NCBI GenBank assembly: GCA_964631275.1
Contig: CAZVWQ010000002.1
Location: 26,206 to 90,205, forward strand
Length of the DNA stretch: 64,000 nt
Direction: 5' to 3'
Source of the DNA: an uncultured Candidatus Saccharibacteria bacterium
GTDB lineage: Bacteria; Patescibacteriota; JACMRA01
Under the pieces are notes generated by a model. That model saw only the letters and a list, made by a program, of their open reading frames with translations. It did no database searches and was not told the DNA's origin. The position numbers and the translations under genes were made by a program. Every line of letters starts with the position of its first letter. Positions within the stretch are counted from its first letter, which is position 1. This document shows, in pieces, positions 1 through 64,000 of the stretch.

Positions 1-385
1 TATTGATGCAAACTTAACTTTGGAAGAACAAAAAGATTTGATTTTAGAAACTTCGCATAGTCGCTTACCTGTTTTTGACGGGGATTATGACAATATTATA
101 GGCTTTTTACTAACTAGAGTAGCTCTAGAAAATCTAGCCAAAAAGAAAAATTACATCAAACCAGTCGAAATTATACATCAAATAATCAAAATTAAAGAAA
201 CTACCAAAGTTGATTCTCTTTTGATTATGTTCCAAAAAAAACAAGCTCACATGGCTATTGTTGTAGATGAATTTGGTGGCACAGGTGGTCTAGTAACTCT
301 TGAAGATGCTATTGAAGAAATTGTTGGCGAAATAGTAGATGAAACTGATGAAGTTGTGGATATGAGAGAAGTTAACGAATTTTAA
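1..385 (+). CDS. CBS-pair protein of the CNNM/HlyC-CorC (TlyC-like) family, C-terminal part; the 5' end lies outside the window
   Basis: Frame is open from nt 2. SHSRLPVFDGDYDNIIGFL and AHMAIVVDEFGGTGGLVTLEDAIEEIVGEIVDE match the CBS pair and linker of this family. The usual CorC_HlyC tail is absent. Confidence 0.7.
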   Translation, partial: IDANLTLEEQKDLILETSHSRLPVFDGDYDNIIGFLLTRVALENLAKKKNYIKPVEIIHQIIKIKETTKVDSLLIMFQKKQAHMAIVVDEFGGTGGLVTLEDAIEEIVGEIVDETDEVVDMREVNEF

Positions 386-453
386 CTTGACCAAAAACTT
401 ACGAAAATTAAGTTTATTCTCTATTAAAGATTATAATTAATTTATCTATTTAA

Positions 454-750
454 CTTTTTACATGTTTACATTTTACAAAAATTACAGCTACTTTTAGTTT
501 AGTCATTATACTTGGGTTTACGTTTATAGTGGCTTTAGCTCAAGAAAATACTAATTATAGGTCTAATAATTTAGATTAAGTTTCAGATCAAAATGATATT
601 CCGCTAGAAATCCTTAAAGAAATTCAAATCAAAAAAACCAAGCTCAAACAAAATTGAACAACACTACACAAAGAGTTATAAAAATTAATAATTTCTTTAG
701 AGATCAACTAAAATCTGAAATAGACAAATTACAAAGCTAACTTAAAATTT
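454..750 (+). pseudogene. decayed ORF (signal-peptide-like start, then coiled-coil-like text broken by stops)
   Basis: One frame reads ..KITATFSLVIILGFTFIVALAQENTNYRSNNLD*VSDQNDIPLEILKEIQIKKTKLKQN*TTLHKEL*.. with TAA, TGA and TAG stops and no start codon. Confidence 0.3.
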
Positions 751-887
751 TAATATTACAATGTCAGATAAAGAAAAAAAATAGAAAATAGCACTCCAAA
801 AAAATATCCAATAATAATTCTAAAAAAAATAAAAGTGAAAACCAACCATTTAGAAAATTAGTAATTACTATAATCGTTTTTTTTGCT

Positions 888-1121
888 TTGATTATTGTTC
901 TTAGAGTAGCCTTTAGTCAACAAAATAATAGCAATGATTTTGATCAAAATAAAATTTCTGAATCAAGCCAATCTTCTGTATTTTTTTCTTCGCCATCCCC
1001 AGAAGAAGATCCAAATCTAACTCTAGAAGATTTTGAAAACTTAGAAACTAACATAAAAATACAAAATTTAGTTAAAGATAGACACAAATCTAGACCAATT
1101 AAAAGCAGAGATATACTATGA
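888..1121 (+). CDS. small hypothetical protein (hydrophobic N-terminus); doubtful
   Basis: ORF track only. TTG start; the frame is open upstream to 792 without an ATG. Confidence 0.25.
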   Translation: MIIVLRVAFSQQNNSNDFDQNKISESSQSSVFFSSPSPEEDPNLTLEDFENLETNIKIQNLVKDRHKSRPIKSRDIL

Positions 1122-1250
1122 TATGAGTGTTTTAGATAATAAGAATCTTAGGATCGAAGAATAGATTCACCTTTATAGAGACTATTTAATTATTTATCTT
1201 TTAAAACAAAGATTTTTAGGTTTTAGTTGTTTCAAAAATTGTAATCTATA

Positions 1251-1365
1251 CTTAATTCACTTTCAAAATTTACATTTTTTAATTTAAAAAGTTATAAAAT
1301 AGGTTTAAAATTAATTAAATTTTAGTTCTAAGTGTTTAATTTGATTATGGAATAGGTATAGAATT
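1251..1365. repeat. dispersed repeat family E (core ..ttcactttcaaaatttacatttt..)
   Basis: Related copies at 2641-2674, 14765-14830, 22690-22757, 49285-49375 and, inverted, 38370-38450. Confidence 0.6.
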
Positions 1366-1479
1366 ACTCTTGCCTGCTATTTTAGATTTTCTTATTCAAA
1401 ATCAGCTATAAATGATTCTTTAATTTTTACTTTTAAATTGATAAAAAATTTCAAACAAGTTTTATAAAAACCAAACTTT

Positions 1480-2346
1480 ATGTACAATCCTCGAGGAGTC
1501 GAATTAGCACAAATGCTCAAAGGTGGAGTTATTATGGATGTCTCTAACCCTGAACAAGCCAAAATTGCCGAAAAGGCAGGGGCTGTAGCAGTTATGGCCT
1601 TAGAAAGAATCCCTTCAGAAATTCGTAAACAAGGAGGTGTAGCCAGGATGAGCAATCCTAAGATGATTAAAGAAATCAAAAATTCTGTAAGTATTCCTGT
1701 AATGGCTAAATGCCGTATCGGACACATCACTGAAGCTCAAATTTTGGAAGCAGTGGCCATTGATTTTGTTGACGAATCTGAAGTTTTGACTCCAGCAGAC
1801 GAGATTAACCATCTAGATAAGACTAAGTTTCAGATACCTTTTGTTTGTGGCTGTCGTAATCTTGGAGAAGCTATCCGTCGAATTTCCGAAGGAGCTAGTA
1901 TGATCCGCACCAAAGGTGAAGCTGGTACAGGTAACATTGTTGAAGCTGTAAAACATCAGAGACAGATCCGTAACGAAATTAAAAAAGTAACTTTACTTAA
2001 CTATGAAGAATTGGTTGTTTATTCTAAAGAAATTGGAGTTTCGATAGAAATTTTAGTCAAAATTAAAGAGCTAGGCAAATTACCAGTAGTTAATTTTGCT
2101 GCCGGTGGAATTGCTACCCCTGCTGATGCCGCTCTAATGATGGCCCTAGGTAGTGATGGAGTTTTTGTTGGGTCTGGTATATTTAATTCTAGTGATCCAG
2201 CCAAAATGGCTAAAGCTATTGTTCAGGCTACAACTTTTTGGGATGATCCAATGCGATTAGCTGAACTCAGTGAAGATATTGGAGAACCTATGTCAGGATT
2301 AGAGATCGATACTCTAGAAACTAAGATGGCGGGGAGGGGAGGGTAG
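1480..2346 (+). CDS. pdxS: pyridoxal 5'-phosphate synthase subunit PdxS
   Basis: [38 protein letters not shown] and the remaining sequence are collinear with PdxS. 288 aa. Confidence 0.95.
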
Positions 2347-2348
2347 TT

Positions 2349-2525
2349 ATATCCAAACTCGTACCAATTTTTATTTTAGATTATAGAATATTTTTTATAC
2401 GTTAACCAATTCAAATTAGGACTTTTTTAATTTTTAACAATAATTTTTGATATTAATTAGATCAAACTAAAACCGAAATTTAAACTTCTAAAAAACTAAA
2501 ACTTGCTTTGCGGTAAGTTATATAC
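2349..2525. repeat. dispersed repeat family D (composite; ..ccaaactcgtaccaattttt.. plus ..gatcaaactaaaaccgaaatttaaacttc..ttgctttgcggt..)
   Basis: Sub-modules recur at 13266-13384, 51284-51455 and 53082-53147, and inverted at 11971-12058, 14860-14930 and 49176-49258. Confidence 0.6.
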
Positions 2526-2674
2526 TAGTTATATGCAACTTTAATAATTATCTTTTAGCGCCCAACAATTAGCTTTTTTAAGGGTTAATTTTGCATAAAA
2601 GCTTGCATAATTTAATACGAAAATGAGTTTAACGGCCATAATTAATTCACTTTCAAAATTTATATTTTTTATCT

Positions 2675-2787
2675 TATACCAATCCGTTTACTATTGCCCA
2701 AAATTTTACTCTTCATAAGTAAATAAATTTTTTATTAAACTAAATTCTTAACAGGTAATTACTGTAACGATTAGCCCAAAGAGTATA
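2675..2787 (+). repeat. repeat family A (about 113 bp, ends TATACC..GTATA, core GGTAATTAC)
   Basis: Aligns along its length with 6257-6369 and, inverted, with 11015-11118, 24495-24608 and 63774-63898. Confidence 0.75.
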
Positions 2788-2908
2788 AGACAATACTATT
2801 GACTAAAATTTTAACTAACAATAGAGTCAAGTAGACTGTTTTTTAAGTTTTGTAGTTTTGTAATAACTTATAAATACAAAAATCTTTAATAAATTTTAAT
2901 TACCAAGG

Positions 2909-3841
2909 ATGCTCAATCAGACTTACGATCCCAAAAAATACGAATCAGAAATATACAATAACTGGCAATCTCAGAGTTTAGGTAAGATTGAAATCCAAGA
3001 TGAAACTCAATTAAAATATATAATTTTTGATTTTGATGGGGTTTTGGCTGATAGTTATGAGGCTGAAATATACGCACTACAAAAAACAGGTAAATTTAGT
3101 GAAATAGATTCGGTTAAAGAATATCTTCAAGAAAAATTTCTTAACCCATCTGTAAAAAATTTTGATGACGTTGAAGAAGTGGCAGTAGAAACGCAAAAAA
3201 TCAGAAAAATCTGTCAGTATAAATTAGAATATGGATTTCATCTTTTTATGGGCTTTATTTATGAACTCAAAAAGCTTAAAAATTTTAGATTTGCTATCAA
3301 TACAACTGCTGACCACTCAAATGTAGACCATCTTTTAGCTGATATTGATCTGAGTTTTGATAACATTCAAACATTAGAAGAAAGCCTAAGTAAAAATCAA
3401 AAAAATAAAGTTATAATCAAAGATTGGAATCTATCTAGTAATCAGAATGTTTATTTTATTACCGATACTGTCAGAGATTATTTAGAAGTTAAAGAAACTA
3501 TAAAAGAGCAAAACATCTTAGCTGTTGATTGGGGCTGGCAAGGTTATCAAACCTTGATTAAATATATGCCAGAAAAGCAAATCCTCAAAAACTATCAAGA
3601 TATTCATAGAATTTTTCCAAGGCATTCAATCTTAATGCCACCGCCAAATTTAACTGGTAAAATGCACGCTGGGCATTCTTTTCAGCATTTTTTGATGGAT
3701 ACACTATCACGAATTAATAGACAAAAAGGTAATCCTAGTCTCTGGTATCCAGGAGTTGATCATGCTGGCATCCAGTTAGAAGGTGTTATCGATAAGTTAA
3801 TTAGAAAAGGTGAATTTGATGAAGAATTAAAAAATAAATAG
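2909..3841 (+). pseudogene. valS: valyl-tRNA synthetase N-terminal fragment with an in-frame HAD-like insert; truncated about 70 aa after the HIGH motif
   Basis: YDPKKYESEIYNNWQ opens as ValRS does. PPPNLTGKMHAGH..WYPGVDHAGI is the HIGH region. FDFDGVLADS..AINTTAD..ITDTVRD between them is HAD-like. TAG at 3839 is followed by multiple stops. Confidence 0.7.
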
Positions 3842-4273
3842 ACTGCTGTTTAAAAGATAGATGGTTTAGCTTAAGCCCAAATCCTGTAATTTTTATAATA
3901 TGGCTATGGCAAATTCGTGGTTTAAAGTTTGTTTACTTATTTTTAGATAAAAAGTAGTCAAAATTAGCTTATTTTGAGATACAATTAATAAACGATTGGT
4001 CCAAAAGATAAAAAAATAATTAAAAATATCTAAAATTAGTTTTTAAGTTTGAATTAAGTTGTAAAAAATTAAAATGGTTGTTATAATTCATTTATAGATA
4101 GTCCTTATAAAGATTTTCGAAACTTCTTATAGTATAAAGTATTTTACCAAATTTTAGCTAAGCTATACAGCTATAATTTTATTTTCAAACAAAACTTATA
4201 GTAGGTCTAAAATCTCTAACTTATGCTTAGATGCCTATTAATAAACAAATAAGTTTTAATTTATTTTTGTAAA

Positions 4274-5598
4274 ATGAATTTTGAATATCCAGTTAGTCCT
4301 GATAGTAAGCATAATCCTGACATAACTGAAAAAATTAGGAGTCTGCTAAATGCAATTTTTACAGATCATCCAAGTTTTGAAGAGTTAAGTTTTGAAGAGT
4401 TAAAAGAATTAAAAGAATTAATTACTAGACTACGATCAAAATTATTAGAAGTTATTAAAGAATTTGCAATAAGTGAAAGTAATCAAGGTTTTATCTTTAT
4501 CGATAATAATGATAATGATAATACATTCTCTATTAATCCTGATAGGTATGCTAGCATACCAAATGATAAAAATTCTAAATTTCAATACAGGGGTTGCCAG
4601 ATTTATTTTGGGGAAAAAATTCAAGATTAAATGCTTGTGTAGACAATGAATTATTAGATAAGCTTAAAAATGGGGAAAGAATTGAATTTGCTAACCTAGG
4701 CCCAATTTCAAAAATATTTATTTTGCAGTATGTTTTTAGTTTAATTTTAGAATTAGCATCTGAAAAACTAGACTTGGAAAATGCTATAAATTTTTATGAG
4801 TTTCTTTTAAATCTTAAAGAGAGTGATAATGATAATGATAATGATAATAGTTTTAATCTTTTAGAAGGTTTTAAATTATCTGATTTAAGACCTCCCTATC
4901 TATATCATATAAAACAAAAATATTCTGATAAAATGATTCCTTTTGTTGCAAGGGTTGTTGGATTTAACCTTAGTAGGCTTGAAATTCCTCATCTACCTTT
5001 TGCTGTTGTATCTTTAAATTTTAAATCATCATTGGAGATTACTACTATGACTTCTCGTGAAGTTGATCCTAACTTTGCTTTTGAAGGACCTGACTTTATA
5101 ATCCTTATTTCAGGAAAAAAGACAGATGAAGGGTATAAAGCTTTTTTATATAAAAAAGATAGTAGTAATAATAATTATAAATTTACTAAAGTTAATGAAG
5201 GCTACTTATATCTAACTGAAGCCCTTTACCTCTGTTACGATAACGAACTTATTAGTAAACTTAATAGCGACATTCAAGATTCGCTTACTATAGATAGTAT
5301 TAAAACTCTTTTAAGAAGAATATTTGACGAAGATAATAATACTAGAATTCCTAACGCTTTACTACTTCATAGAGCAATAACACTGAGGTTTCCTCCTTTT
5401 ATGAAAATATTAGAAGAAGCAAGAGATGAGCTACCTGTAGAAAGCCATGGGTGGGAACCTAAACCTCCAAGTCATTTATTTGAAAAGTTTATTATTCCTA
5501 TTATTATTGCACTTGTGTTTTATATTTTTTTTTACTTTTCTTCTAGAGAAGAAGTCCCCTCTTTACAAGAACCTCCAACTAACACACAAACACAATAA
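4274..5598 (+). pseudogene. hypothetical protein with a C-terminal TM helix; two overlapping ORFs consistent with one gene frameshifted at a G-run near 4590
   Basis: ORFs 4274-4630 and 4594-5598 overlap. Both contain DNDNDN tracts. GGGG at 4590-4593 lies in the overlap. FIIPIIIALVFYIFFYF is near the C-terminus. Confidence 0.4.
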
Positions 5599-5867
5599 AA
5601 ATAATATTTGCATGTTTATACTGAGTTTAGCTTTGACTTTTATTTATATTTAGAAAACCTATTTGATTGCTTGTCTTTTAAAACAAAGATTTTTAGTTGT
5701 TAGATATTAAATCAGCTTGTTTTTAAGGAATTTGAGAATACCTAAAATGTCTAAATTGTGCATAGATTAAGTATATTTTTGATTTTCGTATTCAAAATCA
5801 ACTACCAACGATTTCTTAATTTTTTACTTTTAAACTGCTAAAAATTTCAAACATGTCTATAGTCTAT

Positions 5868-6179
5868 TTATTCAAAAATAGAGCTAGAAGAATTTTGGAT
5901 AGCCTCTAAAGATTTAGATTCACTCTTAGGTAAGGATTGTTGAAATCGGGTCTCTAGATTTATATTTTTAGGTAGCTCTTTTGCTCTAATATTTATTTCT
6001 GGTTCAGAATATTCAGGAGAAAAAGGCCCAAAAACAGACATGGCCCCAAAAACAGCAAGGAATAATATTGTTACAAGCATAGTAACTACAGATAAGATAG
6101 TTCTAAAATCAGTTTTTCTTTTTTCTGGTTGTTTTTGCATTTGCTGAAGTGGTTGTATTTGTATTTGTTGTTGTGACAT
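5868..6179 (-). CDS. small single-pass membrane protein (hypothetical)
   Basis: ORF with a Q-rich N-terminus and the TM helix ILSVVTMLVTILFLAVFGAMSVF. Confidence 0.45.
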   Translation of the reverse strand: MSQQQIQIQPLQQMQKQPEKRKTDFRTILSVVTMLVTILFLAVFGAMSVFGPFSPEYSEPEINIRAKELPKNINLETRFQQSLPKSESKSLEAIQNSSSSIFE

Positions 6180-6256
6180 GTTATAATTATACTTTATATA
6201 ATTAAAGTTATCAACCTTGGCTAGCTATTTATAAATAATCTTAGTTGCTTTTTATC

Positions 6257-6369
6257 TTAATTCAATCCGTAGTATTACCCTAAATTTAGCCTTTCATAAG
6301 TAAATAAATTCTTTATTTAAGGTAAATTCTTAATGGGTAATTACTGCAATGATTAGCCCAAAGGGTATA
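6257..6369 (+). repeat. repeat family A
   Basis: ..caatccgtagtattaccctaaatttagcctttcataagtaaataaatt..ggtaattactgcaatgattagcccaaagggtata. It lies about 65 nt beyond the gltX stop. Confidence 0.75.
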
Positions 6370-6435
6370 AAAATAAACAAAAAATAGTTTGCTCTTTTTA
6401 TAGTTTAAAACTATTAACCCAAAAGATAAGTTAGT

Positions 6436-7410
6436 TTAAATTTCTGTATTCTCCAAATACACCTCTTTATCAGTACCTGGATTCCAACCAAGAAAAACTA
6501 AATAATTAAGGATAGCTTCTGGTAAAAATCCTTCATCTAAATAGCTCTGCATATCTACATTACCATCTCTTTTGGATAATTTTTTGTTCCCAGTTTCACC
6601 TAAAATAAAAGGTAAATGAATATAAGCAGGAACTTGACCCCAATAGTCAAAAAACATAGCTGTGTGCCTAGCAATACTTGGATACCACTCTTGAGCTCTA
6701 ATTACCAAAGTAGTTTTCATTAAGTAATCATCAACTAGATGTGCCAAGTGATAGGTTGGATATCCATCAGACTTTAGAATTGTGAAATCTTCTTCTAGGT
6801 TAAGATCAAATTTGGTCTTGCCAAGTAACTCGTCCTTGCACTCAATAGTTTTATCCCTTTGTAGCTTGTATTTGAGTACTGGTTTGGATTGATCTTTCAG
6901 ACCATCTTTTAGACTTTGAGTTAGTTTTTGTTGGTTAAATCTTTCTTGGCAAATTTTATAATAATTAATTGCTTTTTTGTTGATTTTTTTAATTTCTAAT
7001 AATTCTTGTTTATCTTCTTCGGTTAGATAACTCCAGTAAGCTAAACCCTTATCAAGCAAATTTTGAGCATGTTCGTGATATATATCTAATCTTTTGGATT
7101 GAATGTAAGGCCCAAAGTCTCCTTTTTCGTAGATATCATAAAATTCATCATAAACTCCACCCTGTGAATCATCAGAAATAGGATCAAGTAAAGTAATACC
7201 TTCTTTGGGTAATAAATGTAGCTGATCTAGAGTTTCTAGAAGCTTACGAGCTGAGTCACTTTGCAAACGGTTGCGATCTGTATCTTCTAGCCTGAGATAC
7301 CACTGACCTTGATTTTTGTTAGCAAATAAAGCTGTAAAGAGTATTTGTCGAGTTGTACCTAAATGCAAGTATCCAGTAGGTGAGGGTGCCTGCCTAGTTC
7401 TAAAAGTCAT
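6436..7410 (-). CDS. gltX: glutamyl-tRNA synthetase catalytic core, lacking the anticodon-binding domain (truncated)
   Basis: APSPTGYLHLG (HIGH-like), LRLEDTDRNR, KLSKR (KMSKS) and GFLPEAILNYLVFLGWNPG. TAA follows 14 aa later. Start chosen at ATG 7410; the ORF track starts at TTG 7446. Confidence 0.8.
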   Translation of the reverse strand: MTFRTRQAPSPTGYLHLGTTRQILFTALFANKNQGQWYLRLEDTDRNRLQSDSARKLLETLDQLHLLPKEGITLLDPISDDSQGGVYDEFYDIYEKGDFGPYIQSKRLDIYHEHAQNLLDKGLAYWSYLTEEDKQELLEIKKINKKAINYYKICQERFNQQKLTQSLKDGLKDQSKPVLKYKLQRDKTIECKDELLGKTKFDLNLEEDFTILKSDGYPTYHLAHLVDDYLMKTTLVIRAQEWYPSIARHTAMFFDYWGQVPAYIHLPFILGETGNKKLSKRDGNVDMQSYLDEGFLPEAILNYLVFLGWNPGTDKEVYLENTEI

Positions 7411-7577
7411 ACTCACAAAGTTTTTTTGATTAAATAATTTAGTCAAGAATATTTTTAGACCATGATGTAATTCTTATAACTTTATAAATTTTTCATAAGC
7501 TTACTTGACTAGATTTGTTTTTGTTACAAGTTGTGTTTACTAGATTTAATTTCGACTAGTGAGTCAGTTTTATCGGT

Positions 7578-7695
7578 ATTAATCTTGTCTCAAAATAAGT
7601 TAAAAATAACTAGTTTATATCTTGAAATAAAAAAATTCATTATTTTAGCTGAATTGGCAGTTTTTTATTATTTGTATAAATAAAAGGTAAATCGA
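7578..7695 (+). repeat. repeat family C, divergent copy (terminus attaatcttgtctcaaaa)
   Basis: Shares its terminus with families B and C; the interior is only loosely similar. Confidence 0.35.
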
Positions 7696-7799
7696 TTATT
7701 TTTTCTAATTACGGAACAAGCCCATTGAATGACTTTTTGATTAACATTTATTATTTTTTTTGCCTTTTTTGATTTTTTAATCTAGACTCTATAATCTAT

Positions 7800-10220
7800 A
7801 TGCTAATTATCGTTGAGTCCCCAGCTAAAGCTAAAACTATCTCTCACATCGTCGGTAAGAATTATACCGTCAAAGCTTCTATTGGCCATATCAGGCAACT
7901 CTCAGATGATAAAAAAACTAAAGATGGTAAGCCTTTAGAAATCAATGGCATTGATATTCAAAATAACTTTAGACCAATCTACGAAATCGACGAAGACAAA
8001 AAAAAAGTAGTTAACGAACTAAAAAAATTAGCTAAAGAAAGTAAGGAAATCTTATTTGCTACTGATGAAGATCGTGAAGGAGAAGCTATTAGTTGGCACT
8101 TAGCTAAGGTATTAAATCTAGATCCAGCTAAAATCAAAAGATTAGTTTTTCATGAAATTACAAAATCAGCCTTAGAAAAAGCTCTTAAAGAAACTAGAAA
8201 CTTGGATTTGAATTTAGTTTCAGCTCAACAAGCTAGGCAAGTGTTAGATAAGATCGTTGGATACAAATTATCTCCGGTTTTATGGTCAGTAATGAGCAAT
8301 TATCGATTGTCAGCAGGTCGAGTACAATCTCCAGCTCTAAAGATAATCGTTGACAGAGAAAATGAAATTGAAGCTTTTATAGCCGAAGAGTATTGGGAAA
8401 TTTATGGTCAACTGCAACCAAATAAATCGCCTGAAACACAAGTTAATAAATATTTAGATAAAACTGAAGAAAAAACCGAATTCAAAAAAAAGTTAGATGA
8501 AGAAGGATTTTTAAAATTAACTTATAGTCAAGGTAAAAAAGCTTCAGAAATTCTCAAAGACGAAAAAACTACTGATAAAGTTACAGATAGTTTGACCAAA
8601 AATCCAGAATTTAGAGTTCAGGAGGTTCAATCCAAAACTGAAAGAGTTAAGCCTAAACCACCTTTTATTACTTCTACTCTCCAGCAAGCAGCTAGCTCTA
8701 AGCTTGGATTTACTCCCAAAAGTACTATGAGAGCAGCCCAAAAACTTTATGAAGGAGTAGCTATAGATGGTCAGCAACAAGCTCTAATTACCTACATGAG
8801 AACAGACAGCGTAAATCTATCGGCTGAATCAATTCTTAAAGCTAGAAGCTATATTAAATCTAAATATCCAAAGTTTCTTCCAGAAAAGCCAAATCATTAT
8901 ACCTCTAAATCTCGTAACGCTCAAGAAGCTCACGAAGCTATTAGGCCTGTTGACCCGACTCTCTCTCCAGATAGGCTTAAAGGTAAAATTGATTCCAACC
9001 TTTTTAGACTTTACGAACTAATATGGAAAAGAATGATTAGCAGCCAGATGACTTCAGAGGTTCGTCAAAGATTTACTTTTGAATTAGAAAATCAAGTCAA
9101 AGATAAATTCCAAGGGTCTGTGGCCTGGACTACTGAACCTGGTTTTCAGGCGGTATGGTCAAATAAAAAAGTCGAAGAAGCTAGTGAGTTAGATAAACTT
9201 TACCAAAAAAATCAAAAATTTAATCTTAGAGAATTAAACCTTTTACAAAATTTTACTAGCCCACCTAGCCGCTACTCTCCAGCAAGTTTAATAAAAAAAA
9301 TGGAAGAGTTAGGAATTGGACGTCCGAGTACTTATGCTACGATCATTTCTACGCTTCACGATAGGCAATATGTCGAAGATAACCCTAAGACCCTAATCCC
9401 AACTTTTTTAGGACGTAAAGTTTGTGAAGTATTAGTTGATAATTTTGAACAGGTAACTAATAGCGAATTAACTGCTGAATTAGAAAATAATTTAGATAAA
9501 ATTTCTCGAGGTGAAAGTAAATACGAAAAAGTTTTAGATGAGTTTTGGTCAGAGTTTAAGAAGCAAGTAGAAGAACGAGAACCAAAGATAATTGAAAATA
9601 AAAACAAATATAGAGAAAGTCAAACTAAGGTTAAAGATCCTAAATATGGCAATGAAATGGTCTTGAAGTTTGGTAGATTTGGGGCTTATTATGAAAATCC
9701 TAATTATCCCGAATCTCGCTATCCAGTTGATTTTAGAGAAAAAGCTGAAAAATTAGAACAAACTAAAAAAGAACTAGGCGAAGATCTAGAAAATATTAAG
9801 TGTCCTGAATGTGGAGCTGAAATGGAACTTAAAGTTGGTAGATTTGGTGAGTATTTTCAGTGCTTAGATGTCAAAGATCATAAATTCCCAAAAAACTTTA
9901 GGGAATATAATATTGCTCTTAAAGAAGCTAAAGATAAATTTAGCAGCCAAACAAAAAATAAAACCTGCGAAGTGTGTGGCAAAGATTTGATCGTTAGAGT
10001 TTCTAAATCTAGTCTTAAACCATATATTGCTTGCCCAGATTATAAAGTAGGTAATAAACATACTGTAATTAACGTAAACTACGGAGATTGTCCAGAATGT
10101 CAAAAGCATGGTCGAAAAGGCAAATTAGAACTAAAGAATTCCAAAAAAGGAAACTTTTTAGTGTGCAATTTACCCAAAAAAGAGTGTGGCTATGTTGAAA
10201 TTTACAGTCCAAAAAATTGA
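7800..10220 (+). CDS. topA: DNA topoisomerase I with C-terminal CxxC zinc-ribbon repeats
   Basis: MLIIVESPAKAKTISHIVG (Toprim), ATDEDREGEAISWH, YMRTDS (active-site Tyr region) and four CxxC..CxxC pairs in the tail. Confidence 0.95.
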   Translation: MLIIVESPAKAKTISHIVGKNYTVKASIGHIRQLSDDKKTKDGKPLEINGIDIQNNFRPIYEIDEDKKKVVNELKKLAKESKEILFATDEDREGEAISWHLAKVLNLDPAKIKRLVFHEITKSALEKALKETRNLDLNLVSAQQARQVLDKIVGYKLSPVLWSVMSNYRLSAGRVQSPALKIIVDRENEIEAFIAEEYWEIYGQLQPNKSPETQVNKYLDKTEEKTEFKKKLDEEGFLKLTYSQGKKASEILKDEKTTDKVTDSLTKNPEFRVQEVQSKTERVKPKPPFITSTLQQAASSKLGFTPKSTMRAAQKLYEGVAIDGQQQALITYMRTDSVNLSAESILKARSYIKSKYPKFLPEKPNHYTSKSRNAQEAHEAIRPVDPTLSPDRLKGKIDSNLFRLYELIWKRMISSQMTSEVRQRFTFELENQVKDKFQGSVAWTTEPGFQAVWSNKKVEEASELDKLYQKNQKFNLRELNLLQNFTSPPSRYSPASLIKKMEELGIGRPSTYATIISTLHDRQYVEDNPKTLIPTFLGRKVCEVLVDNFEQVTNSELTAELENNLDKISRGESKYEKVLDEFWSEFKKQVEEREPKIIENKNKYRESQTKVKDPKYGNEMVLKFGRFGAYYENPNYPESRYPVDFREKAEKLEQTKKELGEDLENIKCPECGAEMELKVGRFGEYFQCLDVKDHKFPKNFREYNIALKEAKDKFSSQTKNKTCEVCGKDLIVRVSKSSLKPYIACPDYKVGNKHTVINVNYGDCPECQKHGRKGKLELKNSKKGNFLVCNLPKKECGYVEIYSPKN

Positions 10221-10420
10221 CAAATACACTAAAATAAAAGAACTATTTAACTAATTCTGATTTTTAGAATTTTTTTTAGAAAAACTCTTAGGTTTTTTCT
10301 TTGGCTAAATTGTTTTACAGCTAATCCACATAGGCAGCTTAGATATTTTGTACCTCTAAAGCTGCTTTTTATACCAGTTATGTTCGTTTTGTAATCAAAA
10401 CTGACAGAGTAGTTAAACTT

Positions 10421-10545
10421 AATTAGTCTTGTCCCATAACTCAGATTTACAAAACTTTAATCCTATAAATAAGTACTTAAATAAAGAAAACACAGTTAGA
10501 AAAACTCACTGAGTAGTTAACAGTTTAGTATATAGACCACATTTG
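10421..10545 (-). repeat. composite repeat (half of family B plus module J), left arm of a large inverted pair
   Basis: 10421-10478 matches the right half of family B in reverse complement. 10480-10545 is the reverse complement of 12052-12118. Confidence 0.6.
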
Positions 10546-10640
10546 TAATTTTTTGTTTATTTAAAAATAAAAACTAAGAAATCTTTTGTAGCTAATTTTT
10601 AATAAAAAATCTAAGATATAGCTAACCCATACACTAGCTA

Positions 10641-10717
10641 GACATTTTGAGTATCCTAAATTGTACTTTAAAACAAACTTAATATCTAATAACTTATCTA
10701 AGTTGAATGTGAAATTC
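10641..10717 (+). repeat. repeat family F
   Basis: gacattttgagtatcctaaattgtactttaaaacaaacttaatatctaataacttatctaagttgaatg matches the reverse complement of 40100-40176 closely. Confidence 0.7.
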
Positions 10718-10923
10718 TTATACTAGGTTAAGAGTAGTTCAAGTTACAATTTTTGAAACAACTAAACAAAGCTTCCGCAGATACTACTATATTTTGTATT
10801 TAAATACTTAACTAAAGCTACATTTAGTAGTAAAATTCAATTTTTGCGGAAGTCTTGTAAAACCTAAATTTTTTATTTTAAGATATAAATAATCAAATAG
10901 GTTCTAATAAATACAAAAGTTTT

Positions 10924-10999
10924 GGATCTGTAGCTCAGTTGGTAGAGCAGGAGACTCTTAATCTCTTGGTCCTGGGTTCGAGTCCCAGCGGGTCCACCA
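10924..10999 (+). tRNA. tRNA-Lys (anticodon CUU), CCA encoded
   Basis: Hand-folded cloverleaf: GGATCTG/TA/GCTC-AGTTGGTA-GAGC/A/GGAGA-CTCTTAA-TCTCT/TGGTC/CTGGG-TTCGAGT-CCCAG/CGGGTCC/A/CCA. Confidence 0.95.
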
Positions 11000-11014
11000 A
11001 ATTAAATAGTCTCT

Positions 11015-11118
11015 TATATCCTTTCCACTAATCGTTACGGTAATTACCCGTTAAGAATTTAGTTTAAATATATGAAAAGCTAAATTTAGGGCAAGCAAAA
11101 AGTAACAGATCAGGTATA
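11015..11118 (-). repeat. repeat family A
   Basis: ..ctaatcgttacggtaattacccgttaagaatttag.. It starts 16 nt after tRNA-Lys. Confidence 0.75.
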
Positions 11119-11145
11119 AATATTCTTAAAAATAGATTTAACAGG

Positions 11146-11240
11146 CAATAAACTTGCTCCATAACTCAGATTTACAAAACTTTAATCCCATAAATAAGTA
11201 CTAATCAACAGTAAAATAGGTTTTGAGACATGAATTAATA
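11146..11240 (-). repeat. repeat family B (MITE-like)
   Basis: Reverse complement of the 12352-12458 consensus. Confidence 0.7.
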
Positions 11241-11318
11241 ACTTAGCAAAGTTAATCCATTATTACTACACACATATCTTAAAGATAATTTTGTTAGGTT
11301 ATAAACTAGCTTACAATA

Positions 11319-11837
11319 TTACTCCTCCCCTCTAATACCCTCTCTATCATTAGCTGTATTATCACGATCTTCCCCAGATTCTAGGTATATCTGATCAATT
11401 TTAGATGAGTTTTGATCTCTTTCGGCAGAATTTTCTTCTCCTATTTTTTGGAGTTCGCTGGCTGATTGGTTAAAGTTATTTTTGTTTTCTAAAAACTCTT
11501 GCTCATTTATAGATGGTAGTATTTGAGCTTGGCCATTAATAAATCTGATTCCAGATTCAATATAATTAATAAAAGCATTAGCTGTATTAACTAATCTTCT
11601 TTGTTCGTTAACTAAATCGTCGTTTAGCGAGGCTTGATCATCAAAAATATTAGCAATTTGGTTTTTCTGTCTTCTTTGTAGTTTGATTTCATCATTTTGA
11701 GAAGCTTTTAATTCTATAATTTCTTGAGTGTAATTTTCTCTTAGTTTTTGATTTTCAAAATACAAATAGCCACTAAGACCGATACCACTAATAGATAGCA
11801 GCATTAATAAAATAATTACGATATATTGTAATTTCAT
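11319..11837 (-). CDS. membrane-anchored coiled-coil protein (hypothetical)
   Basis: N-terminal TM helix IVIILLMLLSISGIGLSGYLYF, followed by a charged helical region. Confidence 0.5.
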   Translation of the reverse strand: MKLQYIVIILLMLLSISGIGLSGYLYFENQKLRENYTQEIIELKASQNDEIKLQRRQKNQIANIFDDQASLNDDLVNEQRRLVNTANAFINYIESGIRFINGQAQILPSINEQEFLENKNNFNQSASELQKIGEENSAERDQNSSKIDQIYLESGEDRDNTANDREGIRGEE

Positions 11838-11970
11838 GTATAATATTATATATAGCTTTTTATATTTAGTTTAGACATTTTTACCTTACGCACTTTTATT
11901 TTATTTAATCGAAAAATTTGAAATATTTTACCAGATTTTCAGAAAGTCTAGTATGGTAATTCGAGCCACT

Positions 11971-12058
11971 TTCGTTTTGTAAATAAAACCTAGTTTAACC
12001 CTAACTAAAAAGCTTATTCATTAATCTAAAAGTAAAAATTGCTGTGAGCTTTGGTATA
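11971..12058 (-). repeat. repeat family D module (..aaacctagtttaac..aaaagtaaaaattgctgtgagctttggtata)
   Basis: Matches 14860-14930 and 49176-49258. Confidence 0.55.
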
Positions 12059-12118
12059 ATTTATATACCAAACTGTTAGCTACTCAGTGAGTTTTTCTAA
12101 CTGTGTTTTTTTATTTAA
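12052..12118 (+). repeat. repeat module J, right arm partner of 10480-10545
   Basis: ..ataccaaactgttagctactcagtgagtttttctaactgtgttt.. is the reverse complement of 10480-10545. Confidence 0.65.
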
Positions 12119-12351
12119 CCAAAATAAAACCTTCAGTTAAATCATAATTTAGTTAGTATCTGGTATACAAGTAAAAATTATACCATTTCGCCATAAATTA
12201 TTTATTACGATATGAGACGGTTTTACCTTAAAAAGCTAAATTTTTCTCTGAATTTTTTGGAATAGTTTTATAGTAAATTGGTATTAGTTGAATATCCTTA
12301 CTTGGTATAGAAGCTTTCTTTAGGTAAAGAGTTTCTGAGATTTTTAAATTT

Positions 12352-12458
12352 ATTAATCATGTCTCAAAAATGTCTCAAAACCTATTTTTACTGTTGATTA
12401 GTACTTATTTATGGAGTTAAAGTTTTGTAAATCTGAGTTATGGGACAAGGCTATTAAT
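12352..12458 (+). repeat. repeat family B, full copy (MITE-like, imperfect termini attaatcatgtctc / gacaaggctattaat)
   Basis: Termini are mutually reverse-complementary. Copies at 16385-16478 and 11146-11240; halves at 10421-10478 and 38456-38494; a fused-termini relic at 53293-53313. Confidence 0.7.
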
Positions 12459-12534
12459 TTTTTAAGGTAGTTTAAATAAAAAAGATAACCCAGGAATAGC
12501 AAATATAATATCGACTAGGTATAAACTAAAGCTG

Positions 12535-12978
12535 TTAGTCTTCCTTGATAGAAACCTCAATTGCCTCTTGAGATTCAATATTTCCGCCTAATTTTTGGAA
12601 AGTATCGGCATCAACTACCAATATCGCTTCTTCAGGCATTGGAGTTTCAGTATCAGCTACTACTAAGTTAAGCTTATTATCGTTATGAGTAACAGTAATC
12701 CCAGTAGCCAAACTGAATTTGTTGCTGGCTACTCCAGATTCTAAATTTTTATTTAAAACAGCCTTTCCTTTGATCTCTTCGGTTTCAATTAAATCTTCAC
12801 TACTACCCTTAGAGTCTACGACTCCACCAGCAATTTCACCAGAGGTATAATCAATTGAGCCACTGCGGTCATCGATTGCTCCAAGAACATTTCCGTTACC
12901 AGAATTTGGCAAAGTTAGAAACGGCAAAGTCAGTAAAATTAACAATAAAAGACTTAATAATTTTGTTTTTCCAGACAT
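12535..12978 (-). CDS. secreted hypothetical protein
   Basis: Signal-peptide-like N-terminus KTKLLSLLLLILLTLPFLTLPNSG. Confidence 0.55.
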   Translation of the reverse strand: MSGKTKLLSLLLLILLTLPFLTLPNSGNGNVLGAIDDRSGSIDYTSGEIAGGVVDSKGSSEDLIETEEIKGKAVLNKNLESGVASNKFSLATGITVTHNDNKLNLVVADTETPMPEEAILVVDADTFQKLGGNIESQEAIEVSIKED

Positions 12979-13265
12979 ATGCTTGATTTATATTTTTGTT
13001 ATAGTGGGTATCTAGCTACTATATCTAGAGTAATTATGATTAAAAAAATATATTTTGGCAAATAAAAACAAATTAAATCCTTCTACACTCCAATCATGAA
13101 ACTCCCAGTTTTAAAAATATTAACTTTAGAAATTGTATCTACTTAATTTAAATTTACCTCAAAACCTTCTAAAATATCCGAACTTTTTTTTAAATGAGCA
13201 TAAAGTAGATTATTTTTGAATCTCGAAACAAAACTATTTAGTAGTTTTTTATGCAGTTATATTCA

Positions 13266-13384
13266 ATTAGTCCAAATTTGGACTTTTTTAATTTTTAAGA
13301 TTACTTTTTGATGCTGATTAGGTCAAATTAAAGCGGAAATTTAAACTTCAAAAAAACTAAAATTTGCTTTGCGGTGACTATAAA
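13266..13384 (+). repeat. repeat family D sub-module
   Basis: ggacttttttaatttttaag..gatgctgattaggtcaaattaaagcggaaatttaaacttc..tttgctttgcggtgac matches 2407-2525. Confidence 0.65.
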
Positions 13385-13427
13385 TCTACAGAAAGTATTT
13401 TTTATCAATTTTGTGAAAGTTGAATAC

Positions 13428-14390
13428 TTATAAAAATCCACTCAAGATCATTAAACCTAAAGGAATAAAAAGTAAACCGAAAATATAACTAAGAAAAACT
13501 GTGATTGAAACTGTTTTTGGATAAGTATCGTACTCTGTAGCTAAGGCTACAACATTAGCTCCCATAGGGACTAAACTAAGGACTATAAAAGTTTTATAAA
13601 CTAAATTTGGATTAGGGTTACCGTTTATCAAAAAATTATTAAAAACATTCAAAAAATTTCTATCTAAAGTAATTAATCCAAGAACTATAACTGGCCAAAT
13701 CAAAAATTTAGCTAAAAAACTAATACTAATAAATTTAAAATCAAGTTCAAAGTTTTTAACCTTAGACAAGCCCAAGCCAATTAGCATAATTCCAAGTAAA
13801 GAGTAAGCTCCAGTAAAACCTTTTATAAAATTAACATATTCTTGAGTTTTATTAATTTCTTGAAACAATCCTAGAGCATTAAACAAAAAACCAATTATTG
13901 CCATAGGCAGCATTGGATTAGTAAAAACAATTTTGAGTGACTCTTGAAGACTAAAATTACCTTGAGAAACTATATACATCCCTATCGTAGCAAAAAAAAT
14001 CTGAATTCCTAAGACAGCTAGAATTACAATATTTCCAGCTTCCTCGCCAAGTATTCCAATTGCCAGTGGTAGTCCAAAATAACCTAAATTACCCCAAGCA
14101 GCTGAAAAAGCCAAAATATTTCTTCTCGAGTCGACAAATACAAAGGCTAATAAAAAATAAGCTAACAAACAAATCAAAGTACAAAGTAAGAAAAAAGTAA
14201 TACTAATAGCGAAGGTATTAAAACTTAAGTTAACTGTAAAAGTTGTATTAAAAATAACTAAAGGAGTAATAGAATAAATTAAAATTTTGGCTATGCTTTT
14301 GTTTTCTATAGTTAAAAATTTACCCGAAAGGTAGCCAATAAAAATTATTAAATACAAAGGAATAATATTAAAGAAGATATCTAAATTCAT
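13428..14390 (-). CDS. AEC (auxin efflux carrier) family permease
   Basis: About 10 TM segments. The N-terminus IIPLYLIIFIGYLSGKF and overall layout are typical of the AEC family. Confidence 0.8.
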   Translation of the reverse strand: MNLDIFFNIIPLYLIIFIGYLSGKFLTIENKSIAKILIYSITPLVIFNTTFTVNLSFNTFAISITFFLLCTLICLLAYFLLAFVFVDSRRNILAFSAAWGNLGYFGLPLAIGILGEEAGNIVILAVLGIQIFFATIGMYIVSQGNFSLQESLKIVFTNPMLPMAIIGFLFNALGLFQEINKTQEYVNFIKGFTGAYSLLGIMLIGLGLSKVKNFELDFKFISISFLAKFLIWPVIVLGLITLDRNFLNVFNNFLINGNPNPNLVYKTFIVLSLVPMGANVVALATEYDTYPKTVSITVFLSYIFGLLFIPLGLMILSGFL

Positions 14391-14764
14391 TTTGGCTAGA
14401 GATTATAATTACACTTTATAAAAATTTAAGTTATACTCTTAAGTTAGGCTTTTCTAATTCAGAATTTACATATTTCCTAATTGCCTTATTACCTATACCT
14501 AGAGTTTTTGGGATAATCTTCAAAGTGTGACCAGAATTAAGAAATAACAAAGCTGCTACTCTTATATATTTCCAGTTATGAATTTTTAGCAAGCACTATT
14601 TTTTTGGATTAATGATGCCTCAAAGCTTCGCAAAATATTTTAGTTTTCTTGATTAAATAAAATAGTAGTTTTTCCTAATTTGTTACTTTTTTTATAAAAT
14701 AAATAAAAAGGAGCTTGCTTCTTTAAAGGTTTATTTCTCTAAGTATTGGGATAAGATTATTGGG

Positions 14765-14930
14765 CATAGCTTCCAAATTTAATTAAGTTTAGTTTTATTG
14801 TTCAATTCGATTATGGGACGGATGTAATACTGTATCCAAACCCGTTTCATTTTTAAAAAACCTAGTTTAGTTTTAATTAAAAAGCTAATTTTTAGTCAAA
14901 AAGTAAAAATTGGTACGAGCTTGGGTATTA
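14765..14930. repeat. composite of repeat families E and D
   Basis: catagcttccaaatttaattaagtttag.. then ..aaacctagtttagttttaattaaaaagc..aaaagtaaaaattggtacgagcttgggtat. Confidence 0.6.
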
Positions 14931-14951
14931 AATTACCAAGTGTAAAGGTAA

Positions 14952-16340
14952 TTAAATAGATTTATTTTGCTTAAAAACTTCTTTCCAGACTTGTCTTTCA
15001 TCCCAGGCCATTCTCCCTCCTGGTTGAGTTAGAGATTGCTCGGTGCCGACTCCAGTACTAACTATCAGAATTTTATCAGTTTCCTTTTTGTTAGTTTTTG
15101 CTATTTCTAGAGCTTTTTGAAAAGATTTCCTTCGATCTATAATAGATGTTATTTTTTTATTTTTTAGGGCTTGTTTTTTTATTTTTTGTGAAAGCAAGTT
15201 AATAATTTCTTTAGGGTTGTCATTTTCGTCGTAATTGTCTGTAGTTATTACGGTATGATCAGCGTATTTATAGCTTATTTCTCCCATTATTGGTTTTTTC
15301 CAGTTATCCCTACCAGCTCCATCACAGGATAAGATGTGGATAACTTGTGTATAGTATTTTTGATCCCTCCAATTAGCTAGATTAGTTAGAAGTTTTTCCA
15401 TACTTTTTGGCTCGTGAGCATAGTCTACCATTATCGATATATCAGGATTTGTAGAGTAAATTTTTGTTTCTTTTATTGGCCAAATAACTTGATTATGTTT
15501 AACTACAAATTCCATTCTTCCTGGTAAATTTCCAACTTTGTCTATAATTTGAGTAACTTTTTTTTCTATCGATGGCTCTAAAATTCGACCAATTTCTAGA
15601 GCAAAAGCTAGGTTTTTAATTTCAAAGTCGGTTGTAAAATGAGTTTTGGCTATAGTTCCGCTCCAGCTGATAGATTTTTCTAAAGTTCCTGGTTCTTCAA
15701 TAATTTCGTAATCAAGATTGTTTTTGAGCGGAATTTTATGTGTATTAATTTTGTCGGAAACTAGTGACCATAAATAATTTTTAATTTCTTGCTGGTCTTT
15801 ATCATCATTACAAACAAAATAACCTCCAGATCTAAGATTTCTAAATAAAACACCTTTTGCAATTTTATATTTTTCCCAATCTCCATGGTAGTCAATATGT
15901 TCTGGATACATGTTCAGGATAGTAGCTATATCAAATTTTTTTAAACCTTTATGCCTACCTTGTTCCAAGCCAATACTGGACATTTCAAGAACTGCAACTT
16001 GGCAATTATTAGCTTTAATTTTGGCTAAAAATTTATGCATCAAAAAACCATCCAAGGTTGTGTTTTTGTAGGTGTTAATAAATTCGTTTTCCTGCTTACC
16101 TTCCAGGTTCAAAATGGCTGTAGAAATATAGCCTGTTCTAATACCTAATAGATTTAAGACTCTACCAACTAGTATAGTGGTTGAAGTTTTACCTTTGGTT
16201 CCAGTGACTCCTATTAAAAATAGGTTATCTGAAGGCCTCCTAAAATAAAGACTAGCTAGATAACTTTTTGAGCCATGATAAAATAATCTGGCAATTCGAA
16301 GCAGGCTTTTACCTAGAATTTTTTCAATTTTTTTTTTCAT
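14952..16340 (-). CDS. Mur ligase family protein (MurE/MurT-like), with a short N-terminus
   Basis: GVTGTKGKTSTT P-loop, central and C-terminal Mur ligase layout (DYAHEP). Only about 40 aa precede the P-loop. Confidence 0.8.
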   Translation of the reverse strand: MKKKIEKILGKSLLRIARLFYHGSKSYLASLYFRRPSDNLFLIGVTGTKGKTSTTILVGRVLNLLGIRTGYISTAILNLEGKQENEFINTYKNTTLDGFLMHKFLAKIKANNCQVAVLEMSSIGLEQGRHKGLKKFDIATILNMYPEHIDYHGDWEKYKIAKGVLFRNLRSGGYFVCNDDKDQQEIKNYLWSLVSDKINTHKIPLKNNLDYEIIEEPGTLEKSISWSGTIAKTHFTTDFEIKNLAFALEIGRILEPSIEKKVTQIIDKVGNLPGRMEFVVKHNQVIWPIKETKIYSTNPDISIMVDYAHEPKSMEKLLTNLANWRDQKYYTQVIHILSCDGAGRDNWKKPIMGEISYKYADHTVITTDNYDENDNPKEIINLLSQKIKKQALKNKKITSIIDRRKSFQKALEIAKTNKKETDKILIVSTGVGTEQSLTQPGGRMAWDERQVWKEVFKQNKSI

Positions 16341-16384
16341 TATAAATACTGATTAAGTTTTAATTGAGGACCTTAAAGTAAACA

Positions 16385-16478
16385 GTAATCATGTCTCAAA
16401 ACCTATTTTTACTGTTGATTAATATCTATTTTATAGGGTTAAGTTTTGTAGATTTGAGTTATAAGACAAGACTAATAA
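16385..16478 (+). repeat. repeat family B
   Basis: gtaatcatgtctcaaaacctatttttactgttgatta..gtagatttgagttataagacaagactaataa. Confidence 0.7.
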
Positions 16479-16536
16479 CCTCGTCTTTAAACTTTTCAAA
16501 AACCTTTATTTAAAAAGATAAGTAATCAAATAGATT

Positions 16537-17820
16537 CTATATCCAGCCTCTAAGTTTGATCGCTTCAGCAACTCTTCTAAGAGCTAGAATATAAGCCCCT
16601 TGTCTATTATCGACGCCATACTCTTGGCTAATACTCCAAACTTCATTAAAGGCTTTAATCACTCTAGAACGCAATTTTTGTAAAACTTCTTCTTCTGACC
16701 AGTAATAATTACTAGCATTCTGCACTTGTTCGAAATAGCTAACTGTTACTCCTCCAGCGTTAGCTAGAATATCAGGAAGTACAGTTATTCCTTTTTCAAA
16801 TAAAATTTTATCAGCTTCTGGAGTTAGAGGTCCGTTAGCTAATTCTACTATTAAATTTGTGTTTAGATTATCTGCGTTATTAATAGTTACCACGCTTTCT
16901 AGAGCAGCTAAAACTAAAACATCTACCTTTTCTTTTAGAATAGAATATTCAGGGCTTTGGATATGCTTGAAACTACTTTGATCACCTATATTAGCTTCAT
17001 AGTATTGCTCTAAGCTACCGTTAGTAGTTTTGTGGTTAATTAGATCAGGAATATTTAAGCCTTGAATATTGCGGACTACGCTTTTAGAATCAGCAATAGC
17101 TATAATTTGGCAGTCAAATTCTTTATCTTCAGCACAAAATCTAGCAAATTCCATTCCAGCATTACCAAATCCTTGAATGGCAATTTTTAATTTTTGGTTT
17201 GATTTACCGATATTTTTGACAGCTTCTTTAAGAACAAAAAAACCTCCCTGAGCAGTAGCTCTGCTACGACCTTCAGAGCCTCCCAAAATCAAGGGCTTAC
17301 CAGTAATTACCCCTCCAGCATACTGGCTTTGGTTTAGTTTCTCGTATTCATCTCTCATCCAACTCATAATTTGGCTATTAGTATAAACATCTGGAGCTGG
17401 AATATCTTGATTAGGTCCGATTAACTTATGAATTTTTTGAATAAAACCCCTGCTTAATTTTTCTAATTCGACCTCTGAAAGTTCTCTAGGATTAACAATT
17501 ATTCCACCTTTTCCTCCTCCAAGTGGCAAATCCATAACTGCACATTTCCAGGTCATCCACATAGATAAAGCCATAACTTCTTCTTTATTTACTTCTGGAT
17601 GAAAACGGATACCACCTTTATATGGACCTAAGGCATTACAATGTTGAGAACGAAAACCTGTAAAAACTTTAACCTCTCCAGAGTCCATTTTAACCGGAAT
17701 ATTAACTTCTATTATTTGTTGCGGTTTAGACAAAAAAGTTATGATATTAGGTTCTAAGCCTATTTTTTTAGATGCTAATTCTAGCTGATTAACCGCTATT
17801 TCATAAGGATTATTTGGCAT
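16537..17820 (-). CDS. gdhA: glutamate dehydrogenase (Glu/Leu/Phe/Val dehydrogenase family)
   Basis: KGGIRFHP, LPLGGGKGGI, GFGNAG Rossmann motif. 427 aa. Confidence 0.93.
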   Translation of the reverse strand: MPNNPYEIAVNQLELASKKIGLEPNIITFLSKPQQIIEVNIPVKMDSGEVKVFTGFRSQHCNALGPYKGGIRFHPEVNKEEVMALSMWMTWKCAVMDLPLGGGKGGIIVNPRELSEVELEKLSRGFIQKIHKLIGPNQDIPAPDVYTNSQIMSWMRDEYEKLNQSQYAGGVITGKPLILGGSEGRSRATAQGGFFVLKEAVKNIGKSNQKLKIAIQGFGNAGMEFARFCAEDKEFDCQIIAIADSKSVVRNIQGLNIPDLINHKTTNGSLEQYYEANIGDQSSFKHIQSPEYSILKEKVDVLVLAALESVVTINNADNLNTNLIVELANGPLTPEADKILFEKGITVLPDILANAGGVTVSYFEQVQNASNYYWSEEEVLQKLRSRVIKAFNEVWSISQEYGVDNRQGAYILALRRVAEAIKLRGWI

Positions 17821-17993
17821 TTTTTGATGTTACTTAAAGCTTTTTAAAATTTTTTAATTAAAAACTTTTAGAGTCCATGTTGTCAATTATCCTTATCAAT
17901 AGTAAAATTTCTTCTTGCCAAAAAGTTAAATTCTTTCTTAAAGATTATATACTTTTAAATTTTTGATATTTTCATTATTTTATTTATTTATTT

Positions 17994-18284
17994 ATGGCTA
18001 ACAACAATAAAGTTACAAAAACTCAACTTATTGAAATTCTAGCTTCTGACTTAGATATTTCTAAGGCTCAAGCTGAAAAATTTCTGAGCTCTTTTATTGA
18101 CACAATTACTAAGAACCTAAAATCAGGAAAAGAAGTAACTATTACTGGTTTTGGTACTTTTAAGAAGACTAAAAGAAAAGCCAGGAATGGTGTAAATCCT
18201 AAGACAGGTGAAAAGATTAAAATTGCAGCTTCTGTAAATGCTTCTTTCAAACCTGGTAAAAACCTAAAAGAAAATATTTCTTAG
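17994..18284 (+). CDS. hup: HU-family DNA-binding protein
   Basis: ITGFGTFKKTKRKARNGVNPKTGEKIKIAASVNASFKPGK is the HU/IHF arm signature. Confidence 0.93.
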   Translation: MANNNKVTKTQLIEILASDLDISKAQAEKFLSSFIDTITKNLKSGKEVTITGFGTFKKTKRKARNGVNPKTGEKIKIAASVNASFKPGKNLKENIS

Positions 18285-18346
18285 CCTGGTAATTTATAGA
18301 GTTTTATAGAGCCAGTTTGATTATTTTTTATAACTGGTATTTAATA

Positions 18347-18462
18347 AACCTCCTGCTTTGAAATTATTTTTAGTTAATAAAACTAGCAACAATTTTTTTA
18401 AAAATAAAGATTATTTGTATTTAGTTCAAAATATAATTTAAAAGTTTTCATTGCAGGAGGTG
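18347..18462. mobile_element. MITE (116 bp) with IS630/Tc1-type termini and a TA..TA flank
   Basis: Left end aacctcctgctttgaaa. Right end ttcattgcaggaggtg. TA at 18345-18346 and 18463-18464. Confidence 0.6.
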
Positions 18463-18995
18463 TAAGCTGTGTGTTTTCGAGTTCTATTTATATTTTCTGA
18501 TAAGTTAGTTTTTCCCTAAAACAAAATACTTCCTGAAATACAAAGTTTTCTGGTAAGATTTTTACTCTAAAATATCAACAAAATTAGATTTTAATCTAAA
18601 AGTTATACCCAAACTATTTCAAAAATTTACATTTTGCAAAACATTTTTTAATTCTTTAAGTGTGACTTGATAAGAATACTTTTTATTTTTGGATGTTAAA
18701 ATTGGTAAGGCTTCTATAATATAGTTTAAAACTTCTAAAATCTTTCAATAATCAAATTTTTAGAGGTTTTTTTGTTTGAAAATGTAAATAGTGCTTGAGG
18801 TTTCATACCTAAGTTATATATCAGCTATACTATACTCATTCCATATCAACTAGTATTACAAACTTTTAGGCAAAATTAACTCGTAAACAAGCCACTTGTT
18901 TGATTACTAAAAAATAATTATAAAAGTTGTAAGCGAATTGGCGCATAATAAGTTTTTGTTTTGTTGCAAGTTAATTATAGATGGTATAAAAAAAT

Positions 18996-19110
18996 GATGG
19001 ATTTTTGAAAATTCAATTTTTTTTGACAAAATAAACAAAAAATAATTATTATCTTAAGTTGTAAGATAAGGCTAACATACAAAAAGTATTTGAAAATTCA
19101 AAAATTCTGA
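18996..19110 (+). promoter_or_regulatory. promoter-bearing repeat (TTGACA 19023-19028, TATTAT 19047-19052) with palindrome ATCTTA-N5-TAAGAT at 19051-19067
   Basis: Inverted twin at 21066-21176. Lies upstream of ORF 19238. Confidence 0.4.
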
Positions 19111-19237
19111 ATTTTTAGATCTTATTAAAAATTTTTAGTTTTTAAAGAAATCTTACAAACAATTAAATCAAGATTATAAAGAAAAATAATTTTCTTATAA
19201 ACATCTTATAAAATAATATTAATTAATAACATATACT

Positions 19238-19456
19238 ATGAATAATTTAGATTTGTCTTTAGAGTCAATTTTAGGTAATTGGATTCCTTTAGGTTTTGGC
19301 TTAATTGGGATATTTATGCTTTTAGTTGGTGTATTAAACATGGTTAGTGGCAAAGACAAGGCATTTAATAATATTTTTGGTGGCTTATTTGTGATCTTAG
19401 TTGCCGTTGGTCTAGCTTGGTTAATGAGAGAAATTGTGATTCCAACATTATTATAA
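19238..19456 (+). CDS. small two-TM membrane protein (hypothetical)
   Basis: Two hydrophobic helices (WIPLGFGLIGIFMLLVGVL and IFGGLFVILVAVGLAWL). Confidence 0.45.
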   Translation: MNNLDLSLESILGNWIPLGFGLIGIFMLLVGVLNMVSGKDKAFNNIFGGLFVILVAVGLAWLMREIVIPTLL

Positions 19457-19702
19457 AATAACCGACTTATTGTTTAAAGATTATTGTCTATAGAACCATT
19501 TATACTGGTAACTTTAGTGTTTATCTTTTAGCAATCAAACAATCGAATAATTTATCTTAATTGGATCTTTTTACAGAACCTTCCAAAACAACTGTTAAAC
19601 CTGCTTTTAATATTATCGAGCTTAAGAATATATACTTGCAAATCCAGTAACTTCTACAAAGAAACAGCTAAAGTATTCGGTTAATCAATATCTACAATTC
19701 AT

Positions 19703-19953
19703 AGATATGGAAAAAAGTTTGGTGTAACTAGAAAAAAATTTAAGACTGTCTACAAAGAATCTAATCCTGAATTAAAAAAAAGTTCTTAGAAGAGTTAGAT
19801 AAATTGATTATCGAATACGGTTTACATAACACCTACTATCAAGATGAACCTGGTTTTTTTTATGAATACTTCTATAAAAAATATGGTTATGTACCAGAAC
19901 TTAACATTATTAAAAATACATGGGGTACAATAAAACAGAATCTTAGAAATTAG
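19703..19953 (+). pseudogene. IS630/Tc1-mariner family transposase relic (frameshifted, internally deleted)
   Basis: ..YYQDEPGFF.. (DDE region) and ..YVPELNIIKNTWGTIKQNLRN* (C-terminal P-E-L-N-x-I-E/K-x-x-W motif). Frameshift in the A-run at 19774-19781. Confidence 0.65.
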
Positions 19954-20076
19954 ACCTCCTGCACTGAAATTTTTATTCGTTTGATTGAGTAAACAAAAAA
20001 TTAGAAATTGTAAGTTTTTAAAAATTCTGAATTATTGTTTTTAATTAGAGGTTAAACAGCTTTACTGCAAGGAGTC
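19953..20076. mobile_element. MITE (124 bp) with the same termini as 18347-18462
   Basis: Left end gacctcctgcactgaaa. Right end ctttactgcaaggagtc. TA at 19951-19952 and 20077-20078. Confidence 0.55.
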
Positions 20077-20168
20077 TATTATTATAACTATAATACCAAT
20101 GACTTAAAAGAAAATCTAAGTTGTTAGATATGCCAGCATTGCGTAAGTGTTGGTTGTGTATTAGCGGT

Positions 20169-20427
20169 ACCCCTGCACAAAATTGTGTCTGGAGTGTTCA
20201 ATCTAAGTTAGGTTGAGTACGAGGTTCAGTAAGATTTTAGGAACTCATCTAAAGACAAGCTTGTTAGATTTTATGCAGATTATTTATGCCTGAACTAAGT
20301 AGTTTTTCGGCATTTGTTTGCTTTTGAGTAATTCTTAGCTGAGTAACTCTTGTTTTATTTTGAGTAGACATGTATCAGACAATAAATTAAAAATAGTTTT
20401 TATGTCAGACACAATTTTTGTAGGGGT
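20169..20427. mobile_element. 259-bp element bounded by 23-nt inverted repeats (non-autonomous)
   Basis: Left end acccctgcacaaaattgtgtctg. The right end reads acccctacaaaaattgtgtctg in reverse complement. No ORF inside. Locally GC-richer. Confidence 0.55.
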
Positions 20428-20454
20428 CTCAAGTTGGCAGGGGTTTGAGTATAA

Positions 20455-20745
20455 TTATTCAAATTTAATTCCTTTATCAAAGACTTTAGTAAGCCACAAA
20501 GAAGCTCTAGATTTTAGCCTAGAGGCTTTATTTTTGTGAATAAAGTTGGTTTTAGTAGCTTTATCAAGAGCTGAAAAATACTTAGACATTTCTTTTTCAG
20601 TTTCTTTTTTATTTGGCTTTTCGGCTTTTAAAGCTTTGTGAAAGGCTCTTCTAGAAAGTTTTATTTTTTTGATTTTTTCTAGATTAACTAGCCTTTTCCG
20701 TAAAGAAACTCTTAGGGCTTTTTTAGAAGCTTTGGTATTAGGCAT
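20455..20745 (-). CDS. rpsT: 30S ribosomal protein S20
   Basis: MPNTKASKKALRVSLRKR..FIHKNKASRLKSR. Confidence 0.9.
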   Translation of the reverse strand: MPNTKASKKALRVSLRKRLVNLEKIKKIKLSRRAFHKALKAEKPNKKETEKEMSKYFSALDKATKTNFIHKNKASRLKSRASLWLTKVFDKGIKFE

Positions 20746-20747
20746 AA

Positions 20748-20963
20748 TTATTTTTGGTTGTATTTGGTATTAAAATCTTCATCGCTCATAACTAAAAGCA
20801 TAATAAATTCTACAAAAGAAATTATTCCAGTGATAAGTCCTAAACTAAAAATTGTTATTACAATATAAATTATCCCAGTAACAGTCTTACCTAAATAAAA
20901 TTTGTGAGCTCCAAAAACTCCTAAGAAAAAAGCTAAAAGAGCAGCTGTAGTTTTGTTTTTCAT
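20748..20963 (-). CDS. TM2 domain-containing membrane protein
   Basis: TAALLAFFLGVFGAHKFYLGK is the TM2 signature. Confidence 0.8.
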   Translation of the reverse strand: MKNKTTAALLAFFLGVFGAHKFYLGKTVTGIIYIVITIFSLGLITGIISFVEFIMLLVMSDEDFNTKYNQK

Positions 20964-21065
20964 AAAAATAGTTAAAAGTTTGCAAAAATAAAAATATTAC
21001 AAGCGTTATTTATTAACAAAATCAATTATTAAATCAAATTTAAATTACACTTAAACTAATTTAAG

Positions 21066-21176
21066 TCAGATTTTTTGAATTTTTAAATACTTTTTTAATA
21101 ATTAACTTTGTATTATTACAAAGATAAAATAATTATTTTTTATTTATTTTGTCAAAAAAAATTTCAAATGGATTCG
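21066..21176 (-). promoter_or_regulatory. promoter-bearing repeat, twin of 18996-19110 (TTGACA at 21150-21155 on the minus strand), with palindrome CTTTGTA-N4-TACAAAG at 21106-21123
   Basis: The reverse complement aligns with 18996-19110. Lies upstream of the TM2-rpsT pair. Confidence 0.4.
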
Positions 21177-21200
21177 ATGGATTCTATAGAGATTTAAATA

Positions 21201-21274
21201 TGGAGCGGATAAGGGGAATCGAACCCCTGTTTCAACCATGGCAAGGTCGTGTTCTACCATTAAACTATATCCGC
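21201..21274 (-). tRNA. tRNA-Gly (anticodon GCC), CCA encoded
   Basis: Hand-folded: GCGGATA/TA/GTTT-AATGGTA-GAAC/A/CGACC-TTGCCAT-GGTTG/AAAC/AGGGG-TTCGATT-CCCCT/TATCCGC/T/CCA. Confidence 0.95.
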
Positions 21275-21538
21275 AAATTTTTATTTTAATGCTTAAAGAA
21301 AAGAACCTAGCAAAGGATTTTTGTCAAGCAGATTATACTTTTTAAGTTTTTAACTTGTAACGTCTTTAACTTTTTTAACGTCTTTAACTTTAACCAAAAA
21401 TTTAACCAAAAAAACTTTTAAAATATGGAATAGTCATCGCTGGAATAATGCAATTAATTATTGCCGTGATTTTTATGCAATTGACATATTTTTAAATCAA
21501 CATTAAAACTTAAAAATATAAATTTTAAATATAAATTT

Positions 21539-22570
21539 TTGTCCAAAAAAGCTTTTATTACAGGAATTAATGGTCAGGATGGAGCTTGGCTGGCTAAATT
21601 ACTTTTGCAAAAAGGTTACGAAGTCTACGGCGGTATTAGACGTAGTAGCCACAATCTAACCCCTAGTTTAGATTTTTTAGAAATTACAGACAAGGTCAAA
21701 CTAGTTGATTTTGACTTATTAGACTATTCAAATATTTATAAAAACATTACAGAAATTAAACCTGATGAATTTTATAATTTAGCTGCCCAGAGTCATGTTG
21801 GAATAAGCTTTAAGCAACCTTTATCTACTTTTCAGATTGATTCAGTTGGAGTTAATTATGTTCTAGATATATTGTATACTTTTTTGCCGGAAACTAAGTT
21901 TTATCAAGCTTCAACTAGTGAAATGTTTGGTGGTTTGGATTATAATCGACCCAAAAACGGATATACTGAAGTGTCTCCATTTCACCCACGGTCACCTTAT
22001 GGTGTAGCCAAACTAGCAGCTCACTGGATGACGGTTAATTATCGTGAAAGTTATAATTTTTTTGGTGCTTCTGGAATTTTGTTTAATCATGAAAGTGAGT
22101 TAAGAGGTCCAAAATTTGTTACCCGCAAAATTACTTTGCATGCAGCTACCTGGGCTAATAACCAAAAAGGTAAGCTTCTAGAATTAGGAAATATGAAAGC
22201 TAAAAGAGATTGGGGCTATGCTAAAGAATATGTAGAGTGTATGTATTTGATGCTTCAGCAAAATAAACCTGACACTTTTGTGATTGCTACTGGCGAGACC
22301 ACTACAGTTAAAGACTTTGTTGAGTACTCCTTCGAGGCGGTTAATAGACATATTCGGTGGGAAGGAGAAGGAGTGGATGAAAAAGGCTACGATATCAAAA
22401 CTGGAGAACAATTAGTCGGTGTTAATTCTGATTTTTATCGCCCAGCAGAGGTGGATTTGTTAGTTGGAGACTCTACTAAAGCCAAAGAAGTTTTAGATTG
22501 GGAACCCAAAATAAAAGCAAGAGAGTTAGCAGAAATTATGGTTAGGCATGATATAGAGGTTGTTTCGTAA
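21539..22570 (+). CDS. gmd: GDP-mannose 4,6-dehydratase
   Basis: ITGINGQDGAWLAKLLLQKGYEVYGGIRRSS, SPYGVAKL, FNHESELRG. TTG start. Confidence 0.93.
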   Translation: MSKKAFITGINGQDGAWLAKLLLQKGYEVYGGIRRSSHNLTPSLDFLEITDKVKLVDFDLLDYSNIYKNITEIKPDEFYNLAAQSHVGISFKQPLSTFQIDSVGVNYVLDILYTFLPETKFYQASTSEMFGGLDYNRPKNGYTEVSPFHPRSPYGVAKLAAHWMTVNYRESYNFFGASGILFNHESELRGPKFVTRKITLHAATWANNQKGKLLELGNMKAKRDWGYAKEYVECMYLMLQQNKPDTFVIATGETTTVKDFVEYSFEAVNRHIRWEGEGVDEKGYDIKTGEQLVGVNSDFYRPAEVDLLVGDSTKAKEVLDWEPKIKARELAEIMVRHDIEVVS

Positions 22571-22627
22571 AGTTCATTTAAGATTTTTTAAATATCTTAA
22601 TTAACCTAATTATACTTCAACATATTT

Positions 22628-22757
22628 CACTTTACAAATAAAACCTAGTTTAGTTCTAATTAAAAGACTTATTTTTAAGCTAAAAGTCATACATAGCTTC
22701 AAAATTTAATTAAGTTTAGATCTAATGTCGTCTAATTTCGATATGGAATAGACATAA
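22628..22757. repeat. composite of repeat families D and E
   Basis: ..caaataaaacctagtttagttctaattaaaag.. then ..agcttcaaaatttaattaagtttagatc..gatatggaatagac. Confidence 0.55.
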
Positions 22758-22806
22758 AACAAGTAAAAACAGGTTTTTTTTGAGCAGAGGATTGGATTAT
22801 ATTAGT

Positions 22807-24477
22807 TTATTTTGAGATAATATTATTAGCCAATTCGGCTTTAGCCATTTCCATGCTACATTCTAAGATTGATTTAACCTCAAACCCTAACCAATTTTCT
22901 TGATCTAATAAATCTAGATGTTTGGATTTAATTTTTTTTAGCTCTAACAAACAAAACTTTACTGAATCTATATCCCTCTTAATACTCATGTTTTCCCACA
23001 TTAAATTTTTAATTTTTAATTCGATTTCTTTGAGTTTACTTCTTTGAGATAATTTAGTTTCTACTAATTTTTCTAATTTAATTTTTGCAATTTTTTGCAA
23101 TTTTTTAGAAGATTTTTTGGAATTAATTTTTTTAGCCAATCTCTGAGCAAAAACTAATCCTTCAAGTAAAGAATTAGAAGCTAAGCGATTAGCCCCATGC
23201 ACTCCTGTGTGACTAACTTCTCCGACTGCATAGCAGTTCTTTAGATTTGTTTGCGAGTCTAGATTGACTGAAATTCCTCCTATTTGGTAATGGGCTGAAG
23301 GTGAAATCGGAATTAGATCCTTAGACATGTCTATGCCAAATTTTTGACACTTATCATAGATTGAAGGGAACCTTTTTTTTAAGTAATGAGAATTTTTATG
23401 AGAAATATCTAAATAAATTTTTTGTTTTTTGTGTTGCAATTGATCCCAAATTGCCCAGGCTACTAGATCTCTTGGAGCTAACTCTAATCTAGGATCATAA
23501 TTTTTCATAAATCTTTGCCCATTAGAATTAACTAAAATCCCGCCCTCTCCTCTAACTGCTTCAGAGATTAAAAATTCTTGATTTCTGAAGTTATATTTTA
23601 ATTCTTTACGAGTTGTGTTTTTTATATCTAAAGCTGTCGGATGAAACTGATAATAATTAAAATTTTCAATTTTTAGGTTTAATTTTTTAGCTAAAAAAAT
23701 TCCGTCTCCTGTTGCCGTTATAGGGTTAGTTGTATGTTTATAAATTTGCCCCGAGCCTCCAGTAGCAATAACTAAATTATTAGCTTTGAGATCTGTTTTG
23801 TAATATCTAAATTTAGTTTTGTCATTCTTATTACTTGATTTTTGCTGAAATATTTTTTTTACTAAAATAAATAAGTTTGTTGCTACCTTTTTCCATAAAA
23901 AATTAAAAAATCTAGAGCGATTTTCTTTTTTAATTATTAATTTTACATAAAATCTACTATTTTCTTTTTTAAGGTCATAAACTAAAGTATTTTCTAAAAA
24001 ATAAATATTTTGTCTTTTGTATAATTCTTGAATTAGAAATTTTTGTAATTTGATACCAGTTTGATCTCCTCCAGCATGAATAATTCTATTTTCGGTGTGA
24101 GCTGCTTCTCTAGTTAAAGCTAGTTTTGGTAAGTTTGCCAAAGTCAAATTAGAACTACTAGCCGATAAATCGAACTTCATACCTAAAGAAATTAAATCTT
24201 TAATCCTTTCTGGGCCTTCAGTAACTAAAATTTTAACAGCTTCTGTATTATTTAAATTTCTTCCTGCTATTAAAGTATCTTCATAGTGCTTTTGAGGTGA
24301 GTCAATATTAGATAAACTTGCAGCAATACCACCTTGAGCCCAACGAGTCGAACCAGACAACAACTTGGATTTGGTTATAACCAGTACTTGCAAGTTAGAT
24401 TCTAAATTTAAAGCAACCCATAGCCCAGCTACCCCAGAGCCGATAATTATAACATCGTAATGATCAAAAATTTTCAT
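22807..24477 (-). CDS. nadB: L-aspartate oxidase with a lineage-specific basic insert
   Basis: DVIIIGSGVAGL, RWAQGGIAA, HPTAL, EAVRGEGG, HGANRLASNSLLE. Extra K/F-rich segment around aa 180-225. Confidence 0.88.
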   Translation of the reverse strand: MKIFDHYDVIIIGSGVAGLWVALNLESNLQVLVITKSKLLSGSTRWAQGGIAASLSNIDSPQKHYEDTLIAGRNLNNTEAVKILVTEGPERIKDLISLGMKFDLSASSSNLTLANLPKLALTREAAHTENRIIHAGGDQTGIKLQKFLIQELYKRQNIYFLENTLVYDLKKENSRFYVKLIIKKENRSRFFNFLWKKVATNLFILVKKIFQQKSSNKNDKTKFRYYKTDLKANNLVIATGGSGQIYKHTTNPITATGDGIFLAKKLNLKIENFNYYQFHPTALDIKNTTRKELKYNFRNQEFLISEAVRGEGGILVNSNGQRFMKNYDPRLELAPRDLVAWAIWDQLQHKKQKIYLDISHKNSHYLKKRFPSIYDKCQKFGIDMSKDLIPISPSAHYQIGGISVNLDSQTNLKNCYAVGEVSHTGVHGANRLASNSLLEGLVFAQRLAKKINSKKSSKKLQKIAKIKLEKLVETKLSQRSKLKEIELKIKNLMWENMSIKRDIDSVKFCLLELKKIKSKHLDLLDQENWLGFEVKSILECSMEMAKAELANNIISK

Positions 24478-24494
24478 ATTAATTTTTATTCAAT

Positions 24495-24608
24495 TATACC
24501 CTTTTAAATAAGTCATTATGGCAATTACCTGTTAAGAATTTAGCCTAAGTAAGAGATTTATTTGCTCATGAAGTTAATTTAGGGCAGTAGTAAATTGGAC
24601 TGGGTATA
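24495..24608 (-). repeat. repeat family A
   Basis: tatacccttttaaataagtcattatggcaattacctgttaagaatttagcc..gggtata. It begins 18 nt upstream of the nadB start. Confidence 0.75.
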
Positions 24609-24789
24609 GTCGTATAAGTTTGTATAATTTTAGTCGATCAAGAAATCTTACATAACCAAGATCTTTTATTTTTTATTTAATAAGATTTGTCTATATTAGA
24701 AATTTTAATTAGATTTTAGATTAACACTACCTATTTGTTGAAATCAAAAAAATTAGAATTTTATACTAAATTGCTTGATATTTTCAAAC

Positions 24790-24920
24790 TTGACAAAGAT
24801 TAATTTTGAGATTAACATATGTTTATGTTTAAAGTGTTAACAATTACAACCATGCCTTTACTCCAATAGGGGCTATTTGTGTTGTTATATTCTTAAGCCC
24901 CGAAAGGGGTTTATTTTTTT
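24790..24920 (+). promoter_or_regulatory. candidate leader-peptide attenuator or small RNA unit
   Basis: TTGACA 24790-24795, 17-nt spacer, TAACAT 24813-24818. Mini-ORF ATG 24825..TAG 24869 (MFKVLTITTMPLLQ). GGGGCT 24869-24874 can pair with AGCCCC 24896-24901, which alternatively forms a 7-bp GAAA-loop hairpin with 24906-24912 followed by a T-run. Confidence 0.35.
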
Positions 24921-25013
24921 GCACTTATTCTTTACAACTTAACTTAAAACTAAAAATTAATAATCAAAGGCAATCAATTCTAAATTAAAAATTATTATTT
25001 ATTAACTAAAAAT

Positions 25014-25496
25014 ATGTCCATTCCAAAAAACTCACAAAAATTACCTATAAAAATCTATGAGGATCAAGAGTTTGGTTTGGAGATTAGAATCGATGAGCAG
25101 GGCGAGACTCTATGGCTAAGTCAATCTCAGATTGCCGAACTTTTTGGTAAAAACAGGTCAGTTATTAACAAGCATATTAAAAATATCTATTTAGAAGAAG
25201 AGCTGATGGAAAAATCAACCTGTGCAAATTTTACACAAGTTCAAACCGAAGGAGCAAGAAAGGTAAAAAGAAGTATTCCTCATTACAATTTAGACGTTGT
25301 CTTATCAGTTGGATACAGGGTCAATTCCAAAAAAGCTACCAGATTCCGCCAGTGGGCTAATTCCATACTCAAAGATTATCTCCTCAAAGGTTATAACATT
25401 CCTAGTATTGAAGATTTGCAAAGTTATCCTTGGGGTCACACGAGTTTTTCAATTGAAGACCCAGATCAAAACAAACTTAAATTCTTTACACAATAA
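25014..25496 (+). pseudogene. RhuM-family N-terminal fragment fused to a VOC/glyoxalase-like C-terminal tail (chimeric relic)
   Basis: LWLSQSQIAELFGKNRSVINKHIKNIY..LSVGYRVNSKKATRFRQWANSILKDYLLKGY is the RhuM N-half. The tail YPWGHTSFSIEDPDQNKLKFF resembles a VOC C-terminus. Confidence 0.6.
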
Positions 25497-25538
25497 AATA
25501 TTTAAATTAAAGATTAATTAGAATTTAAAACATACCTT

Positions 25539-26261
25539 ATGCCCATATCAAAAAATTCAGAAACCAAACTAAAATATTTTGAAGACACTTATTTATTCCA
25601 GTCTCAAGCTACTGTACTTGATATAATTGAAGATGGAAACTTCCCTGATAAGCAGATTTTAATTTTGGATCAAACTATTTTTTATCCACAAGGTGGTGGT
25701 CAGCCCAGTGATACTGGAATTATAGAGTCTAAAGATGGTAATTTTGTTTTTAAAGTTGAAAAAGTTGCTTTTAATTCAAATGGACAAGTCTACCACATTG
25801 GAGAATTTATAAAAAATAAATTTAAAATTGGAGAGTCAGTTAAACTTAAAATAGATAAAGAAAAAAGGGTTTTAAATGCAAAAAACCATACAGCTGGGCA
25901 TTTGATTGATTGGACAGTTGAAAGTTTGAATTTAAATTTGAAAGCTAAAAAAGGTTTTCATTTTCCCCAAGGTTCATATGTGGAATATCAGGGGGAATTA
26001 AGTGAAGATAAAGAAGAGCTAGCTAAGAAAATTGAAAAAAGAGCAAATCAGATTATCTCAGAAAATCCTAAAATTGAATTTGTATTTGAAAATAACAAGC
26101 ATGAAAGCGGTAAACCAATGCGAATTATGAAAATTGAAGGCTATCAAAATTGCCCTTGTGGAGGAACCCATGTTAAAGAAGCTAAAGAAATTGGTATTCT
26201 TACAATTAGAAAAATTAAAGCTAAAAAAGGGAATATTAAAATTTCCTATCAGGTAGGCTAA
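25539..26261 (+). CDS. alaX: AlaX-type alanyl-tRNA editing protein
   Basis: HTAGHLI and CPCGGTHV zinc/editing motifs. 240 aa. Confidence 0.85.
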   Translation: MPISKNSETKLKYFEDTYLFQSQATVLDIIEDGNFPDKQILILDQTIFYPQGGGQPSDTGIIESKDGNFVFKVEKVAFNSNGQVYHIGEFIKNKFKIGESVKLKIDKEKRVLNAKNHTAGHLIDWTVESLNLNLKAKKGFHFPQGSYVEYQGELSEDKEELAKKIEKRANQIISENPKIEFVFENNKHESGKPMRIMKIEGYQNCPCGGTHVKEAKEIGILTIRKIKAKKGNIKISYQVG

Positions 26262-26330
26262 AGCCACTCATTACAAAGAAAAATTATTCATTATTCACTA
26301 TTATTTATTAACTATTAATTAAAAAACACT

Positions 26331-28742
26331 ATGTCTATCTCAAAAAACTCAAAAAACTTACAACTAGATACTAAACGTCACTCTTTTGCTCATTTAATGG
26401 CAGCTGCCGTAGGGAAAATGTTTCCAGAAGCTCAATTTGGAGTCGGTCCAGTTATTGAAAATGGCTGTTATTACGACTTTATTTTACCCAGAACTTTAAT
26501 CCCAGAAGATTTACCACTACTTGAAAACAAAATCAAGGAAATGTTAAAACAACCTCTGGTTTTTAAAGTCCAAGAAATGGAATTACAGGAAGCTGTTTTA
26601 CTTTTTGAAAAAATGAATCAACCACTAAAAGTTGAACTCTTAAACGATCTTGCAACTCGTGGAACAACTGCTATGAGTGAGGAGGAGAAAGAGTCCTTCC
26701 TTGAGGAAGGTGCCCGTAGGGCGGAAGGTGTTAACACTTCATCAAAAAACAAACTAGGAATTTTACCTTACAATCCAGAATTAAAAGAAAAAGCCAAGGA
26801 ACTTAGAAAAAATTCTTCTAAAATAGAGGTTAGGTTTTGGTGCGAATTAAAAAATCACCCAGAATTATCCAAAATTGATTTTCATAGGCAAAAACCAGTT
26901 TTAAATTATATTTTAGATTTTTATATTCCAGAATTTGGAATTGCTGTTGAACTAGATGGCGAGAGTCATAACGAACAGATTGAATATGATGAAAAAAGAA
27001 CTCAAGAATTAGAAAATTTAGGTTTGAAAGTGCTTAGATTTACAAACGAAGAGATAAAAAATAACTTAGATGGGGTTTTTGCAGAAGTTAATAAAGAAAT
27101 TGATTTAATTAAAAAAACAGATACTGTCTCTGATAGTCCTTCCAAGAGAACACACCCCGTCAGCTCCGCTGACACCCCTCTGGAGAATAACACACCCCGC
27201 CCTACGGGCACCCCTCTCAAGAGGGGACTTCCTAAAATTACCATCTACCGTCTGGAGAATGAAAAAACTGGCGAGGATTTGTTTGTAGATTTATGCAAAG
27301 GTCCGCATGTGGAAGATGTTAAAGAGCTTAAAGGCTTAGGTTTTTCTCTAGACAAATTTAGTGGCTCCTACTGGCGAGGGGATCAAGCCCGCAACATCCA
27401 AATGCAACGAATTTATGCCTTGGTTTTTGATACAAAAGAGGAGTTAAAAGAGTTTCAAGAAAAAAGGAAGCTAGCCCAAGAAAGAGATCACCGCAAACTC
27501 GGTCAAGAGTTAGAAATTTTTATGGTCTCTGATGAAGTTGGTTCTGGACTGCCACTTTATCTGCCAAACGGAGCGGCGATTAGGCAACTTTTAGAAAAAT
27601 ATTGTTATCAAGAAGCCAAAAAATCAGGTTATCAGTATGTTTATACCCCGCATATCGGAAAGGAGGATTTGTTCAAAAAATCTGGGCATTTAGATCACTA
27701 TCGCGACGGAATGTTTGCACCGATTGATATGGTCAATCTGGATGGTGAAGGTGCGGATGAGTCTGGTAAAACTGAGAAGTTTTATCTAAAACCGATGAAT
27801 TGCCCAATGCACCATAATATTTATTTAAATACTCCAAAAAGCTACCGTGACCTGCCTTATCGTTTGTATGAATACGGCACCGTGTATCGCTACGAGGAGT
27901 CTGGAACTTTGTCTGGGATGATCAGAGTGCGAGGTTTTACTCAAAATGATGCCCATGTTTATTGCCAGCGAACTCAGCTAAAAGAGGTGATCGGCGAGGC
28001 ACTTAACCGCTTCATCAAGGCTTACAACGACATCGGAATCACTGATTATAAAATGAGGTTTAGCCTTCCTGATTTTGTGAATGAAAAAGAGAAATTTGGG
28101 GAAGAGACTCAAGAATGGGTTGAGGCGGTTAGTGCTATGAGACAGGCACTAGATGAGCTGGGTGTGGATTATTATGATGCGGTTGGTGAAGCAGCTTTTT
28201 ATGGACCAAAAATTGATATTCAGGTTAAAAATGTGAACGGCAAAGAGGATTCACTTTCAACTATTCAAGTGGATTACTCCATCGCTCCAAAGTTTGGAAT
28301 TACCTTTAAAAACGACAAAGGCGAGGAGGAAGTGCCAGCGATTATTCATATGGCTTTGATGGGATCCGTGGACAGGTTTATGGCATTTATGCTGGAGATG
28401 ACCGGTGGAAGATTACCTCTCTGGCTAGCTCCAACTCAAGTCAAGATTTTGACTATTAATAATGAAGAGGAGACTTTGGAATATGTAGCTAAAATCAAAG
28501 CAATCCTGGATGAGACAGTGCTTATGAAACCGCTAAAATATAATGAAATAAGGTATGAAGTAGATGATAGACAAGAATCACTTGGCAAAAAAATCCGAGA
28601 AGCTACGATGATGAAAATCCCAGTGCAATTAATCGTCGGGCCAAAAGATGTTCAGGCAGGTGAGGTTAGTGTCAGGACACAACAGGGGGAGAGTAAGGTT
28701 GGGTTGGAAAGTTTACAAGAATATTTAAGAAATTTAGAGTAA
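26331..28742 (+). CDS. thrS: threonyl-tRNA synthetase (no TGS domain) with a 179-codon in-frame insertion in the editing domain
   Basis: HSFAHLM, DLCKGPHV, YWRGD, RDHRKLG, class II motifs (FYLKPMNCPMH, GMIRVRGFTQNDAH) and an anticodon-binding C-terminus. Confidence 0.95.
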   Translation: MSISKNSKNLQLDTKRHSFAHLMAAAVGKMFPEAQFGVGPVIENGCYYDFILPRTLIPEDLPLLENKIKEMLKQPLVFKVQEMELQEAVLLFEKMNQPLKVELLNDLATRGTTAMSEEEKESFLEEGARRAEGVNTSSKNKLGILPYNPELKEKAKELRKNSSKIEVRFWCELKNHPELSKIDFHRQKPVLNYILDFYIPEFGIAVELDGESHNEQIEYDEKRTQELENLGLKVLRFTNEEIKNNLDGVFAEVNKEIDLIKKTDTVSDSPSKRTHPVSSADTPLENNTPRPTGTPLKRGLPKITIYRLENEKTGEDLFVDLCKGPHVEDVKELKGLGFSLDKFSGSYWRGDQARNIQMQRIYALVFDTKEELKEFQEKRKLAQERDHRKLGQELEIFMVSDEVGSGLPLYLPNGAAIRQLLEKYCYQEAKKSGYQYVYTPHIGKEDLFKKSGHLDHYRDGMFAPIDMVNLDGEGADESGKTEKFYLKPMNCPMHHNIYLNTPKSYRDLPYRLYEYGTVYRYEESGTLSGMIRVRGFTQNDAHVYCQRTQLKEVIGEALNRFIKAYNDIGITDYKMRFSLPDFVNEKEKFGEETQEWVEAVSAMRQALDELGVDYYDAVGEAAFYGPKIDIQVKNVNGKEDSLSTIQVDYSIAPKFGITFKNDKGEEEVPAIIHMALMGSVDRFMAFMLEMTGGRLPLWLAPTQVKILTINNEEETLEYVAKIKAILDETVLMKPLKYNEIRYEVDDRQESLGKKIREATMMKIPVQLIVGPKDVQAGEVSVRTQQGESKVGLESLQEYLRNLE
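26694..27230 (+). mobile_element. inverted-repeat-bounded element encoding a DUF559/Vsr-like endonuclease domain, translated in frame within thrS
   Basis: Left repeat 26694-26732 tccttccttgaggaaggtgcccgtagggcggaaggtgtt. Right repeat 27189-27230 aacacaccccgccctacgggcacccctctcaagaggggactt. Core FHRQKPVLNYILDFYIPEFGIAVELDGESH..LRFTNEEI. 537 bp = 3 x 179. Confidence 0.7.
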
Positions 28743-28745
28743 ATT

Positions 28746-29612
28746 ATGTTTTTATTAGACAATCATACAGACATTTTGTTAGGGGATTGTCTGCAGGAAC
28801 TTAAGAAAATTGAAGATGAATCTGTTCAACTCATTATAACCTCTCCGCCATATGCAGATCAACGAGCTAAAACTTATGGTGGAATTCATCCTGACAAATA
28901 TGTAGAGTGGTTTTCACCAATTGCTAAAGAAATGTTACGGGTACTTAAACCTGATGGAACTTTTATTCTAAATATTAAAGAAAAAGTAGTTGAAGGGGAA
29001 AGGCATACCTATGTTTTAGAGTTAATTTTAGAGATGAAAAAGCAAGGCTGGTTATGGACAGAAGAATTTATCTGGCATAAAAAAAATTGCTATCCTGGCA
29101 AATGGCCAAATAGATTTAGAGATAGTTGGGAAAGACTTTTACAGTTTAATAAAAATAAAAAGTTTTCCATGTACCAAGATGAGGTTATGGTACCTATGGG
29201 TGATTGGGCAAAAACTAGATTGAAAAATTTAAGTAAAACTGATAAAATTAGAGATAATTCTAAAGTTGGTAGTGGTTTTGGTAAAAATATTTCTAATTGG
29301 GTTGGTAGAAATATGGCCTACCCAAGTAATGTTTTGCATTTAGCTACAGAAACTAGTAACAAAAATCATAGTGCTACTTTTCCTAAAGAGCTACCAAGTT
29401 GGTTTATCAAGCTTTTTACAAAAAAAGGAGACTTGGTCTTAGATCCATTTTTGGGTAGTGGAACAACTTGCCTTGCTTCGCTTGAACTTGAAAGGAATTC
29501 AATTGGGATTGAGATTAAAAAAGAGTATTATGAACTTGCTTTAGAAAACATCCATATTAAAAGAGAAGAGTTATTTACAAAAAATAAACAAAATGAATTA
29601 TGTCTAATTTAG
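28746..29612 (+). CDS. type II DNA methyltransferase (beta-class, SPPY motif; N4-C or N6-A)
   Basis: IITSPPYADQ (motif IV) precedes DPFLGSGTTCLAS (motif I). Starts 3 nt after the thrS stop. Confidence 0.88.
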   Translation: MFLLDNHTDILLGDCLQELKKIEDESVQLIITSPPYADQRAKTYGGIHPDKYVEWFSPIAKEMLRVLKPDGTFILNIKEKVVEGERHTYVLELILEMKKQGWLWTEEFIWHKKNCYPGKWPNRFRDSWERLLQFNKNKKFSMYQDEVMVPMGDWAKTRLKNLSKTDKIRDNSKVGSGFGKNISNWVGRNMAYPSNVLHLATETSNKNHSATFPKELPSWFIKLFTKKGDLVLDPFLGSGTTCLASLELERNSIGIEIKKEYYELALENIHIKREELFTKNKQNELCLI

Positions 29613-30334
29613 ATTATCAAAAAGTTGAAACTTTTATTCAAAACAATATTATTACAGTTTTTTATGATAAAAGAATAATAAATTTAGAAAAAATTCAACT
29701 CAATAAAATACTCAAGTCTAAAAATCCATACCTTCTTAAAGCCAAAAATATTGAAACTGCTAGTGACTTAATTAAATCAGTTTTAGATGCTGTAATCTCT
29801 TCTTCTGAAGAAACTATTTTTGGAAATTTATTAGAAGAATTGGCTATATTTGTAAATGAGATTGTTTACGATGGTAAAAAATCAACTGCTAAAGGAATAG
29901 ACTTGGAGTTTGAAAAAGGTGGTATTTTATATTTAGTAGCTATTAAATCAAGACCAAATTGGGGTAATAGTAGCCAAATTAAAAAAATGATATCAGATTT
30001 TATTTCTGCTAAAAAAACTTTAAGAACTAGTAATTCTAACAATAAACAAATTGAATTTATTAATGGTTGCTGTTATGGCAAAGATAACAATCCTGATAAA
30101 GGAAATTATTTAAAATTGTGTGGTCATAAATTTTGGAGTATAATTTCTGGGGACGAGGAATTTTATTTAAAAATTATCAAACCCATTGATAAGCAGAGCA
30201 AACAAAAAGATGAGGTTTTTAAAGAAAAATATGCAATGAAGTTAAATTTATTGACAGGGGAACTATTAGAAAATTATTGCATAAATGGAAAAATAAATTG
30301 GGAACAAATTTTAGAATTTAACAGTGGTAGCTAA
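29600..30334 (+). CDS. putative type II restriction endonuclease (family not recognised)
   Basis: Overlaps the methyltransferase gene by 13 nt. GIDLEFEKGG..VAIKS could be a PD-(D/E)xK-like core. Confidence 0.45.
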   Translation: MSNLDYQKVETFIQNNIITVFYDKRIINLEKIQLNKILKSKNPYLLKAKNIETASDLIKSVLDAVISSSEETIFGNLLEELAIFVNEIVYDGKKSTAKGIDLEFEKGGILYLVAIKSRPNWGNSSQIKKMISDFISAKKTLRTSNSNNKQIEFINGCCYGKDNNPDKGNYLKLCGHKFWSIISGDEEFYLKIIKPIDKQSKQKDEVFKEKYAMKLNLLTGELLENYCINGKINWEQILEFNSGS

Positions 30335-30352
30335 GTATTGTATTATCTAAAT

Positions 30353-30484
30353 ATCCCAGTTCAGCTCATCGTCGGGCCAAAGGATGTTCAGGCAGGTGAG
30401 GTTAGTGTCAGGACACAACAGGGGGAGAGTAAGGTTGGGTTGGAAGAATTAAATCAATTTTTAACAAATTTAAGTCAAAAATAA
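30353..30484 (+). pseudogene. displaced copy of the thrS 3' end (copy 2)
   Basis: 30368-30445 differs from 28632-28709 at 1 of 78 nt. Reads IPVQLIVGPKDVQAGEVSVRTQQGESKVGLEE..* in frame. Confidence 0.88.
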
Positions 30485-30487
30485 TTT

Positions 30488-30982
30488 ATGAATGATGTAA
30501 TCTTTATAACTGGCTGTCCGACTAGTGGTAAGTCCACTATTTCCAGTTTGTTGCAACAAAAGCTACAATCTCCAATGTTTGAATTTGGCTGGATTCCAGA
30601 ATTTCGTCTTTTGGAGGTTGATCAAAAATATGAAGATGAGGAGAAATTAAGTTTTGAAAATCTAAATTTGGTTGTAAAAAATTATGTTAAACACGGCTAT
30701 TCCAATATAATTATAACGGATATACGGGATGACCTATTGAAACAAGTACCGACAATTTATAATGAATATTCATACAAAATATTTACCCTAATCCTATCTG
30801 AAGAAGAGATAAAATTTAGAATAGACAAAAGAAAAATCGAAAAAAATGGTTTTAGTAACCTTCAATTAGCGATTAAGTCAAATCAATTTTGGAGTGATTC
30901 AAACTTTAAAAATCAAACTAAAATATTTGCCGAGAATATGAATCCTGAGAAAATATTGAATATTATTTTGAATCAATTATAA
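30488..30982 (+). CDS. P-loop NTPase / small kinase-like protein
   Basis: ITGCPTSGKSTIS Walker A at the N-terminus. 164 aa. Starts 3 nt after the copy-2 stop. Confidence 0.65.
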   Translation: MNDVIFITGCPTSGKSTISSLLQQKLQSPMFEFGWIPEFRLLEVDQKYEDEEKLSFENLNLVVKNYVKHGYSNIIITDIRDDLLKQVPTIYNEYSYKIFTLILSEEEIKFRIDKRKIEKNGFSNLQLAIKSNQFWSDSNFKNQTKIFAENMNPEKILNIILNQL

Positions 30983-31240
30983 AGATTTTGCTTTTGAGGT
31001 TTGGTGTTAGGTGGTTGACAACTTAGGCGAGTTTTTAGAGGGTTTAGATTTATAATATCTAATCACATTACAAAGTTAGGAAAGAGTACATTTTCTGAAT
31101 AAGTTATTTGAATTAATTGTATTTTTAAGGTGCTGGTTTTTTTAATTCCTACCCAAATTATCTAATAAATTTATCAGTAATTTTGTTTATCTATGAAGGA
31201 TTTTTTAAAATAAAACATTTTTTAACTAACTATCAATTAT

Positions 31241-31528
31241 ATGTATCAAGACTTAATAAATCAAGCACCTCAACTTTCATCAGAGTTTATAGCTGCAATT
31301 GCTGCCTCATCTCCTTGGGCCTTGCAAAAGGCTGGAGAGTCTGCGGTTGGAGAAGTTGTCAAAGACGGCTGGAGCTGGCTAAAGAGTGTTTTTAGCAAAA
31401 AGGGTAAAGATCAGGAATTGGATAATTTAGTTGAAAGACCAAAAGATCCCAAGATCCAGGGCAGGTTAGAACTTATTTTGGAAGATTATCTTAAGGAAAA
31501 TCCAGAAGAAATGGACTATACCCATTAG
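31241..31528 (+). CDS. small helical hypothetical protein (possibly an orphan N-terminal adaptor-like domain)
   Basis: ORF only. GWSWLKSVFSKKGKDQELDNLVERPKDPKIQGRLELILEDYLKENPE. Confidence 0.4.
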   Translation: MYQDLINQAPQLSSEFIAAIAASSPWALQKAGESAVGEVVKDGWSWLKSVFSKKGKDQELDNLVERPKDPKIQGRLELILEDYLKENPEEMDYTH

Positions 31529-31659
31529 AAACTGGGGTCAAGTTTTAAATCAATTGACAATTATCTTTGAAGAAAGGATTACTAAATACATTAATCTTAG
31601 TGATGTCTGAAACTAAGAACTTACACGGAATTGGTTAGGGTCTCTATTAAAATCATCTT

Positions 31660-32220
31660 ATGAAAAAATTGTACTCGTATAAAATTATCGCTGTATTATT
31701 TATTATACCATTTTTAGTAAATTGGGTGTTTTTGTTATTTTTTGGCAAACCTTATTTATTCATTTTTATGCCTAAATATATATTACACCCTTTAATTTCA
31801 GGTTTTTATACTCAATTTATTTATAGCTTAATTATTCTGGTTTTATTTCTTTTGTTAGTATTCAAAGCTAAACTAAAACTAACTTTAATTTCTAGTCTGT
31901 TTATTGCAATTTCTGTATTTATTGCAATTTTTAACTTACTTGGATCAACTTCTTTCTTCCATGAAAAAGGGTGTTCAGATGCAGTTTACCAATCAGGCCT
32001 TTCAAGAGATATCAACTATGATGTTTTTGTACCAACCAACAATCGTTTAATTTATCAAAGAATTGCAACATGGGAAGATGTAAATGGTACTATTTTAGTT
32101 AGGATAAGCAATAATGAAGAACTCTTAAAACAGGATCAAAAATTAGAATTAGTAAAATGTTCAGTTGAAGCCGCAGTCGATAGCTATGGAGATTATGATA
32201 TTGAGCAAATAGATTTTTAG
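31660..32220 (+). CDS. multi-pass membrane protein (hypothetical)
   Basis: Four hydrophobic helices followed by a soluble tail. Confidence 0.5.
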   Translation: MKKLYSYKIIAVLFIIPFLVNWVFLLFFGKPYLFIFMPKYILHPLISGFYTQFIYSLIILVLFLLLVFKAKLKLTLISSLFIAISVFIAIFNLLGSTSFFHEKGCSDAVYQSGLSRDINYDVFVPTNNRLIYQRIATWEDVNGTILVRISNNEELLKQDQKLELVKCSVEAAVDSYGDYDIEQIDF

Positions 32221-32251
32221 TTATGCAGTTTTACCAAACTCTAGCTATATT

Positions 32252-32350
32252 ATCGCCGTGCTAGAATATATTCAGGCAGGGGAGGCTAGTGTAAGGACAC
32301 AAGAGGGAGAGAGTAAGGTTGAGTTGGAGGAGCTACAAAGCTATTTATAA
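32252..32350 (+). pseudogene. displaced, diverged copy of the thrS 3' end (copy 3)
   Basis: atcgccgtgctagaatatattcaggcaggggaggctagtgtaaggacacaagagggagagagtaaggttgagttggag.. Reads ..IQAGEASVRTQEGESKVELEELQSYL*. Confidence 0.7.
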
Positions 32351-32366
32351 GGTTTAAAATAACAAA

Positions 32367-33968
32367 ATGTTTGGATATAATTTATTAGAAACGATAGTAA
32401 TCTTTTTTGTAGGGATCTTGAATTTTGGTTTCTTTTTTTCTATTTTTGGTATTATATTGTACAAATTATTTAAAGTAGTTTCTAAAACACCAGAAACTCT
32501 CAGCTTTTGGTTTTTTATAAGATATTTAATTTATGTTTCAGCTTTTAGCATTTATAATCTAGTTATCATTATTTTGATGATATTCTTGTTGTTTAACCCA
32601 GCTGTTCCAGTAGTATTTTATGTAGTTAATAGACCTTGGATAGATTCTTTTATTAATAACACTCCAATAATTGCAAATTTTATTAATTTCATTTCCAATC
32701 ACCCACAAAATAGACTTATAGGAATGTTATTTTTTATAAATTTTGTCTTATTTGGTTGGTTTGTACTAGTCTTATCACCATTCAAACTAGAAAATCCTTT
32801 AGATTTTAATAATCCTAAAAAGACTAATTTTTTGACTAGATTTTTAGATAAATTACTAAACTTTTTTCTAAAAGTTAGACCAGAAATAGATCTTAAAAAA
32901 TACCAATTAGAATTAGATATAAACTTACAGAATAATTTAAAATTTGATAAAGAATTGCTGGAAAGATTAGAAAGATATGAAAGTTTTAGATTCAAACATT
33001 ATTTGGAGTTATTTAAGTTTCCCTTACAAAAAAGATTTTTTTTAGAAATAGTAATTGGATGTTTATTACTTGTTAGTGGGGTTATAGGCTTTTGGTTGTA
33101 TCCTTTTGAGAATACTGGGAATAGCGATTTGGATGACTTTTTTATTTTACTATATTTTTTTGGAATGATTTTTTTATTTATATTTTTTTATGTTAAAAGA
33201 AGGAATATAAATTTTAGTAAAAAGAACAGTGTTGTTACAGAAAAACTAACTAAAAGTTATTTACCATTAGTTCAAAATAGATATAAAACAGAAATTTTAA
33301 ATTATATTTTTAGTAAATCAGTTTTAAAACGTAACGCCGCAACAAGTTACTTACTTGGAGAAGAACTGAAACAAGATCAATTTTTAAATTCATCTCATAA
33401 TAATTTTAAAGTTAGTGATTTTTTAGAAAGTCAATATGCAAATCTAGATATAAAATTCTATGATTTGAAAACATCTCCAATTGATAGCAAAAAAGAAGAG
33501 TTGAGAGAAAGTTCTGGTATTTATATAAAAACTAGTTTTCAGGAAAAATTTAAAGGCGTGATTTTTGTGACGACTAAAAATAAAAAGTTTTTCACAAAAC
33601 AGCTGGTTAATTATCCAGATATTAAACAAAGTTTAAAATTTGAGACAGAAAGCTTGGATTTTAATCTTCAATTTAGCGTTTATACTAGGAATCAAATAGA
33701 GGCTCGGCTGGCATTAAAAACTAATATTATGTATGCTTTATTGCAGCTAGCCAATTTAAATAAAAATATTTATCTCAAATTAGAAAGCAATTCAGCTTAT
33801 TTATTTTTAGAAACAGAAAAAGACTTTTTTGAATATGATTATTTTGCCAAACAAAGATTAAGTTCTACCACCACCTTTAACAGCTTACAAAATGAGATTT
33901 ATAACCAATATCAGTTACCAATTATAATTTCTTTGTTACTAAACCCAAGAAAAAAAGCGATTCTTTAG
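32367..33968 (+). CDS. membrane protein with a DUF3137-like C-terminal domain
   Basis: N-terminal TM helices. C-terminus FETESLDFNLQFSVYTRNQIEARLALKTNIMYALLQL resembles the DUF3137 signature (F-x-V-Y-x-x-x-Q-x-E-A-R); this is from memory, not searched. Confidence 0.55.
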   Translation: MFGYNLLETIVIFFVGILNFGFFFSIFGIILYKLFKVVSKTPETLSFWFFIRYLIYVSAFSIYNLVIIILMIFLLFNPAVPVVFYVVNRPWIDSFINNTPIIANFINFISNHPQNRLIGMLFFINFVLFGWFVLVLSPFKLENPLDFNNPKKTNFLTRFLDKLLNFFLKVRPEIDLKKYQLELDINLQNNLKFDKELLERLERYESFRFKHYLELFKFPLQKRFFLEIVIGCLLLVSGVIGFWLYPFENTGNSDLDDFFILLYFFGMIFLFIFFYVKRRNINFSKKNSVVTEKLTKSYLPLVQNRYKTEILNYIFSKSVLKRNAATSYLLGEELKQDQFLNSSHNNFKVSDFLESQYANLDIKFYDLKTSPIDSKKEELRESSGIYIKTSFQEKFKGVIFVTTKNKKFFTKQLVNYPDIKQSLKFETESLDFNLQFSVYTRNQIEARLALKTNIMYALLQLANLNKNIYLKLESNSAYLFLETEKDFFEYDYFAKQRLSSTTTFNSLQNEIYNQYQLPIIISLLLNPRKKAIL

Positions 33969-34245
33969 TCGGTAATGCTGATACATATTTGATATAAAAT
34001 GCTTGATTTAAGAATGTAAATAGATATTATGTTAGATAAGATAAAACCTTACTCTAGGAGGTCTAAACAAGAAATTCTAAAAGATGTCTGTGAGCTAATT
34101 TTATTACATCAAAAAGGGCTTTAGAGCAGGAATAACTTTAAAACTCCGTTGACAGAAAAAGGAGGAGAAGTTTAGTTCGGCGGGATTATTAATTTATCTA
34201 AAGAATTTAAAGTACTAATATACATGAAGAAACAAACTTTTGGTA

Positions 34246-34274
34246 TTGACAAATTACCCTACAATTAGTATACT
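34246..34274 (+). promoter_or_regulatory. sigma70-type promoter (TTGACA, 17-nt spacer, TATACT) 9 nt upstream of the antitoxin ATG
   Basis: ttgacaaattaccctacaattagtatact. Start codon at 34284. Confidence 0.5.
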
Positions 34275-34283
34275 TACCTTACC

Positions 34284-34583
34284 ATGACTTACAAAGTAAA
34301 ACTTAGTAAAAAAAATCAAGGTACTCTTCCAGTTGCTTTACTAAAAACTCTTGGCTTGAGTCCCAACACTGAAAATACATTAATTATTTATGAGGATATA
34401 AATGGTAATTTTGTCATACAAACACTTAAGCATATGGTTAATAGTATCCAAGGATCGCTTGGAAAAAAGCTATCTTCTAAGACAAAAACCAAGCTAGCAA
34501 AAATGACTCCTGAAGAAATTATTGAAGCTGAAAAAAATGCAAAATACGATCATCTTAAAACCAAGAAAAAAGATAAGGTATGA
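34284..34583 (+). CDS. vapB: AbrB/SpoVT-fold antitoxin
   Basis: YKVKLSKKNQGTLPVALLKTLGL. Overlaps the PIN gene by 4 nt. Confidence 0.7.
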   Translation: MTYKVKLSKKNQGTLPVALLKTLGLSPNTENTLIIYEDINGNFVIQTLKHMVNSIQGSLGKKLSSKTKTKLAKMTPEEIIEAEKNAKYDHLKTKKKDKV

Positions 34584-34975
34584 TTTTTGTAGATACTAAT
34601 TATATCAATCGTTTTTTATTGCAAGACATTCCTGAGCAGTCTAAAATAGTAAATCAACTTTTTGAAAAAGCCTCCAAAAAGGAAGTTACTTTAGTGAGTA
34701 CAGATCTAGTATTTTTTGAAGTTTGTTGGAGCTTGGGCCAATTTTACGAGTTACAAGAAAAAGAGGTTTTGAGCGAATTATACAAGATTATTTCTAGCGG
34801 TCTGATCAATTTTCAATCCAATGAATTATTGTTAGCAAGTATTTTGCAAAGCCTCCAAAATAATTTGGGAATAGAGGATAATTACAATTTGTTATTTGCT
34901 AAAACAGAGGCTGAAGATTTTGCTACTTTTGATAAAAAGCTTTTAAACTTTTACAAAAAATTTCGCAAAGATTAA
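34580..34975 (+). CDS. vapC: PIN-domain toxin
   Basis: MIFVDTNYI (first acidic residue) and later E/D positions. 131 aa. Confidence 0.78.
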   Translation: MIFVDTNYINRFLLQDIPEQSKIVNQLFEKASKKEVTLVSTDLVFFEVCWSLGQFYELQEKEVLSELYKIISSGLINFQSNELLLASILQSLQNNLGIEDNYNLLFAKTEAEDFATFDKKLLNFYKKFRKD

Positions 34976-34988
34976 TACATCAAACCAA

Positions 34989-35522
34989 ATGACAAACTTA
35001 CCACAAGATATAAAAGAAAAATTTTACAAAACAATTGCTAGTGATATTTCAGCTAATGACTTTGAACAGTGGTTGTATGAGGACAAAGAACTTGAAAAGT
35101 ATTTAAATGTTAATGATTATCTTGAATTAATTTCTTTTAGTTTCAAGCAAGACGAAGTTGAATACGAGTTTTGTAAATTACTAAAAAAGCATATTGATCT
35201 TGGAGAATTTGAAACCTACAAAATCCTGGCACTTTTAAACGAAGCAAAACAAAAGACTGAGAGGCTCGCATATATTTTAATGAAGTTTTATGATTTATAT
35301 TGTGGAGGGTATAGCTTTCTTCAGGATCTTGGGGTTGCGTTTGGGTCTGCGGTTGAAGTTGTGAATGCGTGGGAAAAATTAACCAAAGAACAACAACAAA
35401 AACTCTTAGACAGTTTTTCGCCTGACCTTGAAGAATATATAGAAAAAGTTATTTATTGGCTTGAAACCAAGAGAATTATTTTGACAGGAGGAAGTATATG
35501 TAATTGGTCTTTACAGTTATAA
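34989..35522 (+). CDS. hypothetical protein
   Basis: ORF only. Confidence 0.45.
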   Translation: MTNLPQDIKEKFYKTIASDISANDFEQWLYEDKELEKYLNVNDYLELISFSFKQDEVEYEFCKLLKKHIDLGEFETYKILALLNEAKQKTERLAYILMKFYDLYCGGYSFLQDLGVAFGSAVEVVNAWEKLTKEQQQKLLDSFSPDLEEYIEKVIYWLETKRIILTGGSICNWSLQL

Positions 35523-35825
35523 AGATTTGCGGACAGAAGAGGAGAAAAAACCAAAATTTTTTAGACTTGGTTAATAAAAATAGAAAATAAGGGTTTTAAA
35601 ACAAACCTCCATATTTAGGGAGATTGTCAAAAGAGATTATAGAGAAGTTATAGTAAATCAGTCAATTGAAGTATCACTCAAAATCACTCTTGACCAGTTT
35701 GTTAAGAAAAGCTAAACTTAAACAATTAGCAACAAATGTTACTTAAATTTTGATTCGTAATCATTGGCTATTACATTTGGCTAGCGAGTTTTAGCATAGA
35801 GTATTCCTATTCGCTGTTACCGGTG

Positions 35826-35883
35826 TGGTCATGGATTCGAGTCCCACCATTTCCGCAAGGAAATGTAGCTCAGTTGGTAGAGC
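35826..35883 (+). other. tRNA-like relic in permuted order (T-arm plus 3' acceptor strand, 1 nt, then 5' acceptor strand plus D-arm)
   Basis: ggtc-atgga-ttcgagt-cccac-catttcc-gca a ggaaatg-ta-gctc-agttggta-gagc-a. The acceptor strands are complementary. The T-stem has 2 mismatches. Confidence 0.5.
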
Positions 35884-35951
35884 ACACTTATACTTCGCTA
35901 AAACAAAAATTCAGCACAGAAAGTTCCTTAAATCTGTTTCTACTTTCCGCT

Positions 35952-36699
35952 ATGTCAACTATAAAATTATTTAACAAGGCTTTTAAAAGCCAAGAAATTG
36001 ACTATAGAGTCATTGCCCAGTTGGCTACAAAAGTTGGTTACTTGATCCATCCTGAATGCTGCAGTCAAGAAGTTTTAGAATTTTTAAAGCAACAAAAAAT
36101 AGACTTTAATTCTACTTTTTATCAAGCTTGGGAAGATATAACTTCCAAAAGTAGATAGGAATTATTTATTGACCAAATCATCCACTACACTTCTACATAT
36201 GGTACGAACTTTGAAGGTCAACCTTATTTACCCCAAAAAACTGACCAAATTCCTGAATTTACAAATTTTAAAATCATTTTACCAATAGAAAAATAAGAGG
36301 CTGCTAAGAGATGTGAAGCAAAGCTTAGCTCTGGGATTGCCCTAGCTCAAGAAACAATTAATGATATTTTTAGGATTTTTAAGCAATGCAATTATCAAGT
36401 AAATCTTGAGATTATAAAAAACAAAGAGGCTAAGATGCTGATAGCCAAAGAGCAAGGTATTTTACCAAACAATCCAGTAGAATTTGTTAGATATTTGATT
36501 TATTTTAGCTACTGAAAAAACTTTACTAATCAGAGATAAACAAACTTTAGCAGCTATTAAAGAGTCTGAATTAAATATTACTGATTTAGTTAATCAATTT
36601 GGAATTACTCAATTATCTTCTGTTTTTTTGAGATACAAGCCAATTTTTCTAGCTTTTAAAAAGGCAAATAGGGCTGATTTTTTTACACCTTATAAATAA
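35952..36699 (+). pseudogene. disrupted gene of unknown family (in-frame TAG and TAA plus one frameshift)
   Basis: MSTIKLFNKAF..YQAWEDITSKSR*ELFIDQIIHYTSTYGTNFEGQPYLPQ..PIEK*EAAKRCEAKLSSGIALAQE..VRYLIYF, frameshift, ATEKTLLIRDKQTLAAIKES..FLRYKPIFLAFKKANRADFF. Confidence 0.55.
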
Positions 36700-36771
36700 A
36701 ACTCTAAAAATATAAAATGTAGCTATTTCGTAATCAAATTAGATAGTAGAGATAAATTGAATTTTGAAATC

Positions 36772-36900
36772 ATTAATCATGTCTTAAAATCTTTCAAAAA
36801 TCTTTATTTTTTTGTTAAACAAAGTAAAACTATTAAGTTTCCAAAAATTCAGTACTTTTTAGTTTAAAATAAACAAAAATTAACTTATTTCTTTATACTA
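36772..36900 (+). repeat. repeat family C (shares the family B terminus)
   Basis: attaatcatgtcttaaaatctttcaaaaatc..aaaattcagtactttttagtttaaaataaac.. Confidence 0.6.
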
Positions 36901-37512
36901 AAAAAACATACCAAAAAACCTTGTAGGTAATACACCGACAAGGCTGTTCTTTACAAAACTAAAAATTTATGTAAGATAATGAGGAGCTAGACCCCTGCAT
37001 ACAAAAAACCTGGGTACTGCCCCTCATTGTTAGGTAAGTTTAGCTACAGCTGTTCACAACATCATGGATGCTGTAGACAACTAATGAACTTCATACCCCT
37101 GTTGGAACCAATACGTCCTTAACTATTCACCCTCCCCTTTTTGTTTTTGTTAAAACTTTTGTTTTTGTTTGCGTGTAGAGTATTGGTGTCTTACACACGT
37201 AAGAGAAGGTGAATAAAAAAACCCTCCTCTTGACTTTTGTTTTTGTTTACCATTTTTATTTTTGTTGAAATAAACGGTAAAGGGCTTTGTTATATTTGGA
37301 CAATTGCGTTATTAAGTGCTTCAACTTAGCTCCAACAAAGAAATTATACAGCAACTTTTGAGTGTGGTCAAATTACTAGCTCCAAAATAATGTTTTTACT
37401 TTTTATATGACATTAATTCTGTCTTAAGGCTAAACACAGCCTCTACAAAATTAATCAAAAAATAGTTCTATCCTAAAACTTAAAGAAAAAAGTAAATAAA
37501 TAAAGAAGTAAG

Positions 37513-37664
37513 TTAATAGTCTTGTCTCAAACTTGTCTCAAAACCTTTCAAAAATTATTTTTTTTGATTGACTAAAATAAAAGTAATTATTTTCCATAAA
37601 TTCAACACTTTTTACTTTAGAATAAACAAAAAATAGGTTATTTTTTTTGAGTAATAAGGTAGGT
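37513..37664 (+). repeat. repeat family C
   Basis: ttaatagtcttgtctcaaacttgtctcaaaacctttcaaaaatt..ttcaacactttttactttagaataaac..gagtaataaggtagg. Confidence 0.6.
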
Positions 37665-38051
37665 TTACTTTTTTATTTAAAGCAATTTCACAACACTAAA
37701 CTTTAACATGTACATTTCTGAGCTTATTTAGATTTTCTGACAGGCTAGTTTTACCCTTAAAATAAACCACTTTTTGAAATAGAAAATTTTTACTAACATT
37801 TTTATTCTAAGATATCAACAAAATTAGATTTGAATTAAAAATAGCATGAAATTTCTAAAACCTTTTAATAATCAAGTTTTTAGAGTTTTTTGTGATTAAT
37901 TTGTGATTAAAAATATAAATGCTTAATAAGTTTACATTATTGGCTATTTTTGTTAGTTATTGGCATGACCTTAGTAAATATAAAAAACAACTTGTCAAAA
38001 ATCATTATTTGATTTTCAATTATTGTGCAATTTACAATTTTCCAAAAACTA

Positions 38052-38306
38052 ATGGCCAAAAAAGAAAACACAAAAAAAAGCTCTATATACTTAATTGTTG
38101 CTGGTATAGCTCTCATAGTTGTAGTTATGGTATTTATTATTGTTGCTTTAACAAGATCTAACGAAAATATAATAGATACTGATAACGATAGCTCTTCTGT
38201 TTCTTCACTTTCTATGTCTCCTGAAAGTCTTAACCCAAATTTTGAAGAAGCCCCACAATCACCAGAAAATTTACCTAGTGTACCTATACCAGGTGAAGAT
38301 CAGTAA
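38052..38306 (+). CDS. small single-pass membrane protein (hypothetical)
   Basis: MAKKENTKKSSIYLIVAGIALIVVVMVFIIVAL followed by a S/D/P-rich tail. ATG 38052 preferred over the track's GTG 38025. Confidence 0.45.
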   Translation: MAKKENTKKSSIYLIVAGIALIVVVMVFIIVALTRSNENIIDTDNDSSSVSSLSMSPESLNPNFEEAPQSPENLPSVPIPGEDQ

Positions 38307-38529
38307 TATGGAAGTTTTTAAGTACTATACCCATTCCATAACCAAATTCAACATTAAAGCTAAGCTTAATTCGACTTTAAAGGTATTTTGTAGCTTTTTA
38401 GGATTTAAAAATGTAAATTTTGAAGCTGAATTAAATATACCTATTTTAGGAGATCAAAATTTTGTAAATCTGAGTTATAGAACAAGACTAATAATCAAAC
38501 AGCTTATATAATCATGAGATAGGGACCTA

Positions 38530-40047
38530 TTAGCTAGTCGTAATTAATTCATTCCATTGATTTTTAGGTTTCTCGCTAATTTTGGCCTTTGGGTAAGTTT
38601 TTTTGAATTCTTCTTCATCAACAGAAAATGGTTCTATGCTCTCTAAGGCGTGAATTTTGATTCCGTCAACTTCGGTTATGCCAGAGCGATTAATAGTCAA
38701 AAATATTCCTAAAATTTCAGCTTCTGCCTTTTTTAAAACTTTGATTAGTTTGGCTAAGGTTGTTCCTTGGGTAACTAAGTCTTCAGTAATTACTACTTTT
38801 TGACCTGGTTTAACTTTATGCCTTTTGAAGACGAATTCTGTTTCATGAGCTTTTTTGTTTGCTTCTTCTTTCTCAGCATATAGACTAGGAATATCTAAAA
38901 AGCTAGCCACGTAACTAGAGAGCCTAACTGAACCCATCATAGCTCCTATTGTTAGTTCTGGTTCTAGATTTAGATTTCTAATTAGGCTAGCCATGTCTTG
39001 AGCTAACCTAGATAGGATTTTGGGATTACCGTCTATAGCTCCTCCAATATTTATATAGAATGGACTTAAACGACCAGAAGTTAATCTGCACCAAGTTCCA
39101 TCAGCTTTGTTTTTTTCTTCTAGATAATACACGGCTCCAACTGAACGGAAGAGTTCTACTGGATTAAGGCAGGCGATCTTTTGATCAGAAGTTAAACTTG
39201 ATACAATATCTTTGCCAATGTCGTTTGTTTTTTTGGATAGACTTGACTGATTTTGCAAGTTTTCTTTTTGAGTAGATTTAGAAAATTTTTTGTAGGAATT
39301 TTGTTTATTTATTTGTGTATCTAAAATCTCTGCTAGAATTTTTTCGGTAGCTTTTTTTGGATCTTTGTCATCAATAATAGCCGTACCTACTACCAAACTA
39401 TCAGCTCCATTCTGAATAGCTTCTTTGGGAGTTGTGATACGATTTTGAGTAGAATTACTAACGGCCCAGGTTGGTCTGATGCCTGGGGTTATGATTTTGA
39501 TTTTGGAATTATTTTTATCAATTAAATATTTAGCCATGCTAGCCTCTTTGCCAGAACAAACCAAGCCGTCTAGTTGAGATTCTATAGCTATTTGCATTAG
39601 ATTTTTTACTGCCAAATCTTTGTTTATGCCAGTTTGTAAGGAATATTTTTGAGAGTCTTTGGAGGTTAGGATAGTGACTCCAATCAGCTTGAGATATTTT
39701 CCAGTTTGTTGGTATATTTTGTCTCTAACTTCACTAGCTGCTAAAGCTCCTTCTAGCCCGCAAGATTCTAATTGAATAGTTAAATAATCAAAATACTTAG
39801 CCAAAACTAAAACTCTTTTTGTTATCGTTGAAGGAATATCAGCTAACTTGGCGTCGTACCAGAGTTTGTTTTCTAATCCTTTGAGTCTATCCAGCCCATC
39901 AGCAAAAACTAACTCATCAAAGACAGAATGTATCTTTAGCCCGAGATTCGGGTTTGTTTTAACTATTTCGATAATTTCGTCTACCTTAGAATCTCTGGAT
40001 TCTAGATCAAGAGAAATAAATAGTTGAGGGAAAATAGTAAGAGACAT
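38530..40047 (-). CDS. pyrF-pyrE: fused OMP decarboxylase (N-terminal) and orotate phosphoribosyltransferase (C-terminal)
   Basis: LFISLDLE, WYDAKLADIPST, ITPGIRP (PyrF). VVITEDLVTQGTTLAKL PRPP loop (PyrE). Low-complexity linker in between. Confidence 0.88.
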   Translation of the reverse strand: MSLTIFPQLFISLDLESRDSKVDEIIEIVKTNPNLGLKIHSVFDELVFADGLDRLKGLENKLWYDAKLADIPSTITKRVLVLAKYFDYLTIQLESCGLEGALAASEVRDKIYQQTGKYLKLIGVTILTSKDSQKYSLQTGINKDLAVKNLMQIAIESQLDGLVCSGKEASMAKYLIDKNNSKIKIITPGIRPTWAVSNSTQNRITTPKEAIQNGADSLVVGTAIIDDKDPKKATEKILAEILDTQINKQNSYKKFSKSTQKENLQNQSSLSKKTNDIGKDIVSSLTSDQKIACLNPVELFRSVGAVYYLEEKNKADGTWCRLTSGRLSPFYINIGGAIDGNPKILSRLAQDMASLIRNLNLEPELTIGAMMGSVRLSSYVASFLDIPSLYAEKEEANKKAHETEFVFKRHKVKPGQKVVITEDLVTQGTTLAKLIKVLKKAEAEILGIFLTINRSGITEVDGIKIHALESIEPFSVDEEEFKKTYPKAKISEKPKNQWNELITTS

Positions 40048-40099
40048 AAGTTGGCTTCTGTTATATTATTGATTACTTTATGATTGTAATATCAGTTAT

Positions 40100-40176
40100 A
40101 GCAATTTTACATTTAACTTAGATAAGTTATTAGATATTAAGTTTGTTTTAAAGTAAGTTTAGGATGCCCAAAATAT
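40100..40176 (-). repeat. repeat family F
   Basis: Reverse complement of 10641-10717. Confidence 0.7.
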
Positions 40177-40569
40177 CTAACTGGGATATGGATTAGCTAG
40201 TAGATCATCAACTGGTCTTTCTTCACTTAACTCAAAGTCTATCAAATTTGTTAAAACTAAAAATTTTGAGTATAGGAGTTTTATAGTTTTATTGTCCTCA
40301 ACGAAATATTCTAATATTAAATAAAGATCATAAGAACCTTCTCGAAGATAGTTTATAATGATATTATCGATAATTAAGTTAATCTTAATAGGCTTGTGAC
40401 CTTCTATTATAAGTTTTTCATTTTCAAGTCTTATTTTATGATAAATTTCCCAAAAATATGAATTTCTTTGTAAGGATCTCTTAGCCTTAAAAAATCTATC
40501 AAAATTACGCTCTAATCTAATTTCCTCAATCCTCTCTATGAACTTACGACTTAGATCGATTCCATCCAT
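40177..40569 (-). CDS. hypothetical protein
   Basis: ORF only. Confidence 0.45.
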   Translation of the reverse strand: MDGIDLSRKFIERIEEIRLERNFDRFFKAKRSLQRNSYFWEIYHKIRLENEKLIIEGHKPIKINLIIDNIIINYLREGSYDLYLILEYFVEDNKTIKLLYSKFLVLTNLIDFELSEERPVDDLLANPYPS

Positions 40570-40578
40570 ACTGCATAT

Positions 40579-41898
40579 TTACTTCTCATTTTCTTTTTCA
40601 ACCATTTCTTTTTGGCTGACTTTAAAGTTGGCTTTTAATTTATTCTCGTTTTTTCTTCTAACTTCTTCGGAGATCTTCATCTGCAAGGTATGGATTTCGG
40701 TAAATCCAGCCGAAGCGTTGGTATTGAATTTATAACCCTTAGAATTGCTAAAGCTAGCATGCCCCATACCCCAGGCTGAATCGATAGCCACAGGAGTGGC
40801 TCTACCCTTAAAGAGTTTGACTGTCACTGTGCCGGTAGCTCTTTCGTTGACTTTATCATTAAAAGCATTAATTGCCTCCATACCTGGATCGAACCATTGA
40901 GCAGCGTAGCACAAATAGCCCCACTTGATATCTAGCATGGCTTTAATTTCGTTAGTAGCTCTAGTAGATACATACCTTTCCAATTCTTCATGAGCTCTGA
41001 TAATTATATGCCCTCCTGGGAGTTCATAGACGCCACGATCTTTGAGTCCGATCATTCTGTCTTCAAGCAACTCAACTACTCCAACTCCGTGCTTACCACC
41101 AATTAGGTTTAACTTTTCAATTAATTTTGATAATTTGAGTTTCTCTCCATTCAAGCTAATTGGTAGTCCATGCTCGAATTCTAGCTTGACATACTCTGGT
41201 TCGTCTGGAGCGTTCTCTGGTAGGGTATAGGTAGTTAAGAATCTGTGAAACTGTGGAATCTCGGCTGGGTCTTCTATCTCTCCACCTTCCCAGGTCATTC
41301 CCCACATGTTATCATCAACAGAGTAAGGGAAATCCTCTCTAACAAAGATAGGAATACCATTTTTTTGGGCATATTTGATCTGTTCGTCTCTATCCATATT
41401 CCATTCTCTAACTGGAGCGATAATCTTGATATCTGGGTCGATAGCTAGAGCATAGCCTTCGAATCTAACTTGATCGTTACCCTTACCGGTGGATCCATGA
41501 GCTATAGCGTCACAACCTTCTTGTTTGGCAACTTCCACTCCAATCTGAGAAGTAATTACTCTACCCATAGGGGTCGATAGATGATAGTCACCCTGGTATC
41601 TAGCATTAGCCTTGATTCCTTTGGCGATTACTTCGTCAGCAAATCTATCCTTAGCGTCGTAAACTATAGCTTTTGAAGCTCCAAACTTTAGGGCTTTTTG
41701 CTTGATTGCTTCTAAGTCGTCTCCTTGTTGACCAATGTCTAGAGTTAGAGCTACAATCTCGACTTCGTACATTTCTCGTAGCCAGATAAGCATGGTAGAA
41801 GTGTCCAAACCTCCAGAATATAGCAATAAGACTTTGTTAACATCTCCTTTTTCGGGTTCGTAAGTTGTGATTTTTTTGTAATTAGTTGTAGTTTGCAT
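40579..41898 (-). CDS. argG: argininosuccinate synthase with a K/E-rich C-terminal tail
   Basis: VLLLYSGGLDTS, collinear ArgG throughout, plus about 30 extra aa at the C-terminus. Confidence 0.95.
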   Translation of the reverse strand: MQTTTNYKKITTYEPEKGDVNKVLLLYSGGLDTSTMLIWLREMYEVEIVALTLDIGQQGDDLEAIKQKALKFGASKAIVYDAKDRFADEVIAKGIKANARYQGDYHLSTPMGRVITSQIGVEVAKQEGCDAIAHGSTGKGNDQVRFEGYALAIDPDIKIIAPVREWNMDRDEQIKYAQKNGIPIFVREDFPYSVDDNMWGMTWEGGEIEDPAEIPQFHRFLTTYTLPENAPDEPEYVKLEFEHGLPISLNGEKLKLSKLIEKLNLIGGKHGVGVVELLEDRMIGLKDRGVYELPGGHIIIRAHEELERYVSTRATNEIKAMLDIKWGYLCYAAQWFDPGMEAINAFNDKVNERATGTVTVKLFKGRATPVAIDSAWGMGHASFSNSKGYKFNTNASAGFTEIHTLQMKISEEVRRKNENKLKANFKVSQKEMVEKENEK

Positions 41899-41955
41899 AG
41901 TAAAATAATTAATAAAAATGTTTAAAAAAATAAGTTAGTTTTTTAGTTTTCATAT

Positions 41956-42411
41956 CTACAATGGTAAGGTTTGAAATTGTTGAAAATCTTCAAAATCCTT
42001 AGTATTTTGTGTGAATAAAAAATCAATGTCATTTTCTATTAAAATTGCTGCTAAAACCACATCATGAATATATTTGCTCGTTTTACTAGAAATATTTTCA
42101 AGTAATTCTTGAACCACAAGAACTGTTTTTGTAGAACTTGTTATAATAGAAACACTTCTACTATTTAAAAGTCTTTTGAAAGAGTCTAAGGCTGATTCTG
42201 TAGATTTCATTTTTTTCTTTTGGATAAGATTTTGCATAACTGCATAAAATTCGTATAAAGTTTTATCAGCCAAATAAATTTTAGCATTGAATTGTTTGGC
42301 TTTTTGAAATATTTCCATGCTATTTTTATAATAAAGACTGTCAGGGTTAAGCATATAAACTAGAACATTCGTATCAATAGCCACTTTTTCGTTAAATATA
42401 TTTTTCTTCAT
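41956..42411 (-). CDS. PIN-domain toxin
   Basis: VAIDTNVLVYML and a later D. Overlaps the upstream small gene by 20 nt. Confidence 0.75.
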   Translation of the reverse strand: MKKNIFNEKVAIDTNVLVYMLNPDSLYYKNSMEIFQKAKQFNAKIYLADKTLYEFYAVMQNLIQKKKMKSTESALDSFKRLLNSRSVSIITSSTKTVLVVQELLENISSKTSKYIHDVVLAAILIENDIDFLFTQNTKDFEDFQQFQTLPL

Positions 42412-42637
42412 ATAAATCTTTTTTAGTTAATTTAGTGATATTATGCTTAATTACAGGAAAAGAATCAATAATATCATCCTGATCAATTTTAGCTTGTTTC
42501 ATAGAAGTATCTTCTGGAGTTATCATAAACAAAAAATTACCATGTTTATAAACTTTTACTTTAAACCCTTTTTTTATATAGGATTCTACTTGCCGATAAT
42601 TACGAAAAAGTTGAGTTAAATTGATTTCTTTAAACAT
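42392..42637 (-). CDS. putative antitoxin (Phd/YefM-like size and position)
   Basis: 81 aa, immediately upstream of and overlapping the PIN gene. Confidence 0.55.
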   Translation of the reverse strand: MFKEINLTQLFRNYRQVESYIKKGFKVKVYKHGNFLFMITPEDTSMKQAKIDQDDIIDSFPVIKHNITKLTKKDLYEEKYI

Positions 42638-42649
42638 ATTAAAGAATTT

Positions 42650-42697
42650 GATTTTGTAGTATGATTTTGTAGTATGATTTTAAAACACAATTGTCAA
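42650..42697 (-). promoter_or_regulatory. promoter with a tandem 13-nt direct repeat (candidate operator) upstream of the toxin-antitoxin pair
   Basis: Minus-strand TTGACA (42692-42697). ATACTACAAAATC occurs twice (42650-42675) and overlaps the -10 position. Confidence 0.45.
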
Positions 42698-42765
42698 GAA
42701 GTATTTAGTATAAATAATTTTAAAAGTTATATTTTATAGCCACATTAGGTATAGCAAATAAAAAC

Positions 42766-42975
42766 CTAATAGGCAACCAAATAAATCCAAAAATTGATAT
42801 TTAGATTAAAGTTATTAAACTCAGAGCCAAGTAAAAAAGTTAAGTTTATTAGGATCATTCCTAAGCTAATCCCAAAAATAAAGGTATAAATATCCATCTT
42901 GATAGCTAGGCTTTTGGCCATGGCATCCTTTATGGATTGTAAAAAAGCACTTAATAGAACCAGTAATACAAACAT
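42766..42975 (-). pseudogene. N-terminal fragment of a DMT/EamA-like transporter (truncated)
   Basis: 69 aa with two TM helices and nothing further. Confidence 0.3.
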
Positions 42976-42977
42976 AA

Positions 42978-43961
42978 TTAATCATTTATCCCCAAGGCTT
43001 TTCTACCGTTTATAGTGGCAATTTCTACTAATTCTTGAATTTCTAAGAACCTGTTTCCTTGAGCTAGTAATCTAAGTTCTGGCCACATATCACCATCATT
43101 AAAAGGTAGCATATAGTCTGCGATGTTGTCCGTTCCTATAGCTACAGGAATGCCATATTCATACATTTCATCAACAGGAGTGAGAGCGTTATGAAAAGGC
43201 TGTAGAGTTTCATTTCTGTTAGCGTCAATCCAGGCAAAAGGACAAGCAATCACTATAATGTCAGCCTCTTTCAATTTCTGATAAACTTTCTTTCTATAAT
43301 CTAGAGGGTGAGATGCTACCGAAATACTGTGAATAGCACAAACTCTAGACTGCATTTCATGCTGTATAGTTTTTTCTGCTAAAAGCATGGTTTCAGTATC
43401 TTCGACAATATTGAACTGATCTACGTGAACATGAACTAATTTGTTTAAATTTTTACCAGTTTCTAAAACTAAATCTAAATGCTTAGCTCCATACCCGGGA
43501 CCAAAGTCTCTTTCATCTCGCCTAGGTAAACTACCTATTATATCGCACATCTGGGAACCTATCTCAAACCACTTTCTAGCTTCTTTTTCAAAGACCCCTT
43601 TTAAAGTTTGATTGATATATTTAATTTCTAACTTATCTTTGTAGATTTCTCTAGCTTTTAAGGCACCTTTGATAGCTCTATCTTCAGCTACAGGATCAAC
43701 ATCAACAAAAGATCCAACCACTGTCACCCCTTGTTGTATCATCAACTCAAAAGCCATACAATATCTCTCACAATACTGATCCACACTAGCATCTTTAACC
43801 TCATCCACGATATCCCATTTTTCATAGAGATGTTTAGTTTTGTAAATATCTAGCTTATCAGGATTAATTGTAAATGCCCTATCAGCATGGACGTGAGCAT
43901 TCACCCAACCACCATTTTTTTTGATTTCTTGAAGTATTAAATTTTTAAAATTCCAATTCAT
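42978..43961 (-). CDS. amidohydrolase-superfamily deaminase (cytosine deaminase-like)
   Basis: NAHVHADRAF (HxH), VHVHVDQ, AIHSIS and IGTDN metal-ligand pattern. Confidence 0.78.
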   Translation of the reverse strand: MNWNFKNLILQEIKKNGGWVNAHVHADRAFTINPDKLDIYKTKHLYEKWDIVDEVKDASVDQYCERYCMAFELMIQQGVTVVGSFVDVDPVAEDRAIKGALKAREIYKDKLEIKYINQTLKGVFEKEARKWFEIGSQMCDIIGSLPRRDERDFGPGYGAKHLDLVLETGKNLNKLVHVHVDQFNIVEDTETMLLAEKTIQHEMQSRVCAIHSISVASHPLDYRKKVYQKLKEADIIVIACPFAWIDANRNETLQPFHNALTPVDEMYEYGIPVAIGTDNIADYMLPFNDGDMWPELRLLAQGNRFLEIQELVEIATINGRKALGIND

Positions 43962-44003
43962 AAAAACTTTTTATAAAAATAAAGTTAAATCAATAATTTT
44001 ATA

Positions 44004-44030
44004 CAAAAAAAACTAGCCAATTAGGCTAGT
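44004..44030 (-). terminator. rho-independent terminator
   Basis: Minus strand reads ACTAGCC-TAATT-GGCTAGT followed by a run of nine T. Confidence 0.5.
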
Positions 44031-44154
44031 ATGTTGAGTATTATTGTGTATGTCAAGCTAGTAGATTATTACTCAAATTAACTTAAACTAAGCTTTTTTA
44101 ATTTACAAATTCTTTTTGATGTTGGTTAAACCTATCTAAAACCAAAAATTTATA

Positions 44155-44282
44155 ATTAATCTTGTCTCAAAACTTTTTAAAAACTTTTTTGATTAAATAA
44201 AACAAAAGTAGCAAATTTTTATAAATTCAGTACTTTTTACTTTAAAATAAAAAGAAATTGTTTTTTTGAGTAAATGGTAAGG
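44155..44282 (+). repeat. repeat family C
   Basis: attaatcttgtctcaaaactttttaaaaac..aaattcagtactttttactttaaaataaaa..gagtaaatggtaagg. Confidence 0.6.
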
Positions 44283-44341
44283 CCTAAAAATCAGGCAAAC
44301 CATAGGCTATAATTAATTTTACATCTAATTAGCTAAGCAAT

Positions 44342-45679
44342 TTAGCAAAAATCAAATGCGGCTTTTATTTCTTTAATTACTTGACTTCTAGTTAATCCAT
44401 ACCAAAAAGCTAGTTCATCAAGGCTGTCAGAATCTTGCAAAATGTGAGATAGCTGTTCGTAATTTTGTATTTCGTAGCAAGGAATCGCAGTAGTTAAAAA
44501 GTCAGATTTTGGGTTAATAATACCTGAATTTTGAGAAATTGAGTTATTTTCGAGTTCAGTATTTTGTATTGGCTGGGCAGATTTTCTTTCTTTTTGTTGA
44601 GATTTAGAGCTTGTATTCCTTGAATTTTTTATAAAAGCATTGCTTTTTGATTCGGAGTTATTACTTTTGGTAGAAGTGCTAGACTGGCTGCTAGTCTCTT
44701 TGGTTAGTTCTTTTTCTGTAGCTCTTAGAATCATAGGAGGAAGTTTACTTAAAGATTCTTCTTTGGCTTGATTAGCTTTGGTAGTATCTTTAGATTCTGA
44801 ACTTTTTGTTTCTTCCTGTTTTTCCTCACCTTTGAAGGTAGGGTTTTCTATAGGCTTAATTTTTTGGCAATTTTCTTTGCTTAATTTTAGTTTTTTGAAT
44901 TCTTCTCTTAATCCTATGAATCGACTAGAAATACCCTCAAGTTCTTCTTTATGACCTTCGCCAAACATGAACTGAACTCTTAGATCCCATTCGCTACAAC
45001 CATCTTCTTCAGATAGAGAGATTTTTTCTAGAATTTGTCGATCTTCAGTTATAATTATAGTTTCGTTAGCTTTCAAAATTTTTTCTTTGTTTAGAGCACC
45101 TTCAGATTGAATCTCATGTTCGGGCAGTTTTTGGGAAATACCAACTGCACCTTCTAGTACTTTAATGACTGATTCTTGCAAATCATTACTAATTTTAAAA
45201 CTAGTGCCTTTGACTTTGGCTATGGCGGTAGAGGTTTCTATTTCGTAGGTTTTATTTTCTACTAACTTCTGAACATTGTGCCAAGTACTGCCAAAAAATT
45301 GCCGAATAGAAGTTTTTCCATCTTGGTAACTAATTTGCAATTCTGTATTTTTGTCTATCGAAATTAAAGAATTATCAGGTAAAAGAACTTCAGCATAAGC
45401 TAAGCTTGTCTTAATAAAAGTATCAGAAACCACAAGTTTTTCAGCAGAATTGATCTGCTCATAATTATCTTGAGTTGGCTCTCTAAAATAAACCTCTCCA
45501 CCTTGCGGATAGACGCTAATATTTCCTTCAGTAATACTAGCTCCTAAGACGGTTCTTTCCTGGGGTGGGAAGTTTTGACTAGTCCTAATCAGTAATCCAA
45601 TTGTAACAAAGGTGATTATAGAAATTATTAAGATTAAACTATAAGCTGACCAATTGTTTTTATTTTTTTGTAGCATCAT
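44342..45679 (-). CDS. membrane-anchored FecR-domain protein with a S/K/E-rich region
   Basis: N-terminal TM helix. ..AEVLLPDNSLISIDKNTELQISY..IETSTAIAKVKGTSFKIS resembles the FecR fold signature. Confidence 0.6.
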   Translation of the reverse strand: MMLQKNKNNWSAYSLILIISIITFVTIGLLIRTSQNFPPQERTVLGASITEGNISVYPQGGEVYFREPTQDNYEQINSAEKLVVSDTFIKTSLAYAEVLLPDNSLISIDKNTELQISYQDGKTSIRQFFGSTWHNVQKLVENKTYEIETSTAIAKVKGTSFKISNDLQESVIKVLEGAVGISQKLPEHEIQSEGALNKEKILKANETIIITEDRQILEKISLSEEDGCSEWDLRVQFMFGEGHKEELEGISSRFIGLREEFKKLKLSKENCQKIKPIENPTFKGEEKQEETKSSESKDTTKANQAKEESLSKLPPMILRATEKELTKETSSQSSTSTKSNNSESKSNAFIKNSRNTSSKSQQKERKSAQPIQNTELENNSISQNSGIINPKSDFLTTAIPCYEIQNYEQLSHILQDSDSLDELAFWYGLTRSQVIKEIKAAFDFC

Positions 45680-46115
45680 ACTATTTCACTTAAATTTTTA
45701 ATAAGTAAGATAGCTGTTTGATTGTGTTTTTAAGCTATACATTTTTTGATGTACTATAAGGATACTTCTATTTACTTAGGATGTAAAATTTTTTCAAAAA
45801 ATACTTAATAAATCTATTAAAACAAACTATTTACCCTATTTGCTAACCAAAAAAATATGGAGTGAATTATATCTTTTTTGTTATTTATACTTAAAATATA
45901 AAGTGTAAATTTTTTATAACTAGCTAGCTTGGGTTACAAATTTGCAAAAAAACAAAAGCCATGATATACTTAAAATTATAAAATACTTGTTAGGTATATC
46001 TAGCAAATTAATTTTATTAGTATTAAATATACAACTTGCCTTTTTTAATTTAAAATAAATTGATTCAGGCAAATAGCTTGTTTTGGAGAACAAAACAAAA
46101 TAAAAATAAATAATT

Positions 46116-47870
46116 ATGTTCGGTTTTGGAAAAAATAAAGGTTCCACCCCTATTCAAAATACTCAAGGAGACCAAATTCAATTTGATCCTAGTCAGGTAA
46201 ATTATGATCCTAATTCTCAAGGTTCGGATCAAGCAGCTATACCTAATCTTGGCATGGCACCTCAGTTTTCACCTTCAGGCCAGACGCAAAATCAAAATTT
46301 TACTGCCTTAAGTCAAAACACTGCTAGTCAGTCACAAGCTGACCAATTTAATCCTGCTGACCAAAGTCAAGTTTTTTTAGAAAATCAAAATACAAACAAC
46401 TTTAACCCTCAAGTAGGAGCCCAGGTTCAACCAGCTTACCAACAGGGTCAACCTTCGATATCTAACCAAAGCAATCCAAATCCTGTTATTAACCCTAATC
46501 CCGAAATGCAGGAAGGGCGAGATGAAAATATCGTAAATACTGGTAATTTTAGTCAGTATAATTCTAATCTAAACTTAGAACCTACAACTACTGTGACTAA
46601 CCTCCAGCCTAGCCAAGGACTCCCTCAGTTTGATGAAAACAATTTTAATCAAGAGCTTCAAGGTAATCTAAACGGTAATTTACAAACCAGTACTCCTCTT
46701 ACAGATCAAAATTTAGATACTCAGACGCTTAATACTAGTTTTGAAAATTCTAATTTTCCATTAGAGCAGCAATTTCCGTCAAATAATCCTCAGGATTTTG
46801 GATCTCAACCAGAGTTTAATATTGATCAACAAACGAATTCTCAAACCTTACCAGAGTCTAATTTGCAATTGCAGAGAGATAGTCAACAAACCAGCCAAGA
46901 TCAAGGTCAACCGCAACCTTTAGATCCTCAAAATGATTTTCAACCCCAGCAGAATTTAGACATAGAGGCTAGTCAGGATTTACAAAATCCAGGATTTCAA
47001 AATGAAAATTACAATCAAAACTTTACAGACTTTAATCAAACAGGTCAAAACCTAGCTTCTCAGAATTTTCAAACTGAAATGCAATCTAATCAATCGCAAA
47101 TTGATTCTAGTCAGTTTGGAGGAAATTCCCAAGATTTTCAGAATTTTCAGTTATCACCTACTGCTATAGATCCAGAAGCTATCAAAAAAGTCAATGAAAT
47201 ACTCGATTTATTAACTGAGGGTATTTCAGAAGATCAAAAAGAAAAAGAAAAAGCTAAAAAAGCTACTCAGATAGCTCAAGGCTTAGGTATTTTTAGCACA
47301 GAAAATTTCGGTAGCGAAGATAAAAGTTTAGAATTTTTTATTCAAGAAATTAGTCAGATATATCAAGTTGGTTTAGAAACAAAAACATACGTATTTAATA
47401 ATTTTTATTTACAAAATTCTAGTCAGTTAGGAATTGATATAAATACTAACGCACTAGAACAAAGCCCAAAAGATCAAGAAATAATAGACTTTTTAAGAAT
47501 CTTAGCAAAAGGTAAATTTGTAGAAGTTTATAAAGAGATTCGATCCAAATCAAAGTTAACTGCAAATACAGATACAGGAGAAGAAGTTAATTATCTAAGG
47601 GTTTTAGAAGAGCTAGAGAGGCAAAATCCAAACGATACAATGATAGAAAGTATTATAAATAAAGTTAAAAATATCCAAGAATTCAAAGATTTATTTAGTG
47701 GGTGTGAAAACTATCTCAAATCTCATAATTTTGAACTTAATAAAAATGAAAGCCAACTAAAATTAATTCTTACTACATCTGACATTATAGCTTTAGATGG
47801 TAATAATAAGGCTGCTTTTATAGAACAACTTAACCAAGTCAACCAAAAGATTGCACAGATCCTAGATTAG
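46116..47870 (+). CDS. Q/N/P-rich low-complexity protein with a globular C-terminal domain
   Basis: About 350 aa dominated by Q, N, P and S, then about 230 aa of ordinary composition. Confidence 0.65.
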   Translation: MFGFGKNKGSTPIQNTQGDQIQFDPSQVNYDPNSQGSDQAAIPNLGMAPQFSPSGQTQNQNFTALSQNTASQSQADQFNPADQSQVFLENQNTNNFNPQVGAQVQPAYQQGQPSISNQSNPNPVINPNPEMQEGRDENIVNTGNFSQYNSNLNLEPTTTVTNLQPSQGLPQFDENNFNQELQGNLNGNLQTSTPLTDQNLDTQTLNTSFENSNFPLEQQFPSNNPQDFGSQPEFNIDQQTNSQTLPESNLQLQRDSQQTSQDQGQPQPLDPQNDFQPQQNLDIEASQDLQNPGFQNENYNQNFTDFNQTGQNLASQNFQTEMQSNQSQIDSSQFGGNSQDFQNFQLSPTAIDPEAIKKVNEILDLLTEGISEDQKEKEKAKKATQIAQGLGIFSTENFGSEDKSLEFFIQEISQIYQVGLETKTYVFNNFYLQNSSQLGIDINTNALEQSPKDQEIIDFLRILAKGKFVEVYKEIRSKSKLTANTDTGEEVNYLRVLEELERQNPNDTMIESIINKVKNIQEFKDLFSGCENYLKSHNFELNKNESQLKLILTTSDIIALDGNNKAAFIEQLNQVNQKIAQILD

Positions 47871-47878
47871 GATAGTCT

Positions 47879-48862
47879 CTATTTATCATGGTTCAAAAAG
47901 CTGTATTTTTTGGCATTTTTAATTACTTCTTTAATTTGTTTTTCGGTTAAGATTTCTTTTTCGTGTAGAGTTTCTAGCTCTTTTTTTACGTTAGTATTAT
48001 AAAACACTGGTCCATCAGAATTAATTGTAAACTTAACTCCACGTTGCAAAAAGGTCTCCAAGATCTGATGCACCTCGAGCCAGTTGCGGACAATACTCAA
48101 GATCACGTTGGATGTTGGACAAACCTCCAGACAAATATCTCTTTTTGTTAATTCTTCCATTAGCTTGTCATCGCCAGCTGCCTTTATTCCATGTCCAATC
48201 CTATCAGGGTCAAACAGCTTAATTACTTCCCACATCTCTTCTACTGGCTGAGCCTCGCCAGTGTGGATAGTTACCCCAAGACCATAATTTTTGGCTTTTT
48301 CGATTGATTTTTTTATACTAGTCATCTCGAAACTTTTGACATTTGGCCCGCTTAGATCTACTCCAACTATACCTTCATTTCTGAATTTTATAGCCTTGTC
48401 GACAATAATAGCGTTTTGTTTTTCGGTAAATCTTCTATCCATCTCTAAAATAATTCCAGCCTTAACTGGATAAATCATGCAGGCTTTTTTCATACCCACA
48501 ATACTACTAAAGATAATTCTATCCAGGTCGTAGGTTTTGTCACTATTTCTTCTCATTGGATTAAAGCGGATCTCGACAATTTCGGCATTAGCTTTACGAT
48601 AAGATAAAGAAATAGCCTCCTGCACTGAGGTTTCAACCGCATCTGGACTGGACTGGATTAGCTGAGTCATATCAAAATATCCATGATAACTCTGAAAATC
48701 GATCTTATGGTCAATTTTTACTAATTCTAGAAACTTCCAATAATCCTTTTCAGGTAAAGCGACCCCACGATGATGAGCTAACTCCCAAAGTAAATGTGCT
48801 GTAGAAGCTGATCCTAGGTGCATATGTAGGTCAACTGTGCTTCCGAGTGATAGTCCGGCCAT
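47879..48862 (-). CDS. add: adenosine/adenine deaminase family protein
   Basis: VDLHMHLGSA, HTGE, INSDGP. ATG 48862 preferred over the track's TTG 48898. Confidence 0.85.
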   Translation of the reverse strand: MAGLSLGSTVDLHMHLGSASTAHLLWELAHHRGVALPEKDYWKFLELVKIDHKIDFQSYHGYFDMTQLIQSSPDAVETSVQEAISLSYRKANAEIVEIRFNPMRRNSDKTYDLDRIIFSSIVGMKKACMIYPVKAGIILEMDRRFTEKQNAIIVDKAIKFRNEGIVGVDLSGPNVKSFEMTSIKKSIEKAKNYGLGVTIHTGEAQPVEEMWEVIKLFDPDRIGHGIKAAGDDKLMEELTKRDICLEVCPTSNVILSIVRNWLEVHQILETFLQRGVKFTINSDGPVFYNTNVKKELETLHEKEILTEKQIKEVIKNAKKYSFLNHDK

Positions 48863-49175
48863 ATTGGATTTAACTGCATAGATTCCTGACTTTGTCAAAG
48901 TTGACAGGAGGGGTTTATTTGGATTTGATTAAATAAGTTAAGATTTATACAAAATACAAAATACTTTATTAGATCTTTTGCATAACCTAGCAGTAAATCT
49001 CCTTTTAAAAAAATTTGAAGTCTCTTTAAACATGTAATGCAAGAATTTTATTTTATATTTGGTTTACAGAATTCGTTTGTGTGTTTTTAATTTATGCTCA
49101 ACGCAAGACAAATCTCAGTTTTTTTAGAATCTAAATTTTTGTTTTTAGTTTTTTATCTTTATTCAAACCTATTTT

Positions 49176-49375
49176 GTTTTATAAATACAACCTAGTTAAG
49201 TTTTAATTAAAAAAACTTGTTCTTAATCCAAAAGTAAAAATTGGTACGAGCTTATGCCTAATCCATTTACTATTATCTAAATTCAGCTTCAAAATTTACA
49301 TTTTTAAATCTTAAAAAGCTGCAAAATACGTTTAAAATCGAATTAAGCTTAAATTTGGTTATGAAATGGATATAA
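49176..49375. repeat. composite of repeat families D and E
   Basis: ..acaacctagttaagttttaattaaaaaaac..aaaagtaaaaattggtacgagctta.. then ..agcttcaaaatttacatttttaaatc.. Confidence 0.6.
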
Positions 49376-49719
49376 ATTTCCTTACTCCAAAAAAAACAAA
49401 GTCATTGACTTAAAAGTATATCCAGATTAATCCAAACTAAACCTTTATCAATTTGCAAGTATTTGCTTTATTCTGATTAAATATAGATAAATTTATAAGC
49501 AAAAATACTATTTATTAAGAGTTTTTAAGTGTAGATAAAAGTTATAATTAGTTTGATAATTTTACAGAAACTATATATAGTTCAACCAAAAATTAGACTT
49601 CAAAAAACTGAAATTTGTTTTATACTCGATGTAAATTTTAGCAGATTTAGGCAAACAAAGAGCTAGTTCAAAGTGCTTAAAGAGGTTTCAAAATATTAAT
49701 TACTTTATTAACACTGCTT

Positions 49720-51276
49720 ATGATTACCAAAATTTTAACAGCAACTAATTTAGGACTGCAAACTCAACTAGTAGAATGTGAGATTGATATTTCACCTGGT
49801 ATGCCGGCTATGGTTGTAGTTGGTTTGCCAGATAAAGCTGTTCAGGAAAGTAGAGAAAGAATCAGAGCAGCAATTAAGCAGAGTGGATATGACTTCCCTT
49901 TAGGAAAAATCACAATAAACCTGGCTCCAGCTGGAATTGCTAAGTCTGGATCTAGTTTTGATTTGCCAGTTGCTTTAGGAATTTTACATTCGATTGGATT
50001 TGTACTAAAAGAAATTAGCAACAAGAGTCTCTTTTTGGGCGAGTTATCTCTAGATGGTAAACTTAGGCCAATTAAAGGTGTTCTGACTTTGTGTTTATGG
50101 GCTAGCCAAAATGGGTACACAGAAATATTTATCCCCAAAGCTAATTTTCAAGAAGGTTCTTTGGTTAAAAATATTAATATTTATGCGGTAGAGACTTTAA
50201 CTGAAATTGTTGATTATTTGAACCAAAAAATAAAATTAAAAAAACTAGAACCGGTAGATCTAAAAGACTTTTCTCAAAAAATTAATTTAGATAAGATTAT
50301 AGATGAAAATGGTTTATATCTCAATGATTTGGCCTACGTTCGAGGACAAAAAGTAGCCAAAAGAGGCTTAGAAATAGCGGCTAGTGGTGGGCATAATGTG
50401 CTGTTTATAGGACAGCCCGGAAGTGGAAAAACTTTATTAGCCAAAAGCTATCCAACAATTTTACCACGTATGACCGAGAGAGAAATTTTAGAAGTAACTC
50501 AGCTTTATTCTATTAGTGGCCTGCTTGATGATGGAGAAATTATTACTCAAAGGCCTTTCCGTTCACCACATCACTCTAGCTCTCATATCGCTTTAGTAGG
50601 AGGTGGGTCAAAACTTAGGCCAGGAGAGATTAGTCTTGCCCATCGAGGAGTTTTATTTTTGGATGAATTTCCAGAATTTAGCCGAGAGACTTTAGAAGCT
50701 CTAAGGCAACCTTTAGAAGATGGTAGGGTCACCATTTCTCGTGCTTCAGGATCGGTGGAATATCCAAGTAGGTTTTATTTACTGGCCGCAGCCAACCCCA
50801 CACCTAGCGGATTTGATCCAGATAATCCAGATGCTCTTAGTAGGCCTCAAAATCGCTCGGCTATTAACCGTTATCAAGCTAAGTTTAGTGGGCCTATCTT
50901 AGATCGAATAGATATCCAAGTAGAAGTTAATAGGCCAAAAAAAGAAGAATTACAAAACAAAGAAATGTCTGAACCTAGCTCGCAAGTAGCTAGTAGAGTT
51001 CAAAAAGCTAGGGATATACAAAGTCAAAGGTTTCAGAACGAAACTATCTTTACTAACGCAGAGATGAGCCTTAAATTAATTGAAAAATATTGCCAACTCG
51101 ATGTAGAAAGTAAAAATCTCTTAGATGCTGCTATCGATAAGTTCAGAATGTCAGCTCGTAGTTACATGCGAATTCTAAAACTATCTCGAACAATTGCTGA
51201 TTTAGATGGTTCTGAAAATATCTTATCTAAACATTTAGCTGAGAGCTTGCAGTACCGAGGTAGGTGGGGAGGTTAA
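49720..51276 (+). CDS. comM: YifB/ComM family Mg-chelatase-like AAA+ ATPase
   Basis: Lon-like N-domain, GQPGSGKT, VLFLDEFPEF, C-terminal helical domain. 518 aa. Confidence 0.93.
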   Translation: MITKILTATNLGLQTQLVECEIDISPGMPAMVVVGLPDKAVQESRERIRAAIKQSGYDFPLGKITINLAPAGIAKSGSSFDLPVALGILHSIGFVLKEISNKSLFLGELSLDGKLRPIKGVLTLCLWASQNGYTEIFIPKANFQEGSLVKNINIYAVETLTEIVDYLNQKIKLKKLEPVDLKDFSQKINLDKIIDENGLYLNDLAYVRGQKVAKRGLEIAASGGHNVLFIGQPGSGKTLLAKSYPTILPRMTEREILEVTQLYSISGLLDDGEIITQRPFRSPHHSSSHIALVGGGSKLRPGEISLAHRGVLFLDEFPEFSRETLEALRQPLEDGRVTISRASGSVEYPSRFYLLAAANPTPSGFDPDNPDALSRPQNRSAINRYQAKFSGPILDRIDIQVEVNRPKKEELQNKEMSEPSSQVASRVQKARDIQSQRFQNETIFTNAEMSLKLIEKYCQLDVESKNLLDAAIDKFRMSARSYMRILKLSRTIADLDGSENILSKHLAESLQYRGRWGG

Positions 51277-51283
51277 GGTAAAT

Positions 51284-51455
51284 ATATACCAAGCTCGTAT
51301 CAACTTTTAGTTTTAGATTAAAAATAAGTCTTTTATAATTAGATCAGCTAAAATTAGGACTTTTTGAGTTTTTAAATATTTTCTTTTAATCTTTATTAAA
51401 TCTAGCTTAAATCAAAAATTTAGATTTTAAATTAAATTAAACTTGTCTTAGGTGA
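51284..51455. repeat. repeat family D (composite)
   Basis: atataccaagctcgtatcaacttttagttttagatt..attaggactttttgagtttttaaat.. parallels 2349-2525. Confidence 0.55.
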
Positions 51456-51491
51456 TGTGATTTCAACATAAATACTTGACTAATTAAAAAC

Positions 51492-51520
51492 TTGACTTAA
51501 TTATACTTTTTAAGTATGAT
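51492..51520 (+). promoter_or_regulatory. sigma70-type promoter (TTGACT, 17-nt spacer, TATGAT)
   Basis: ttgacttaattatactttttaagtatgat. ATG at 51538. Confidence 0.4.
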
Positions 51521-51537
51521 ATATGTCATATTTTTGT

Positions 51538-53079
51538 ATGACAGTAAAAAATCTAAAAATTGGTTTAAATATCTTAGGCTTTGGTTTACTTTGTCTTGGA
51601 TTAGTAGTTTTTGGTCTAACCATGGAAGCTCAATATATTGATGATGATAATCATAATGTAGCTTGTTATGCTGTGGCTGATAATGGGGTAAATGACGGCC
51701 CCGACCAACTAGTCAGAATATTTCAAAACGAAATTGTAGTAATTGGTGATTATACTGGCACTCAAGGCATCGAAGGCATGGCTATTAACAGGGCTACAGG
51801 GGAGGTTTATGCAGCTGATGCTGGCAGGTTAGGAAGATTAAATTTGCAAACTGGACTTTTTAGTTTTGTAGCTAATTTTGGTAGCGGTAGAGGTAGTATT
51901 GGCGACAGACAATTTAGAGATGTTGATGCTTTAGTAATTGACTCAGAAACTAATATTTTATTTGGAGTTAATAAAATTTCTGAAACCAGAGAACACTTGT
52001 TATTTCAGTTTGATCTTAATACTAATCAATTAATCAGAGATGCTTATGGGCCTGGAGCTGACTATGTAGTAGTTAGGCATCAAGGAGTCAGTCAAGGAGT
52101 TAATGATTTAACATGGTATCAAGGAGATTTGATTGGAGTCGGATACTATAACAACATGGCAAATAATGGCTCAAACAAAGTTTATAGGATTTTTAATCTT
52201 AATCGATATACTGGCGAGGTAAGCGAGAGCTACAATACAGAAATTAGAGATATAGAGGCTATTAATACTGACCCTTTTGGCCAATTATACGGAATTGTGT
52301 CTGCTCAAGGGTTTAGTCATGCAGATACTATTTTTAAGATGACTAGATTTGGTCAAATTGACCTAAATAGTAGCAGGTCAATTACTGTAGGCTTTGATTA
52401 TGAGGCTGTAGTTTGCATCGAATACTATCCTACTGATGACTCTTCTTCGTCAAGTGAAGACAGCAACTTTAGCTCTAGTACTTCTGAGCAAAGTTCAGTT
52501 AGCTCTGTGGATTCTTCTGATTCGTCAGAAGATAGTGAAGATAGTGAAGATAGTGATTTATCTGATTCTAATAATTCTAGCTCAGAAATTAGTTTATCTA
52601 GTGATAATAGTATCCAAAGCTCATTGTCTAGTGATTACTCAAGCTCGTTTAGTAATTCTGATAGTTCTAACTCTTCTCAGTTAAATCAAAATACTGATAA
52701 TAATTCTAGCTCTTCAAATGACTCGGGTAACTTTAACTTTTCTCAATATATACCTGAAGACTATACTCCTACTATAATCCAAAATAGCTATCCAGGTCAT
52801 CCTAATTTTAAGCAGCTAAATAATCAAGATTTTTCAGAAAACAACACTAACATTATTGATGATAATGAAGCTATAATCACTCAAAACATTTCAGAATTAA
52901 ATAGTAACAGCACTGAAAATACACCTAGCTCACTTACATTAATTAGAACTGGAGGTCAAAATAGCTTTATTACGAGACTTGCTATTTCTATGATTTTGGT
53001 TTTATTTGGTATTAGCCTTTTGCTTATCAATATGAGGATTTCAGAAGAATCTATGAGATATACTAAAATCAACTTCTAA
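51538..53079 (+). CDS. cell-surface protein with signal/TM N-terminus, repeat-like globular domain, S/D-rich stalk and a sortase-type sorting-signal variant
   Basis: C-terminus reads LIRTGG, then hydrophobic ITRLAISMILVLFGISLLLI, then a charged tail. SSSSEDS.. stalk. Confidence 0.7.
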   Translation: MTVKNLKIGLNILGFGLLCLGLVVFGLTMEAQYIDDDNHNVACYAVADNGVNDGPDQLVRIFQNEIVVIGDYTGTQGIEGMAINRATGEVYAADAGRLGRLNLQTGLFSFVANFGSGRGSIGDRQFRDVDALVIDSETNILFGVNKISETREHLLFQFDLNTNQLIRDAYGPGADYVVVRHQGVSQGVNDLTWYQGDLIGVGYYNNMANNGSNKVYRIFNLNRYTGEVSESYNTEIRDIEAINTDPFGQLYGIVSAQGFSHADTIFKMTRFGQIDLNSSRSITVGFDYEAVVCIEYYPTDDSSSSSEDSNFSSSTSEQSSVSSVDSSDSSEDSEDSEDSDLSDSNNSSSEISLSSDNSIQSSLSSDYSSSFSNSDSSNSSQLNQNTDNNSSSSNDSGNFNFSQYIPEDYTPTIIQNSYPGHPNFKQLNNQDFSENNTNIIDDNEAIITQNISELNSNSTENTPSSLTLIRTGGQNSFITRLAISMILVLFGISLLLINMRISEESMRYTKINF

Positions 53080-53174
53080 TTAGGGTTTTTTTAATTTAAA
53101 AAATATTTTTTGATGCTGACCAGGTCAAACTAAAGTGAAATATATGGTTATATATAAAATACCCTGCTCATAAT

Positions 53175-53241
53175 TATAGTCAATCCCTATAAAACTTAAA
53201 CGTTTTATATATCTTACCATAACGATTAGCCCAAAAGGTAT
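53175..53241 (+). repeat. repeat family A, internally deleted copy
   Basis: tatagtcaatccctata..taccataacgattagcccaaaaggtat. Confidence 0.5.
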
Positions 53242-53340
53242 TTGATAATTTTTGTAATTCAAACCAAAATATAAAATCTAGAATTATTTTTAGTTTTGAG
53301 ACGAGACTAATAACTGCCATCTTATTAGTTATTAAACCTA

Positions 53341-54255
53341 TTAAACCTTCTTTTTGGCTAGTAATTTAGCCACTTCCAAAATCTTCTCCCGTTTACGAGT
53401 ATAAGCTCTTTTTGTTAAAACATTGTAATTGTTTTTTTCTATTTTATCTAAAATTTTAGAATAAATTAAGCAGGCAGATTTTAAACCAAATAAACCTTCA
53501 GGGTTTAAATATTCAAAGCCTACCCAATTATCTCGATACATTTTTTTAGTGATTTTTATGTAATTTTTGATTAATTCGATAAACTCAGGGTTAATTTTTT
53601 TTTGTTTTAAAGATTCTTCAGTCACTTTATATTTTTTGAGATCAGTTTCTGGTAAATAGATTCTATTGCGTTCAAATAAGTCTTCACCTACATCTCTAAG
53701 AATATTTGTCAGTTGTAGAGCAATTCCCATGTTTTTGGCATGCTTAATTACTCTCTCGTCAGTATACCCAATCAAATCGGTCATTATCAAACCTACAGTT
53801 CCAGCTACCCGGTAGCAATACAACTTCAGTTCTTTGAGATCTTTATATCTAGTTTTACTTAAATCCATCTCTACTCCTAGAAGAAGGTCATAAAACCATT
53901 TAGGGTTGATCAAACATTTATTAACAGTATCTAAAAAAGCTGGAAAAATTCTGAGCGTATCTTTTTTGTCCTCTGGGTGGAGTTTAGTTAAAAATTTCTG
54001 GTAATCTTTTTTTTCAATTCCTCTTTTGGTTACTTTTTGGAAAGTCTTTAAATTCTCGGTAATCTTTTTTTTGGTTTTATATCTAGGTTCGTCAGCTAAA
54101 CTATCAGCAAAGCGACAATAGGCATAAATTGCAAAAGCAGCTTTTCTTTTGTTTTTGTCTAAAAATTTACTAGCAAAATAAAAACTAGTGGCATTAGCTT
54201 TGGTTATCTGCTTACAAAAAGCATAAGATTCGGAAATAGAAACTAACTCTGACAC
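53341..54255 (-). CDS. squalene/phytoene synthase family protein
   Basis: YAYCRFADSLADE and NILRDVGEDL Asp-rich motifs. Confidence 0.85.
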   Translation of the reverse strand: MSELVSISESYAFCKQITKANATSFYFASKFLDKNKRKAAFAIYAYCRFADSLADEPRYKTKKKITENLKTFQKVTKRGIEKKDYQKFLTKLHPEDKKDTLRIFPAFLDTVNKCLINPKWFYDLLLGVEMDLSKTRYKDLKELKLYCYRVAGTVGLIMTDLIGYTDERVIKHAKNMGIALQLTNILRDVGEDLFERNRIYLPETDLKKYKVTEESLKQKKINPEFIELIKNYIKITKKMYRDNWVGFEYLNPEGLFGLKSACLIYSKILDKIEKNNYNVLTKRAYTRKREKILEVAKLLAKKKV

Positions 54256-54291
54256 TAATCAAAACTCAGAAAAATTGTTTTTTTTGTCTAA

Positions 54292-55029
54292 TTAGAACGG
54301 GCCAGAAGACCTAAAAGAAAATAAATCTAAAAGAAAATTATAAATCCAAAGCCCTAAGACCAAGATTAAAGCTATAGCTAAAATTATTATAAAAACTCGA
54401 TTACTAATTCCTAAATTAGAATTCTGAAAAACATTGACAATTCCTCTACTAAAAAAATCCTCCGACTGTCTCTTACCTGAATCTAGTTGGGCTAGAACCC
54501 GATGAAACTCAGAACCATGATCACGGACAAAGACATGAGCCAATTCGTGAGCAACTACGTGCCTAATATGTTTACCTGAGTCATATTTTATTAAATTCTG
54601 ATTAAAAAAAAGTATAAATTTTTTCTTTCTTGGATTAATCTGATTAATGCCCCATTCTTTTTCGTACTGACCGATTTTAAAATCAATTTGAGAAGAATAT
54701 TTTAGTTCTTTAAGATATTCATTAACCGAAAATTTAACTTGTTTAGCAAAAGTTTTTTTGCCGTCTGTATAATTCAGACTTACTGAAACTCTTTTGTCTC
54801 TAAGACTTGCGATTCCACTGCGAATAATTTTTTTTAACTCTCTAATACAAAATTTCTCATATTCTCTTTGGAACTTAGAAAAGTTTTTGGAGATTTCTGG
54901 TTTTACCCAGAATTTATTCCCATCAAAACTCAAACTAGCCCACTGCCGCCGAACCTCAACTTCTCGGATTTTGCCTTTAAAAGGAGCGGTTGCAAAGGGC
55001 ATCGGATTAGTTTGTATTAAAAGGATCAA
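54292..55029 (-). CDS. DUF45/YgjP-like zinc metallopeptidase with a C-terminal TM helix
   Basis: HVVAHELAHVFVRDHGSEFH and VFIIILAIALILVLGLWIY. Confidence 0.65.
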   Translation of the reverse strand: MILLIQTNPMPFATAPFKGKIREVEVRRQWASLSFDGNKFWVKPEISKNFSKFQREYEKFCIRELKKIIRSGIASLRDKRVSVSLNYTDGKKTFAKQVKFSVNEYLKELKYSSQIDFKIGQYEKEWGINQINPRKKKFILFFNQNLIKYDSGKHIRHVVAHELAHVFVRDHGSEFHRVLAQLDSGKRQSEDFFSRGIVNVFQNSNLGISNRVFIIILAIALILVLGLWIYNFLLDLFSFRSSGPF

Positions 55030-55801
55030 AAGGATTAAAGTTACGCTCTTCTTCCCATTCTGAGATTTTTTCAGCTAGGTTGATTGTGGTTTTTACTGGT
55101 TCAATCTGAGAAGTAATGTCTTTAAAATACTCTATTTCAAATATTGAGCCTTCGATTCTATTAATGCTTTCAATAAATTCATAATCGAAATCGACATTTA
55201 TTGAGTCGTTATCTACAAAATCAGGATAAGATAAAAAAATTCGATTATAGCTGTTAGTCTGAGCATAAAGAAATACCCAATAATCTTGATTCTGATAACT
55301 AAAAGAGTGTAAGTCCAAAACTCTTGGCCCAGCGTAATTGAGCTTTCCGTTTTCTTTGAGGACATATATGTTGTAATCATAATCTATCTGAGTATTCTCA
55401 TTTAAATATATATCGGTAAACTGATCTCCAATATAAAAATTATCATCTTCTTTGATTTTAATTACCTTTTCTCCAGTTACTAAATCTCTGATTACAAAAT
55501 CTTCTAGAGTTCTGATGTCTTCTTTTTCGGCAATATCGAATTGATTTTGGTAGATATTACCATTTAAGGCTCCTTCAGGGTCAATTATGCCTTCATCTAA
55601 ATTTCTTAACCCTTCAATTGTTTGATCAAATTCTCGCCTTCCTTCATCGATACTTTCGTTAATTTCTTCTTGAATAGCCTGTCTACCCTCTTGATTCAGA
55701 TTTTGGTTATTTTTAGAAGAAAAATTAAAGATAACAAAAAACACAGCTAAAAGAATTGTAGTTGCAATTAAAATTATGATTATTTGGTTTCTTTTAGTCA
55801 T
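55007..55801 (-). CDS. N-terminally anchored hypothetical protein
   Basis: TM helix IIIILIATTILLAVFFVIF. Overlaps the next gene by 23 nt and starts 4 nt after the giant gene. Confidence 0.6.
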   Translation of the reverse strand: MTKRNQIIIILIATTILLAVFFVIFNFSSKNNQNLNQEGRQAIQEEINESIDEGRREFDQTIEGLRNLDEGIIDPEGALNGNIYQNQFDIAEKEDIRTLEDFVIRDLVTGEKVIKIKEDDNFYIGDQFTDIYLNENTQIDYDYNIYVLKENGKLNYAGPRVLDLHSFSYQNQDYWVFLYAQTNSYNRIFLSYPDFVDNDSINVDFDYEFIESINRIEGSIFEIEYFKDITSQIEPVKTTINLAEKISEWEEERNFNPFDPFNTN

Positions 55802-55805
55802 ATTT

Positions 55806-58800
55806 TTATATTTTTACCCCTTCTCTAGTGCAAGTAGATTGGCCAGTTTTATTATTTGAAATATTAGTTATGCCTAGTTTTTTATAAGCATCAATAACAA
55901 ACTGTGTGCTATGTTCATAACCTCCATTACTACTTCCACCAGCTTTTATTTTTATGTCTACATGTGCACCATAGGATTCTCCTGTATTACCCATTATACC
56001 AATTATATTACCAGCTGAAACTCTATCACCTACTTTGAGGTTAGAAGGCTGTCTAAGATGATGAAACCTATATTCTTTACCATCTGCCCCTCTAATAAAG
56101 ATAGAATTACCCCCTGCTCCTCTAGAACCAACAAAACTAACTTCTCCAGCAATCGGTGAAGGAATAAAAGGGTCTCCATTTGGATTTCTTAAAACATAAT
56201 CCGTACCCCAATGAGTTCCGTTACGGTATTCTCTAGGAGAATAAAAACAATCTGTAATTATTAGCTGCCATCTGGATAGCTCATCTTTGCCTAAACAATC
56301 TTCTCCATCATTACAAATTGCACCTATGTTAGCTAAACTTGTTCCTGATAAATCAGCACTTGGATTAGGGCAATAAGCAGGTTTTTTTGAATTACTTGCC
56401 ATCTCAGAATTAGTTTCTACTGTATTTGTTTCTTTGGGCTGGTCTTTTTCATTTTCTGATCCCTCACCTTGTCCATCGTCAGCTTGAGCAAAATAAAATA
56501 AATTAGAATTATTATTAGTTAATTTGTTTCTTAATTCTATTTCAGTTAAAGCTTGTTGCTCAACCCCGCTAGCACAAGTAATTATCTGAAAGTTTTTAAA
56601 AGCCGCTTCACCGTAATCTCTATCACAGGTACCGTTACCATCACAGCCACTACCCAGCCATCTAGCTGTGGCTCCATAGATGGGGTGCTTATCTGGAAAA
56701 GCATTCATTCTTTTTTTGTCTTCATATCCGGCTTCTATCACAGCCATCTGCAAAGCTCTGTGGCTCAAGTTTTTGCCATTTTCGTCTGGACCACCACTGA
56801 CAGTAAATTGATTTATAGTTGGAATGTATCCTAGAGCAACCATGGCCCACCCTCCATTACCAAGACTTGAATCATAGCCGTGCCCAGGACATAATTGAGC
56901 TACTCCAAAGCATCCAATCCCATTGATAGTTCCAGGCCCCCAAATATCTTCTTTACCTCCAGTTTCGGTAGCCATTAGAGTAATAACAAAGGTTATAGTC
57001 TCTTGACTTACTCCAGCTTCATTACCAGCATTAATAACTTCTTTGATGTGTCTTACTGGAATTTGACCATCTTGACTAACTCGACCAGCATTACCTCTCC
57101 AAAGAGTAATTGTTTCATCATCTGATTTATCATCAATTAAAGCTTTTAAACACTGAGAAATTTCTCCAACATTAGCTGTCCTGCTAGAAGTTCCACCAGC
57201 CGCCAGAATACAGCCACAGTCGTCAGCTCCTGCAGACAAAAATTCGATAGATCCAGAAGACCCTTGAGTTTCTAGATCTTCTAATTTTGTACTACCACCA
57301 CTGTAATACCACTCCCAAGACTCATAGTCAGATCCGTTAGACCCATCATTAGATAATTCGAAGCCATAAGTCTCAGCATTATTTTGTAACGACCTAAAGG
57401 CTTGAGTATTTTGGAAAGAGTTATCTAGAGCGTTGTTGTTTTCGGAGGTTGTAAAATCAACTACCAAGCCTGTAGCATGTTTTGAAAAACCAGGAGGGGC
57501 AGAGACAGTAGCTCTGGCTAAGTAGGCTTCTTTAGCCGCTTCGTATTCAGGAGTACCTTCTGTCCAAGAATCTTGGAATATTCTATCGTTTGGGATTGGG
57601 TTAGTTACACTACTACTTGAATTAAAATAAGTTCCTACCTGGTCATTATAGCTTCGATACAAAGAAGTAGGGTTTAGATTAACTCCATCTCTATTTGCAG
57701 CAGCTATCATTTCGTTTAGTTTTGATTGTAACTCTGAGTTTACAGAGCCTGTATCTTCGTAGCCTTGATAACCTCTCTCAGCTCCTATTTCAGCTAAAAA
57801 CTGCTTATGCTTGTCACTCAGGGATTCGTAGCTACTTGGTCTAGTCTGAGCCTTAGTCTGTATCGGTCTGATTATTAGACTTGGATCAAGAAAGACTCCT
57901 TGAGAATCTTTTTCATCTGGATCATCTGAGCCTGAGGCATTTTCTTCGTCTCTGTCATCTTGATCAAAATCTGTACTAGTCTCTAAAATAGAGCTGTGAG
58001 CTTGGCCGATTGGGCAGCACCAGATATTAGAGAAATTACCTCCAACTCCACTACCTCCGCTAGGAGAAATTCCGTCAGAATATTTATAGTCGCCTTGCCT
58101 TTGAGCTACCATTGCCACATGAAAATGGTGTGTATGAGCCCAACCTTCGTTTATAAATATCCCTCCAATATCCCCATCATTTTGCACACTTCTAGAGCTA
58201 CTTCCAGTATCAGAAACTTTGGTCTTACCTTTTGAATTTAAATGATTCTTAAAATGTTTATTAGCTATAAACTGACTACCTACACCAGATCCGTAAGCAA
58301 TATCATAAACACCTTCAAACAAATTAGCAGCTTCTTGATCCACTATTCCAGCATCTGTAATATTACCAATATCAACATGCCGTCTAATTCTAGGATCGGG
58401 TGTATTCCCGTTATTAACCGCTTTGTCAGGATAACCACCAGCCCATCTAGCTCCTCTGCCACTAGTTTTAAAGCCTTTTATTGGTTCTCCCTTTATATCG
58501 CTTAATCTGCCAACACCCCAAATATCAACAGCCCGACTTGGGTTTACATGGTCTCCACTACCTCTTCCCCAATCTCTTGGGCCGGTAACCAAGGCAAAGC
58601 CCGCACGATGAACATTATCCAGGAATTGTACAATATTAAAGTCGAACTGCCCGTTTCTAATTGCACTCTCAGTATTGCTAGTAATTGGCCTAACTTGATA
58701 AAATTCACCGTTTTTGTAGTAGTCCGCTACACGATTTCTTACAGCTTGCTCATCCTCTTGAGCAGATACTTCTACAGGTCTTAAGAAATTAAGAGGGTTG

Positions 58801-61800
58801 AGATTAGATAAATTAAAATCATTAAAGCCAACCTGATTGTCAGCTATTTGTACGTCTGAACCACCACAGCCTTCTCTAATTCTCTCATAAGTATTACTGT
58901 TGAAATACTCTCTTAAAACTGGCTGGCCTCTTTGTTTTTTTCGGCAGATCTCATGAATGCCCGAACCGCAAGAGGCTCTATCTCCATATGCTTGATCGTA
59001 GTGATCAATAGCTTCTAATTGCCTTTCTACTTCTTGAGTCCAAGTGTTACCATTACTAGCCAAGGTAGACTCAATAATTCTTAAATGTTCAATCGGCTTG
59101 ACTCCACTACTGAATTGCAAACCTGACTGGTTAACCACTGATACTACATCAGTCCCAAAGTAGCTACGCAAAACACTTTCAGGTGCTGCTCCCCGAGTTA
59201 CTAGCCTAGCATACTGAGCTTTGTCTTGCATGACTTCATCTTTTTCATAGACTGACTGACATTGACTAATACTAATCTCTGGAAAAACTTGATTTGTTCG
59301 GTAACAAACCGAATCTGCAGCAGTACTGGTTAGTTCTCTAAGTGGAATTTGGTATTTACCGACACAAGGTCCACTACAATAATTAGCTCTCATACCCAAT
59401 CCAGCTCCACTAGTCTCCATAGCACTAATCATCGTTATATAAGCAGTAAAAGCTCTAGGAATATCGGAAGGAATCCAACTTGGGCTTCTTCCCTTAGCTC
59501 CACCAGTAGCGGTGACTAGTCTAGATCCGCAATCAAAGCCTTCTCCAGGTGTACCGCCAGCTACCCCACCCCCACCATTCTCCGCTAAAGTATACGTTCC
59601 ATCAGGATTTTTGATGTAGGCTACATATCCAGCCGGGCAGCTAAATCCCGGAGACTGATCTTTACAACCTAACTGATCTGCAAAAAACTTTTTGACTATA
59701 CTATCAGGTACTTCGATGCCAAAAAATCCATTAATAACCACTCTAGCTCCAGTAATTGCGTTATTTTTACCTCCAATAATTCTTTCAGCAGCATAAAAAG
59801 AAGGTTCAAAAACTTTATCTCTAACATTCTCTAAAGGTATACAATAGACTCCAATTACAGTTATAAAAAACAAAGCTAAAACTGCAGCTATTATCAAAAT
59901 CACAGCCAAGACCGGACCACCCACTGTAGTCAAAAAGCCACCAACAGCATTCACTGCCGCCGAAGTAGCCTGAATAGTCATTTTTTGAGCGGCCCTACCC
60001 GCTGTTCTTCCAACCTTCTTAACCCCTTCTGTAGCTAGATCTTTAGCTTTTTGGTAGGCTTGGTCTTTGAGATTGTCAGCTAGACTGCGATTATCAATTA
60101 ACCTTTCTTCGATTTCTGCTCTTTCTGAAGCAGTTAAGCTAGGATCATTAAGAGCTTCGTATTGTCTGATTTGCTCGTCTTTGCCTTCGACTTGTCTATC
60201 AATACCAACTTTATCTGTTTGTAGATTATCAAAGAATTCATCGTCTTTAGCCTGATCTCTGTCAATTCGAGCATCCTTGTAGCGAGTTGCTCTACCACCC
60301 AGGTCAGGGCCGTCAGTTCTATCTAAGTCCATAGGTCCGAGTTCTCCACCTTCGCCTTCTGACCTGTTTGGTAATCTGTACCTACCTAGAGGACTTAAGT
60401 TTAGCATAGCTGGAGTTGTTCTACCAGTTGCCGCTTGAGCCCTATAAGCATCATTATCTAATTTGTTACCTGCTAGAACTTCATTTCTTTGATCTTGGTA
60501 TTCTCCATTAAGTTGTTGATCACCTGGACTAGCAGAATCAAAATTCTCTTGCCCTCGCCAATAAGTATCTAATTCATAAGGATCTAAGATACTTTTGTTA
60601 CCATTATCATCAACTATTTGTTCTAAAGCCTCATCTTCTTTCCTTAGTTTTTCTAAATCTAAAGATGCAACCTCTTTAGCCTGACGTCTCTTTGAATCTC
60701 TAATTTCACCTTGCAAATCAGCTGTTTTTCTACGAAATGTGCTTGGCTCAAACCTATCTTCTTGATTTATGTCTCTGCCTAATTGTTGATAAACTGGATC
60801 ACTAGGATCCGGACCTTCGGACGGCAAGACTATAATTGGAGGCTTAACAAACGGTGGTATGATCTCTTGCTCTGGTATTTGTGATACTTTTTCATCTGGA
60901 GAGACAGAAATTGTGCCAACTGGAGAAAGTTGAGGATTCAAACTTGAGCTTCGTCGCCTTCGTCTACGTTCCCCTCCTTGATCTACTCTTGAGGTAGGAC
61001 TTTGAGATATTCCTGGACTCGGAATATTACTAACTCCTTGAGAATTAACACCAGCAGCAGAAGATGGCTTAGAAACTACCGTATTAGCTTCGTCGGTCGG
61101 ACCAGCCACAGCACTAACAACACCCAAAGCTAGAGCTGCTTGAACTAACCTAGCTCCTAAGTCAAAATTTGACGGAGTAGTTGAAACACCACCGTTTATG
61201 TTTATATCAAATTCACTAACTCTAGCCGCAACTTGTTGTTGCATATACCCAAAACCCTCTCGATCCTTAGGAATTGAAACTCCAGCTTTTTGGTAGTTTT
61301 GTTCCAATCTTTGCCTGATAATCTCTTCGATTTCATTTTGATCAAAGTCTTTAGCCTGCACTTCTCTAGCTACTTGAGCAGTTGTACATTCTTCAATCAC
61401 CTGATTTACTTGATCCGGAGTTAAAACTCCAACAGCAACTTTAACCTGGTTTCGCTTAAATCTATCAGTAACTTGTTCAACTCTTTGCAAAGCAAACTCC
61501 GGGCTAAGAGCCTTTTTACTTGCCTTTTTTTGTTGGTTAATTAATTTCAAAGCCGTAGCCCTAACAAAATCTTCAGAAACCTGAGAAGCCCTTTCTTGGT
61601 TTTGAGGTTGCTGAGGGTCTTCGGATTCTTGTTTTTTTACAATTTCCTGTCTGATTCTTTGATCTAACTCTTGAGCTAAATTATCTATTTCCTTTTCTTC
61701 ATCTTGCCTTAGCTTTTCTAATCTTTGGTCAATTGGGTTATCCTGAGAGTCTGGTTCTTCTTTTGGTAAACTAGTAGAAATTACTTCTGGACTGCTATTT

Positions 61801-62864
61801 GCTTCTGGATCCGAATTCAAAGTTTCAGTTTGATCTAGGATACCGCCCGCCGCTGGAGTTTGCTCAGAAACTTGCCCCTGAGATTCTTGTCCAGTTGGAA
61901 TAGGTTCTAAAATTTGACCTTCCTTATTTTGCCCAAAATTAGTTGGCTCCATATTTGGACTTTTTGGATCCTTAGAAGTAGTTGTTTGCACTCTTCGAGT
62001 TTTTTGATCTAAACTTGTTTGAGAAGCTTTCATCGCAGCTGTTACCGCAGCACCCGCAGCTAAACCTCCTGTTCCAGCCATGGCTTTGCGAGCAAATTCT
62101 ACAGCTTCATTTTGACCTTCTTCTTGCTCATTTTTATCACCTTCTTCTACCTTTCTCAAAAGCTCCAAAATCCTATCACTAACTTCTTTTTCTTGTTCTT
62201 TATAAAAAACGTTAGCTAAATACTTAGTAAATAAAATTTCAATTATAGCTTGAGACTCAAAAAATTCGAGATCTAATCCCTGTCTAGTTGAATTAAGACT
62301 GACCTTTAGAGTATTTTCTAAAGCTTCAAGAACTATTTCTTTTGTTCCTTCTAGATTAATCTGTCTACTAATCTCAAGAATTCTAACAGCTCTCAAGTCT
62401 TTCTCTAACTCCAAAAGACTATTTACCTGACTGCTAAGATCTAAATTTTTTAATTTGGTTTTAAATAAACTAAATAATTGATTAACGAAAAGTAAGAAGG
62501 TCTCGTTAATTTTTTGTTGGTCACTATTTCCACCTGAGTTATTAGCCTGTTTGCCAGTGACATTACTATTGATAAAAATATAAAACAAAGCGGCTTTAAT
62601 CTGATTTAGATTATCAGCTCCTTCGCTACCTACCAGAAGACTTAGTTGATTTCCATTATTAATTGTATTTAGGACAGACTCAACAAATCGATATTCGAAT
62701 AAATAATCTTCTTTAGAAGTAATCCTATCGTTTTGTATTTTGAGTATCTCTAACAAAGCTTCAGAGTTAGAACCAACATAAAAATCAAATCTATACTCAC
62801 CAAAGCCAAAGCTCTCTGGAGAATTTGTTTTTAATTCGGTAATTTTTGTAGTGTTTTGAAGCAC
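55806..62864 (-). CDS. giant (2352 aa) membrane-anchored multi-domain murein hydrolase-like protein
   Basis: No signal peptide. About 965 aa of charged/coiled N-region. TM stretch near 59838-59965. Then ISAMETSG (SLT-like), GDHVNPSRAVDI..HTHHFHV (LAS-like), SKHATGLVVDF..ESWEWYY (VanY-like), LMATETGG (SLT-like) and THWGTDY..FHHL..GNTGESYGAHVDI (M23). GTG start. Confidence 0.9.
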   Translation of the reverse strand: MLQNTTKITELKTNSPESFGFGEYRFDFYVGSNSEALLEILKIQNDRITSKEDYLFEYRFVESVLNTINNGNQLSLLVGSEGADNLNQIKAALFYIFINSNVTGKQANNSGGNSDQQKINETFLLFVNQLFSLFKTKLKNLDLSSQVNSLLELEKDLRAVRILEISRQINLEGTKEIVLEALENTLKVSLNSTRQGLDLEFFESQAIIEILFTKYLANVFYKEQEKEVSDRILELLRKVEEGDKNEQEEGQNEAVEFARKAMAGTGGLAAGAAVTAAMKASQTSLDQKTRRVQTTTSKDPKSPNMEPTNFGQNKEGQILEPIPTGQESQGQVSEQTPAAGGILDQTETLNSDPEANSSPEVISTSLPKEEPDSQDNPIDQRLEKLRQDEEKEIDNLAQELDQRIRQEIVKKQESEDPQQPQNQERASQVSEDFVRATALKLINQQKKASKKALSPEFALQRVEQVTDRFKRNQVKVAVGVLTPDQVNQVIEECTTAQVAREVQAKDFDQNEIEEIIRQRLEQNYQKAGVSIPKDREGFGYMQQQVAARVSEFDININGGVSTTPSNFDLGARLVQAALALGVVSAVAGPTDEANTVVSKPSSAAGVNSQGVSNIPSPGISQSPTSRVDQGGERRRRRRSSSLNPQLSPVGTISVSPDEKVSQIPEQEIIPPFVKPPIIVLPSEGPDPSDPVYQQLGRDINQEDRFEPSTFRRKTADLQGEIRDSKRRQAKEVASLDLEKLRKEDEALEQIVDDNGNKSILDPYELDTYWRGQENFDSASPGDQQLNGEYQDQRNEVLAGNKLDNDAYRAQAATGRTTPAMLNLSPLGRYRLPNRSEGEGGELGPMDLDRTDGPDLGGRATRYKDARIDRDQAKDDEFFDNLQTDKVGIDRQVEGKDEQIRQYEALNDPSLTASERAEIEERLIDNRSLADNLKDQAYQKAKDLATEGVKKVGRTAGRAAQKMTIQATSAAVNAVGGFLTTVGGPVLAVILIIAAVLALFFITVIGVYCIPLENVRDKVFEPSFYAAERIIGGKNNAITGARVVINGFFGIEVPDSIVKKFFADQLGCKDQSPGFSCPAGYVAYIKNPDGTYTLAENGGGGVAGGTPGEGFDCGSRLVTATGGAKGRSPSWIPSDIPRAFTAYITMISAMETSGAGLGMRANYCSGPCVGKYQIPLRELTSTAADSVCYRTNQVFPEISISQCQSVYEKDEVMQDKAQYARLVTRGAAPESVLRSYFGTDVVSVVNQSGLQFSSGVKPIEHLRIIESTLASNGNTWTQEVERQLEAIDHYDQAYGDRASCGSGIHEICRKKQRGQPVLREYFNSNTYERIREGCGGSDVQIADNQVGFNDFNLSNLNPLNFLRPVEVSAQEDEQAVRNRVADYYKNGEFYQVRPITSNTESAIRNGQFDFNIVQFLDNVHRAGFALVTGPRDWGRGSGDHVNPSRAVDIWGVGRLSDIKGEPIKGFKTSGRGARWAGGYPDKAVNNGNTPDPRIRRHVDIGNITDAGIVDQEAANLFEGVYDIAYGSGVGSQFIANKHFKNHLNSKGKTKVSDTGSSSRSVQNDGDIGGIFINEGWAHTHHFHVAMVAQRQGDYKYSDGISPSGGSGVGGNFSNIWCCPIGQAHSSILETSTDFDQDDRDEENASGSDDPDEKDSQGVFLDPSLIIRPIQTKAQTRPSSYESLSDKHKQFLAEIGAERGYQGYEDTGSVNSELQSKLNEMIAAANRDGVNLNPTSLYRSYNDQVGTYFNSSSSVTNPIPNDRIFQDSWTEGTPEYEAAKEAYLARATVSAPPGFSKHATGLVVDFTTSENNNALDNSFQNTQAFRSLQNNAETYGFELSNDGSNGSDYESWEWYYSGGSTKLEDLETQGSSGSIEFLSAGADDCGCILAAGGTSSRTANVGEISQCLKALIDDKSDDETITLWRGNAGRVSQDGQIPVRHIKEVINAGNEAGVSQETITFVITLMATETGGKEDIWGPGTINGIGCFGVAQLCPGHGYDSSLGNGGWAMVALGYIPTINQFTVSGGPDENGKNLSHRALQMAVIEAGYEDKKRMNAFPDKHPIYGATARWLGSGCDGNGTCDRDYGEAAFKNFQIITCASGVEQQALTEIELRNKLTNNNSNLFYFAQADDGQGEGSENEKDQPKETNTVETNSEMASNSKKPAYCPNPSADLSGTSLANIGAICNDGEDCLGKDELSRWQLIITDCFYSPREYRNGTHWGTDYVLRNPNGDPFIPSPIAGEVSFVGSRGAGGNSIFIRGADGKEYRFHHLRQPSNLKVGDRVSAGNIIGIMGNTGESYGAHVDIKIKAGGSSNGGYEHSTQFVIDAYKKLGITNISNNKTGQSTCTREGVKI

Positions 62865-62967
62865 TTTTTTTTAATTTTGGTTTTTGTTAGAGTGTTTTGA
62901 CCAAACTTCTAAAAATCTTTATTCCAACTAAAAAATATTAATAGTCTGTATATTTTTTTGTAATTGC

Positions 62968-62996
62968 AGTATATTACACAAAATTAGTTTTTACAA
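62968..62996 (-). promoter_or_regulatory. sigma70-type promoter for the giant gene (TTGTAA, 17-nt spacer, TATACT on the minus strand)
   Basis: The reverse complement reads ttgtaaaaactaattttgtgtaatatact. It lies about 100 nt upstream of the GTG start. Confidence 0.4.
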
Positions 62997-63038
62997 GAGT
63001 CAAAATTACTGCAGTACAAGTAAATACTATATAGCCAA

Positions 63039-63064
63039 ATAAAAAACCAGCCTTTTAGGGCTGG
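63039..63064 (-). terminator. rho-independent terminator
   Basis: Minus strand reads CCAGCC-CTAAAA-GGCTGG followed by TTTTTT. Confidence 0.55.
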
Positions 63065-63106
63065 AAACATAAAATAGAGAGACTTATTTTAAGTGTTTAT
63101 CTGGTT

Positions 63107-63359
63107 CTAACTTTCTAAATTCTCTAACATACTTTTTAAATTCTTTAATTCCTCTGACATCCTAGTTATTGTTTCTCTCATCTTTTTGGCTTTTTCGCTA
63201 TCTAATTTCAATTTCCCATTGGCAATCATATTGTCATACATTTTCAAGTATCTAATATATATTTTCTTTTTGGGTACCAATTTTACCTTTTAATCTATCA
63301 ATTTCGCTTGCATTTGGATTGTCGTTAAGCCAAGCACGACCTTTTTCTATTTTAGCCAT
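63107..63359 (-). pseudogene. small coiled-coil protein gene with a 1-nt frameshift at an A-run
   Basis: MAKIEKGRAWLNDNPNASEIDRLKGKIGTQK, frameshift, IYIRYLKMYDNMIANGKLKLDSEKAKKMRETITRMSEELKNLKSMLENLES*. Confidence 0.35.
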
Positions 63360-63773
63360 AAAAATTATATTTTTGTTTTTATTTAAAATTTTTTATGCAG
63401 AACTGCACAGGCTAATTATTTTTTATATATATAATAGTCAAATATATCCATCTTCTATGCTTTTTTAGCTTTGTTTCAAGGTTTGTGGGGTCGTGGAGAG
63501 AGTTATTACCATCAAATCTCAGATTTTTACTCAGTAGGTCTACAACCGTTACGGTTTCAAATTCTGTACAATTTTCTGTATTCTTTTGTTTAACAAACAA
63601 TTATTTTATTAACACTTGACATGTTTTTTGGTTTGTTTTAGAGATTTTACTCCAATTAAATAAATTACTAAACTTAATATCAATTACTTAATTTCTCTAA
63701 ATCTAATATCAACTTCCATAAATATATACTTTTTAGATTAATTATGAGTTCTGATTTTTGCTAAAATTTTTTT

Positions 63774-63898
63774 TATACACTTTGAACTAATCATTACGAT
63801 AATTACCCGTTAAGAGTTTAACTTAAATAAAAAGATTTATTTTTTATGAAGGGCTAAGTCTAAGGTAATAATGAACAGATTAAATATAAAAAAACGGA
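63774..63898 (-). repeat. repeat family A
   Basis: tatacactttgaactaatcattacgataattacccgttaagagtttaac.. Confidence 0.7.
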
Positions 63899-64000
63899 AA
63901 ATCGTTACTTGCAAAAAAGATTTACTTGGTTTTTGTAATAAATAATATTTTCTCTAAATTGTGAAATAAAAATGAAAAGTTTTTCAAAGCCTTTAATCTC

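Follow-up and report, generated by a model that had tools for sequence, protein, structure and literature searches.

The dispersed modules that fill the intergenic DNA of the window (the whole 64,000-nt stretch analysed) are MITEs that have terminal inverted repeats and duplicate their target sites; the earlier note had described them as recurring modules and given no identity. At a probability of roughly 0.85, we read these repeats as non-autonomous, MITE-type transposons that fall into three classes by their mode of insertion and whose successive bursts into the spacers produced the mosaic. According to this model, 70–190-nt, AT-rich, gene-less derivatives of insertion sequences, mobile only with a transposase from another element, would have settled in successive bursts in the sole places that tolerated them, the intergenic spacers; the mosaic would result because insertions often fell into older copies. 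While the element type is conventional and of a known kind, the load is unusual for the apparent phylum.

Repeat families in the window and across the genome

Using nhmmer profiles seeded from the window (family models span 51–190 nt), we delimited about 16 short repeat families of 70–190 nt, with sharp module boundaries and 53 non-redundant window copies, none of them within a gene. The same families yield about 1,400 nhmmer hits genome-wide, spread over as many as 40 of the 46 low-GC contigs, which bears out the earlier claim of at least eight dispersed families. The main families have 41–208 hits each, on 23–40 contigs, and BLASTN against the rest of the genome gave 30–146 matches per window module; similarity among modules is far beyond chance. 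F6, about 100 nt long, has 93–150 copies. Family copies total 123.5 kb, or 8.6% of the 1.43 Mb genome, and DNA present at least five times makes up 11%. The MITE load of the pneumococcus is several times below such values (8.6–11% of the genome). Identity to the family consensus ranges from 72% to 98%, being merely 72–84% in old families and 94–98% in the youngest, F10 and F15.

The window copies are listed below. They were located with nhmmer unless another basis is given in brackets ("also" marks additional evidence); single letters are the family names of the earlier note.

1175..1243, +, F7/8 left half (G), host of a nested insertion (also aligned with the 185-nt consensus built from 23 intact copies)
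1249..1358, +, F3 (E), class I, inside F7/8 (duplicated TA at 1247-1248 and 1359-1360)
1380..1460, +, F7/8 right half (H) (also consensus alignment)
2349..2395, -, F12 fragment, part of D (inverted match to 49203-49253)
2396..2517, +, F5 (D), class I (also about 65 BLASTN matches)
2535..2623, +, F17/18, class I
2638..2676, +, F3 5' fragment (repeat match within the window)
2672..2791, +, F1 (A), class I (also about 140 BLASTN matches)
5652..5707, +, F7/8 left half (also consensus alignment)
5695..5772, -, F6 fragment within F7/8 (also consensus alignment)
5776..5855, +, F7/8 right half (also consensus alignment)
6256..6372, +, F1
7583..7713, +, F11, class II termini (also family consensus)
10424..10480, -, F2, partial, class II
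10476..10531, -, F4, partial (J)
10535..10616, -, F7/8 right half, host of two nested insertions (consensus alignment)
10616..10722, +, F6 (F), class I, nested in F7/8 (left end 28/30 identical to an IS630 pseudogene end)
10767..10857, +, F10, class III, nested in F7/8 (4-bp duplication TAAA at 10763-10766 and 10858-10861)
10838..10906, -, F7/8 left half; host piece between the F6 and F10 inserts, the third G copy, at about 10725-10766 (also consensus alignment)
11010..11111, -, F1
11152..11232, -, F2
11964..12054, +, F12
12065..12162, +, F4
12180..12283, +, F19
12370..12453, +, F2
13264..13377, +, F5
14616..14728, +, F9
14765..14823, +, F3, partial
14839..14925, +, F12
16390..16474, +, F2
16498..16541, -, F7, partial
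18469..18774, +, F14 in two pieces, 18469-18600 and 18722-18774
18840..18933, -, F17/18
19951..20076, +, F15, young family (98% identity to consensus), ATT flanks
20380..20430, +, F22, short module
22620..22752, +, F12 partial (22620-22689) and F3 partial (22672-22752)
24492..24606, -, F1
36779..36893, +, F9
37532..37659, +, F9
37710..37896, +, F14
38328..38437, -, F3
38437..38490, +, F2, partial
40099..40199, -, F6 (also F6 end comparison)
44070..44151, +, F5, partial
44161..44274, +, F9
49093..49149, -, F5, partial
49166..49253, +, F12
49277..49371, +, F3
49580..49632, +, F5 fragment
51289..51357, -, F12, partial
51335..51450, +, F5
53059..53148, +, F5, partial
63771..63882, -, F1

All family coordinates given previously agree with the nhmmer-defined families, although some units had to be redrawn. 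Family A is F1, with five window copies instead of the six reported; B and C, which have common termini, resolve into F2 (5 copies), F9 (4) and F11 (1), ten in total; E, F and J are F3, F6 and F4; and the "200–300 bp family" is F14. D is real but comprises two families, F5 and F12, that often adjoin. Similarly, G and H exist, but they belong together: G is the left half and H the right half of F7/8, an element of 185 nt of which 23 uninterrupted copies occur elsewhere in the genome; the third G copy (10741-10770) is genuine and lies in inverted orientation.

As the genome was binned from a metagenome and is fragmented into 53 contigs, 7 of them high-GC and probably foreign, the similarities might be an artefact of local segmental duplication, of strain variants joined in one chimeric contig or of an assembly error. 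However, the repeats are spread genome-wide and not confined to the window, their copies have diverged (72–98% identity to consensus), and the genes that flank them are unique and differ from copy to copy across about 40 contigs. In addition, one mosaic spacer recurs unchanged (651/651) in an independent assembly, that of Logan for run SRR7048222; in other assemblies with the same locus the sequence is identical. We consider an artefact refuted, as far as the data allow, and its residual probability negligible. The repeats explain the bad assembly, 50 of the 92 contig ends stopping in them, and the family models can be used for masking or scaffolding this genome. The families are restricted to the source lineage.

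Element structure and insertion classes

As is characteristic of MITEs (PMC2229807), the elements are small (below about 200 bp) and without a coding frame (the longest stop-free stretches span 22–36 codons and never exceed the element), are dispersed in high copy number, and show target-site duplications, in this case for F10, F2 and the class I nested sites. The consensus sequences of F1–F6, F7/8, F10, F12, F15, F17/18 and F19 have terminal inverted repeats; that of F14 has no obvious one.

Class I (F1, F3, F4, F5, F6, F7/8, F12 and F17/18) has the ends TATA(C/G)...(C/G)TATA and duplicates TA, as IS630/Tc1-mariner transposases do; together with F19, assigned here provisionally, it accounts for about 5.9% of the genome. 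Class II, with a 3-bp duplication (ANT), contains F2 and F15 as well as F9 and F11, which were assigned via common termini (about 2.1% of the genome), and class III, with a 4-bp duplication, consists of F10 (about 0.4%). Of the 23 copies of F10, 17 have identical 4-bp flanks, compared with 2.2 in shuffles, and the flank sequence differs from copy to copy. For F2, 56 of 107 copies have identical 3-bp flanks, mostly ATT or AAT (shuffles: 25.7, maximum 37), and the 3-bp flanks of F15 match by eye in 6 of 9 copies.

Because the TA flank is invariant, the class I duplication rests on nested-site reconstructions. In 53 nested copies with an uninterrupted host copy elsewhere, rejoining the host with one TA was best in 31 (p = 1.5e-4), while no TA was best in 10 and two TA in 12, i.e., another register in 22 of 53; one filled/empty pair is identical at 75/75 bases. 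Of the explicit nested insertions reconstructed, three lie inside the window. In one of these, the intact F7/8 host reads GTAATT-TA-GAATTAC and the window reads GTAATC-TA-[F3]-TA-GAATTAC. We claim no preferential targeting: 28% of testable class I copies lie inside other repeats, about as predicted from the repeat share of non-coding DNA (31–39%).

Short, palindromic, intergenic and highly repeated sequences would also be expected of REP/REPIN-type palindromes, which a RAYT (Y1, IS200/IS605-like) transposase mobilises. This explanation is scarcely credible here, since the genome lacks a Y1 transposase (PF01797 gave no hit although controls responded) and the elements are 70–190 nt long, with DDE-type terminal repeats and 2–4-bp duplications. 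REPs are not known to make target-site duplications.

Candidate transposase sources and known systems

Two IS630-family transposase fragments on contig C5, assigned via NCBIfam NF033545 and Pfam DDE_3, end in ...GGTTAGCTATA. One of these ends (C5b) and the F6 terminus have 28 of 30 bases in common, so that F6 has RUP-like terminal repeats matching an IS630-family element; it is the only family so tied by sequence. Related IS630 copies in a Limisphaerales genome (62–68% amino-acid identity) end in ...GGATTGGCTATA, after which unrelated DNA follows. The other TA-class families (F1, F3, F4, F5, F7/8, F12 and F17/18) likewise duplicate TA and begin with TATA(C/G), and no insertion sequence end with their terminal repeats was found; on C39, an IS630 copy is cut off by the contig edge, and its left end is indistinct.

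The class II and III duplication lengths fit the 2–4 bp of the IS5 superfamily, and the genome contains fragments of IS5 and IS982 as well as a weak DDE_Tnp_4-like one, the ends of which gave no convincing match to F2, F10 or F15. Two candidate partners were rejected: the IS982 element on C4 for class II, since the adjoining class-II-like end points the wrong way, and the IS5 fragment on C6 for F10 and F15, since the resemblance is weak and just 14 nt long. The mobilising was probably done by IS630-family and IS5-like transposases. All IS630, IS982, IS5 and IS1595 genes are fragmentary or frameshifted, and no intact transposase was found in this genome, which is only about 86% complete, so that intact copies could hide, e.g., at the contig ends that stop in repeats. 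Since the transposase genes found are broken, most families now appear to be fossils.

The RUP element of Streptococcus pneumoniae is roughly 100 nt long and gene-less, has about 100 intergenic copies, inserts at TA, often into mobile elements, and has terminal repeats matching IS630-family insertion sequences of the same genome, IS630-Spn1 being the proposed partner (PMC2229807). F6 is like it in size, TA target and IS630-type ends. However, RUP is one family, whereas the source genome has at least eight TA-type families plus two more classes, and its IS630 genes are broken. The Correia/NEMIS elements of Neisseria, 100–155 bp long and present in hundreds of copies, have a terminal TA, long inverted repeats starting TATAG... 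and hairpin-forming transcripts (PMC2229807). The TA termini, TATAG-type ends and hairpin capacity recur here, and filled and empty sites define the insert in both cases, but there is no sequence similarity to our families, and the source is a small-genome, probably symbiotic bacterium.

Placement, folding and genome context

By a crude, home-made Markov gene caller, the non-coding share is 26.9% in the window (17.2 kb) and 28% genome-wide, in line with the quarter estimated before; recognisable MITE copies make up roughly one-third of this non-coding DNA. Repeats occur in 20 of 26 window spacers longer than 200 bp and in 459 of 584 genome-wide (about 77–79%), so that "nearly every" such spacer was a mild overstatement. 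The likening to repeat-laden symbiont genomes holds up: same-family relatives are compact and almost without internal repeats, having 84–91% of their DNA in long ORFs versus 73% in the source genome. Rickettsia, with its palindromic elements, and symbionts such as Amoebophilus asiaticus (PMC3196728) likewise have AT-rich small genomes, about one-quarter non-coding, with many palindromic families, broken transposase genes and little sign of current transposition, a "genome in transition". Yet Rickettsia elements often lie in frame within genes, whereas only 653 of 123,515 repeat bases (0.5%) overlap called genes here, and Amoebophilus carries full insertion sequences, not MITEs.

The consensus sequences of F1, F6 and F10 fold as long hairpins (z = -3.7 to -6.5), and convergent spacers, the site of terminators, hold more copies than expected (358 versus 245), divergent ones fewer (281 versus 367). 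As the bacterial MITEs Correia and ERIC influence transcripts (PMC2229807), transposon-born elements might now be maintained by the host as terminators, promoters, RNA-stability hairpins or protein-binding sites, the spacers being functional scaffolds. We think this improbable. No family shows an orientation bias relative to neighbouring genes, old families are just 72–84% identical to consensus, and purifying selection against promoter hits predicts the convergent enrichment equally well. Moreover, conserved structure, for which the earlier note had suggested a check, did not emerge: in HMM-anchored alignments of F1, F2, F4 and F6, base-pair covariation is no higher, and pairing decays no differently, than in partner-shuffled controls, and the excess in F10 is accounted for by a subfamily split.

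Being intergenic, multi-copy and hairpin-capable, the repeats could also be structured non-coding RNA genes or parts of them, such as a small RNA family or cis-regulatory leaders. This reading is disfavoured, and we hold it to be very improbable, as an Rfam scan of the window returned two tRNAs and nothing else, copies are equally split between both strands, with no preferred one, compensatory changes are absent from F1, F2, F4 and F6, and the elements have target-site duplications and nest in one another. The location of 99.5% of repeat bases outside genes, the lack of orientation bias, the convergent enrichment and the missing covariation are instead signs of selfish rather than functional DNA, consistent with MITEs.

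Relaxed selection in this lineage may have permitted the bloom. Patescibacteria, usually called streamlined, have a phylum-wide coding density of 89.6 +/- 2.7% (PMC11809585), and our literature text searches found no paper on MITEs in the group. A bolder, tentative proposal, which we regard as possible but doubtful, is that this is the heaviest MITE load yet in Patescibacteria/CPR, in a lineage in transition: a recent loss of selective efficiency (e.g., by host switch or population bottleneck) might have let at least 16 families expand, stemming from three or more transposase lineages of which one or more came from unrelated lake bacteria, lowering coding density from the norm of the phylum, about 90%, to about 72% and inflating the genome to 1.5–1.7 Mb, with F10 and F15 perhaps still moving. 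Tiny Patescibacteria genomes are not immune to selfish-DNA blooms, and this one offers a natural test case for the interplay of relaxed selection, symbiosis and genome size.

The source is probably an ultra-small member of the Patescibacteria/CPR: its named TopA hits, at about 50% identity, carry the label "Patescibacteria group" or SR1, except for one marked just "bacterium", and other members of the phylum have genomes of 0.5–2 Mb. At 66% identity, the closest TopA relative sits on a compact contig (about 88% coding) that has no gene order in common with the window and hence offers no comparable orthologous spacers. Candidate division SR1, which reads TGA as glycine, is among the best named TopA hits, and we therefore considered an alternative code as the cause of split genes and low coding density. 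This was rejected: ORFs lengthen no more with TGA as sense than with TAG as sense, and TGA terminates only 6% of confident genes.

Dispersed repeat families and coding density

The genome assembly comprises 1.48 Mb in 53 contigs with approximately 30% G+C, the window being C2:26206–90205, and its phylum-mates among the genomes compared span 0.5–2 Mb. Seven short contigs (C30, C34, C40, C46, C47, C49 and C50) have 49–60% G+C versus about 30% for the rest and are probably contaminants of the bin; since they look foreign, they were omitted, and the repeat analysis was carried out on 1.43 Mb. Contig C27 (37% G+C) has IS481-like fragments together with an ORF of 4,179 aa. The named relatives of the topoisomerase I (TopA) encoded in the window, at about 50% identity, are labeled 'Patescibacteria group' and 'candidate division SR1', with one given just as 'bacterium'. 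Together with the genome sizes, these labels make the host a probable member of the Patescibacteria (CPR). It uses the standard genetic code: ORFs gained no more length when TGA was read as sense than when TAG was, and TGA ends 40 of 667 confident genes.

A BLASTN comparison of the window with the whole genome returned 2,365 non-self matches. They cluster in 40 segments with a combined length of 9.9 kb and pile up in the spacers with abrupt starts and ends (30–146 matches per module). Using 23 window modules as seeds for nhmmer profiles, iterated on the genome, and merging redundant seeds, we obtained about 16 families (F-numbers) with roughly 1,400 matches, which cover 123.5 kb (8.6% of the genome) on up to 40 contigs; the window itself holds 53 non-redundant copies (4.9 kb). 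By a profile-free measure, sequence present at least five times accounts for 11% of all DNA in the genome and for 39% of the non-coding part. It also holds 50 of 92 contig ends (versus that genome-wide 11%); the assembly is thus interrupted by repeats, and the true repeat load is probably higher. A stretch of about 700 bp at 430–1140, including an ORF at 888–1121, has exactly one further copy in the genome and is a plain two-copy duplication rather than a MITE.

The earlier note's reading of the intergenic DNA as a mosaic of at least eight dispersed repeat families was thus right, as judged by BLASTN and nhmmer across the whole genome, and each of its coordinate lists maps onto nhmmer-defined families, although the family boundaries shift. 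Its family D consists of genuine repeats that belong to two families, F5 and F12, while its G and H, also genuine, are halves of one 185-nt element (F7/8) that has 23 uninterrupted copies elsewhere in the genome; the third G copy likewise maps to F7/8, in inverted orientation. The termini that it saw as common to B and C are explained by F9 and F11, which have F2 termini. Repeats occur in most spacers longer than 200 bp (20/26 in the window, 459/584 genome-wide) rather than in nearly all of them. The two alternatives, that the similarities are confined to the window or that the contig is a chimera of strain variants, are contradicted by diverged copies throughout the genome with different unique genes on their flanks, and by the pdxS-valS spacer (built of F12, F5, F17/18, F3 and F1 pieces), which matches an independent Logan assembly of SRR7048222 at 651 of 651 bases.

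The estimate that about a quarter of the window is non-coding also held: a crude, frame-aware Markov gene caller that had been trained on long ORFs of the same genome assigned 73% of the window and 72% of the whole genome to coding sequence, with 99.5% of repeat bases falling outside called genes. For comparison among genomes we used a measure cruder than the gene caller, the fraction of sequence lying in stop-to-stop ORFs of at least 100 codons, which is 0.73 in the host genome, 0.74–0.91 in samples of six same-family genomes (five at 0.84–0.91, and G011 at 0.74) and 0.82–0.94 in samples from a genome of the same order and two others of the same phylum. Internal repeats occurring at least three times are practically absent from all of these samples. 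The contig encoding the closest TopA homolog (66% identity) is about 88% coding, and the mean coding density of the phylum Patescibacteria is 89.6 ± 2.7% (PMC11809585).

Insertion signatures of three element classes

The elements are conventional bacterial MITEs, i.e., gene-less non-autonomous transposons; their quantity, the many families and the host that carries them are unusual. Family consensus sequences have terminal inverted repeats, F14 being without obvious ones. Class I (F1, F3, F4, F5, F6, F7/8, F12 and F17/18) duplicates TA, and its members start with TATA(C/G) and end with (C/G)TATA. Because this TA is invariant, the duplication is unreadable from single copies, and we used copies nested in another repeat for which an uninterrupted copy exists elsewhere. 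Of 190 class I copies with both ends intact, 53 had such a partner; when their flanks were rejoined, the best ungapped match retained one TA in 31 cases, no TA in 10 and TATA in 12 (p = 1.5e-4). In the best case, an F5 copy inside F10 on contig C9, the rejoined flanks are identical over 75 of 75 bases to an uninterrupted F10 on C38. The window provides a further example:

1249–1358, F3 inserted in an F7/8 host; uninterrupted host GTAATT-TA-GAATTAC, window GTAATC-TA-(F3)-TA-GAATTAC

Among class I copies, 28% lie within other repeats, close to the level expected from random insertion into non-coding DNA that is 31–39% repeat, so the mosaic requires no special targeting.

Class II elements are flanked by a 3-bp direct repeat, ANT. 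F2 itself starts AATCATGTCTC... and ends ...GGGACAAGACT, with this repeat on both sides; its 3-bp flanks, mostly ATT or AAT, are identical in 56 of 107 copies, as compared with 25.7 (maximum 37) in shuffles. In F15, the youngest family, they match in six of nine copies read by eye. F9 and F11 are placed here by the termini that they have in common with F2. Class III is represented by F10 (CAAAGCTTCCGCAG...CTTGCGGAAGTCTTG), in which identical 4-bp flanks of varying sequence were found in 17 of 23 copies with placeable ends, versus 2.2 by chance. Its copy in the window is:

10767–10857, F10 with TAAA on each side, within an inverted F7/8 that also hosts an F6 copy

The 3- and 4-bp duplication lengths fit IS5-type elements; no convincing match to the F2, F10 or F15 ends was found among the IS5, IS982 and DDE_Tnp_4-like fragments of the genome.

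Putative source transposases, age and lineage range

No intact transposase was found in the genome, all such genes being broken, and no Y1/RAYT transposase was detected in it. Four IS630-family fragments were identified, two of them on contig C5 and one each at the ends of C39 and C51:

C5:52300–53558, IS630-family transposase fragments
C39:6166–6939, IS630-family transposase fragment
C51:1–141, IS630-family transposase fragment

The other broken transposases are a frameshifted IS982, an IS5 C-terminal fragment, several IS1595 fragments and a weak DDE_Tnp_4-like fragment. The mutual similarity of the C5 fragments stops exactly at ...GGTTAGCTATA, and the reverse complement of the C5b terminus corresponds to the F6 left end (28 of 30 bases for the window copy at 10616). 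Given this match, F6 derives from an IS630-family element by internal deletion, the relation also proposed for RUP and IS630-Spn1 (PMC2229807). By analogy, the TA target and TATA start may link the other class I families to IS630 as well. Overall, F6 is demonstrably IS630-derived, several TA-duplicating families are probably so, and two further classes make 3- and 4-bp duplications.

The nearest intact-looking relatives of this IS630-family transposase (62–68% amino acid identity) belong to multi-copy elements in a lake Limisphaerales genome, where every copy terminates in ...GGATTGGCTATA and unrelated DNA begins beyond it. Less similar ones are found, likewise as multi-copy elements, in lake-derived genomes of Oligoflexales, Candidatus Arcanobacter lacustris and Vampirovibrio. 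This distribution suggests that the IS630-family element has moved horizontally between freshwater bacteria that are not related to one another.

Median identity to the consensus is 98% for F15, 94% for F10 and F19, 92% for F4 and 88% for F2, and among older families 84% for F3, 82% for F1, 78% for F5, 73% for F9 and 72% for F6. This range speaks for several bursts spread over a long period, F15 (class II) and F10 (class III) being among the most recent. The families are restricted to the host lineage: full-length copies of F1, and of a concatenate of F2, F3, F4, F6 and F10, are confined to the host genome among 26 family genomes (GTDB), and full-length F1 copies are also absent from 35 more distant relatives. 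In G011, G002, G016 and G009, genomes from relatives of the host lineage, matches are limited to pieces of terminal-repeat size or similarly short, apart from one F1-like copy in G011 (74% identical). As the comparison set includes no same-genus genome, the bloom can be dated only to after the divergence from those genera that were sampled. Full-text searches returned no paper dealing with MITEs in Patescibacteria.

Genomic placement, folding and neighboring genes

No orientation preference relative to flanking genes was seen in 16 families. Convergent gene pairs have an excess of copies between them (358 observed versus 245 expected from length) and divergent pairs a deficit (281 versus 367 expected), as predicted by selection against insertion in promoter regions. 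Although the F1, F6 and F10 consensus sequences form long hairpins (z = −3.7 to −6.5), conserved secondary structure, for which the earlier note proposed a test, was not borne out in F1, F2, F4 and F6. In alignments of 82–119 copies, with 3' partners randomly redealt as a control, the paired fraction in these families was the same as in the partner-shuffled sets and double changes were no commoner, and the fold therefore comes from the inverted repeats rather than being kept by selection. An excess of double changes in F10 (25 versus 10.6) arises because two subfamilies differ at both ends. Rfam matches in the window comprise just two tRNAs.

The threonyl-tRNA synthetase gene thrS (26331–28742) contains an in-frame DUF559/Vsr-like endonuclease domain (residues 151–257; insert approximately 26694–27230) with GC-rich 42-nt inverted repeats on either side (26692–26733 and 27188–27229). 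Its last ~123 nt occur as three direct copies (28614–28736, 30350–30472 and 32234–32356, the latter two 89% and 71% identical to the first), which lie 1.7–1.9 kb apart with small gene cassettes between them and do not constitute a MITE family. Inverted repeats of ~100 nt (19015–19113 and 21063–21163, with 36-nt cores 97% complementary) surround a 2-kb stretch with small ORFs; a tRNA-Gly lies just outside the right arm, and the arm sequence is a repeat module with about 39 partial genome matches. A 310-aa ORF at 2909–3841, adjoined by an F1 copy (2672–2791), combines a HAD-like domain with just ~65 residues of ValRS, and the N-terminal half of GluRS (6436–7446; model positions 2–283 of 470) is likewise adjoined by F1 (6256–6372); the ORF at 5868–6179, a candidate GluRS tail, has no Pfam match. 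At 38530–40047, OMP decarboxylase (PyrF) and a phosphoribosyltransferase domain, probably PyrE, are joined in one 505-aa ORF. Finally, a 2,352-aa ORF at 55806–62864 has VanY and M23 peptidase domains and is located in a region whose G+C content, about 40%, clearly exceeds the genome mean.

Follow-up and report, generated by a model that had tools for sequence, protein, structure and literature searches.

A ValRS probably encoded by three dispersed genes, with a putative HAD phosphatase aboard its head piece, in a patescibacterial genome

Aminoacyl-tRNA synthetases (aaRS) are textbook single-chain or homo-oligomeric enzymes, and naturally split forms are rare cases that are used in arguments on the evolutionary assembly of multidomain enzymes. 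A split AlaRS is among the split genes of the Nanoarchaeota. In Aeromonas phage Aeh1 a free-standing homing-endonuclease gene is inserted into nrdA, and the two separately translated halves form an active enzyme. Both natural split aaRS and domain inserts in aaRS are already known. The LeuRS of Aquifex aeolicus is an active alpha-beta heterodimer, as stated in PMC2377443, which cites Xu et al. 2002 on this point. In Nanoarchaeum equitans, the genes for RNA polymerase subunit B, reverse gyrase and archaeosine tRNA-guanine transglycosylase are split (PMC3491384). For SR1, one sentence in Kantor et al. 2013 mentions fragmented copies of ValRS and AlaRS together with an IleRS that Nudix and phosphoglycerate-mutase domains interrupt (PMC3812714). 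Apart from that sentence, a literature search returned no paper that deals with split ValRS or with inserts of HAD, Nudix or Ham1 in the aaRS of Patescibacteria, and no analysis of a three-piece ValRS, of the break point termed split A below, or of the HAD module described here.

The DNA under study is a window of 64,000 nucleotides (G000:C2:26206-90205) from contig C2 of genome G000, whose assembly comprises 1.48 Mb in 53 contigs, has about 30% GC and is about 86% complete. Judging from comparisons of sequence, positions 2909-3841 of this window are probably the intact head-subunit gene of a naturally split, three-gene ValRS with a passenger HAD phosphatase aboard. An essential class I synthetase would then reside in three dispersed genes, with one cut in the catalytic fold, and this state would be inherited and selected across a lineage. 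Such an enzyme would (i) be a natural test case of how little covalent continuity a class I active site needs, and (ii) supply split points usable for protein engineering.

Like the Aquifex LeuRS, this is a bacterial class Ia synthetase made from separate genes, whose association into an active enzyme is predicted here. It differs in having three pieces rather than two, in the position of the cuts (right after the HIGH helix and strand 2 within the Rossmann fold, and before the anticodon domain) and in the foreign enzyme domains that the pieces carry. As in Nanoarchaeum equitans and other Nanoarchaeota (PMC3491384, PMC3655853), a tiny-genome, probably host-dependent organism has several essential genes in dispersed pieces; the Nanoarchaeota, however, are archaea, different genes are split in them, and embedded hydrolase modules are not reported there. 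SR1 belongs to the same broad group (Patescibacteria, Gracilibacteria/SR1 side), but its fragmented valS was described as an extra copy whereas the pieces in G000 are the only valS found, and the SR1 paper contains no analysis of the HAD module or of the break points, their conservation or selection (PMC3812714). Two relatives treated below, L035 and G025, are like the Aeh1 nrdA in that they represent colinear intermediates of foreign-gene insertion into an essential gene; unlike in the phage, the intervening genes are not recognisable endonucleases (they are of DUF3137, HAD, Nudix, Ham1 and toxin-antitoxin types) and the G000 pieces are dispersed. The embedded module shares its fold and all four catalytic motifs with the C1-capped HAD-IA phosphatases of COG0546 (2ah5 SP0104, 3mc1; phosphoglycolate-phosphatase-like), and differs from them in its identity of about 20%, its own C-terminal tail (QILKxYxDIHxxF) and its life inside other proteins.

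The open reading frame at 2909-3841 lies on the plus strand, starts with ATG, stops with TAG at 3839-3841 and encodes 310 aa. The features of the locus are as follows, with nucleotide positions counted in the window and aa positions in the 310-aa product.

2347..2908, no strand: upstream spacer that separates pdxS from the valS head piece, mostly dispersed short repeats
2909..3841, plus strand: valS head piece (N piece), probable subunit 1 of a three-piece ValRS, 310 aa (Pfam/NCBIfam, homologues P0002-P0007)
2909..3010, plus strand: ValRS N-terminal helix and host linker, aa 1-34, ...YDPKKYESEIYNNWQ...LGKIEIQDETQ, aligning with the N-termini of G007 and G008
3011..3616, plus strand: in-frame module, predicted HAD-IA phosphatase, aa ~35-236 (Pfam HAD_2, TIGR01549, AlphaFold, Foldseek)
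3026-3040, plus strand: HAD motif I, D41/D43 (D41-F-D43-G-V), from the sequence
3296-3313, plus strand: HAD motif II, NTT at aa 132-134, from the sequence
3386-3403, plus strand: HAD motif III, K162, from the sequence
3458-3478, plus strand: HAD motif IV, TDTVRD at aa 185-190, from the sequence
3578-3616, plus strand: module-specific tail QILKNYQDIHRIF, from the sequence
3617..3838, plus strand: start of the ValRS Rossmann fold, aa 237-310, with the tail ...GEFDEELKNK (Pfam PF00133 positions 22-88)
3638-3649, plus strand: strand 1, PPPN, aa 244-247, as a sequence string
3665-3676, plus strand: HIGH helix, HAGH, aa 253-256, as a sequence string within the PF00133 match
3752-3772, plus strand: strand 2, GVDHAGI, aa 282-288, followed by one more helix, as a sequence string
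3839..3841, plus strand: TAG stop, here called split A, at a place where unsplit ValRS has a loop (from aligning the joined pieces to the G007 enzyme)
3842..4273, no strand: non-coding spacer past the head piece, with few short weak repeat fragments (blastn against the genome)

The initial annotation had taken this frame for a piece of valS that opens as ValRS does, and this is borne out: YDPKKYESEIYNNWQ is found at aa 6-20, the Pfam family tRNA-synt_1 (PF00133) matches aa 236-302 at profile positions 22-88 of 414 (E 3.6e-17), and the NCBIfam valS equivalog NF004349 matches at positions 29-93 only. Its remark that translation stops soon after HIGH, and that stops and repeats follow, agrees with a closed frame whose stop lies 54 aa past HIGH and 74 aa past the end of the insert, and with short weak repeat copies at 3842-4273. 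Recoding of the TAG at 3839 was ruled out by eye; several stops follow in all frames, and the downstream sequence has no ValRS homology. The repeats of the upstream spacer occur in many copies at 70-89% identity on most of the contigs with about 30% GC, including C33 (blastn against the genome). The ATG at 2909 is preceded by an A/T-rich context without a Shine-Dalgarno sequence, like that of ordinary genes in the window, and Shine-Dalgarno sequences are generally absent from the genes of G000. Promoter-like sites were fewer in a scan of the locus than in shuffles.

The window ORF itself contains no KMSKS, CP1, anticodon-binding domain or coiled coil, and these sit in two further genes of the same genome:

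G000:C33:3633-6152, strand not given: piece M, 839 aa (PF00133 profile positions 98-403)
G000:C4:20367-21161, minus strand: piece C, 264 aa (PF08264, anticodon-binding, and PF10458, Val_tRNA-synt_C, the coiled-coil arm)

Piece M begins with MSLYSELENIPRNDWPQYLKK, exactly where the window ORF stops, and ends with ...NIARFLESKE. It contains what remains of the catalytic fold, together with the CP1 editing domain (TVRPET, GTGALKITPASD) and KMSKS at aa 770, and is itself interrupted, between DTWFSS...LWPL and FYPTQ, by an alpha/beta-hydrolase of ~228 aa with GHSLGG, D and H. The description of the window ORF as a fragment from which some 570 aa are missing was correct in that the frame ends early, and has to be amended in that the remainder exists as two intact genes on C33 and C4, which were recovered when the rest of the genome was searched for the remaining part of valS; the search revealed no contiguous valS or intact paralogue. 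More specifically, a whole-genome search with PF00133 recovered the window piece, the C33 ORF, an IleRS (C12), a LeuRS piece (C37) and a MetRS (C14), and no other valS in the about 86% complete assembly; a search with PF08264 recovered the ORF on C4, which stands alone. With this degree of completeness, a second intact valS could in principle lie in the unassembled part of G000, but the nearest sampled genus (G008) and other relatives, which likewise show pieces only in a search of related genomes, speak against it.

Along the 860 positions of the NCBIfam valS model, piece N covers positions 29-93, piece M starts from 105 (best stretch 105-460, with a second stretch beyond) and piece C covers 588-854. 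The scores of N, M and C against NF004349 are 79, 390 and 120 bits, and their sum of 589 stays below the cut-off of 704, which no piece reaches alone; these are scores of separate chains with large inserts, which tile positions 29-854. When concatenated without their inserts (975 aa), the pieces are colinear from end to end with the contiguous 985-aa ValRS of G007, which represents another genus of the same family, at 54.5% identity. Compared with this enzyme, both junctions are short variable loops, HIGH and KMSKS are intact, and there is no gap or overlap. Within the 86%-complete assembly, the separate genes jointly cover one synthetase by these alignments, with no intact copy beside them.

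The reading of 2909-3841 as the head of a three-subunit ValRS would assign the parts as follows. Piece N would give the N-terminal helix and, with HIGH in it, the opening strand-helix-strand of the Rossmann fold, piece M the remaining catalytic fold, the CP1 editing domain and KMSKS, and piece C the anticodon-binding domain plus the coiled-coil arm for the tRNA. All three would be transcribed and translated separately, and we infer that the chains join non-covalently into one active enzyme, so that the active site would be built from N and M together. By analogy with the alpha-beta LeuRS of Aquifex aeolicus, such non-covalent assembly is the most likely way in which this ValRS works; its unusual trait would be an interface that passes through the catalytic fold. 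The HAD module would fold as an independent domain that stands outside the aminoacylation mechanism. As for the history of the locus, valS and other housekeeping genes of this Patescibacteria lineage would repeatedly have taken in, at permissive loops, genes for small hydrolases (HAD, Nudix, Ham1, serine hydrolase) and other genes; where the incoming DNA was read through, an inserted domain would result, and where it brought a stop and a new start, a gene in pieces, with later rearrangements dispersing the pieces.

The same architecture is found in relatives. In G008, valS consists of three pieces with the same ends as in G000. Its head piece of 118 aa lacks the HAD module, and the G000 head piece is 82% identical to it over aa 233-309 and 68% identical over the whole 118-aa piece. 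The middle piece (858 aa) carries the same hydrolase insert as piece M of G000, and the tail piece (272 aa) lies 3.3 kb downstream of it and is followed by nrdR; the two are separated by an unknown gene, a toxin-antitoxin pair of the PIN type and a further small gene. A search of 5.8 billion proteins yielded six more head pieces with both HAD and HIGH (P0002-P0007; 304-334 aa, 41-61% identical), at least three of which occur on several independent contigs. Split A marks, to within a few residues, the end of all seven head pieces that bear the HAD and also of the G008 head piece. In L035, the head piece, one gene for a DUF3137 membrane protein, a ValRS remainder of 1096 aa and nrdR stand in a row, and this is a colinear, gene-in-pieces intermediate state. 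The ORFs at 4274-4630 and 4594-5598 of the window were considered as a splitting cassette and rejected, as they have no Pfam or PADLOC match and do not resemble the DUF3137 gene of L035.

In a set of 40 related genomes searched with the insert-free 975-aa ValRS query, the enzyme is contiguous outside the order, at 720-970 aa. Within the family, contiguous forms also occur in G007 and G016 (about 1000 aa) and, with inserts, in G002, G006, G009, G015 and G020 (1200-1300 aa). The break before the anticodon domain, here called split B, is present in about 14 of the 25 family genomes, including the single-contig assembly G017, and a split near core position 400 occurs in G003, G005, G011 and G025. 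Split A, after the HIGH region, is found in G000 and G008 in the genome set and, outside of it, in L035 and the other head pieces. It does not follow a domain boundary but cuts within the Rossmann fold, a circumstance that counts against the three-subunit explanation: a small and marginally stable head fragment, to which AlphaFold gives low confidence by itself, would have to associate tightly. G025, from a different family in the same order, has three colinear valS pieces. Between its second and third pieces lie (i) an intact free-standing HAD gene of 204 aa, of the same module type including the characteristic tail, (ii) a truncated HAD copy, (iii) a 241-aa HAD-like ORF ending in a Nudix box and (iv) a Ham1-like gene.

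A tree of the M core with nine taxa groups G000 with L035 and P0035, all of which bear HAD. The split states differ within this group, with both A and B in G000, A only in L035, and B only in P0035, which could be a partial protein. Because of these differences, fission or re-fusion at the same valS junctions probably happened more than once. A recurrence of splits (or of their healing) at identical junctions is odd in itself, and has to be counted against the explanation by three subunits.

The insert in the head piece had been proposed to be a HAD-like domain placed in frame ahead of HIGH, with three sequence motifs as its marks, and the profile search of the insert confirms that it is a HAD-superfamily domain. 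All of the motifs are present (FDFDG at aa 40-44, INTTAD at 130-135, ITDTVRD at 184-190), and two models match above their curated cut-offs, namely Pfam HAD_2 at aa 38-191 (E 7.5e-9; 36.4 bits against a cut-off of 23.8) and NCBIfam HAD-SF-IA-v1 (TIGR01549; 25.5 bits against 23.3). The motifs are conserved across P0002-P0005 and P0007. Among embedded and free copies of the module, the catalytic Asp/Asp, Ser/Thr, Lys and Asp/Asp are kept in 49/50 and 83/83, respectively, with the exception of the second Asp of motif I (48/50 and 82/83). AlphaFold, run with an alignment of 18 sequences, gives a pLDDT of 90 or more over aa ~41-230 and of 44-65 over the flanking synthetase segments, a low value that is expected of an incomplete Rossmann fold which would need piece M. 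The best Foldseek match of the model is 2ah5 (E 3.6e-8; TM 0.68 normalised to the target). The nearest solved structures, 2ah5 and 3mc1, are uncharacterised, C1-capped HAD phosphatases of the COG0546 type. Profiles and model agree on a HAD of subfamily IA, with a predicted Rossmannoid core and a helical C1 cap. Most likely the module is an active phosphatase for small molecules that the synthetase carries along. Its partners, Ham1 and Nudix, make it a reasonable guess that the module may serve as a nucleotidase in the sanitation of the nucleotide pool or in salvage.

An HMMER scan of 1.84 billion representatives found only 345 relatives of this HAD subfamily at E<=1e-3. In about 40% of the best matches the module is internal to long proteins, the rest being free proteins of ~205 aa. 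According to Pfam, the host proteins comprise ValRS, with the module at several sites, LeuRS, a synthetase of class II (Asp/Lys/Asn type), the GTPase Der and CTP synthase. A protein with the HAD often contains Nudix, Ham1, serine-hydrolase or HD modules as well, and P0048 is a bare Ham1-Nudix-HAD fusion. G000 itself contains the HAD module again in its LeuRS tail piece and in Der. The N-terminal loop of valS is empty in G007 and G008, and is occupied in P0008-P0010 and P0021 by Ham1, with or without Nudix. The HAD module is inserted into a surface linker that leads from the N-terminal helix to strand 1 of the Rossmann fold. The insert is not bracketed by repeats, hairpins or target-site duplications beyond AT-rich chance matches, nor is it marked by a transposase or recombinase, and its mechanism of insertion is conjecture because such marks of mobility are absent. 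An embedded phosphatase that is common to LeuRS, Der and CTP synthase and has its motifs intact in nearly every copy suggests an unexplored way in which minimal genomes may house, or be colonised by, small metabolic enzymes.

One may go further and regard the HAD, Nudix, Ham1 and serine-hydrolase modules as a previously unrecognised class of translated gene cassettes of this Patescibacteria lineage, a proposal that is possible, if doubtful. The cassettes would shuttle, without splicing, between a free-standing state and the permissive surface loops of essential genes (aaRS genes, der and pyrG), and would directly cause the domain insertions as well as the fission that valS, leuS and gltX have repeatedly undergone at identical junctions. 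They would persist because their imprecise loss kills the host gene. If this were true, the Ham1-Nudix-HAD fusion P0048 would suggest that the cassettes jointly make up a nucleotide-sanitising or salvage pathway that moves as cargo.

Alternatively, the HAD could be an integral working part of the synthetase, which might clear a phosphorylated by-product or inhibitor at the active site, or replace a missing pyrophosphatase and thereby pull the reaction. Enzymes of the aaRS class produce PPi, AMP and Ap4A. Embedded copies strictly retain their catalytic motifs, nucleotides or phosphate esters are the targets of every kind of module that occurs in aaRS loops (HAD, Nudix, Ham1), and the Foldseek matches include 3qu9 and 3qut, that is BT2127, a pyrophosphatase of the HAD fold. 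Nevertheless, such a role is unlikely, since the head piece of G008 and the contiguous enzyme of G007 have no HAD at this site, the same module occurs at many positions, in Der and CTP synthase or free-standing, and its place here is an N-terminal surface linker. As a stand-in for a lost inorganic pyrophosphatase the HAD was rejected: the genome encodes a family I enzyme (PF00719, 176 bits) on C48.

The three ValRS genes might instead be dead remnants, i.e. a decaying pseudogene broken by insertions and rearrangements, in an organism that uses another ValRS, either unassembled or supplied by the host. In favour of this are the many repeats and the rearranged state of the genome, its completeness of only about 86%, stop codons in several HAD copies of relatives, and the probable host-dependence of the organisms. 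Such decay would, however, have to be reconciled with three full-length frames that are open and in which HIGH, KMSKS and the motifs of the editing domain are intact, with piece ends conserved across genera and on many independent metagenomic contigs, with the pieces being the only valS seen in G000 or G008, and with the presence of split B in a single-contig assembly (G017). It also conflicts with the substitution pattern. By Nei-Gojobori counts, pS is saturated throughout (0.65-0.80), and pN is far below it: 0.14-0.20 for the core of the head piece, 0.31-0.43 for the HAD module (pS 0.65-0.75), 0.25 for piece M and 0.26 for the hydrolase insert within it, and 0.35 for piece C. On these counts every valS part is under purifying selection, and decay is a very improbable explanation.

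Another concern is that a contiguous valS was cut at repeats during assembly, or that contigs from different organisms were binned together. The flanks are repeat-rich and a few foreign, high-GC contigs are present in the bin, but this reading has largely been refuted already and is hardly credible. An independent Logan assembly (run SRR7048223) reproduces the sequence of window positions 2671-5966 over 3.3 kb, with 0 mismatches and one 6-nt indel, and contains the identical ORF, and the join across 3800-4300 is therefore not the peculiarity of one assembler. All valS breaks lie deep inside long contigs, with proper stops and starts in place and non-homologous genes on both sides; the pieces complement each other exactly, without overlap; C2, C33 and C4 agree in GC content and contain the same dispersed repeat families; and at least seven other lineages share the architecture and the end point of the head piece.

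Rejoining of separately made protein parts is known from the split DnaE intein of cyanobacteria. That the ValRS pieces are rejoined into a single chain, by split inteins or by trans-splicing introns such as exist for split genes, e.g. the tRNA halves of Nanoarchaeum (PMC3491384), is scarcely tenable, given that no Rfam intron family matches at E<=1 in window 2300-4700 (where no other RNA family was matched either) or around the M and C pieces (where Rfam reports only a tmRNA gene near M and nothing near C), that Pfam scans of the pieces contain no intein or Hint domain, that the ends ...EELKNK (stop) / MSLYSE... consist of ordinary loop residues with homologous counterparts in the unsplit enzyme and lack intein junction residues, and that the HAD junctions (...ETQ / LKY... 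and ...RIF / PRH...) have no Cys/Ser, His-Asn signature.

If 2909-3841 is indeed the head gene of a three-subunit enzyme, its consequences for annotation are practical ones, as annotation and completeness pipelines will label such genes as fragments or pseudogenes, or miss them. The valS gene has a parallel in its own vicinity. No simple model of a single inversion or excision fits the orientations of the valS and gltX neighbourhoods, and such an event was rejected as their origin. In the same window gltX is also split, and the head pieces of valS and gltX adjoin on one contig, just as their tail pieces adjoin on another.

The valS gene lies in three pieces in the source genome and also in G025, a genome of another family within the same order, where the pieces are colinear at locus L028:

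G025:C25:27500-37500, minus strand, three valS pieces of 402, 207 and 436 aa

Genes for secreted or membrane proteins separate pieces 1 and 2 at this locus, and the gap between pieces 2 and 3 holds tightly packed genes only a few nucleotides apart: two HAD genes, of which one is intact and the other truncated, together with HAD-like/Nudix and Ham1-like genes. Modules of these types also exist as a free protein, the metagenomic P0048, in the order Ham1-Nudix-HAD.

The HAD module (the HAD-IA phosphatase-like domain inside the valS head piece) has further hosts, one of them a Der/EngA GTPase of the source genome:

G000:C1:147600-149885, plus strand, Der/EngA GTPase with HAD-like segments, 761 aa

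Three HAD-like segments flank and separate its GTPase domains without breaking the reading frame, and its metagenomic relatives P0036, P0040 and P0043 have the same kind of arrangement. Two other metagenomic proteins are hosts as well: in P0071, a CTP synthase, the HAD module separates the synthase domain from the glutaminase domain, and in P0056 a class II synthetase of the Asp/Lys/Asn type precedes a HAD and an HD domain. In the source genome, leuS consists of at least three pieces, including:

G000:C14:31069-31683, plus strand, stand-alone leuS editing-domain ORF, 204 aa, adjoining metG
G000:C37:3565-6003, plus strand, leuS tail piece, 812 aa

The tail piece opens with a serine-hydrolase domain (33% identity to the ValRS insert, the alpha/beta-hydrolase of the valS middle piece), and its HAD module sits after KMSKS and ahead of the anticodon-binding domain. 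No N-terminal catalytic piece of leuS was found in this assembly. The gltX gene is likewise split, its two parts lying on separate contigs (C2, in the window, and C4):

window 6436-7446, minus strand, gltX catalytic-domain piece, 336 aa, covering PF00749 positions 3-286 only
G000:C4:17107-18336, minus strand, gltX anticodon-binding half, 409 aa

On C2 the valS and gltX head pieces are separated by 2.6 kb, and on C4 the tail pieces of these two genes by 2 kb. A single rearrangement was considered as the source of these paired neighbourhoods, and no such explanation was found.

Downstream of the valS head piece there is an overlapping pair of ORFs:

window 4274-4630, plus strand, ORF, 118 aa
window 4594-5598, plus strand, ORF, 334 aa

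Both contain DNDNDN runs, neither has a match in Pfam or PADLOC, and they might be a single frameshifted gene. An independent assembly (a Logan contig from run SRR7048223) differs from window 2671-5966 by one 6-nt indel, which probably falls inside the first ORF, because this has 116 rather than 118 aa there.

On C33, the valS middle piece is preceded, at a distance of approximately 345 nt, by a tmRNA gene:

L002 609-1084 (G000:C33:2813-3288), plus strand, tmRNA gene, 58 bits

At 476 nt against a model of 374 positions, it therefore holds extra sequence. Since tmRNA genes are classical integration sites, the nearby middle piece may itself lie within an inserted segment.

Genome-wide, the short contigs C30, C34, C40, C46, C47, C49 and C50 have a GC content of 49-60%, compared with ~30% elsewhere, and are probably binning contaminants. 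Ahead of gene starts in the window (e.g. 1480, 2909, 7800, 26331) the sequence is A/T-rich and lacks Shine-Dalgarno motifs, a context common to ordinary genes and every valS piece.

Follow-up and report, generated by a model that had tools for sequence, protein, structure and literature searches.

The window, meaning the whole 64-kb stretch of DNA analyzed here, contains a threonyl-tRNA synthetase (ThrRS) gene, thrS, with an in-frame DUF559 insert identified by Pfam and orthologues at 75-90% identity in relatives. The last ~130 nt of this gene are repeated twice downstream, as the sequence-only reading had proposed, and repeat and profile searches agree on this. The anchor gene and its three 3' tail copies are:

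26331-28742, + strand: thrS, the anchor gene, 803 aa (Pfam tRNA-synt_2b, HGTP_anticodon, tRNA_SAD and DUF559)
28611-28742, + strand: tail copy 1, the functional 3' end of thrS, running from M-K-I-P through the TAA (profile match 28613-28741, E 3e-27)
30347-30484, + strand: tail copy 2, a displaced thrS end with an intact 48-aa frame ending in ELNQFLTNLSQK and a stop (profile match 30349-30473, E 5e-27)
32241-32350, + strand: tail copy 3, an older displaced thrS end (profile match 32250-32361, E 9e-14)

The profile was built from the thrS tails of relatives and searched against the window, where it matched three times, with no match beyond these copies and no further thrS tail downstream of copy 3. 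For copy 2, the profile alignment opens at the K codon (model position 90), although the model supplies 90 nt before it. The repeat search returned one direct family, also of three copies (28614-28736, 30350-30472 at 89% and 32234-32356 at 71%), and a 49-nt exact core is present twice in the window, with none expected from shuffles. Copies 1 and 2 share the 78-nt stretch with a single mismatch that had been claimed for them, and their longest identical run is 63 nt (28647-28709 = 30383-30445). All 22 differences between the two copies lie outside this run, on both sides of it (P ~5e-6 under uniform placement), as expected from a crossover within the tail. Copy 3 shares no long exact block with the other two and is ~80% identical to both, in line with the four-fifths estimated earlier; ~10 nt are missing at its left end, and its C-terminus is shortened to ELQSYL.

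ORF translations show the ThrRS frame open to a TAA in all three copies, again as first described, with the ends GLESLQEYLRNLE, GLEELNQFLTNLSQK and VELEELQSYL. The distal parts of the three tails differ, yet each resembles genuine ThrRS C-termini of relatives. The tails are once-functional ThrRS C-termini of differing sequence rather than a simple decaying tandem duplication, so incoming DNA supplied replacement ends and older ends were displaced.

Unrelated cassettes lie between the copies, and a further block of genes lies behind copy 3:

28746-30334, + strand: cassette 1, a type II RM pair (Pfam; PADLOC MTase_II)
28746-29612, + strand: N6/N4 DNA methyltransferase of cassette 1 (PF01555, 1e-49)
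29600-30334, + strand: EcoO109I/PmeII-family endonuclease of cassette 1 (PF14511, 1e-76)
30488-32220, + strand: cassette 2, a P-loop module (ORFs and Pfam)
30488-30982, + strand: P-loop AAA_18 kinase-like protein of cassette 2 (Pfam AAA_18; weak PADLOC VakA match)
31241-31528, + strand: 95-aa ORF of cassette 2 (ORF list)
31660-32220, + strand: 186-aa membrane ORF of cassette 2 (ORF list)
32367-35522, + strand: block of genes behind copy 3 (Pfam)
32367-33968, + strand: DUF3137 membrane protein (Pfam)
34284-34583, + strand: VapB-like protein (Pfam)
34580-34975, + strand: PIN/VapC protein (Pfam)
34989-35522, + strand: uncharacterized ORF
24894-24913, + strand: intrinsic-terminator-like hairpin just 5' of the co-oriented block

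The division into an RM pair, a P-loop module and a DUF3137/VapBC block agrees with the earlier description. Cassette 1 is 1.6 kb long and holds only M and R; other mobile-element genes are absent from it. The first genes of cassettes 1 and 2 do start 3 nt past the TAA (28746 after 28742 and 30488 after 30484). Every ORF from 25014 to 36158 is on the + strand, and no terminator-like site was found on this strand from 24913 to 37000. Promoter-like matches numbered 74 against 55 expected, a count that is uninformative in such AT-rich DNA.

Searches for recombinases covered both the window and related loci. Window ORFs of 90 aa or more gave no match to an integrase, transposase or resolvase family in Pfam, which bears out the earlier remark that neither an integrase nor a transposase lies near the array. 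The pre-annotated genes of ten related loci (L088-L099) include no recombinase, and neither of the two cassette ORFs scanned in the related locus L011 encodes one. A scan of 46 further ORFs gave no recombinase among the 25 of 52 families listed. The three repeats showed no attC-like fold and no long hairpin on either strand (z -0.99 to +0.18 versus shuffles).

The same tail-cargo-tail architecture, with other cargo, is present in four other assemblies, one of them in three samples. In L011 and L012, thrS is followed by Abi_alpha and glyoxalase genes and then a second tail. In L099, it is followed by AIPR and a 102-aa ORF before the second tail. The three samples L090-92 carry thrS, a type I RM cassette (~7 kb in L090), a deleted tail and then a mini-thrS composed of head and tail. 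The two repeats within L011, and likewise within L099, are heterologous (58-76%) and not copies of one target; the L011 remnant shares 74% identity with the tail of the L001 type and 58% with the functional tail of L011 itself. A single tail without a remnant is found in more distant relatives, such as L002, L010 and L097, and no same-species empty site for the window's array was found among the loci compared.

Similar insertions occupy other targets, with homologous RM pairs at other loci in other genomes. In L103, an RM pair with 69% protein identity to the cassette 1 pair has lgt on one side and an MFS gene on the other; the direct repeat around it is 43 nt long (88%), overlaps the 3' end of the MFS gene and is unrelated to the thrS tail. 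In L094, 130 nt from the start of a RidA gene are duplicated on either side of a methyltransferase cassette. We count both flanking duplications in favor of a general insertion process.

Comparison of junctions revealed a fixed right boundary and a variable left one. The alignments of four independent remnants all start at profile positions 89-96, near the K-I-P codons, even though the model offers 90 nt of sequence upstream of this point. Over the 900 nt that precede K-I-P, L011 and L099 share 97% identity, and a stretch of ~85 nt ending at AAAATCCCA contains no mismatch; past this point identity is 76%, and both cassettes and remnants differ. The proposed check for cassette polymorphism in relatives thus came out positive, with 97% identical thrS bodies carrying different tails and different cargo. 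L090 and L094 have thrS bodies that are 83-85% identical, whereas 2 mismatches occur in the ~170 nt that run from mid-tail (AGGACACAAGAGGG) past the stop to ~100 nt inside hsdR. Mismatches are commoner further into hsdR (~93% identity by eye in the following 300 nt displayed), and the entire 4.9-kb BLAST match from thrS to hsdM has 85% identity. The left junction therefore varies, lying at K-I-P (L011/L099), in mid-tail (L090/L094) or within the 63-nt identity block (the window), while the right boundary is fixed. A variable left junction points to homologous recombination.

Taken together, these observations are best fitted by circular modules, each made of a thrS tail and cargo, that would integrate by RecA-type insertion-duplication. 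We give an even chance to this reading, in which the thrS locus serves as a recombination anchor and gains apparently promoterless cargo modules, mostly defence and TA, through insertion-duplication driven by homology. The mobile unit would consist of ~125 nt of thrS 3' end (K-I-P to stop) with cargo directly behind it, most simply in circular form. One RecA-type crossover between the unit's tail and the resident thrS tail would integrate the circle, leaving thrS with a hybrid or incoming tail and the cargo a few bases past the stop, where it could be read through from thrS. The resident tail would become the downstream remnant, always starting where the unit's homology starts, at K-I-P. Repeated rounds could produce the array seen here (tail 1, RM pair, tail 2, P-loop module, tail 3), and recombination between tails might loop a unit back out. 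The circular intermediate and the dependence on RecA are suggested by the arrangement of tails and junctions, and the units may be transferred by a route such as natural transformation. Defence modules have thus apparently accreted serially at the 3' end of an essential thrS in a small-genome host of the CPR/Patescibacteria type, with seemingly no dedicated integrase nearby.

Two points weigh against homologous recombination. The same K-I-P boundary across remnant lineages and the L011/L099 break at AAAATCCCA are what a site-specific recombinase would be expected to leave; the homology model requires that the unit boundary be inherited and that crossover or conversion reach the very end of the homology. 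In addition, ~125 nt at 65-80% identity is a poor RecA substrate between species, so that transfers would take place mostly between close relatives or through short blocks of identity.

The first of these points favors a rival reading, which we regard as unlikely but still a serious competitor: the units would be integrated site-specifically by a recombinase whose gene lies elsewhere in the genome, such as a dedicated trans-acting integrase or host Xer. Crossover would then take place at a core AAAATCCCA(G), at the K-I-P codons, and the cassettes, lacking an integrase, would be cis-mobilisable, with a replacement thrS end carried in their attP. The start of four independent remnants within a few bases of one position and the collapse of L011/L099 similarity right after the core fit this scheme, as do the small cassettes without mobility genes in five events and the precedent of streptococcal ICE/CIME elements, in which integration at the 3' ends of protein genes, with a replacement end supplied, and integrase-less accretion are both known. 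However, the L090/L094 left junction lies in mid-tail, the differences in the window fall on both sides of the 63-nt block, and similar duplications flank insertions at unrelated sequences (the 43-nt MFS end and the 130-nt RidA head). Nor was a recombinase seen in the window, the 64 kb of this genome covered here, or in the ten pre-annotated related loci. Later gene conversion between tails could mask a fixed crossover, which tempers the argument from the junctions. The original proposal of serial site-specific insertion therefore stands in part: replacement ends were supplied and older ends displaced, whereas site specificity of the integrase type is not borne out, the left junction being variable.

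An improbable alternative is that the whole thrS gene was duplicated in tandem, or a second thrS acquired, and the redundant copy then deleted, with cargo inserted independently and the tails and heads as leftovers of deletion. L001, where two thrS genes that look complete lie in tandem with 73 nt between them, would suit this scenario, and the L090 mini-thrS, including its upstream spacer, matches the junction of that pair. Independent deletions would not, however, stop at the same K-I-P codons four times, and they should leave fragments of the thrS body, none of which was found anywhere in the loci searched. The heterology of neighboring tails, exemplified by the L011 remnant, and the divergence of L011 and L099 from exactly K-I-P despite nearly identical bodies also argue against it.

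An assembly artefact, in which metagenomic strains with different post-thrS genes were joined through the 63-nt block, is highly improbable: at k=31 a single word is shorter than the block, and the end of the L012 contig coincides exactly with the start of the second tail in L011, but copy 3 has no long exact block able to mislead an assembler, the architecture recurs in the other assemblies and samples, and two independent assemblies connect the end of the RM pair directly to sequence found only in the left part of copy 2 (30350-30382), so at least one duplication is real. The second of these is a Logan contig from SRR7048223 that matches 28680-30412 at 100% and runs from the RM pair into copy 2; it stops within the repeat, as a k=31 graph would, and alone fits either the integrated form or a circle plus an empty site. 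All positions and sequence features given in the sequence-only reading were confirmed.

Several known systems share features with the thrS array. The proposed mechanism parallels C-terminal displacement in rhs genes, for which integrase-free excision and insertion of the C-terminal tip plus a core fragment by homologous recombination, via a circular intermediate, has been proposed (PMC2935791). The related tpsC cassettes, which alternate with other ORFs, can be taken up from the environment (PMC3848433). As with rhs, CdiA and TpsA orphan tips, displaced 3' fragments lie downstream of the full-length gene, each with small unrelated genes behind it, and, as in rhs, the fragments share a conserved start boundary and have heterologous tips. 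Unlike rhs, the anchor is a housekeeping aminoacyl-tRNA synthetase rather than a polymorphic toxin, no separate function is evident for its variable tip, the cargo is defence/TA (RM, AIPR, Abi_alpha, P-loop protein, VapBC) rather than a cognate immunity gene, and the host is a CPR-type bacterium.

RM systems are also known to insert with long target duplication (Nobusato et al. 2000; Furuta et al. 2010, PMC2853133). The thrS locus resembles these insertions in having an RM pair without mobility genes, direct repeats of more than 30 bp over a stop or start (~130 nt here), an insert below 20 kb with both R and M, an intact neighboring gene and a long duplication of variable length, here at three different targets. 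It differs in that the published repeats are near-identical copies of one target, whereas neighboring thrS tails may be no more than 58-80% identical and are genuine alternative ends; the insertions are also serial at one site, and the array carries non-RM cargo.

Integrative elements can likewise enter the 3' or 5' end of a gene and supply a replacement end, and integrase-less derivatives exist, examples being ICESt1/CIME at fda and SXT at prfC. Direct repeats made of the target gene end, a gene kept functional by an element-supplied end and tandem arrays with some integrase-less units are common to both. In contrast to ICE/IME/CIME elements, no integrase-bearing member was seen at the loci examined, the left junction is not fixed, and the units are 1-7 kb, packed tightly behind the stop codon. 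The likeness to integrons suggested earlier does not hold beyond short co-oriented cassettes, each bounded by a repeat, perhaps behind a single expression signal and without promoters of their own: no IntI was found among window ORFs of at least 90 aa, the repeats are coding sequence without an attC-like hairpin, each unit has its repeat on the 5' side, and sequence rather than structure is conserved.

Another difference from rhs lies at the 5' end of thrS, where upstream copies of the gene start, overlooked in the sequence-only reading, form a mirror image of the 3' tail array:

25014-25039, + strand: thrS head copy, ATG plus ~8 codons, MSIPKNSQ (nhmmer E 5.5e-5)
25539-25563, + strand: weaker thrS head copy, MPISKNSE (nhmmer, E 0.16)
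26331-26369, + strand: head of thrS itself, MSISKNSKNLQLD (nhmmer E 7e-11)

A head pattern search gave three matches with none expected. The head at 25014 continues in frame into a truncated RhuM/PDC-S05-type gene (25014-25496; Pfam RhuM, PADLOC PDC-S05), and that at 25539 opens a gene for an AlaX-like editing protein (25539-26261; Pfam tRNA-synt_2c/tRNA_SAD). The same insertion process appears to have operated in mirror image at the 5' end, leaving heads fused to the upstream genes.

In the window, the last ~130 nt of thrS recur in two further downstream copies in direct orientation. These three tails separate the cassettes in the following set of genes.

25014, + strand: thrS start segment (head) on a truncated RhuM/PDC-S05-type gene
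25539, + strand: weaker thrS start segment (head) on an AlaX-like gene
26331-28742, + strand: thrS, 803 aa, with class II core, anticodon-binding domain and in-frame DUF559 domain
28746-29612, + strand: cassette 1, N6/N4 methyltransferase of a type II restriction-modification (RM) pair
29600-30334, + strand: cassette 1, endonuclease of the same RM pair, EcoO109I/PmeII family
Between tail copies 2 and 3, + strand: cassette 2, AAA_18 P-loop protein and two small ORFs
Behind tail copy 3, + strand: DUF3137 membrane protein, VapB-like/PIN pair and an unknown ORF

A repeat search of the window placed 28614-28736, 30350-30472 (89%) and 32234-32356 (71%) in one repeat family. A profile of the relatives' thrS ends matched the 64-kb window exactly three times (E values of 3e-27, 5e-27 and 9e-14), and profile searches of the window revealed no tails or heads beyond these three, the two heads and thrS itself. 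Copies 1 and 2 share an exact 49-nt core, for which the chance expectation is 0, and their longest identical run spans 63 nt (28647-28709 and 30383-30445). None of the 22 differences between these copies falls inside this block; 6 precede it and the others follow it (P about 5e-6 under uniform placement). The 63-nt block is the probable crossover signature in the window. The ThrRS frame stays open to a TAA in all three copies, and the first gene starts 3 nt behind the stop of copies 1 and 2; the sequence-only reading had thus described the repeats correctly in all the details that we checked (coordinates, frame to TAA and 3-nt spacing).

The distal ends of the tails are strongly unlike one another, reading SLQEYLRNLE, ELNQFLTNLSQK and ELQSYL up to their stops, and each of the three distal parts is similar to real ThrRS C-termini of relatives. 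This indicates that each copy was once a working gene end in some lineage. Three differing, formerly working ThrRS ends are consistent with the earlier proposal that incoming DNA supplies a replacement end. Neutral decay of a single tandem duplication is ruled out by the non-uniform placement of the differences (at the P value already given) and by the family-like distal parts.

The window ThrRS falls within a clade of CPR/Patescibacteria-type MAGs labeled Peregrinibacteria, Saccharibacteria, SR1 and Patescibacteria. Among about 100 thrS loci gathered from relatives (designated by L-numbers), most have a single tail, and the window's architecture recurs with other cargo within the closest group. 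In L011 and L012, thrS is followed by Abi_alpha and a glyoxalase-fold gene, with the cargo starting 4 nt behind the thrS stop, and then by a second thrS tail. L099 has an AIPR abortive-infection gene (start 5 nt behind the stop) and a 102-aa ORF, followed by a second, frameshifted tail. In L090, L091 and L092, an arrangement identical in three samples leads from thrS through a type I RM system (start 6 nt behind the stop) and an internally deleted tail to a mini-thrS of 51 aa, in which the first 13 codons are joined to the last 38; one more decayed tail lies 5' of thrS. In other relatives, hsdM, VapBC pairs or T5orf172 stand directly behind thrS, and L001 has two thrS genes in tandem. In the L001 pair (5649-10270), 73 nt separate the genes, whose nucleotide identity is 82-87%; their in-frame inserts differ, by eye two GNAT-like segments in one gene and a NUDIX-like segment in the other. 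The mini-thrS of L090 and its upstream spacer match the junction of this pair.

The relatives and the window have thrS alone in common, with different flanking genes. Since even the closest thrS genes (L104 and L094) are only 81-83% identical in nucleotides to that of the window, the occupancy polymorphism is that of sister lineages and not of the window's own species. A same-species empty site for the window, sought by synteny, was not found.

To define the inserted unit, we used a boundary profile of thrS ends, extended 90 nt into thrS on the upstream side of the K-I-P codons, at which the tails begin. Four independent remnants (window copy 2, L099, the upstream remnant of L090, and L011) begin at model positions 89-96, while two others start slightly later, behind small deletions. 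No thrS body fragments occur outside the gene in any locus examined. Together, these observations show that the right boundary of the unit is fixed. A further ~25 nt of remnant homology to the left of K-I-P, suspected by eye, found no support in the profile alignment.

The left boundary, as judged from pairwise comparisons, appears not to be fixed. L011 and L099 are 97% identical over the 900 nt ahead of K-I-P and share a mismatch-free run of about 85 nt whose last bases are AAAATCCCA; beyond it they are 76% identical and then unrelated. They also differ 5' of the ATG and in having the DUF559 insert. Between L090 and L094, identity is about 83-85% in the thrS body and the proximal tail half, whereas the roughly 170 nt that run from AGGACACAAGAGGG past the stop into hsdR (its first ~100 nt) contain only 2 mismatches, placing the breakpoint inside the tail. 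Mismatches are commoner deeper in hsdR (~93% identity by eye for the 300 nt shown after that), and the whole 4.9-kb thrS-to-hsdM match is 85% identical by BLAST.

Flanking duplications also occur at other targets. The nearest homologs of the window RM pair (81% and 69% protein identity) reside at other loci in other genomes. At L103 6278-8047, a 43-nt direct repeat (88%) brackets the pair with 69% protein identity, with its right-hand copy belonging to the 3' end of a convergently oriented MFS transporter gene. At L094 1220-2321, a methyltransferase cassette sits between 130-nt direct repeats that duplicate the start of a RidA-family gene, with 87 coding nt identical. Such duplications at unrelated targets would point to a process of general scope and not to an enzyme dedicated to thrS.

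The simplest model covering all observations is homology-driven insertion, which has, in our judgment, about an even chance of being correct. A circle consisting of the K-I-P-to-stop segment and cargo would integrate by Campbell-type homologous recombination, and recombination between two tails would make circles anew. The model is supported by the fixed right boundary, the variable left junction, the heterologous but functional tails, the identity block at the presumed crossover, the lack of a detected recombinase nearby and the duplications at unrelated targets. Within it, the existence of a circle, the need for RecA and the route of transfer are inferred. Because the junctions are readable to the single base, this circular-intermediate model is testable on existing metagenomic reads.

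The main rival, which we consider unlikely, is a trans-acting site-specific recombinase that would cross over at AAAATCCCA, with later gene conversion among the tails. The abrupt breakpoint between L011 and L099 and the uniform remnant boundary speak for such an enzyme. In window ORFs of 90 aa or more, no family of integrases, transposases or resolvases was detected, in agreement with the initial remark that no recombinase lies near the array. No recombinase families were listed among the genes of ten pre-annotated related loci, and no integrase was among the 25 of 52 families listed for 46 further ORFs of unannotated relatives. Exact and degenerate scans with strict patterns found no match to the repeat core in viral contigs or JGI metagenome contigs, and so offered no hint that a phage or plasmid carries an attP copy. 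The two tRNA genes of the window (10.9 and 21.2 kb) are both unrelated to the array, which eliminates them as att sites.

Decay of whole-gene tandem thrS copies, an arrangement of which L001 offers an apparently intact instance, is improbable as the origin of the array; no thrS body fragment was found among the remnants. An assembly artefact is very improbable: a Logan contig, an independent assembly of run SRR7048223, equals 28680-30412 at 100% and confirms the join of the RM pair to copy 2, a match that fits an integrated unit or a circle plus an empty site alike.

The 5' end of thrS looks like a mirror image of the tail array. Three successive window genes open with the thrS start segment (25014, 25539 and thrS itself), and the pattern ATGYCYATHYCAAAAAAYTCA has 3 matches in the window where 0 are expected. 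Heads also lie 5' of thrS in L009 (at least three) and L094 (five), and sequence 5' of the thrS ATG is not conserved among close relatives. At this end, cargo would be fused to the old thrS start and thrS given a new one. All genes from 25014 to 36158 are on the + strand; a terminator-like hairpin lies at 24894-24913, and none was found on the + strand between 24913 and 37000.

A bolder reading, which we regard as doubtful, is that both thrS ends form a dedicated platform for defense-cassette capture and expression in a CPR clade, a functional analog of the integron. In this reading, the first ~9 and last ~42 codons of thrS would act as 'att' sites, and the cargo would be expressed by hijacking transcription and translation of thrS. 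Host homologous recombination alone would carry out the exchange, or else an unrecognized trans-acting recombinase using AAAATCCCA-type cores.

CPR/Patescibacteria have tiny genomes, few recognizable mobile elements and little CRISPR, and to our knowledge, how they acquire and shuffle defense genes is poorly understood. At thrS, defense modules (type I and type II RM, AIPR, Abi_alpha and VapBC) appear to be exchanged among strains that are nearly identical, and no integrase was detected nearby. The ends of an essential gene, as anchors, would ensure that every relative offers a conserved target for homology and that the cargo is expressed. The array shares its architecture with rhs/CDI/Tps orphan-tip arrays, but its anchor is a housekeeping synthetase and its cargo consists of defense genes. 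For rhs C-terminal displacement, the two-stage mechanism of our model, in which a circle is integrated and excised by homologous recombination, has been proposed (PMC2935791). In the class of RM insertions that come with a long duplication of their target, the repeats often lie across the target gene's start or stop, and most of the hosts are naturally competent (PMC2853133). Cassette 1 agrees with the formal definition of this class in holding RM genes alone and in its direct repeat of more than 30 bp, except that neighboring thrS repeats can be heterologous. The circle-integration model would account for this class too, joining two unexplained phenomena, the RM insertions and the 'C-terminal displacement' of toxin genes. 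Integrative elements at gene 3' ends likewise have att-like repeats, but the thrS locus has no detected integrase, and its crossover appears not to be fixed. The earlier comparison with integrons, made on unit size, was not borne out: integrons have IntI and attC folding, whereas the array has no detected IntI and no attC-like folding of the repeats was found.

Within thrS itself, the DUF559 (Vsr-like endonuclease) domain occupies aa 151-257 (26700-27230) and is bracketed by a 42-nt inverted repeat (26692-26733 and 27188-27229). In relatives, this site is empty or holds DUF559, GNAT acetyltransferase, HAD or methyltransferase domains, or a NUDIX-like segment recognized from its motif only. L099 has the insert and the 95-97% identical L012 does not, marking the site as a mobile in-frame insertion hotspot. 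The thrS gene call of L099 ends 66 codons early owing to an in-frame TAA at a conserved Tyr codon (4400-4410, KPLK*NELRF); a sequencing error, pseudogene formation or recoding could explain it. In the tail of L003, FII*PKD takes the place of the IVGPKD of other tails, and ORFs called with table 11 are broken up; UGA seems to be a sense codon there and in L014 and L032, which would be in line with genetic code 25. For the window, code 11 gives a normal reading.

Further observations concern the surroundings of the array. The co-oriented block that begins at 25014 is closed by ~3 kb of AT-rich, largely non-coding sequence with apparent frameshifted gene fragments (35523-38520). This includes a permuted tRNA-like stretch (35823-35888), with T-arm/acceptor-3' ahead of acceptor-5'/D-arm; it scores 32 bits against Y-RNA-like YrlA (E 0.001), below the gathering score of 69, and ARAGORN called no tRNA in it. 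At 2909-3841, a single ORF combines a HAD-type hydrolase domain with ~65 residues from the beginning of a class I aminoacyl-tRNA synthetase core, matching model positions 22-88. Unknown ORFs follow downstream at 4274-5598, and the combined ORF may be another interrupted or domain-invaded synthetase gene. On the - strand, a 2352-aa ORF (55806-62864) that has VanY D-Ala-D-Ala carboxypeptidase and M23 peptidase domains toward the C-terminus is predicted to encode a giant protein of the cell-wall-hydrolase type.

Follow-up and report, generated by a model that had tools for sequence, protein, structure and literature searches.

How can a complete nuclease domain come to sit in the middle of an essential enzyme, in frame and without a stop codon? 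This question is raised by a thrS gene of an ultra-small, uncultured bacterium, encoding threonyl-tRNA synthetase (ThrRS), in the window studied here, meaning the whole 64-kb stretch of DNA that was analysed. An earlier note, made from the sequence alone, had proposed a mobile endonuclease element that is either tolerated as a surface insertion or has inactivated the enzyme. The first proposal is supported by comparative data, with the mechanism of mobility and the retention of the insert still inferred; the second is not favored, given the dN/dS values, the equivalog threshold and the intact motifs. The insert is most probably a selfish DUF559 nuclease cassette tolerated as a translated insertion in thrS, its translation, nuclease activity and mode of movement being inferred. 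We read it in this way because close relatives have this site empty or with other content, the terminal repeats are shared, the fold model supports it, and the host gene is under purifying selection.

The host gene and its intactness

The ThrRS translation runs from ..ELLNDLATRGTTAMSEEEKE into SFLEEGARRAEGV, ends the insert with TPLKRGL, and continues into PKITIYRLENEKTGEDLFVDLCKGPHV.., so that the insert lies between ELLNDLATRGTTAMSEEEKE and PKITIYRLENEKTGEDLFVDLCKGPHV. In blastn comparisons with relatives, host homology stops at 26686 and restarts at 27230-27234. The features, with the evidence for each, are the following:

26331-28742, + strand: thrS, 803 aa, a single ORF without a TGS domain (ORF translation, Pfam, TIGR00418, Foldseek)
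26331-26686 and 27230-28742, + strand: host parts of thrS (blastn against relatives)
26694-27230, + strand: in-frame insert of 179 codons, the whole DUF559 cassette with its terminal modules (ORF, Pfam, blastn)
26692-26733, + strand: left terminal repeat, module M reversed, translated as SFLEEGARRAEGV (inverted-repeat search, fold, covariance model 55.5 bits)
26695-26700/26705-26710 and 26712-26715/26719-26722, + strand: hairpins H2 and H1 of the left repeat (fold)
26703-26756, + strand: predicted disordered N-side linker, ThrRS residues 125-142, pLDDT <50 (AlphaFold2 model)
26781-27101, + strand: DUF559 (Vsr-like PD-(D/E)xK) nuclease core, ThrRS residues 151-257 (Pfam PF04480, 3hrl, pLDDT >90)
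27129-27221, + strand: predicted disordered C-side linker, ThrRS residues 267-297, pLDDT <50 (AlphaFold2 model)
27135-27187, + strand: degenerate extra module (direct repeats, fold, nhmmer)
27188-27229, + strand: right terminal repeat, module M, translated as NTPRPTGTPLKRG (repeat search, fold, covariance model 61.2 bits)
27196-27199/27205-27208 and 27211-27216/27221-27226, + strand: hairpins H1 and H2 of the right repeat (fold)

The protein meets the requirements for ThrRS membership by its equivalog score, class II core, anticodon-binding domain and N2 editing domain. Pfam finds tRNA-synt_2b, HGTP_anticodon and tRNA_SAD, the thrS equivalog model TIGR00418 is passed with 546.9 bits against a cut-off of 383.65, and a Foldseek search with the ThrRS model matches the full-length ThrRS structures 1nyq (E 3e-57) and 1qf6. 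In the translation, the editing motifs HxxxH (as HSFAH) and CxxxH (as CKGPH) are intact, as are the zinc-ligand motifs, and MNCPMHH, QNDAH and AIIHMA are all present. The host parts show a dN/dS of 0.06-0.09, that is, strong purifying selection; dS is saturated in these comparisons, which makes relative ages unreliable. The gene therefore appears, as far as can be inferred from its sequence, to be an otherwise intact and functional enzyme gene with a tolerated insertion, and we consider this likely.

A referee might object that this copy is inactivated, or redundant with a second thrS elsewhere, or that it is an assembly chimera. Only 64 kb of the genome are visible, and L001, a related contig, has two thrS genes in tandem, both with inserts. 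Against this stand the intact 803-codon frame in a 31%-GC genome, the low host dN/dS, the equivalog score, the complete set of motifs, and the absence of a second thrS from the 64-kb window (the rest of the genome is not visible). The same architecture of thrS plus insert has also been assembled independently in many samples and projects. We regard this explanation as very unlikely, and a pseudogene was rejected on the frame, dN/dS, score and motifs.

A DUF559 nuclease domain within ThrRS

The insert covers 537 nt with 0 stop codons and 0 Met codons. Its limits, its length and its open frame agree with what had been claimed earlier, and the blastn breaks fall within a few bases of its ends. 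Because it has no start or stop codon of its own, the cassette is read as part of ThrRS; its retention in mRNA and protein is inferred, with no direct evidence. The family is shown: as the earlier note had supposed when it named a DUF559/Vsr-type core, the profile PF04480 matches with an E-value of 3.1e-29 (101.4 bits against a cut-off of 20.6) over positions 3-108 of the 109 in the profile, and 3hrl, a solved DUF559 structure in the PDB, matches with an E-value of 2e-14. The equivalog model NF007294 also matches (E 1.7e-19) at 70 bits, below its cut-off of 218. DUF559 and MTES_1575 are the only Pfam families in the insert. The D-F, E-x-D-G-x-x-H and R columns show little or no variation across 16 embedded DUF559 copies, and the conserved motif columns can be seen in 20/20 embedded and 40 free-standing sequences. 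The core has a dN/dS of about 0.19 (measured against L029), compared with 0.06-0.09 for the host, and is itself under purifying selection. An intact DUF559 domain is thus shown by the profile match, and nuclease activity is inferred.

In the AlphaFold2 model of ThrRS with its insert (mean pLDDT 90.5), the enzyme and the DUF559 domain are both confidently folded, the latter over about residues 143-266 (26757-27128). Confidence is low in two segments only, residues 125-142 and 267-297, the N-side one derived largely from the left repeat and the C-side one from the right-hand modules. Two well-folded domains are thus predicted, joined by disordered, repeat-encoded linkers, and the model indicates no interface between DUF559 and ThrRS.

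Terminal repeats made of a two-hairpin module

The anatomy of the ends is equally plain. The inverted arms, described earlier as GC-rich imperfect repeats of about 40 nt, are 42 nt long and 79% complementary, meeting the criterion for terminal inverted repeats (TIRs). A 24-nt core of one arm finds the other at 3 mismatches, where 0.00 matches are expected from shuffles of the 64-kb window. Each arm is made of two hairpins, H1 and H2, which fold locally. The fold confirms the two H2 stems already noticed, ccttcc-ttga-ggaagg on the left and cccctc-tcaa-gagggg on the right; H1 reads gccc-tac-gggc. On the right side, next to the right arm, a fragment of the left end, AGTCCTTCCAAGAG (27135-27148), precedes an incomplete copy of M (27149-27186) in which the H1 hairpin survives as tcagc-tcc-gctga (27159-27164/27168-27173) and H2 is broken. 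The earlier note had counted one extra hairpin module at 27150-27176; its hairpin held, and the count is corrected to about 1.5 extra degenerate modules, since the left-end fragment belongs there as well.

The GC-rich ends do stand out as claimed. The window has 31% GC, and in a GC-island scan the element supplies three GC-rich islands, the only others being a tRNA gene, 50781-50810 and one large ORF. Covariation of the module hairpins is shown: 91% of cells are paired and 9/10 pairs are altered on both sides, a level reached by 0/500 shuffles, with slid controls far lower. A caveat is that the module alignment had been fitted to the covariance model, which was used because MAFFT put the variable H1 hairpin wrongly. 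Of the module frames 67% are open, whereas random 42-mers taken from the window reach 39%. The GC-rich modules contain few stop codons and encode a Pro/Gly/Arg-rich peptide. All 20 of the embedded DUF559 domains are flanked by module-encoded peptides, with the frame open through both flanks; at the DNA level the module flanks were confirmed in L007, L029, L030, L031, L037 and L038.

A search at up to 3 mismatches, the GC-island scan, nhmmer and the covariance model gave no convincing further copy of the module or of DUF559 in the 64-kb window, which leaves recent movement in this genome undemonstrated. A weak module match at 1561-1590 (E 0.04) is taken as noise.

Could the insert be removed before the mature enzyme is made, either at the RNA level, with the arms pairing and the RNA being cut and religated or spliced, or at the protein level? 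Arm pairing could bring the host junctions together, the insert is a whole number of codons long, and its first residue is Ser. However, the frame is open through both flanks in all 20 copies, which a spliced element would not need; the modules are flipped in four relatives (L037, L031, L030 and L038), and other cargos have no repeats at all; and each arm folds locally into its own hairpins. We therefore judge removal to be highly improbable. A self-splicing intron was rejected, as no Rfam family, group I and II introns included, matches at E <=1 on either strand of 26300-27600, and the non-ORF sequence amounts to only about 130 nt. An intein was rejected too: no Hint or intein family appears in Pfam at E <=0.01, the flanks of the DUF559 domain are predicted to be disordered instead of forming a Hint fold, and the C-side junction reads ..KRGL then PKIT, without His-Asn or a nucleophile, leaving the N-side Ser as the only fitting residue. 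The earlier statement that the junctions carry no intein signature thus holds.

Two insertion hot spots in ThrRS

The fusions were found with the whole ThrRS as query, and scans of public collections with this query gave only 6 genome and 22 metagenome loci; the insert alone returned only free-standing DUF559, owing to the word-index limits of the search tool. The insertion point, site A, lies between ..SEEE(K/R)ADFE(N) and (L)PKITIYR..; site B, in another loop, directly follows DLCKGPH. As the earlier note states for other ThrRS enzymes, insert-free relatives have a short loop at site A, SEEERADFGEG-LKITIYR. In L008, L023 and L025 the empty DNA reads GAT TTT GGC GAG GGT then TTG AAA ATC, and the empty-site sequence is GAAGAAAGAGCAGATTTTGGCGAGGGTTTGAAAATCAC.

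Site polymorphism is shown. Among 91 relatives, 40 have an insert at site A and 14 at site B. Proteins with very similar C-terminal parts differ at site A: an unknown 116-aa insert is found in P0047 (93% identical in that part), a GNAT domain in P0044 (92%), a different DUF559 lineage in P0041 (91.6%), and nothing in P0046 (87%), whereas P0042, which carries the DUF559 lineage of the window, is only 81% identical there. Other site-A cargo includes NUDIX, HAD and unknown domains. L029 and L041 form an allele-like pair, with 92.8% nucleotide identity and yet an entire swap of the site-A content. Insertions fall at the same codon boundary across many hosts and cargo types, and comparison of filled with empty sites revealed no duplicated host bases, hence no target-site duplication. 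Occupied and unoccupied alleles thus coexist at one site in close relatives, uncoupled from host phylogeny, which meets the distribution criterion for homing endonucleases, cleavage being inferred. An ancestral conserved domain was rejected on this patchy distribution, the close relatives being empty or otherwise filled.

The 20 embedded DUF559 domains form at least 4 lineages in a neighbour-joining tree without support values, three of them found at both sites; the presence of several nuclease lineages at the two sites is shown. Most GNAT, HAD and NUDIX cargos at site A lack modules, so their insertion cannot be securely attributed to DUF559. Site A is a lineage-wide insertion hot spot with varied cargo, and site B a second one. 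Neither hot spot had been foreseen in the earlier note.

An alternative is that DUF559, as a nucleic-acid-binding or nuclease domain, has been exapted for the benefit of the host, in tRNA handling, quality control or defence, with the repeats as mere relics. In its favor, the inserted domain is under purifying selection although it has no start codon of its own, the catalytic-type motifs are kept in all 20 embedded copies, and many different enzymatic domains share a cargo loop that adjoins the editing-site CxxxH motif. Against it, the domain occurs patchily and does not follow host phylogeny, with empty sites in close relatives; the site is home to several nuclease lineages that are unrelated to one another; the covarying hairpin ends have stayed GC-rich within a gene of 31% GC; the same unit of DUF559 and terminal repeats stands free in intergenic DNA; and the linkers are predicted to be disordered, with no ThrRS interface indicated. 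Exaptation is therefore considered unlikely.

The same modules outside thrS

Free-standing DUF559 genes with the same modules are shown in other, unrelated genomes: near-identical terminal repeats of 41-42 nt flank DUF559 in L032, after glmS in a 36%-GC genome, and in L042, a Parcubacteria genome. Elements that share these terminal inverted repeats can have nucleases with no more than about 45% identity. Inverted-repeat detection also found similar hairpin repeats around DUF559 genes on cyanobacterial and Deinococcus plasmids; these modules lack H1, which leads to weak covariance-model scores, and a blastn search of plasmids with the module consensus gave one weak, chance-level match only.

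The two-hairpin unit also occurs alone, which goes beyond the earlier description: in frame at site A in L043 (36 nt), at site C in L030 (57 nt), and between genes in L039. The solo modules in L043 and L030 preserve the reading frame, their translation being inferred. Module arrays exist as well, and L049 contains nested repeat pairs. The modules point head-out in four cases (the window, L032, L007 and L042) and head-in in four others (L037, L031, L030 and L038). With DUF559 flanked in these two opposing ways, a simple transposon with fixed ends does not fit. Only single copies per genome were seen, with just short flanks of the other genomes covered. The best 120 of 3015 matches in a DUF559 profile search are mostly free-standing; a few other in-frame fusions were met, with RhuM, an XRE-type HTH and an HsdS-like protein, and these do not amount to a census.

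How the cassette may move

In the selfish-cassette reading, a DUF559 gene between inverted copies of M occupies, in frame, a permissive loop on the surface of the N2 editing domain, where disordered linkers encoded by the repeats would let the nuclease domain fold separately and hang off ThrRS harmlessly. The DUF559 nuclease would first cut at or near an unoccupied site, or at the hairpin modules. Recombinational repair would then copy the cassette in, as homing or as gene conversion between the alleles of related strains. Selection would purge insertions that are out of frame, contain stops or harm the structure, since thrS is an essential gene. In this reading, cassettes at the two loops come, go and are swapped far more quickly than the host gene itself diverges. 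That the DUF559 nuclease drives this mobility is inferred and not shown.

A possible rival, differing only in the mode of movement, is a TIR element moving by cut-and-paste or copy-out, with a transposase-like DUF559 that recognizes the modules as its ends, as in REP/RAYT or IS200-type systems; sites A and B would then merely be the places where survivors are found. It is supported by the terminal inverted repeats kept between nucleases about 45% identical, by the hairpin covariation, which suggests that structure and not sequence is recognized, by solo modules and arrays, as with MITEs, together with the nested pairs in L049, and by related DUF559 lineages at two thrS sites and in intergenic DNA. 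But a target-site duplication is absent, module orientation with respect to the gene varies, and only single copies are seen in the sequence available per genome. The use of the same codon boundary across many hosts and cargos fits site-specific homing or allelic exchange better. DUF559 proteins are not known as transposases, and the literature searched gave none either.

Beyond the preferred reading of a homing-like cassette, a bolder one can be proposed, although we would not quite expect it to hold as a whole. DUF559 would be the nuclease of widespread, undescribed hairpin-ended mini-elements, and, in ultra-small bacteria such as these, the two loops of the ThrRS editing domain would be cassette sites in which, through nuclease-driven breaks and repair, cargo is inserted and exchanged in frame: other nucleases and GNAT, NUDIX, HAD and methyltransferase domains. 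If true, domains would be shuffled by a new route, and the expression of selfish genes from an essential gene without splicing would be a new strategy.

Novelty and significance

No published description of the element or of the ThrRS hot spot was found in the literature searched, whose coverage is incomplete. A role is suggested for DUF559, a large family of unknown function whose genes in candidate-phyla bacteria, cyanobacteria and Deinococcus consistently lie between covarying hairpin repeats. A ThrRS loop with at least 6 kinds of unrelated domain in close relatives is a natural system for studying how domain insertions originate; it also bears on the permissive sites of aminoacyl-tRNA synthetases and on whether a tethered nuclease stays active. 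The empty and filled alleles are ready substrates for assays of DUF559 activity. Annotation pipelines would label such a gene just thrS, overlooking the embedded element.

Comparison with known systems

Inteins with a homing endonuclease are the closest in lifestyle, being selfish nuclease elements in frame within essential genes, translated, with presence/absence polymorphism at fixed sites. Unlike them, the thrS insert has no Hint domain or junction residues, presumably stays in place as a tethered extra domain, and has inverted hairpin repeats at the DNA level, which inteins do not. The Vsr-like (EDxHD) homing endonucleases such as I-Bth0305I share a Vsr-like PD-(D/E)xK nuclease and mobile insertion in conserved genes; nucleases of this type are known as free-standing genes and from within introns, inteins and "fractured genes" (PMC2677866, PMC3239194). 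The thrS DUF559 is neither in an intron nor in an intein, it is flanked by hairpins, and its homing is only inferred. It shows no detectable sequence match to the I-Bth0305I structure and belongs to a different family.

REP/REPIN sequences with their RAYT resemble the cassette in having a gene for a DNA-acting enzyme between inverted, covarying GC-rich hairpin repeats that also occur as solo copies and doublets. Here, however, the enzyme is a PD-(D/E)xK DUF559 and not an HUH/Y1 (IS200/IS605-like) transposase (Pfam), the unit lies inside coding sequence, and no dispersal of hundreds of copies is seen in the available sequence. MITEs and small TIR transposons are likewise small, end in inverted repeats, and have nested copies as well as solo derivatives that are non-autonomous; the cassette differs in lacking a recognized transposase family and a target-site duplication, in its variable module orientation, and in being apparently single-copy per genome in the data at hand.

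Rickettsia palindromic elements (RPEs) and other in-frame palindromic coding repeats (PMC1779305, PMC10969869, PMC2996958) are short, hairpin-forming selfish DNA translated in frame into a surface peptide, and the solo M modules (36-57 nt) are alike in this respect. RPEs are 100-150 bp long, whereas M is a GC-rich two-hairpin unit of about 40 nt, found in other phyla, that brackets an in-frame nuclease gene; no enzyme is known to be linked to RPEs. Selfish elements persist in essential genes either by splicing, as introns and inteins do, or as short translated palindromes, as in Rickettsia. The thrS cassette joins both ideas, since it is a complete in-frame nuclease gene whose repeat ends serve as flexible linkers, apparently without splicing.

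The thrS Gene and Its Insert

The gene under study encodes threonyl-tRNA synthetase (ThrRS) and carries a nuclease cassette in frame, within a loop of the N2 editing domain that we call site A. The features are as follows.

26331-28742, + strand: thrS, a single uninterrupted frame of 803 codons
26694-27230, + strand: cassette, 179 codons, ThrRS residues 122-300, DUF559 nuclease with its terminal modules
26692-26733, + strand: left inverted repeat, 42 nt, 79% complementary to the right arm
27135-27187, + strand: degenerate extra module copy, found by repeat detection and profile search
27188-27229, + strand: right inverted repeat, 42 nt, 79% complementary to the left arm

The 537 nt of the cassette contain neither a stop codon nor a methionine. 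With no initiation codon, the nuclease can therefore be made solely as part of ThrRS. If the insert is retained, the peptides spanning the junctions at 26694 and 27230 would be ..EEEKESFLEEGAR.. and ..GTPLKR/GLPK.. The insert alone matches DUF559 (Pfam, E 3e-29) and the DUF559 structure 3hrl (E 2e-14). Each arm folds into two small hairpins, and the core of one arm retrieves only the other arm in 64 kb, where zero chance matches are expected. GC content is 31% in the window, and the element holds three GC-rich islands; the only others are in a tRNA gene, at 50781-50810 and in one giant ORF. A mismatch search, a GC-island scan and a covariance model found no further copy of module or cassette in the 64-kb window. 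The earlier note had described an in-frame insert with a DUF559-type nuclease, inverted repeats, hairpins and GC-rich ends, and this held in all particulars.

The host gene is intact, its activity being inferred from sequence and model. Pfam recognizes the class II core, the anticodon-binding domain and the second additional (editing) domain, plus a full-length DUF559 at residues 151-257, and the NCBI thrS equivalog model scores 546.9 bits against a threshold of 383.65. The translation contains HSFAH and CKGPH, the editing motifs, along with MNCPMHH, QNDAH and AIIHMA of the zinc site. An AlphaFold2 model built from an alignment of 111 sequences has a mean pLDDT of 90.5 and superposes on the full-length S. 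aureus and E. coli ThrRS structures. Values exceed 90 both in ThrRS and in the DUF559 domain, which spans about residues 143-266, and fall below 50 only at residues 125-142 and 267-297, the peptides encoded by the repeat modules. The ends of the cassette thus encode linkers, which the model predicts to be disordered. P0042 (locus L029) is the closest relative to carry a nuclease of the window's lineage. Against it, the DUF559 core has a dN/dS of 0.19 and the host parts have values of 0.06-0.09; because dS is saturated, these ratios indicate no more than the direction of selection.

An intein can be rejected: there is no Hint domain, and the C-terminal junction reads ..KRGL/PKIT. A described intron or RNA element is also rejected, as Rfam has no match in the insert region. 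Models of defence systems gave nothing for the insert beyond generic nuclease-fold similarity.

Genes Surrounding thrS

Upstream lie a truncated RhuM-family gene (25014-25496; 160 aa against a 252-position profile) and, directly before thrS, a free-standing AlaX-like Thr/Ala-tRNA editing protein (25539-26261). The last ~123 nt of thrS (28614-28736) are repeated twice downstream, at 30350-30472 (88.6% identity) and 32252-32328 (84%), each time after an inserted gene block.

28746-30334: first block after thrS, N4/N6 DNA methylase and EcoO109I-like restriction enzyme
30488-32220: second block after thrS, AAA/kinase-like gene and an ORF

The pattern suggests that cassettes integrated one after another at the thrS 3' end, with the gene end restored each time. 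In two relatives (L039 and L040), thrS is immediately followed by a type I restriction-modification system.

A Polymorphic Insertion Site in ThrRS

Whole-protein searches return hundreds of relatives from Patescibacteria (CPR) bins such as Peregrinibacteria, SR1 and Gracilibacteria, and many carry additional Pfam domains. The window protein and its best 120 relatives were compared with an insert-free relative, counting inserts of at least 15 aa. Such inserts occur in 51 of the 121 sequences, nearly all at two loops: among the 91 sequences with clear anchors, site A is filled in 40 and site B, just after DLCKGPH, in 14. A minor site C follows AAAVKQ.F. The cargos at site A all lie between ..SEEE(K/R)ADFE(N) and (L)PKITIYR.., and the empty site reads GAT TTT GGC GAG GGT / TTG AAA ATC (loci L008 and L023); the empty-site duplex is GAAGAAAGAGCAGATTTTGGCGAGGGTTTGAAAATCAC. 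Comparing filled and empty copies of site A reveals no target-site duplication.

Across these proteins the cargos are DUF559, GNAT, NUDIX, HAD, methyltransferase, DUF952 or unknown domains, single or combined, with up to three inserted domains in the longest protein (P0112, 1381 aa). In the relatives P0041-P0160 (sites A, B and C), unrelated enzyme domains occupy precisely the same two loops of the editing domain; the methyltransferases are of the SAM type, and several unknown folds are also among these cargos. Hairpin modules are absent from most cargos other than DUF559. What fills site A is uncoupled from how closely the hosts are related.

Site-A content of close relatives (identity to the window over the catalytic part)
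P0047, 93%: unknown 116-aa insert
P0044, 92%: GNAT
P0041, 91.6%: a different DUF559 lineage
P0045, 88%: 502-aa insert, mostly GNAT
P0046, 87%: empty
P0042, 81%: the window's DUF559 lineage

At the nucleotide level, the window's homology to three of these relatives ends at 26686 and restarts at 27230-27234. One sampling project yielded both L029 and L041, two loci with wholly different site-A contents despite a nucleotide identity of 92.8%. The insert might otherwise have been an ancestral conserved domain, but the polymorphic content of site A in close relatives and the breaks in homology rule this out. The same comparisons of site A rule out an assembly artefact.

One related contig (L001), binned as Limisphaerales, holds two tandem thrS genes (4001-7399 and 7470-8622) whose ThrRS is nevertheless CPR-like. 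The first has a GNAT-rich site-A insert of 502 aa, and the second a NUDIX insert with one hairpin module at its left end.

DUF559 itself is found inside 20 ThrRS proteins, one of them the window's. When these embedded domains are placed with 40 free-standing homologues in a neighbour-joining tree, they form at least four lineages, three of which are represented at site A as well as at site B; the tree has no support values, and identity between lineages is only ~35-40%. All embedded copies keep the D-F, E-x-D-G-x-x-H and R columns, and every one has peptides of the type PLxRG, SPLEGWQPQVDGV or TPRQPAVATPQEGN on both sides. The DNA behind these peptides consists of GC-rich hairpin modules.

The Hairpin Module

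The module takes the form AACAC(A)CCCC, then H1 (a short hairpin of variable sequence), then CACCCCTC, a loop and GAGGGGACT. The same two hairpins, H1 and H2, form in 12/12 instances folded, and the H1 stems vary (GCCC/GGGC, CAGC/GCTG, CAGAC/GTCTG, CCGAC/GTCGG, CAGCC/GGCTG, CAGTC/GACTG and GTCC/GGAC). A covariance model built from nine instances detects modules on either side of each DUF559 examined. In the alignment, 91% of cells pair and both sides change in 9/10 pairs; the pairing is matched by none of the shuffles (0/500), and slid controls are much lower. Because the stems covary, hairpin formation itself is likely to be under selection, with the caveat that the alignment was fitted to the covariance model itself. 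Modules remain GC-rich within a gene of 31% GC, and stop codons are scarce in them, with 67% of frames open compared with 39% in random 42-mers taken from the window. Two arrangements occur, with H2 distal to the DUF559 gene (the window, L032, L007 and L042) or proximal to it (L037, L031, L030 and L038). In L030, which encodes P0041, about seven modules stand in tandem to the left of the embedded DUF559 (1480-1770), and their translation repeats the peptide ..TPNIKDFDPL(K/E)ENPQSS..; modules can therefore amplify in frame within a gene.

Modules and DUF559 Outside thrS

A free-standing DUF559 directly 3' of glmS in a 36%-GC genome (L032) is 45% identical to the window's and has nearly the same repeats, the left being ..TCCCCCCTTAGAAGGGGGTGCCCGTAGGGCGGGGGATGTTAC and the right end duplicated. 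This locus was recovered from four samples (L032-L035), whose copies differ solely by 5-6 substitutions clustered within 22 nt of glmS (positions 1502-1523), creating stop codons in 3/4 copies; localised hypermutation could be responsible, as could an artefact of the assembly or the consensus. In a Parcubacteria genome (GCA_000992955.1), an intergenic DUF559 has 41-nt repeats, 88% complementary and of the window's sequence family, together with an array of partial modules. Simpler inverted repeats, each a C-run plus a hairpin, enclose DUF559 genes on plasmids of Pseudanabaena, Picosynechococcus and Deinococcus. Plasmid repeats (L047-L050 set) are GC-rich, 35-40 nt long and 74-100% complementary; Pseudanabaena has two nested pairs, and the Synechocystis plasmid locus just an upstream hairpin, read by eye. 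These genes are annotated "endonuclease domain-containing protein", and the fetched stretches list no repeat feature. Many free-standing CPR DUF559 ORFs continue through their modules, and a few are fused in frame to RhuM, an XRE-type HTH or an HsdS-like protein. The RhuM proteins fused to module-flanked DUF559 are P0182 and P0202.

Modules also occur alone. Away from DUF559, the covariance model matches two solo copies in thrS, an intergenic one (L039) and, weakly, sequences upstream in L036, with nothing else convincing in 167 kb. Site A of L043 and site C of L030 each hold a solo module in frame, of 36 nt and 57 nt respectively. Others, single or as inverted doublets, lie between genes on contigs of the IMG/VR viral collection with 43-64% GC (L044 321-367; L045 2686-2809; L046 2647-2692, 3373-3418 and 8819-8865), with the same two hairpins and an identical GCCCTACGGGC core, and no DUF559 is found near them in the fetched stretches. 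The module family is thus much wider than CPR, sometimes without a neighbouring nuclease.

A Model for the Cassette

The DUF559-plus-module unit is a discrete, horizontally distributed entity, and the essential gene that carries it in frame, at a polymorphic hot spot, is intact. The unit is likely a selfish cassette that is translated and tolerated, although translation is inferred. Its product would be a ThrRS with a tethered, probably active nuclease, activity again being an inference. The nuclease may break DNA at the unoccupied site or at the modules, and the cassette would then spread between related strains through recombinational repair or allelic conversion. Insertions surviving selection on this essential gene would be just those that are in frame, stop-free and within a loop.

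As to how the selfish cassette moves, a REP/RAYT-like or MITE-like mechanism directed by the hairpins remains possible, kept open by the covariation of the hairpins, by solo copies and nested pairs, and by the occurrence of modules in both orientations. However, the codon boundary shared by many cargos and the missing target duplications count against it, and for these reasons we lean slightly toward homing-like conversion. The site-A boundary used by DUF559 also serves unrelated, module-less domains (GNAT, HAD and most NUDIX), and DUF559+NUDIX and DUF559+GNAT combinations exist in ThrRS inserts. We speculate that module-less cargos may have been captured during repair of nuclease-induced breaks, with the nuclease lost later.

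Comparison with Known Systems

The full-text literature that we searched, with incomplete coverage, describes neither DUF559 genes as repeat-bounded elements, nor in-frame nuclease cassettes in aminoacyl-tRNA synthetases, nor an insertion hot spot in ThrRS, all three being no more than absence of evidence. It is a serious possibility that the wider picture, a general class of DUF559 elements plus a protein-embedded cassette site, is categorically new. The cassette itself is akin to a known kind, selfish insertions read in frame or small nuclease elements bounded by repeats. Inteins with homing endonucleases occupy the same niche, but the window's cassette apparently lacks splicing. Vsr-like homing endonucleases of the I-Bth0305I type belong to a related fold class and to a different family from DUF559 (PMC2677866, PMC3239194). 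Rickettsia palindromic elements are likewise in-frame palindromes, but are not known to have an enzyme (PMC1779305, PMC10969869). In REP/RAYT systems the enzyme is likewise flanked by inverted hairpins, whereas its class differs from that of DUF559.
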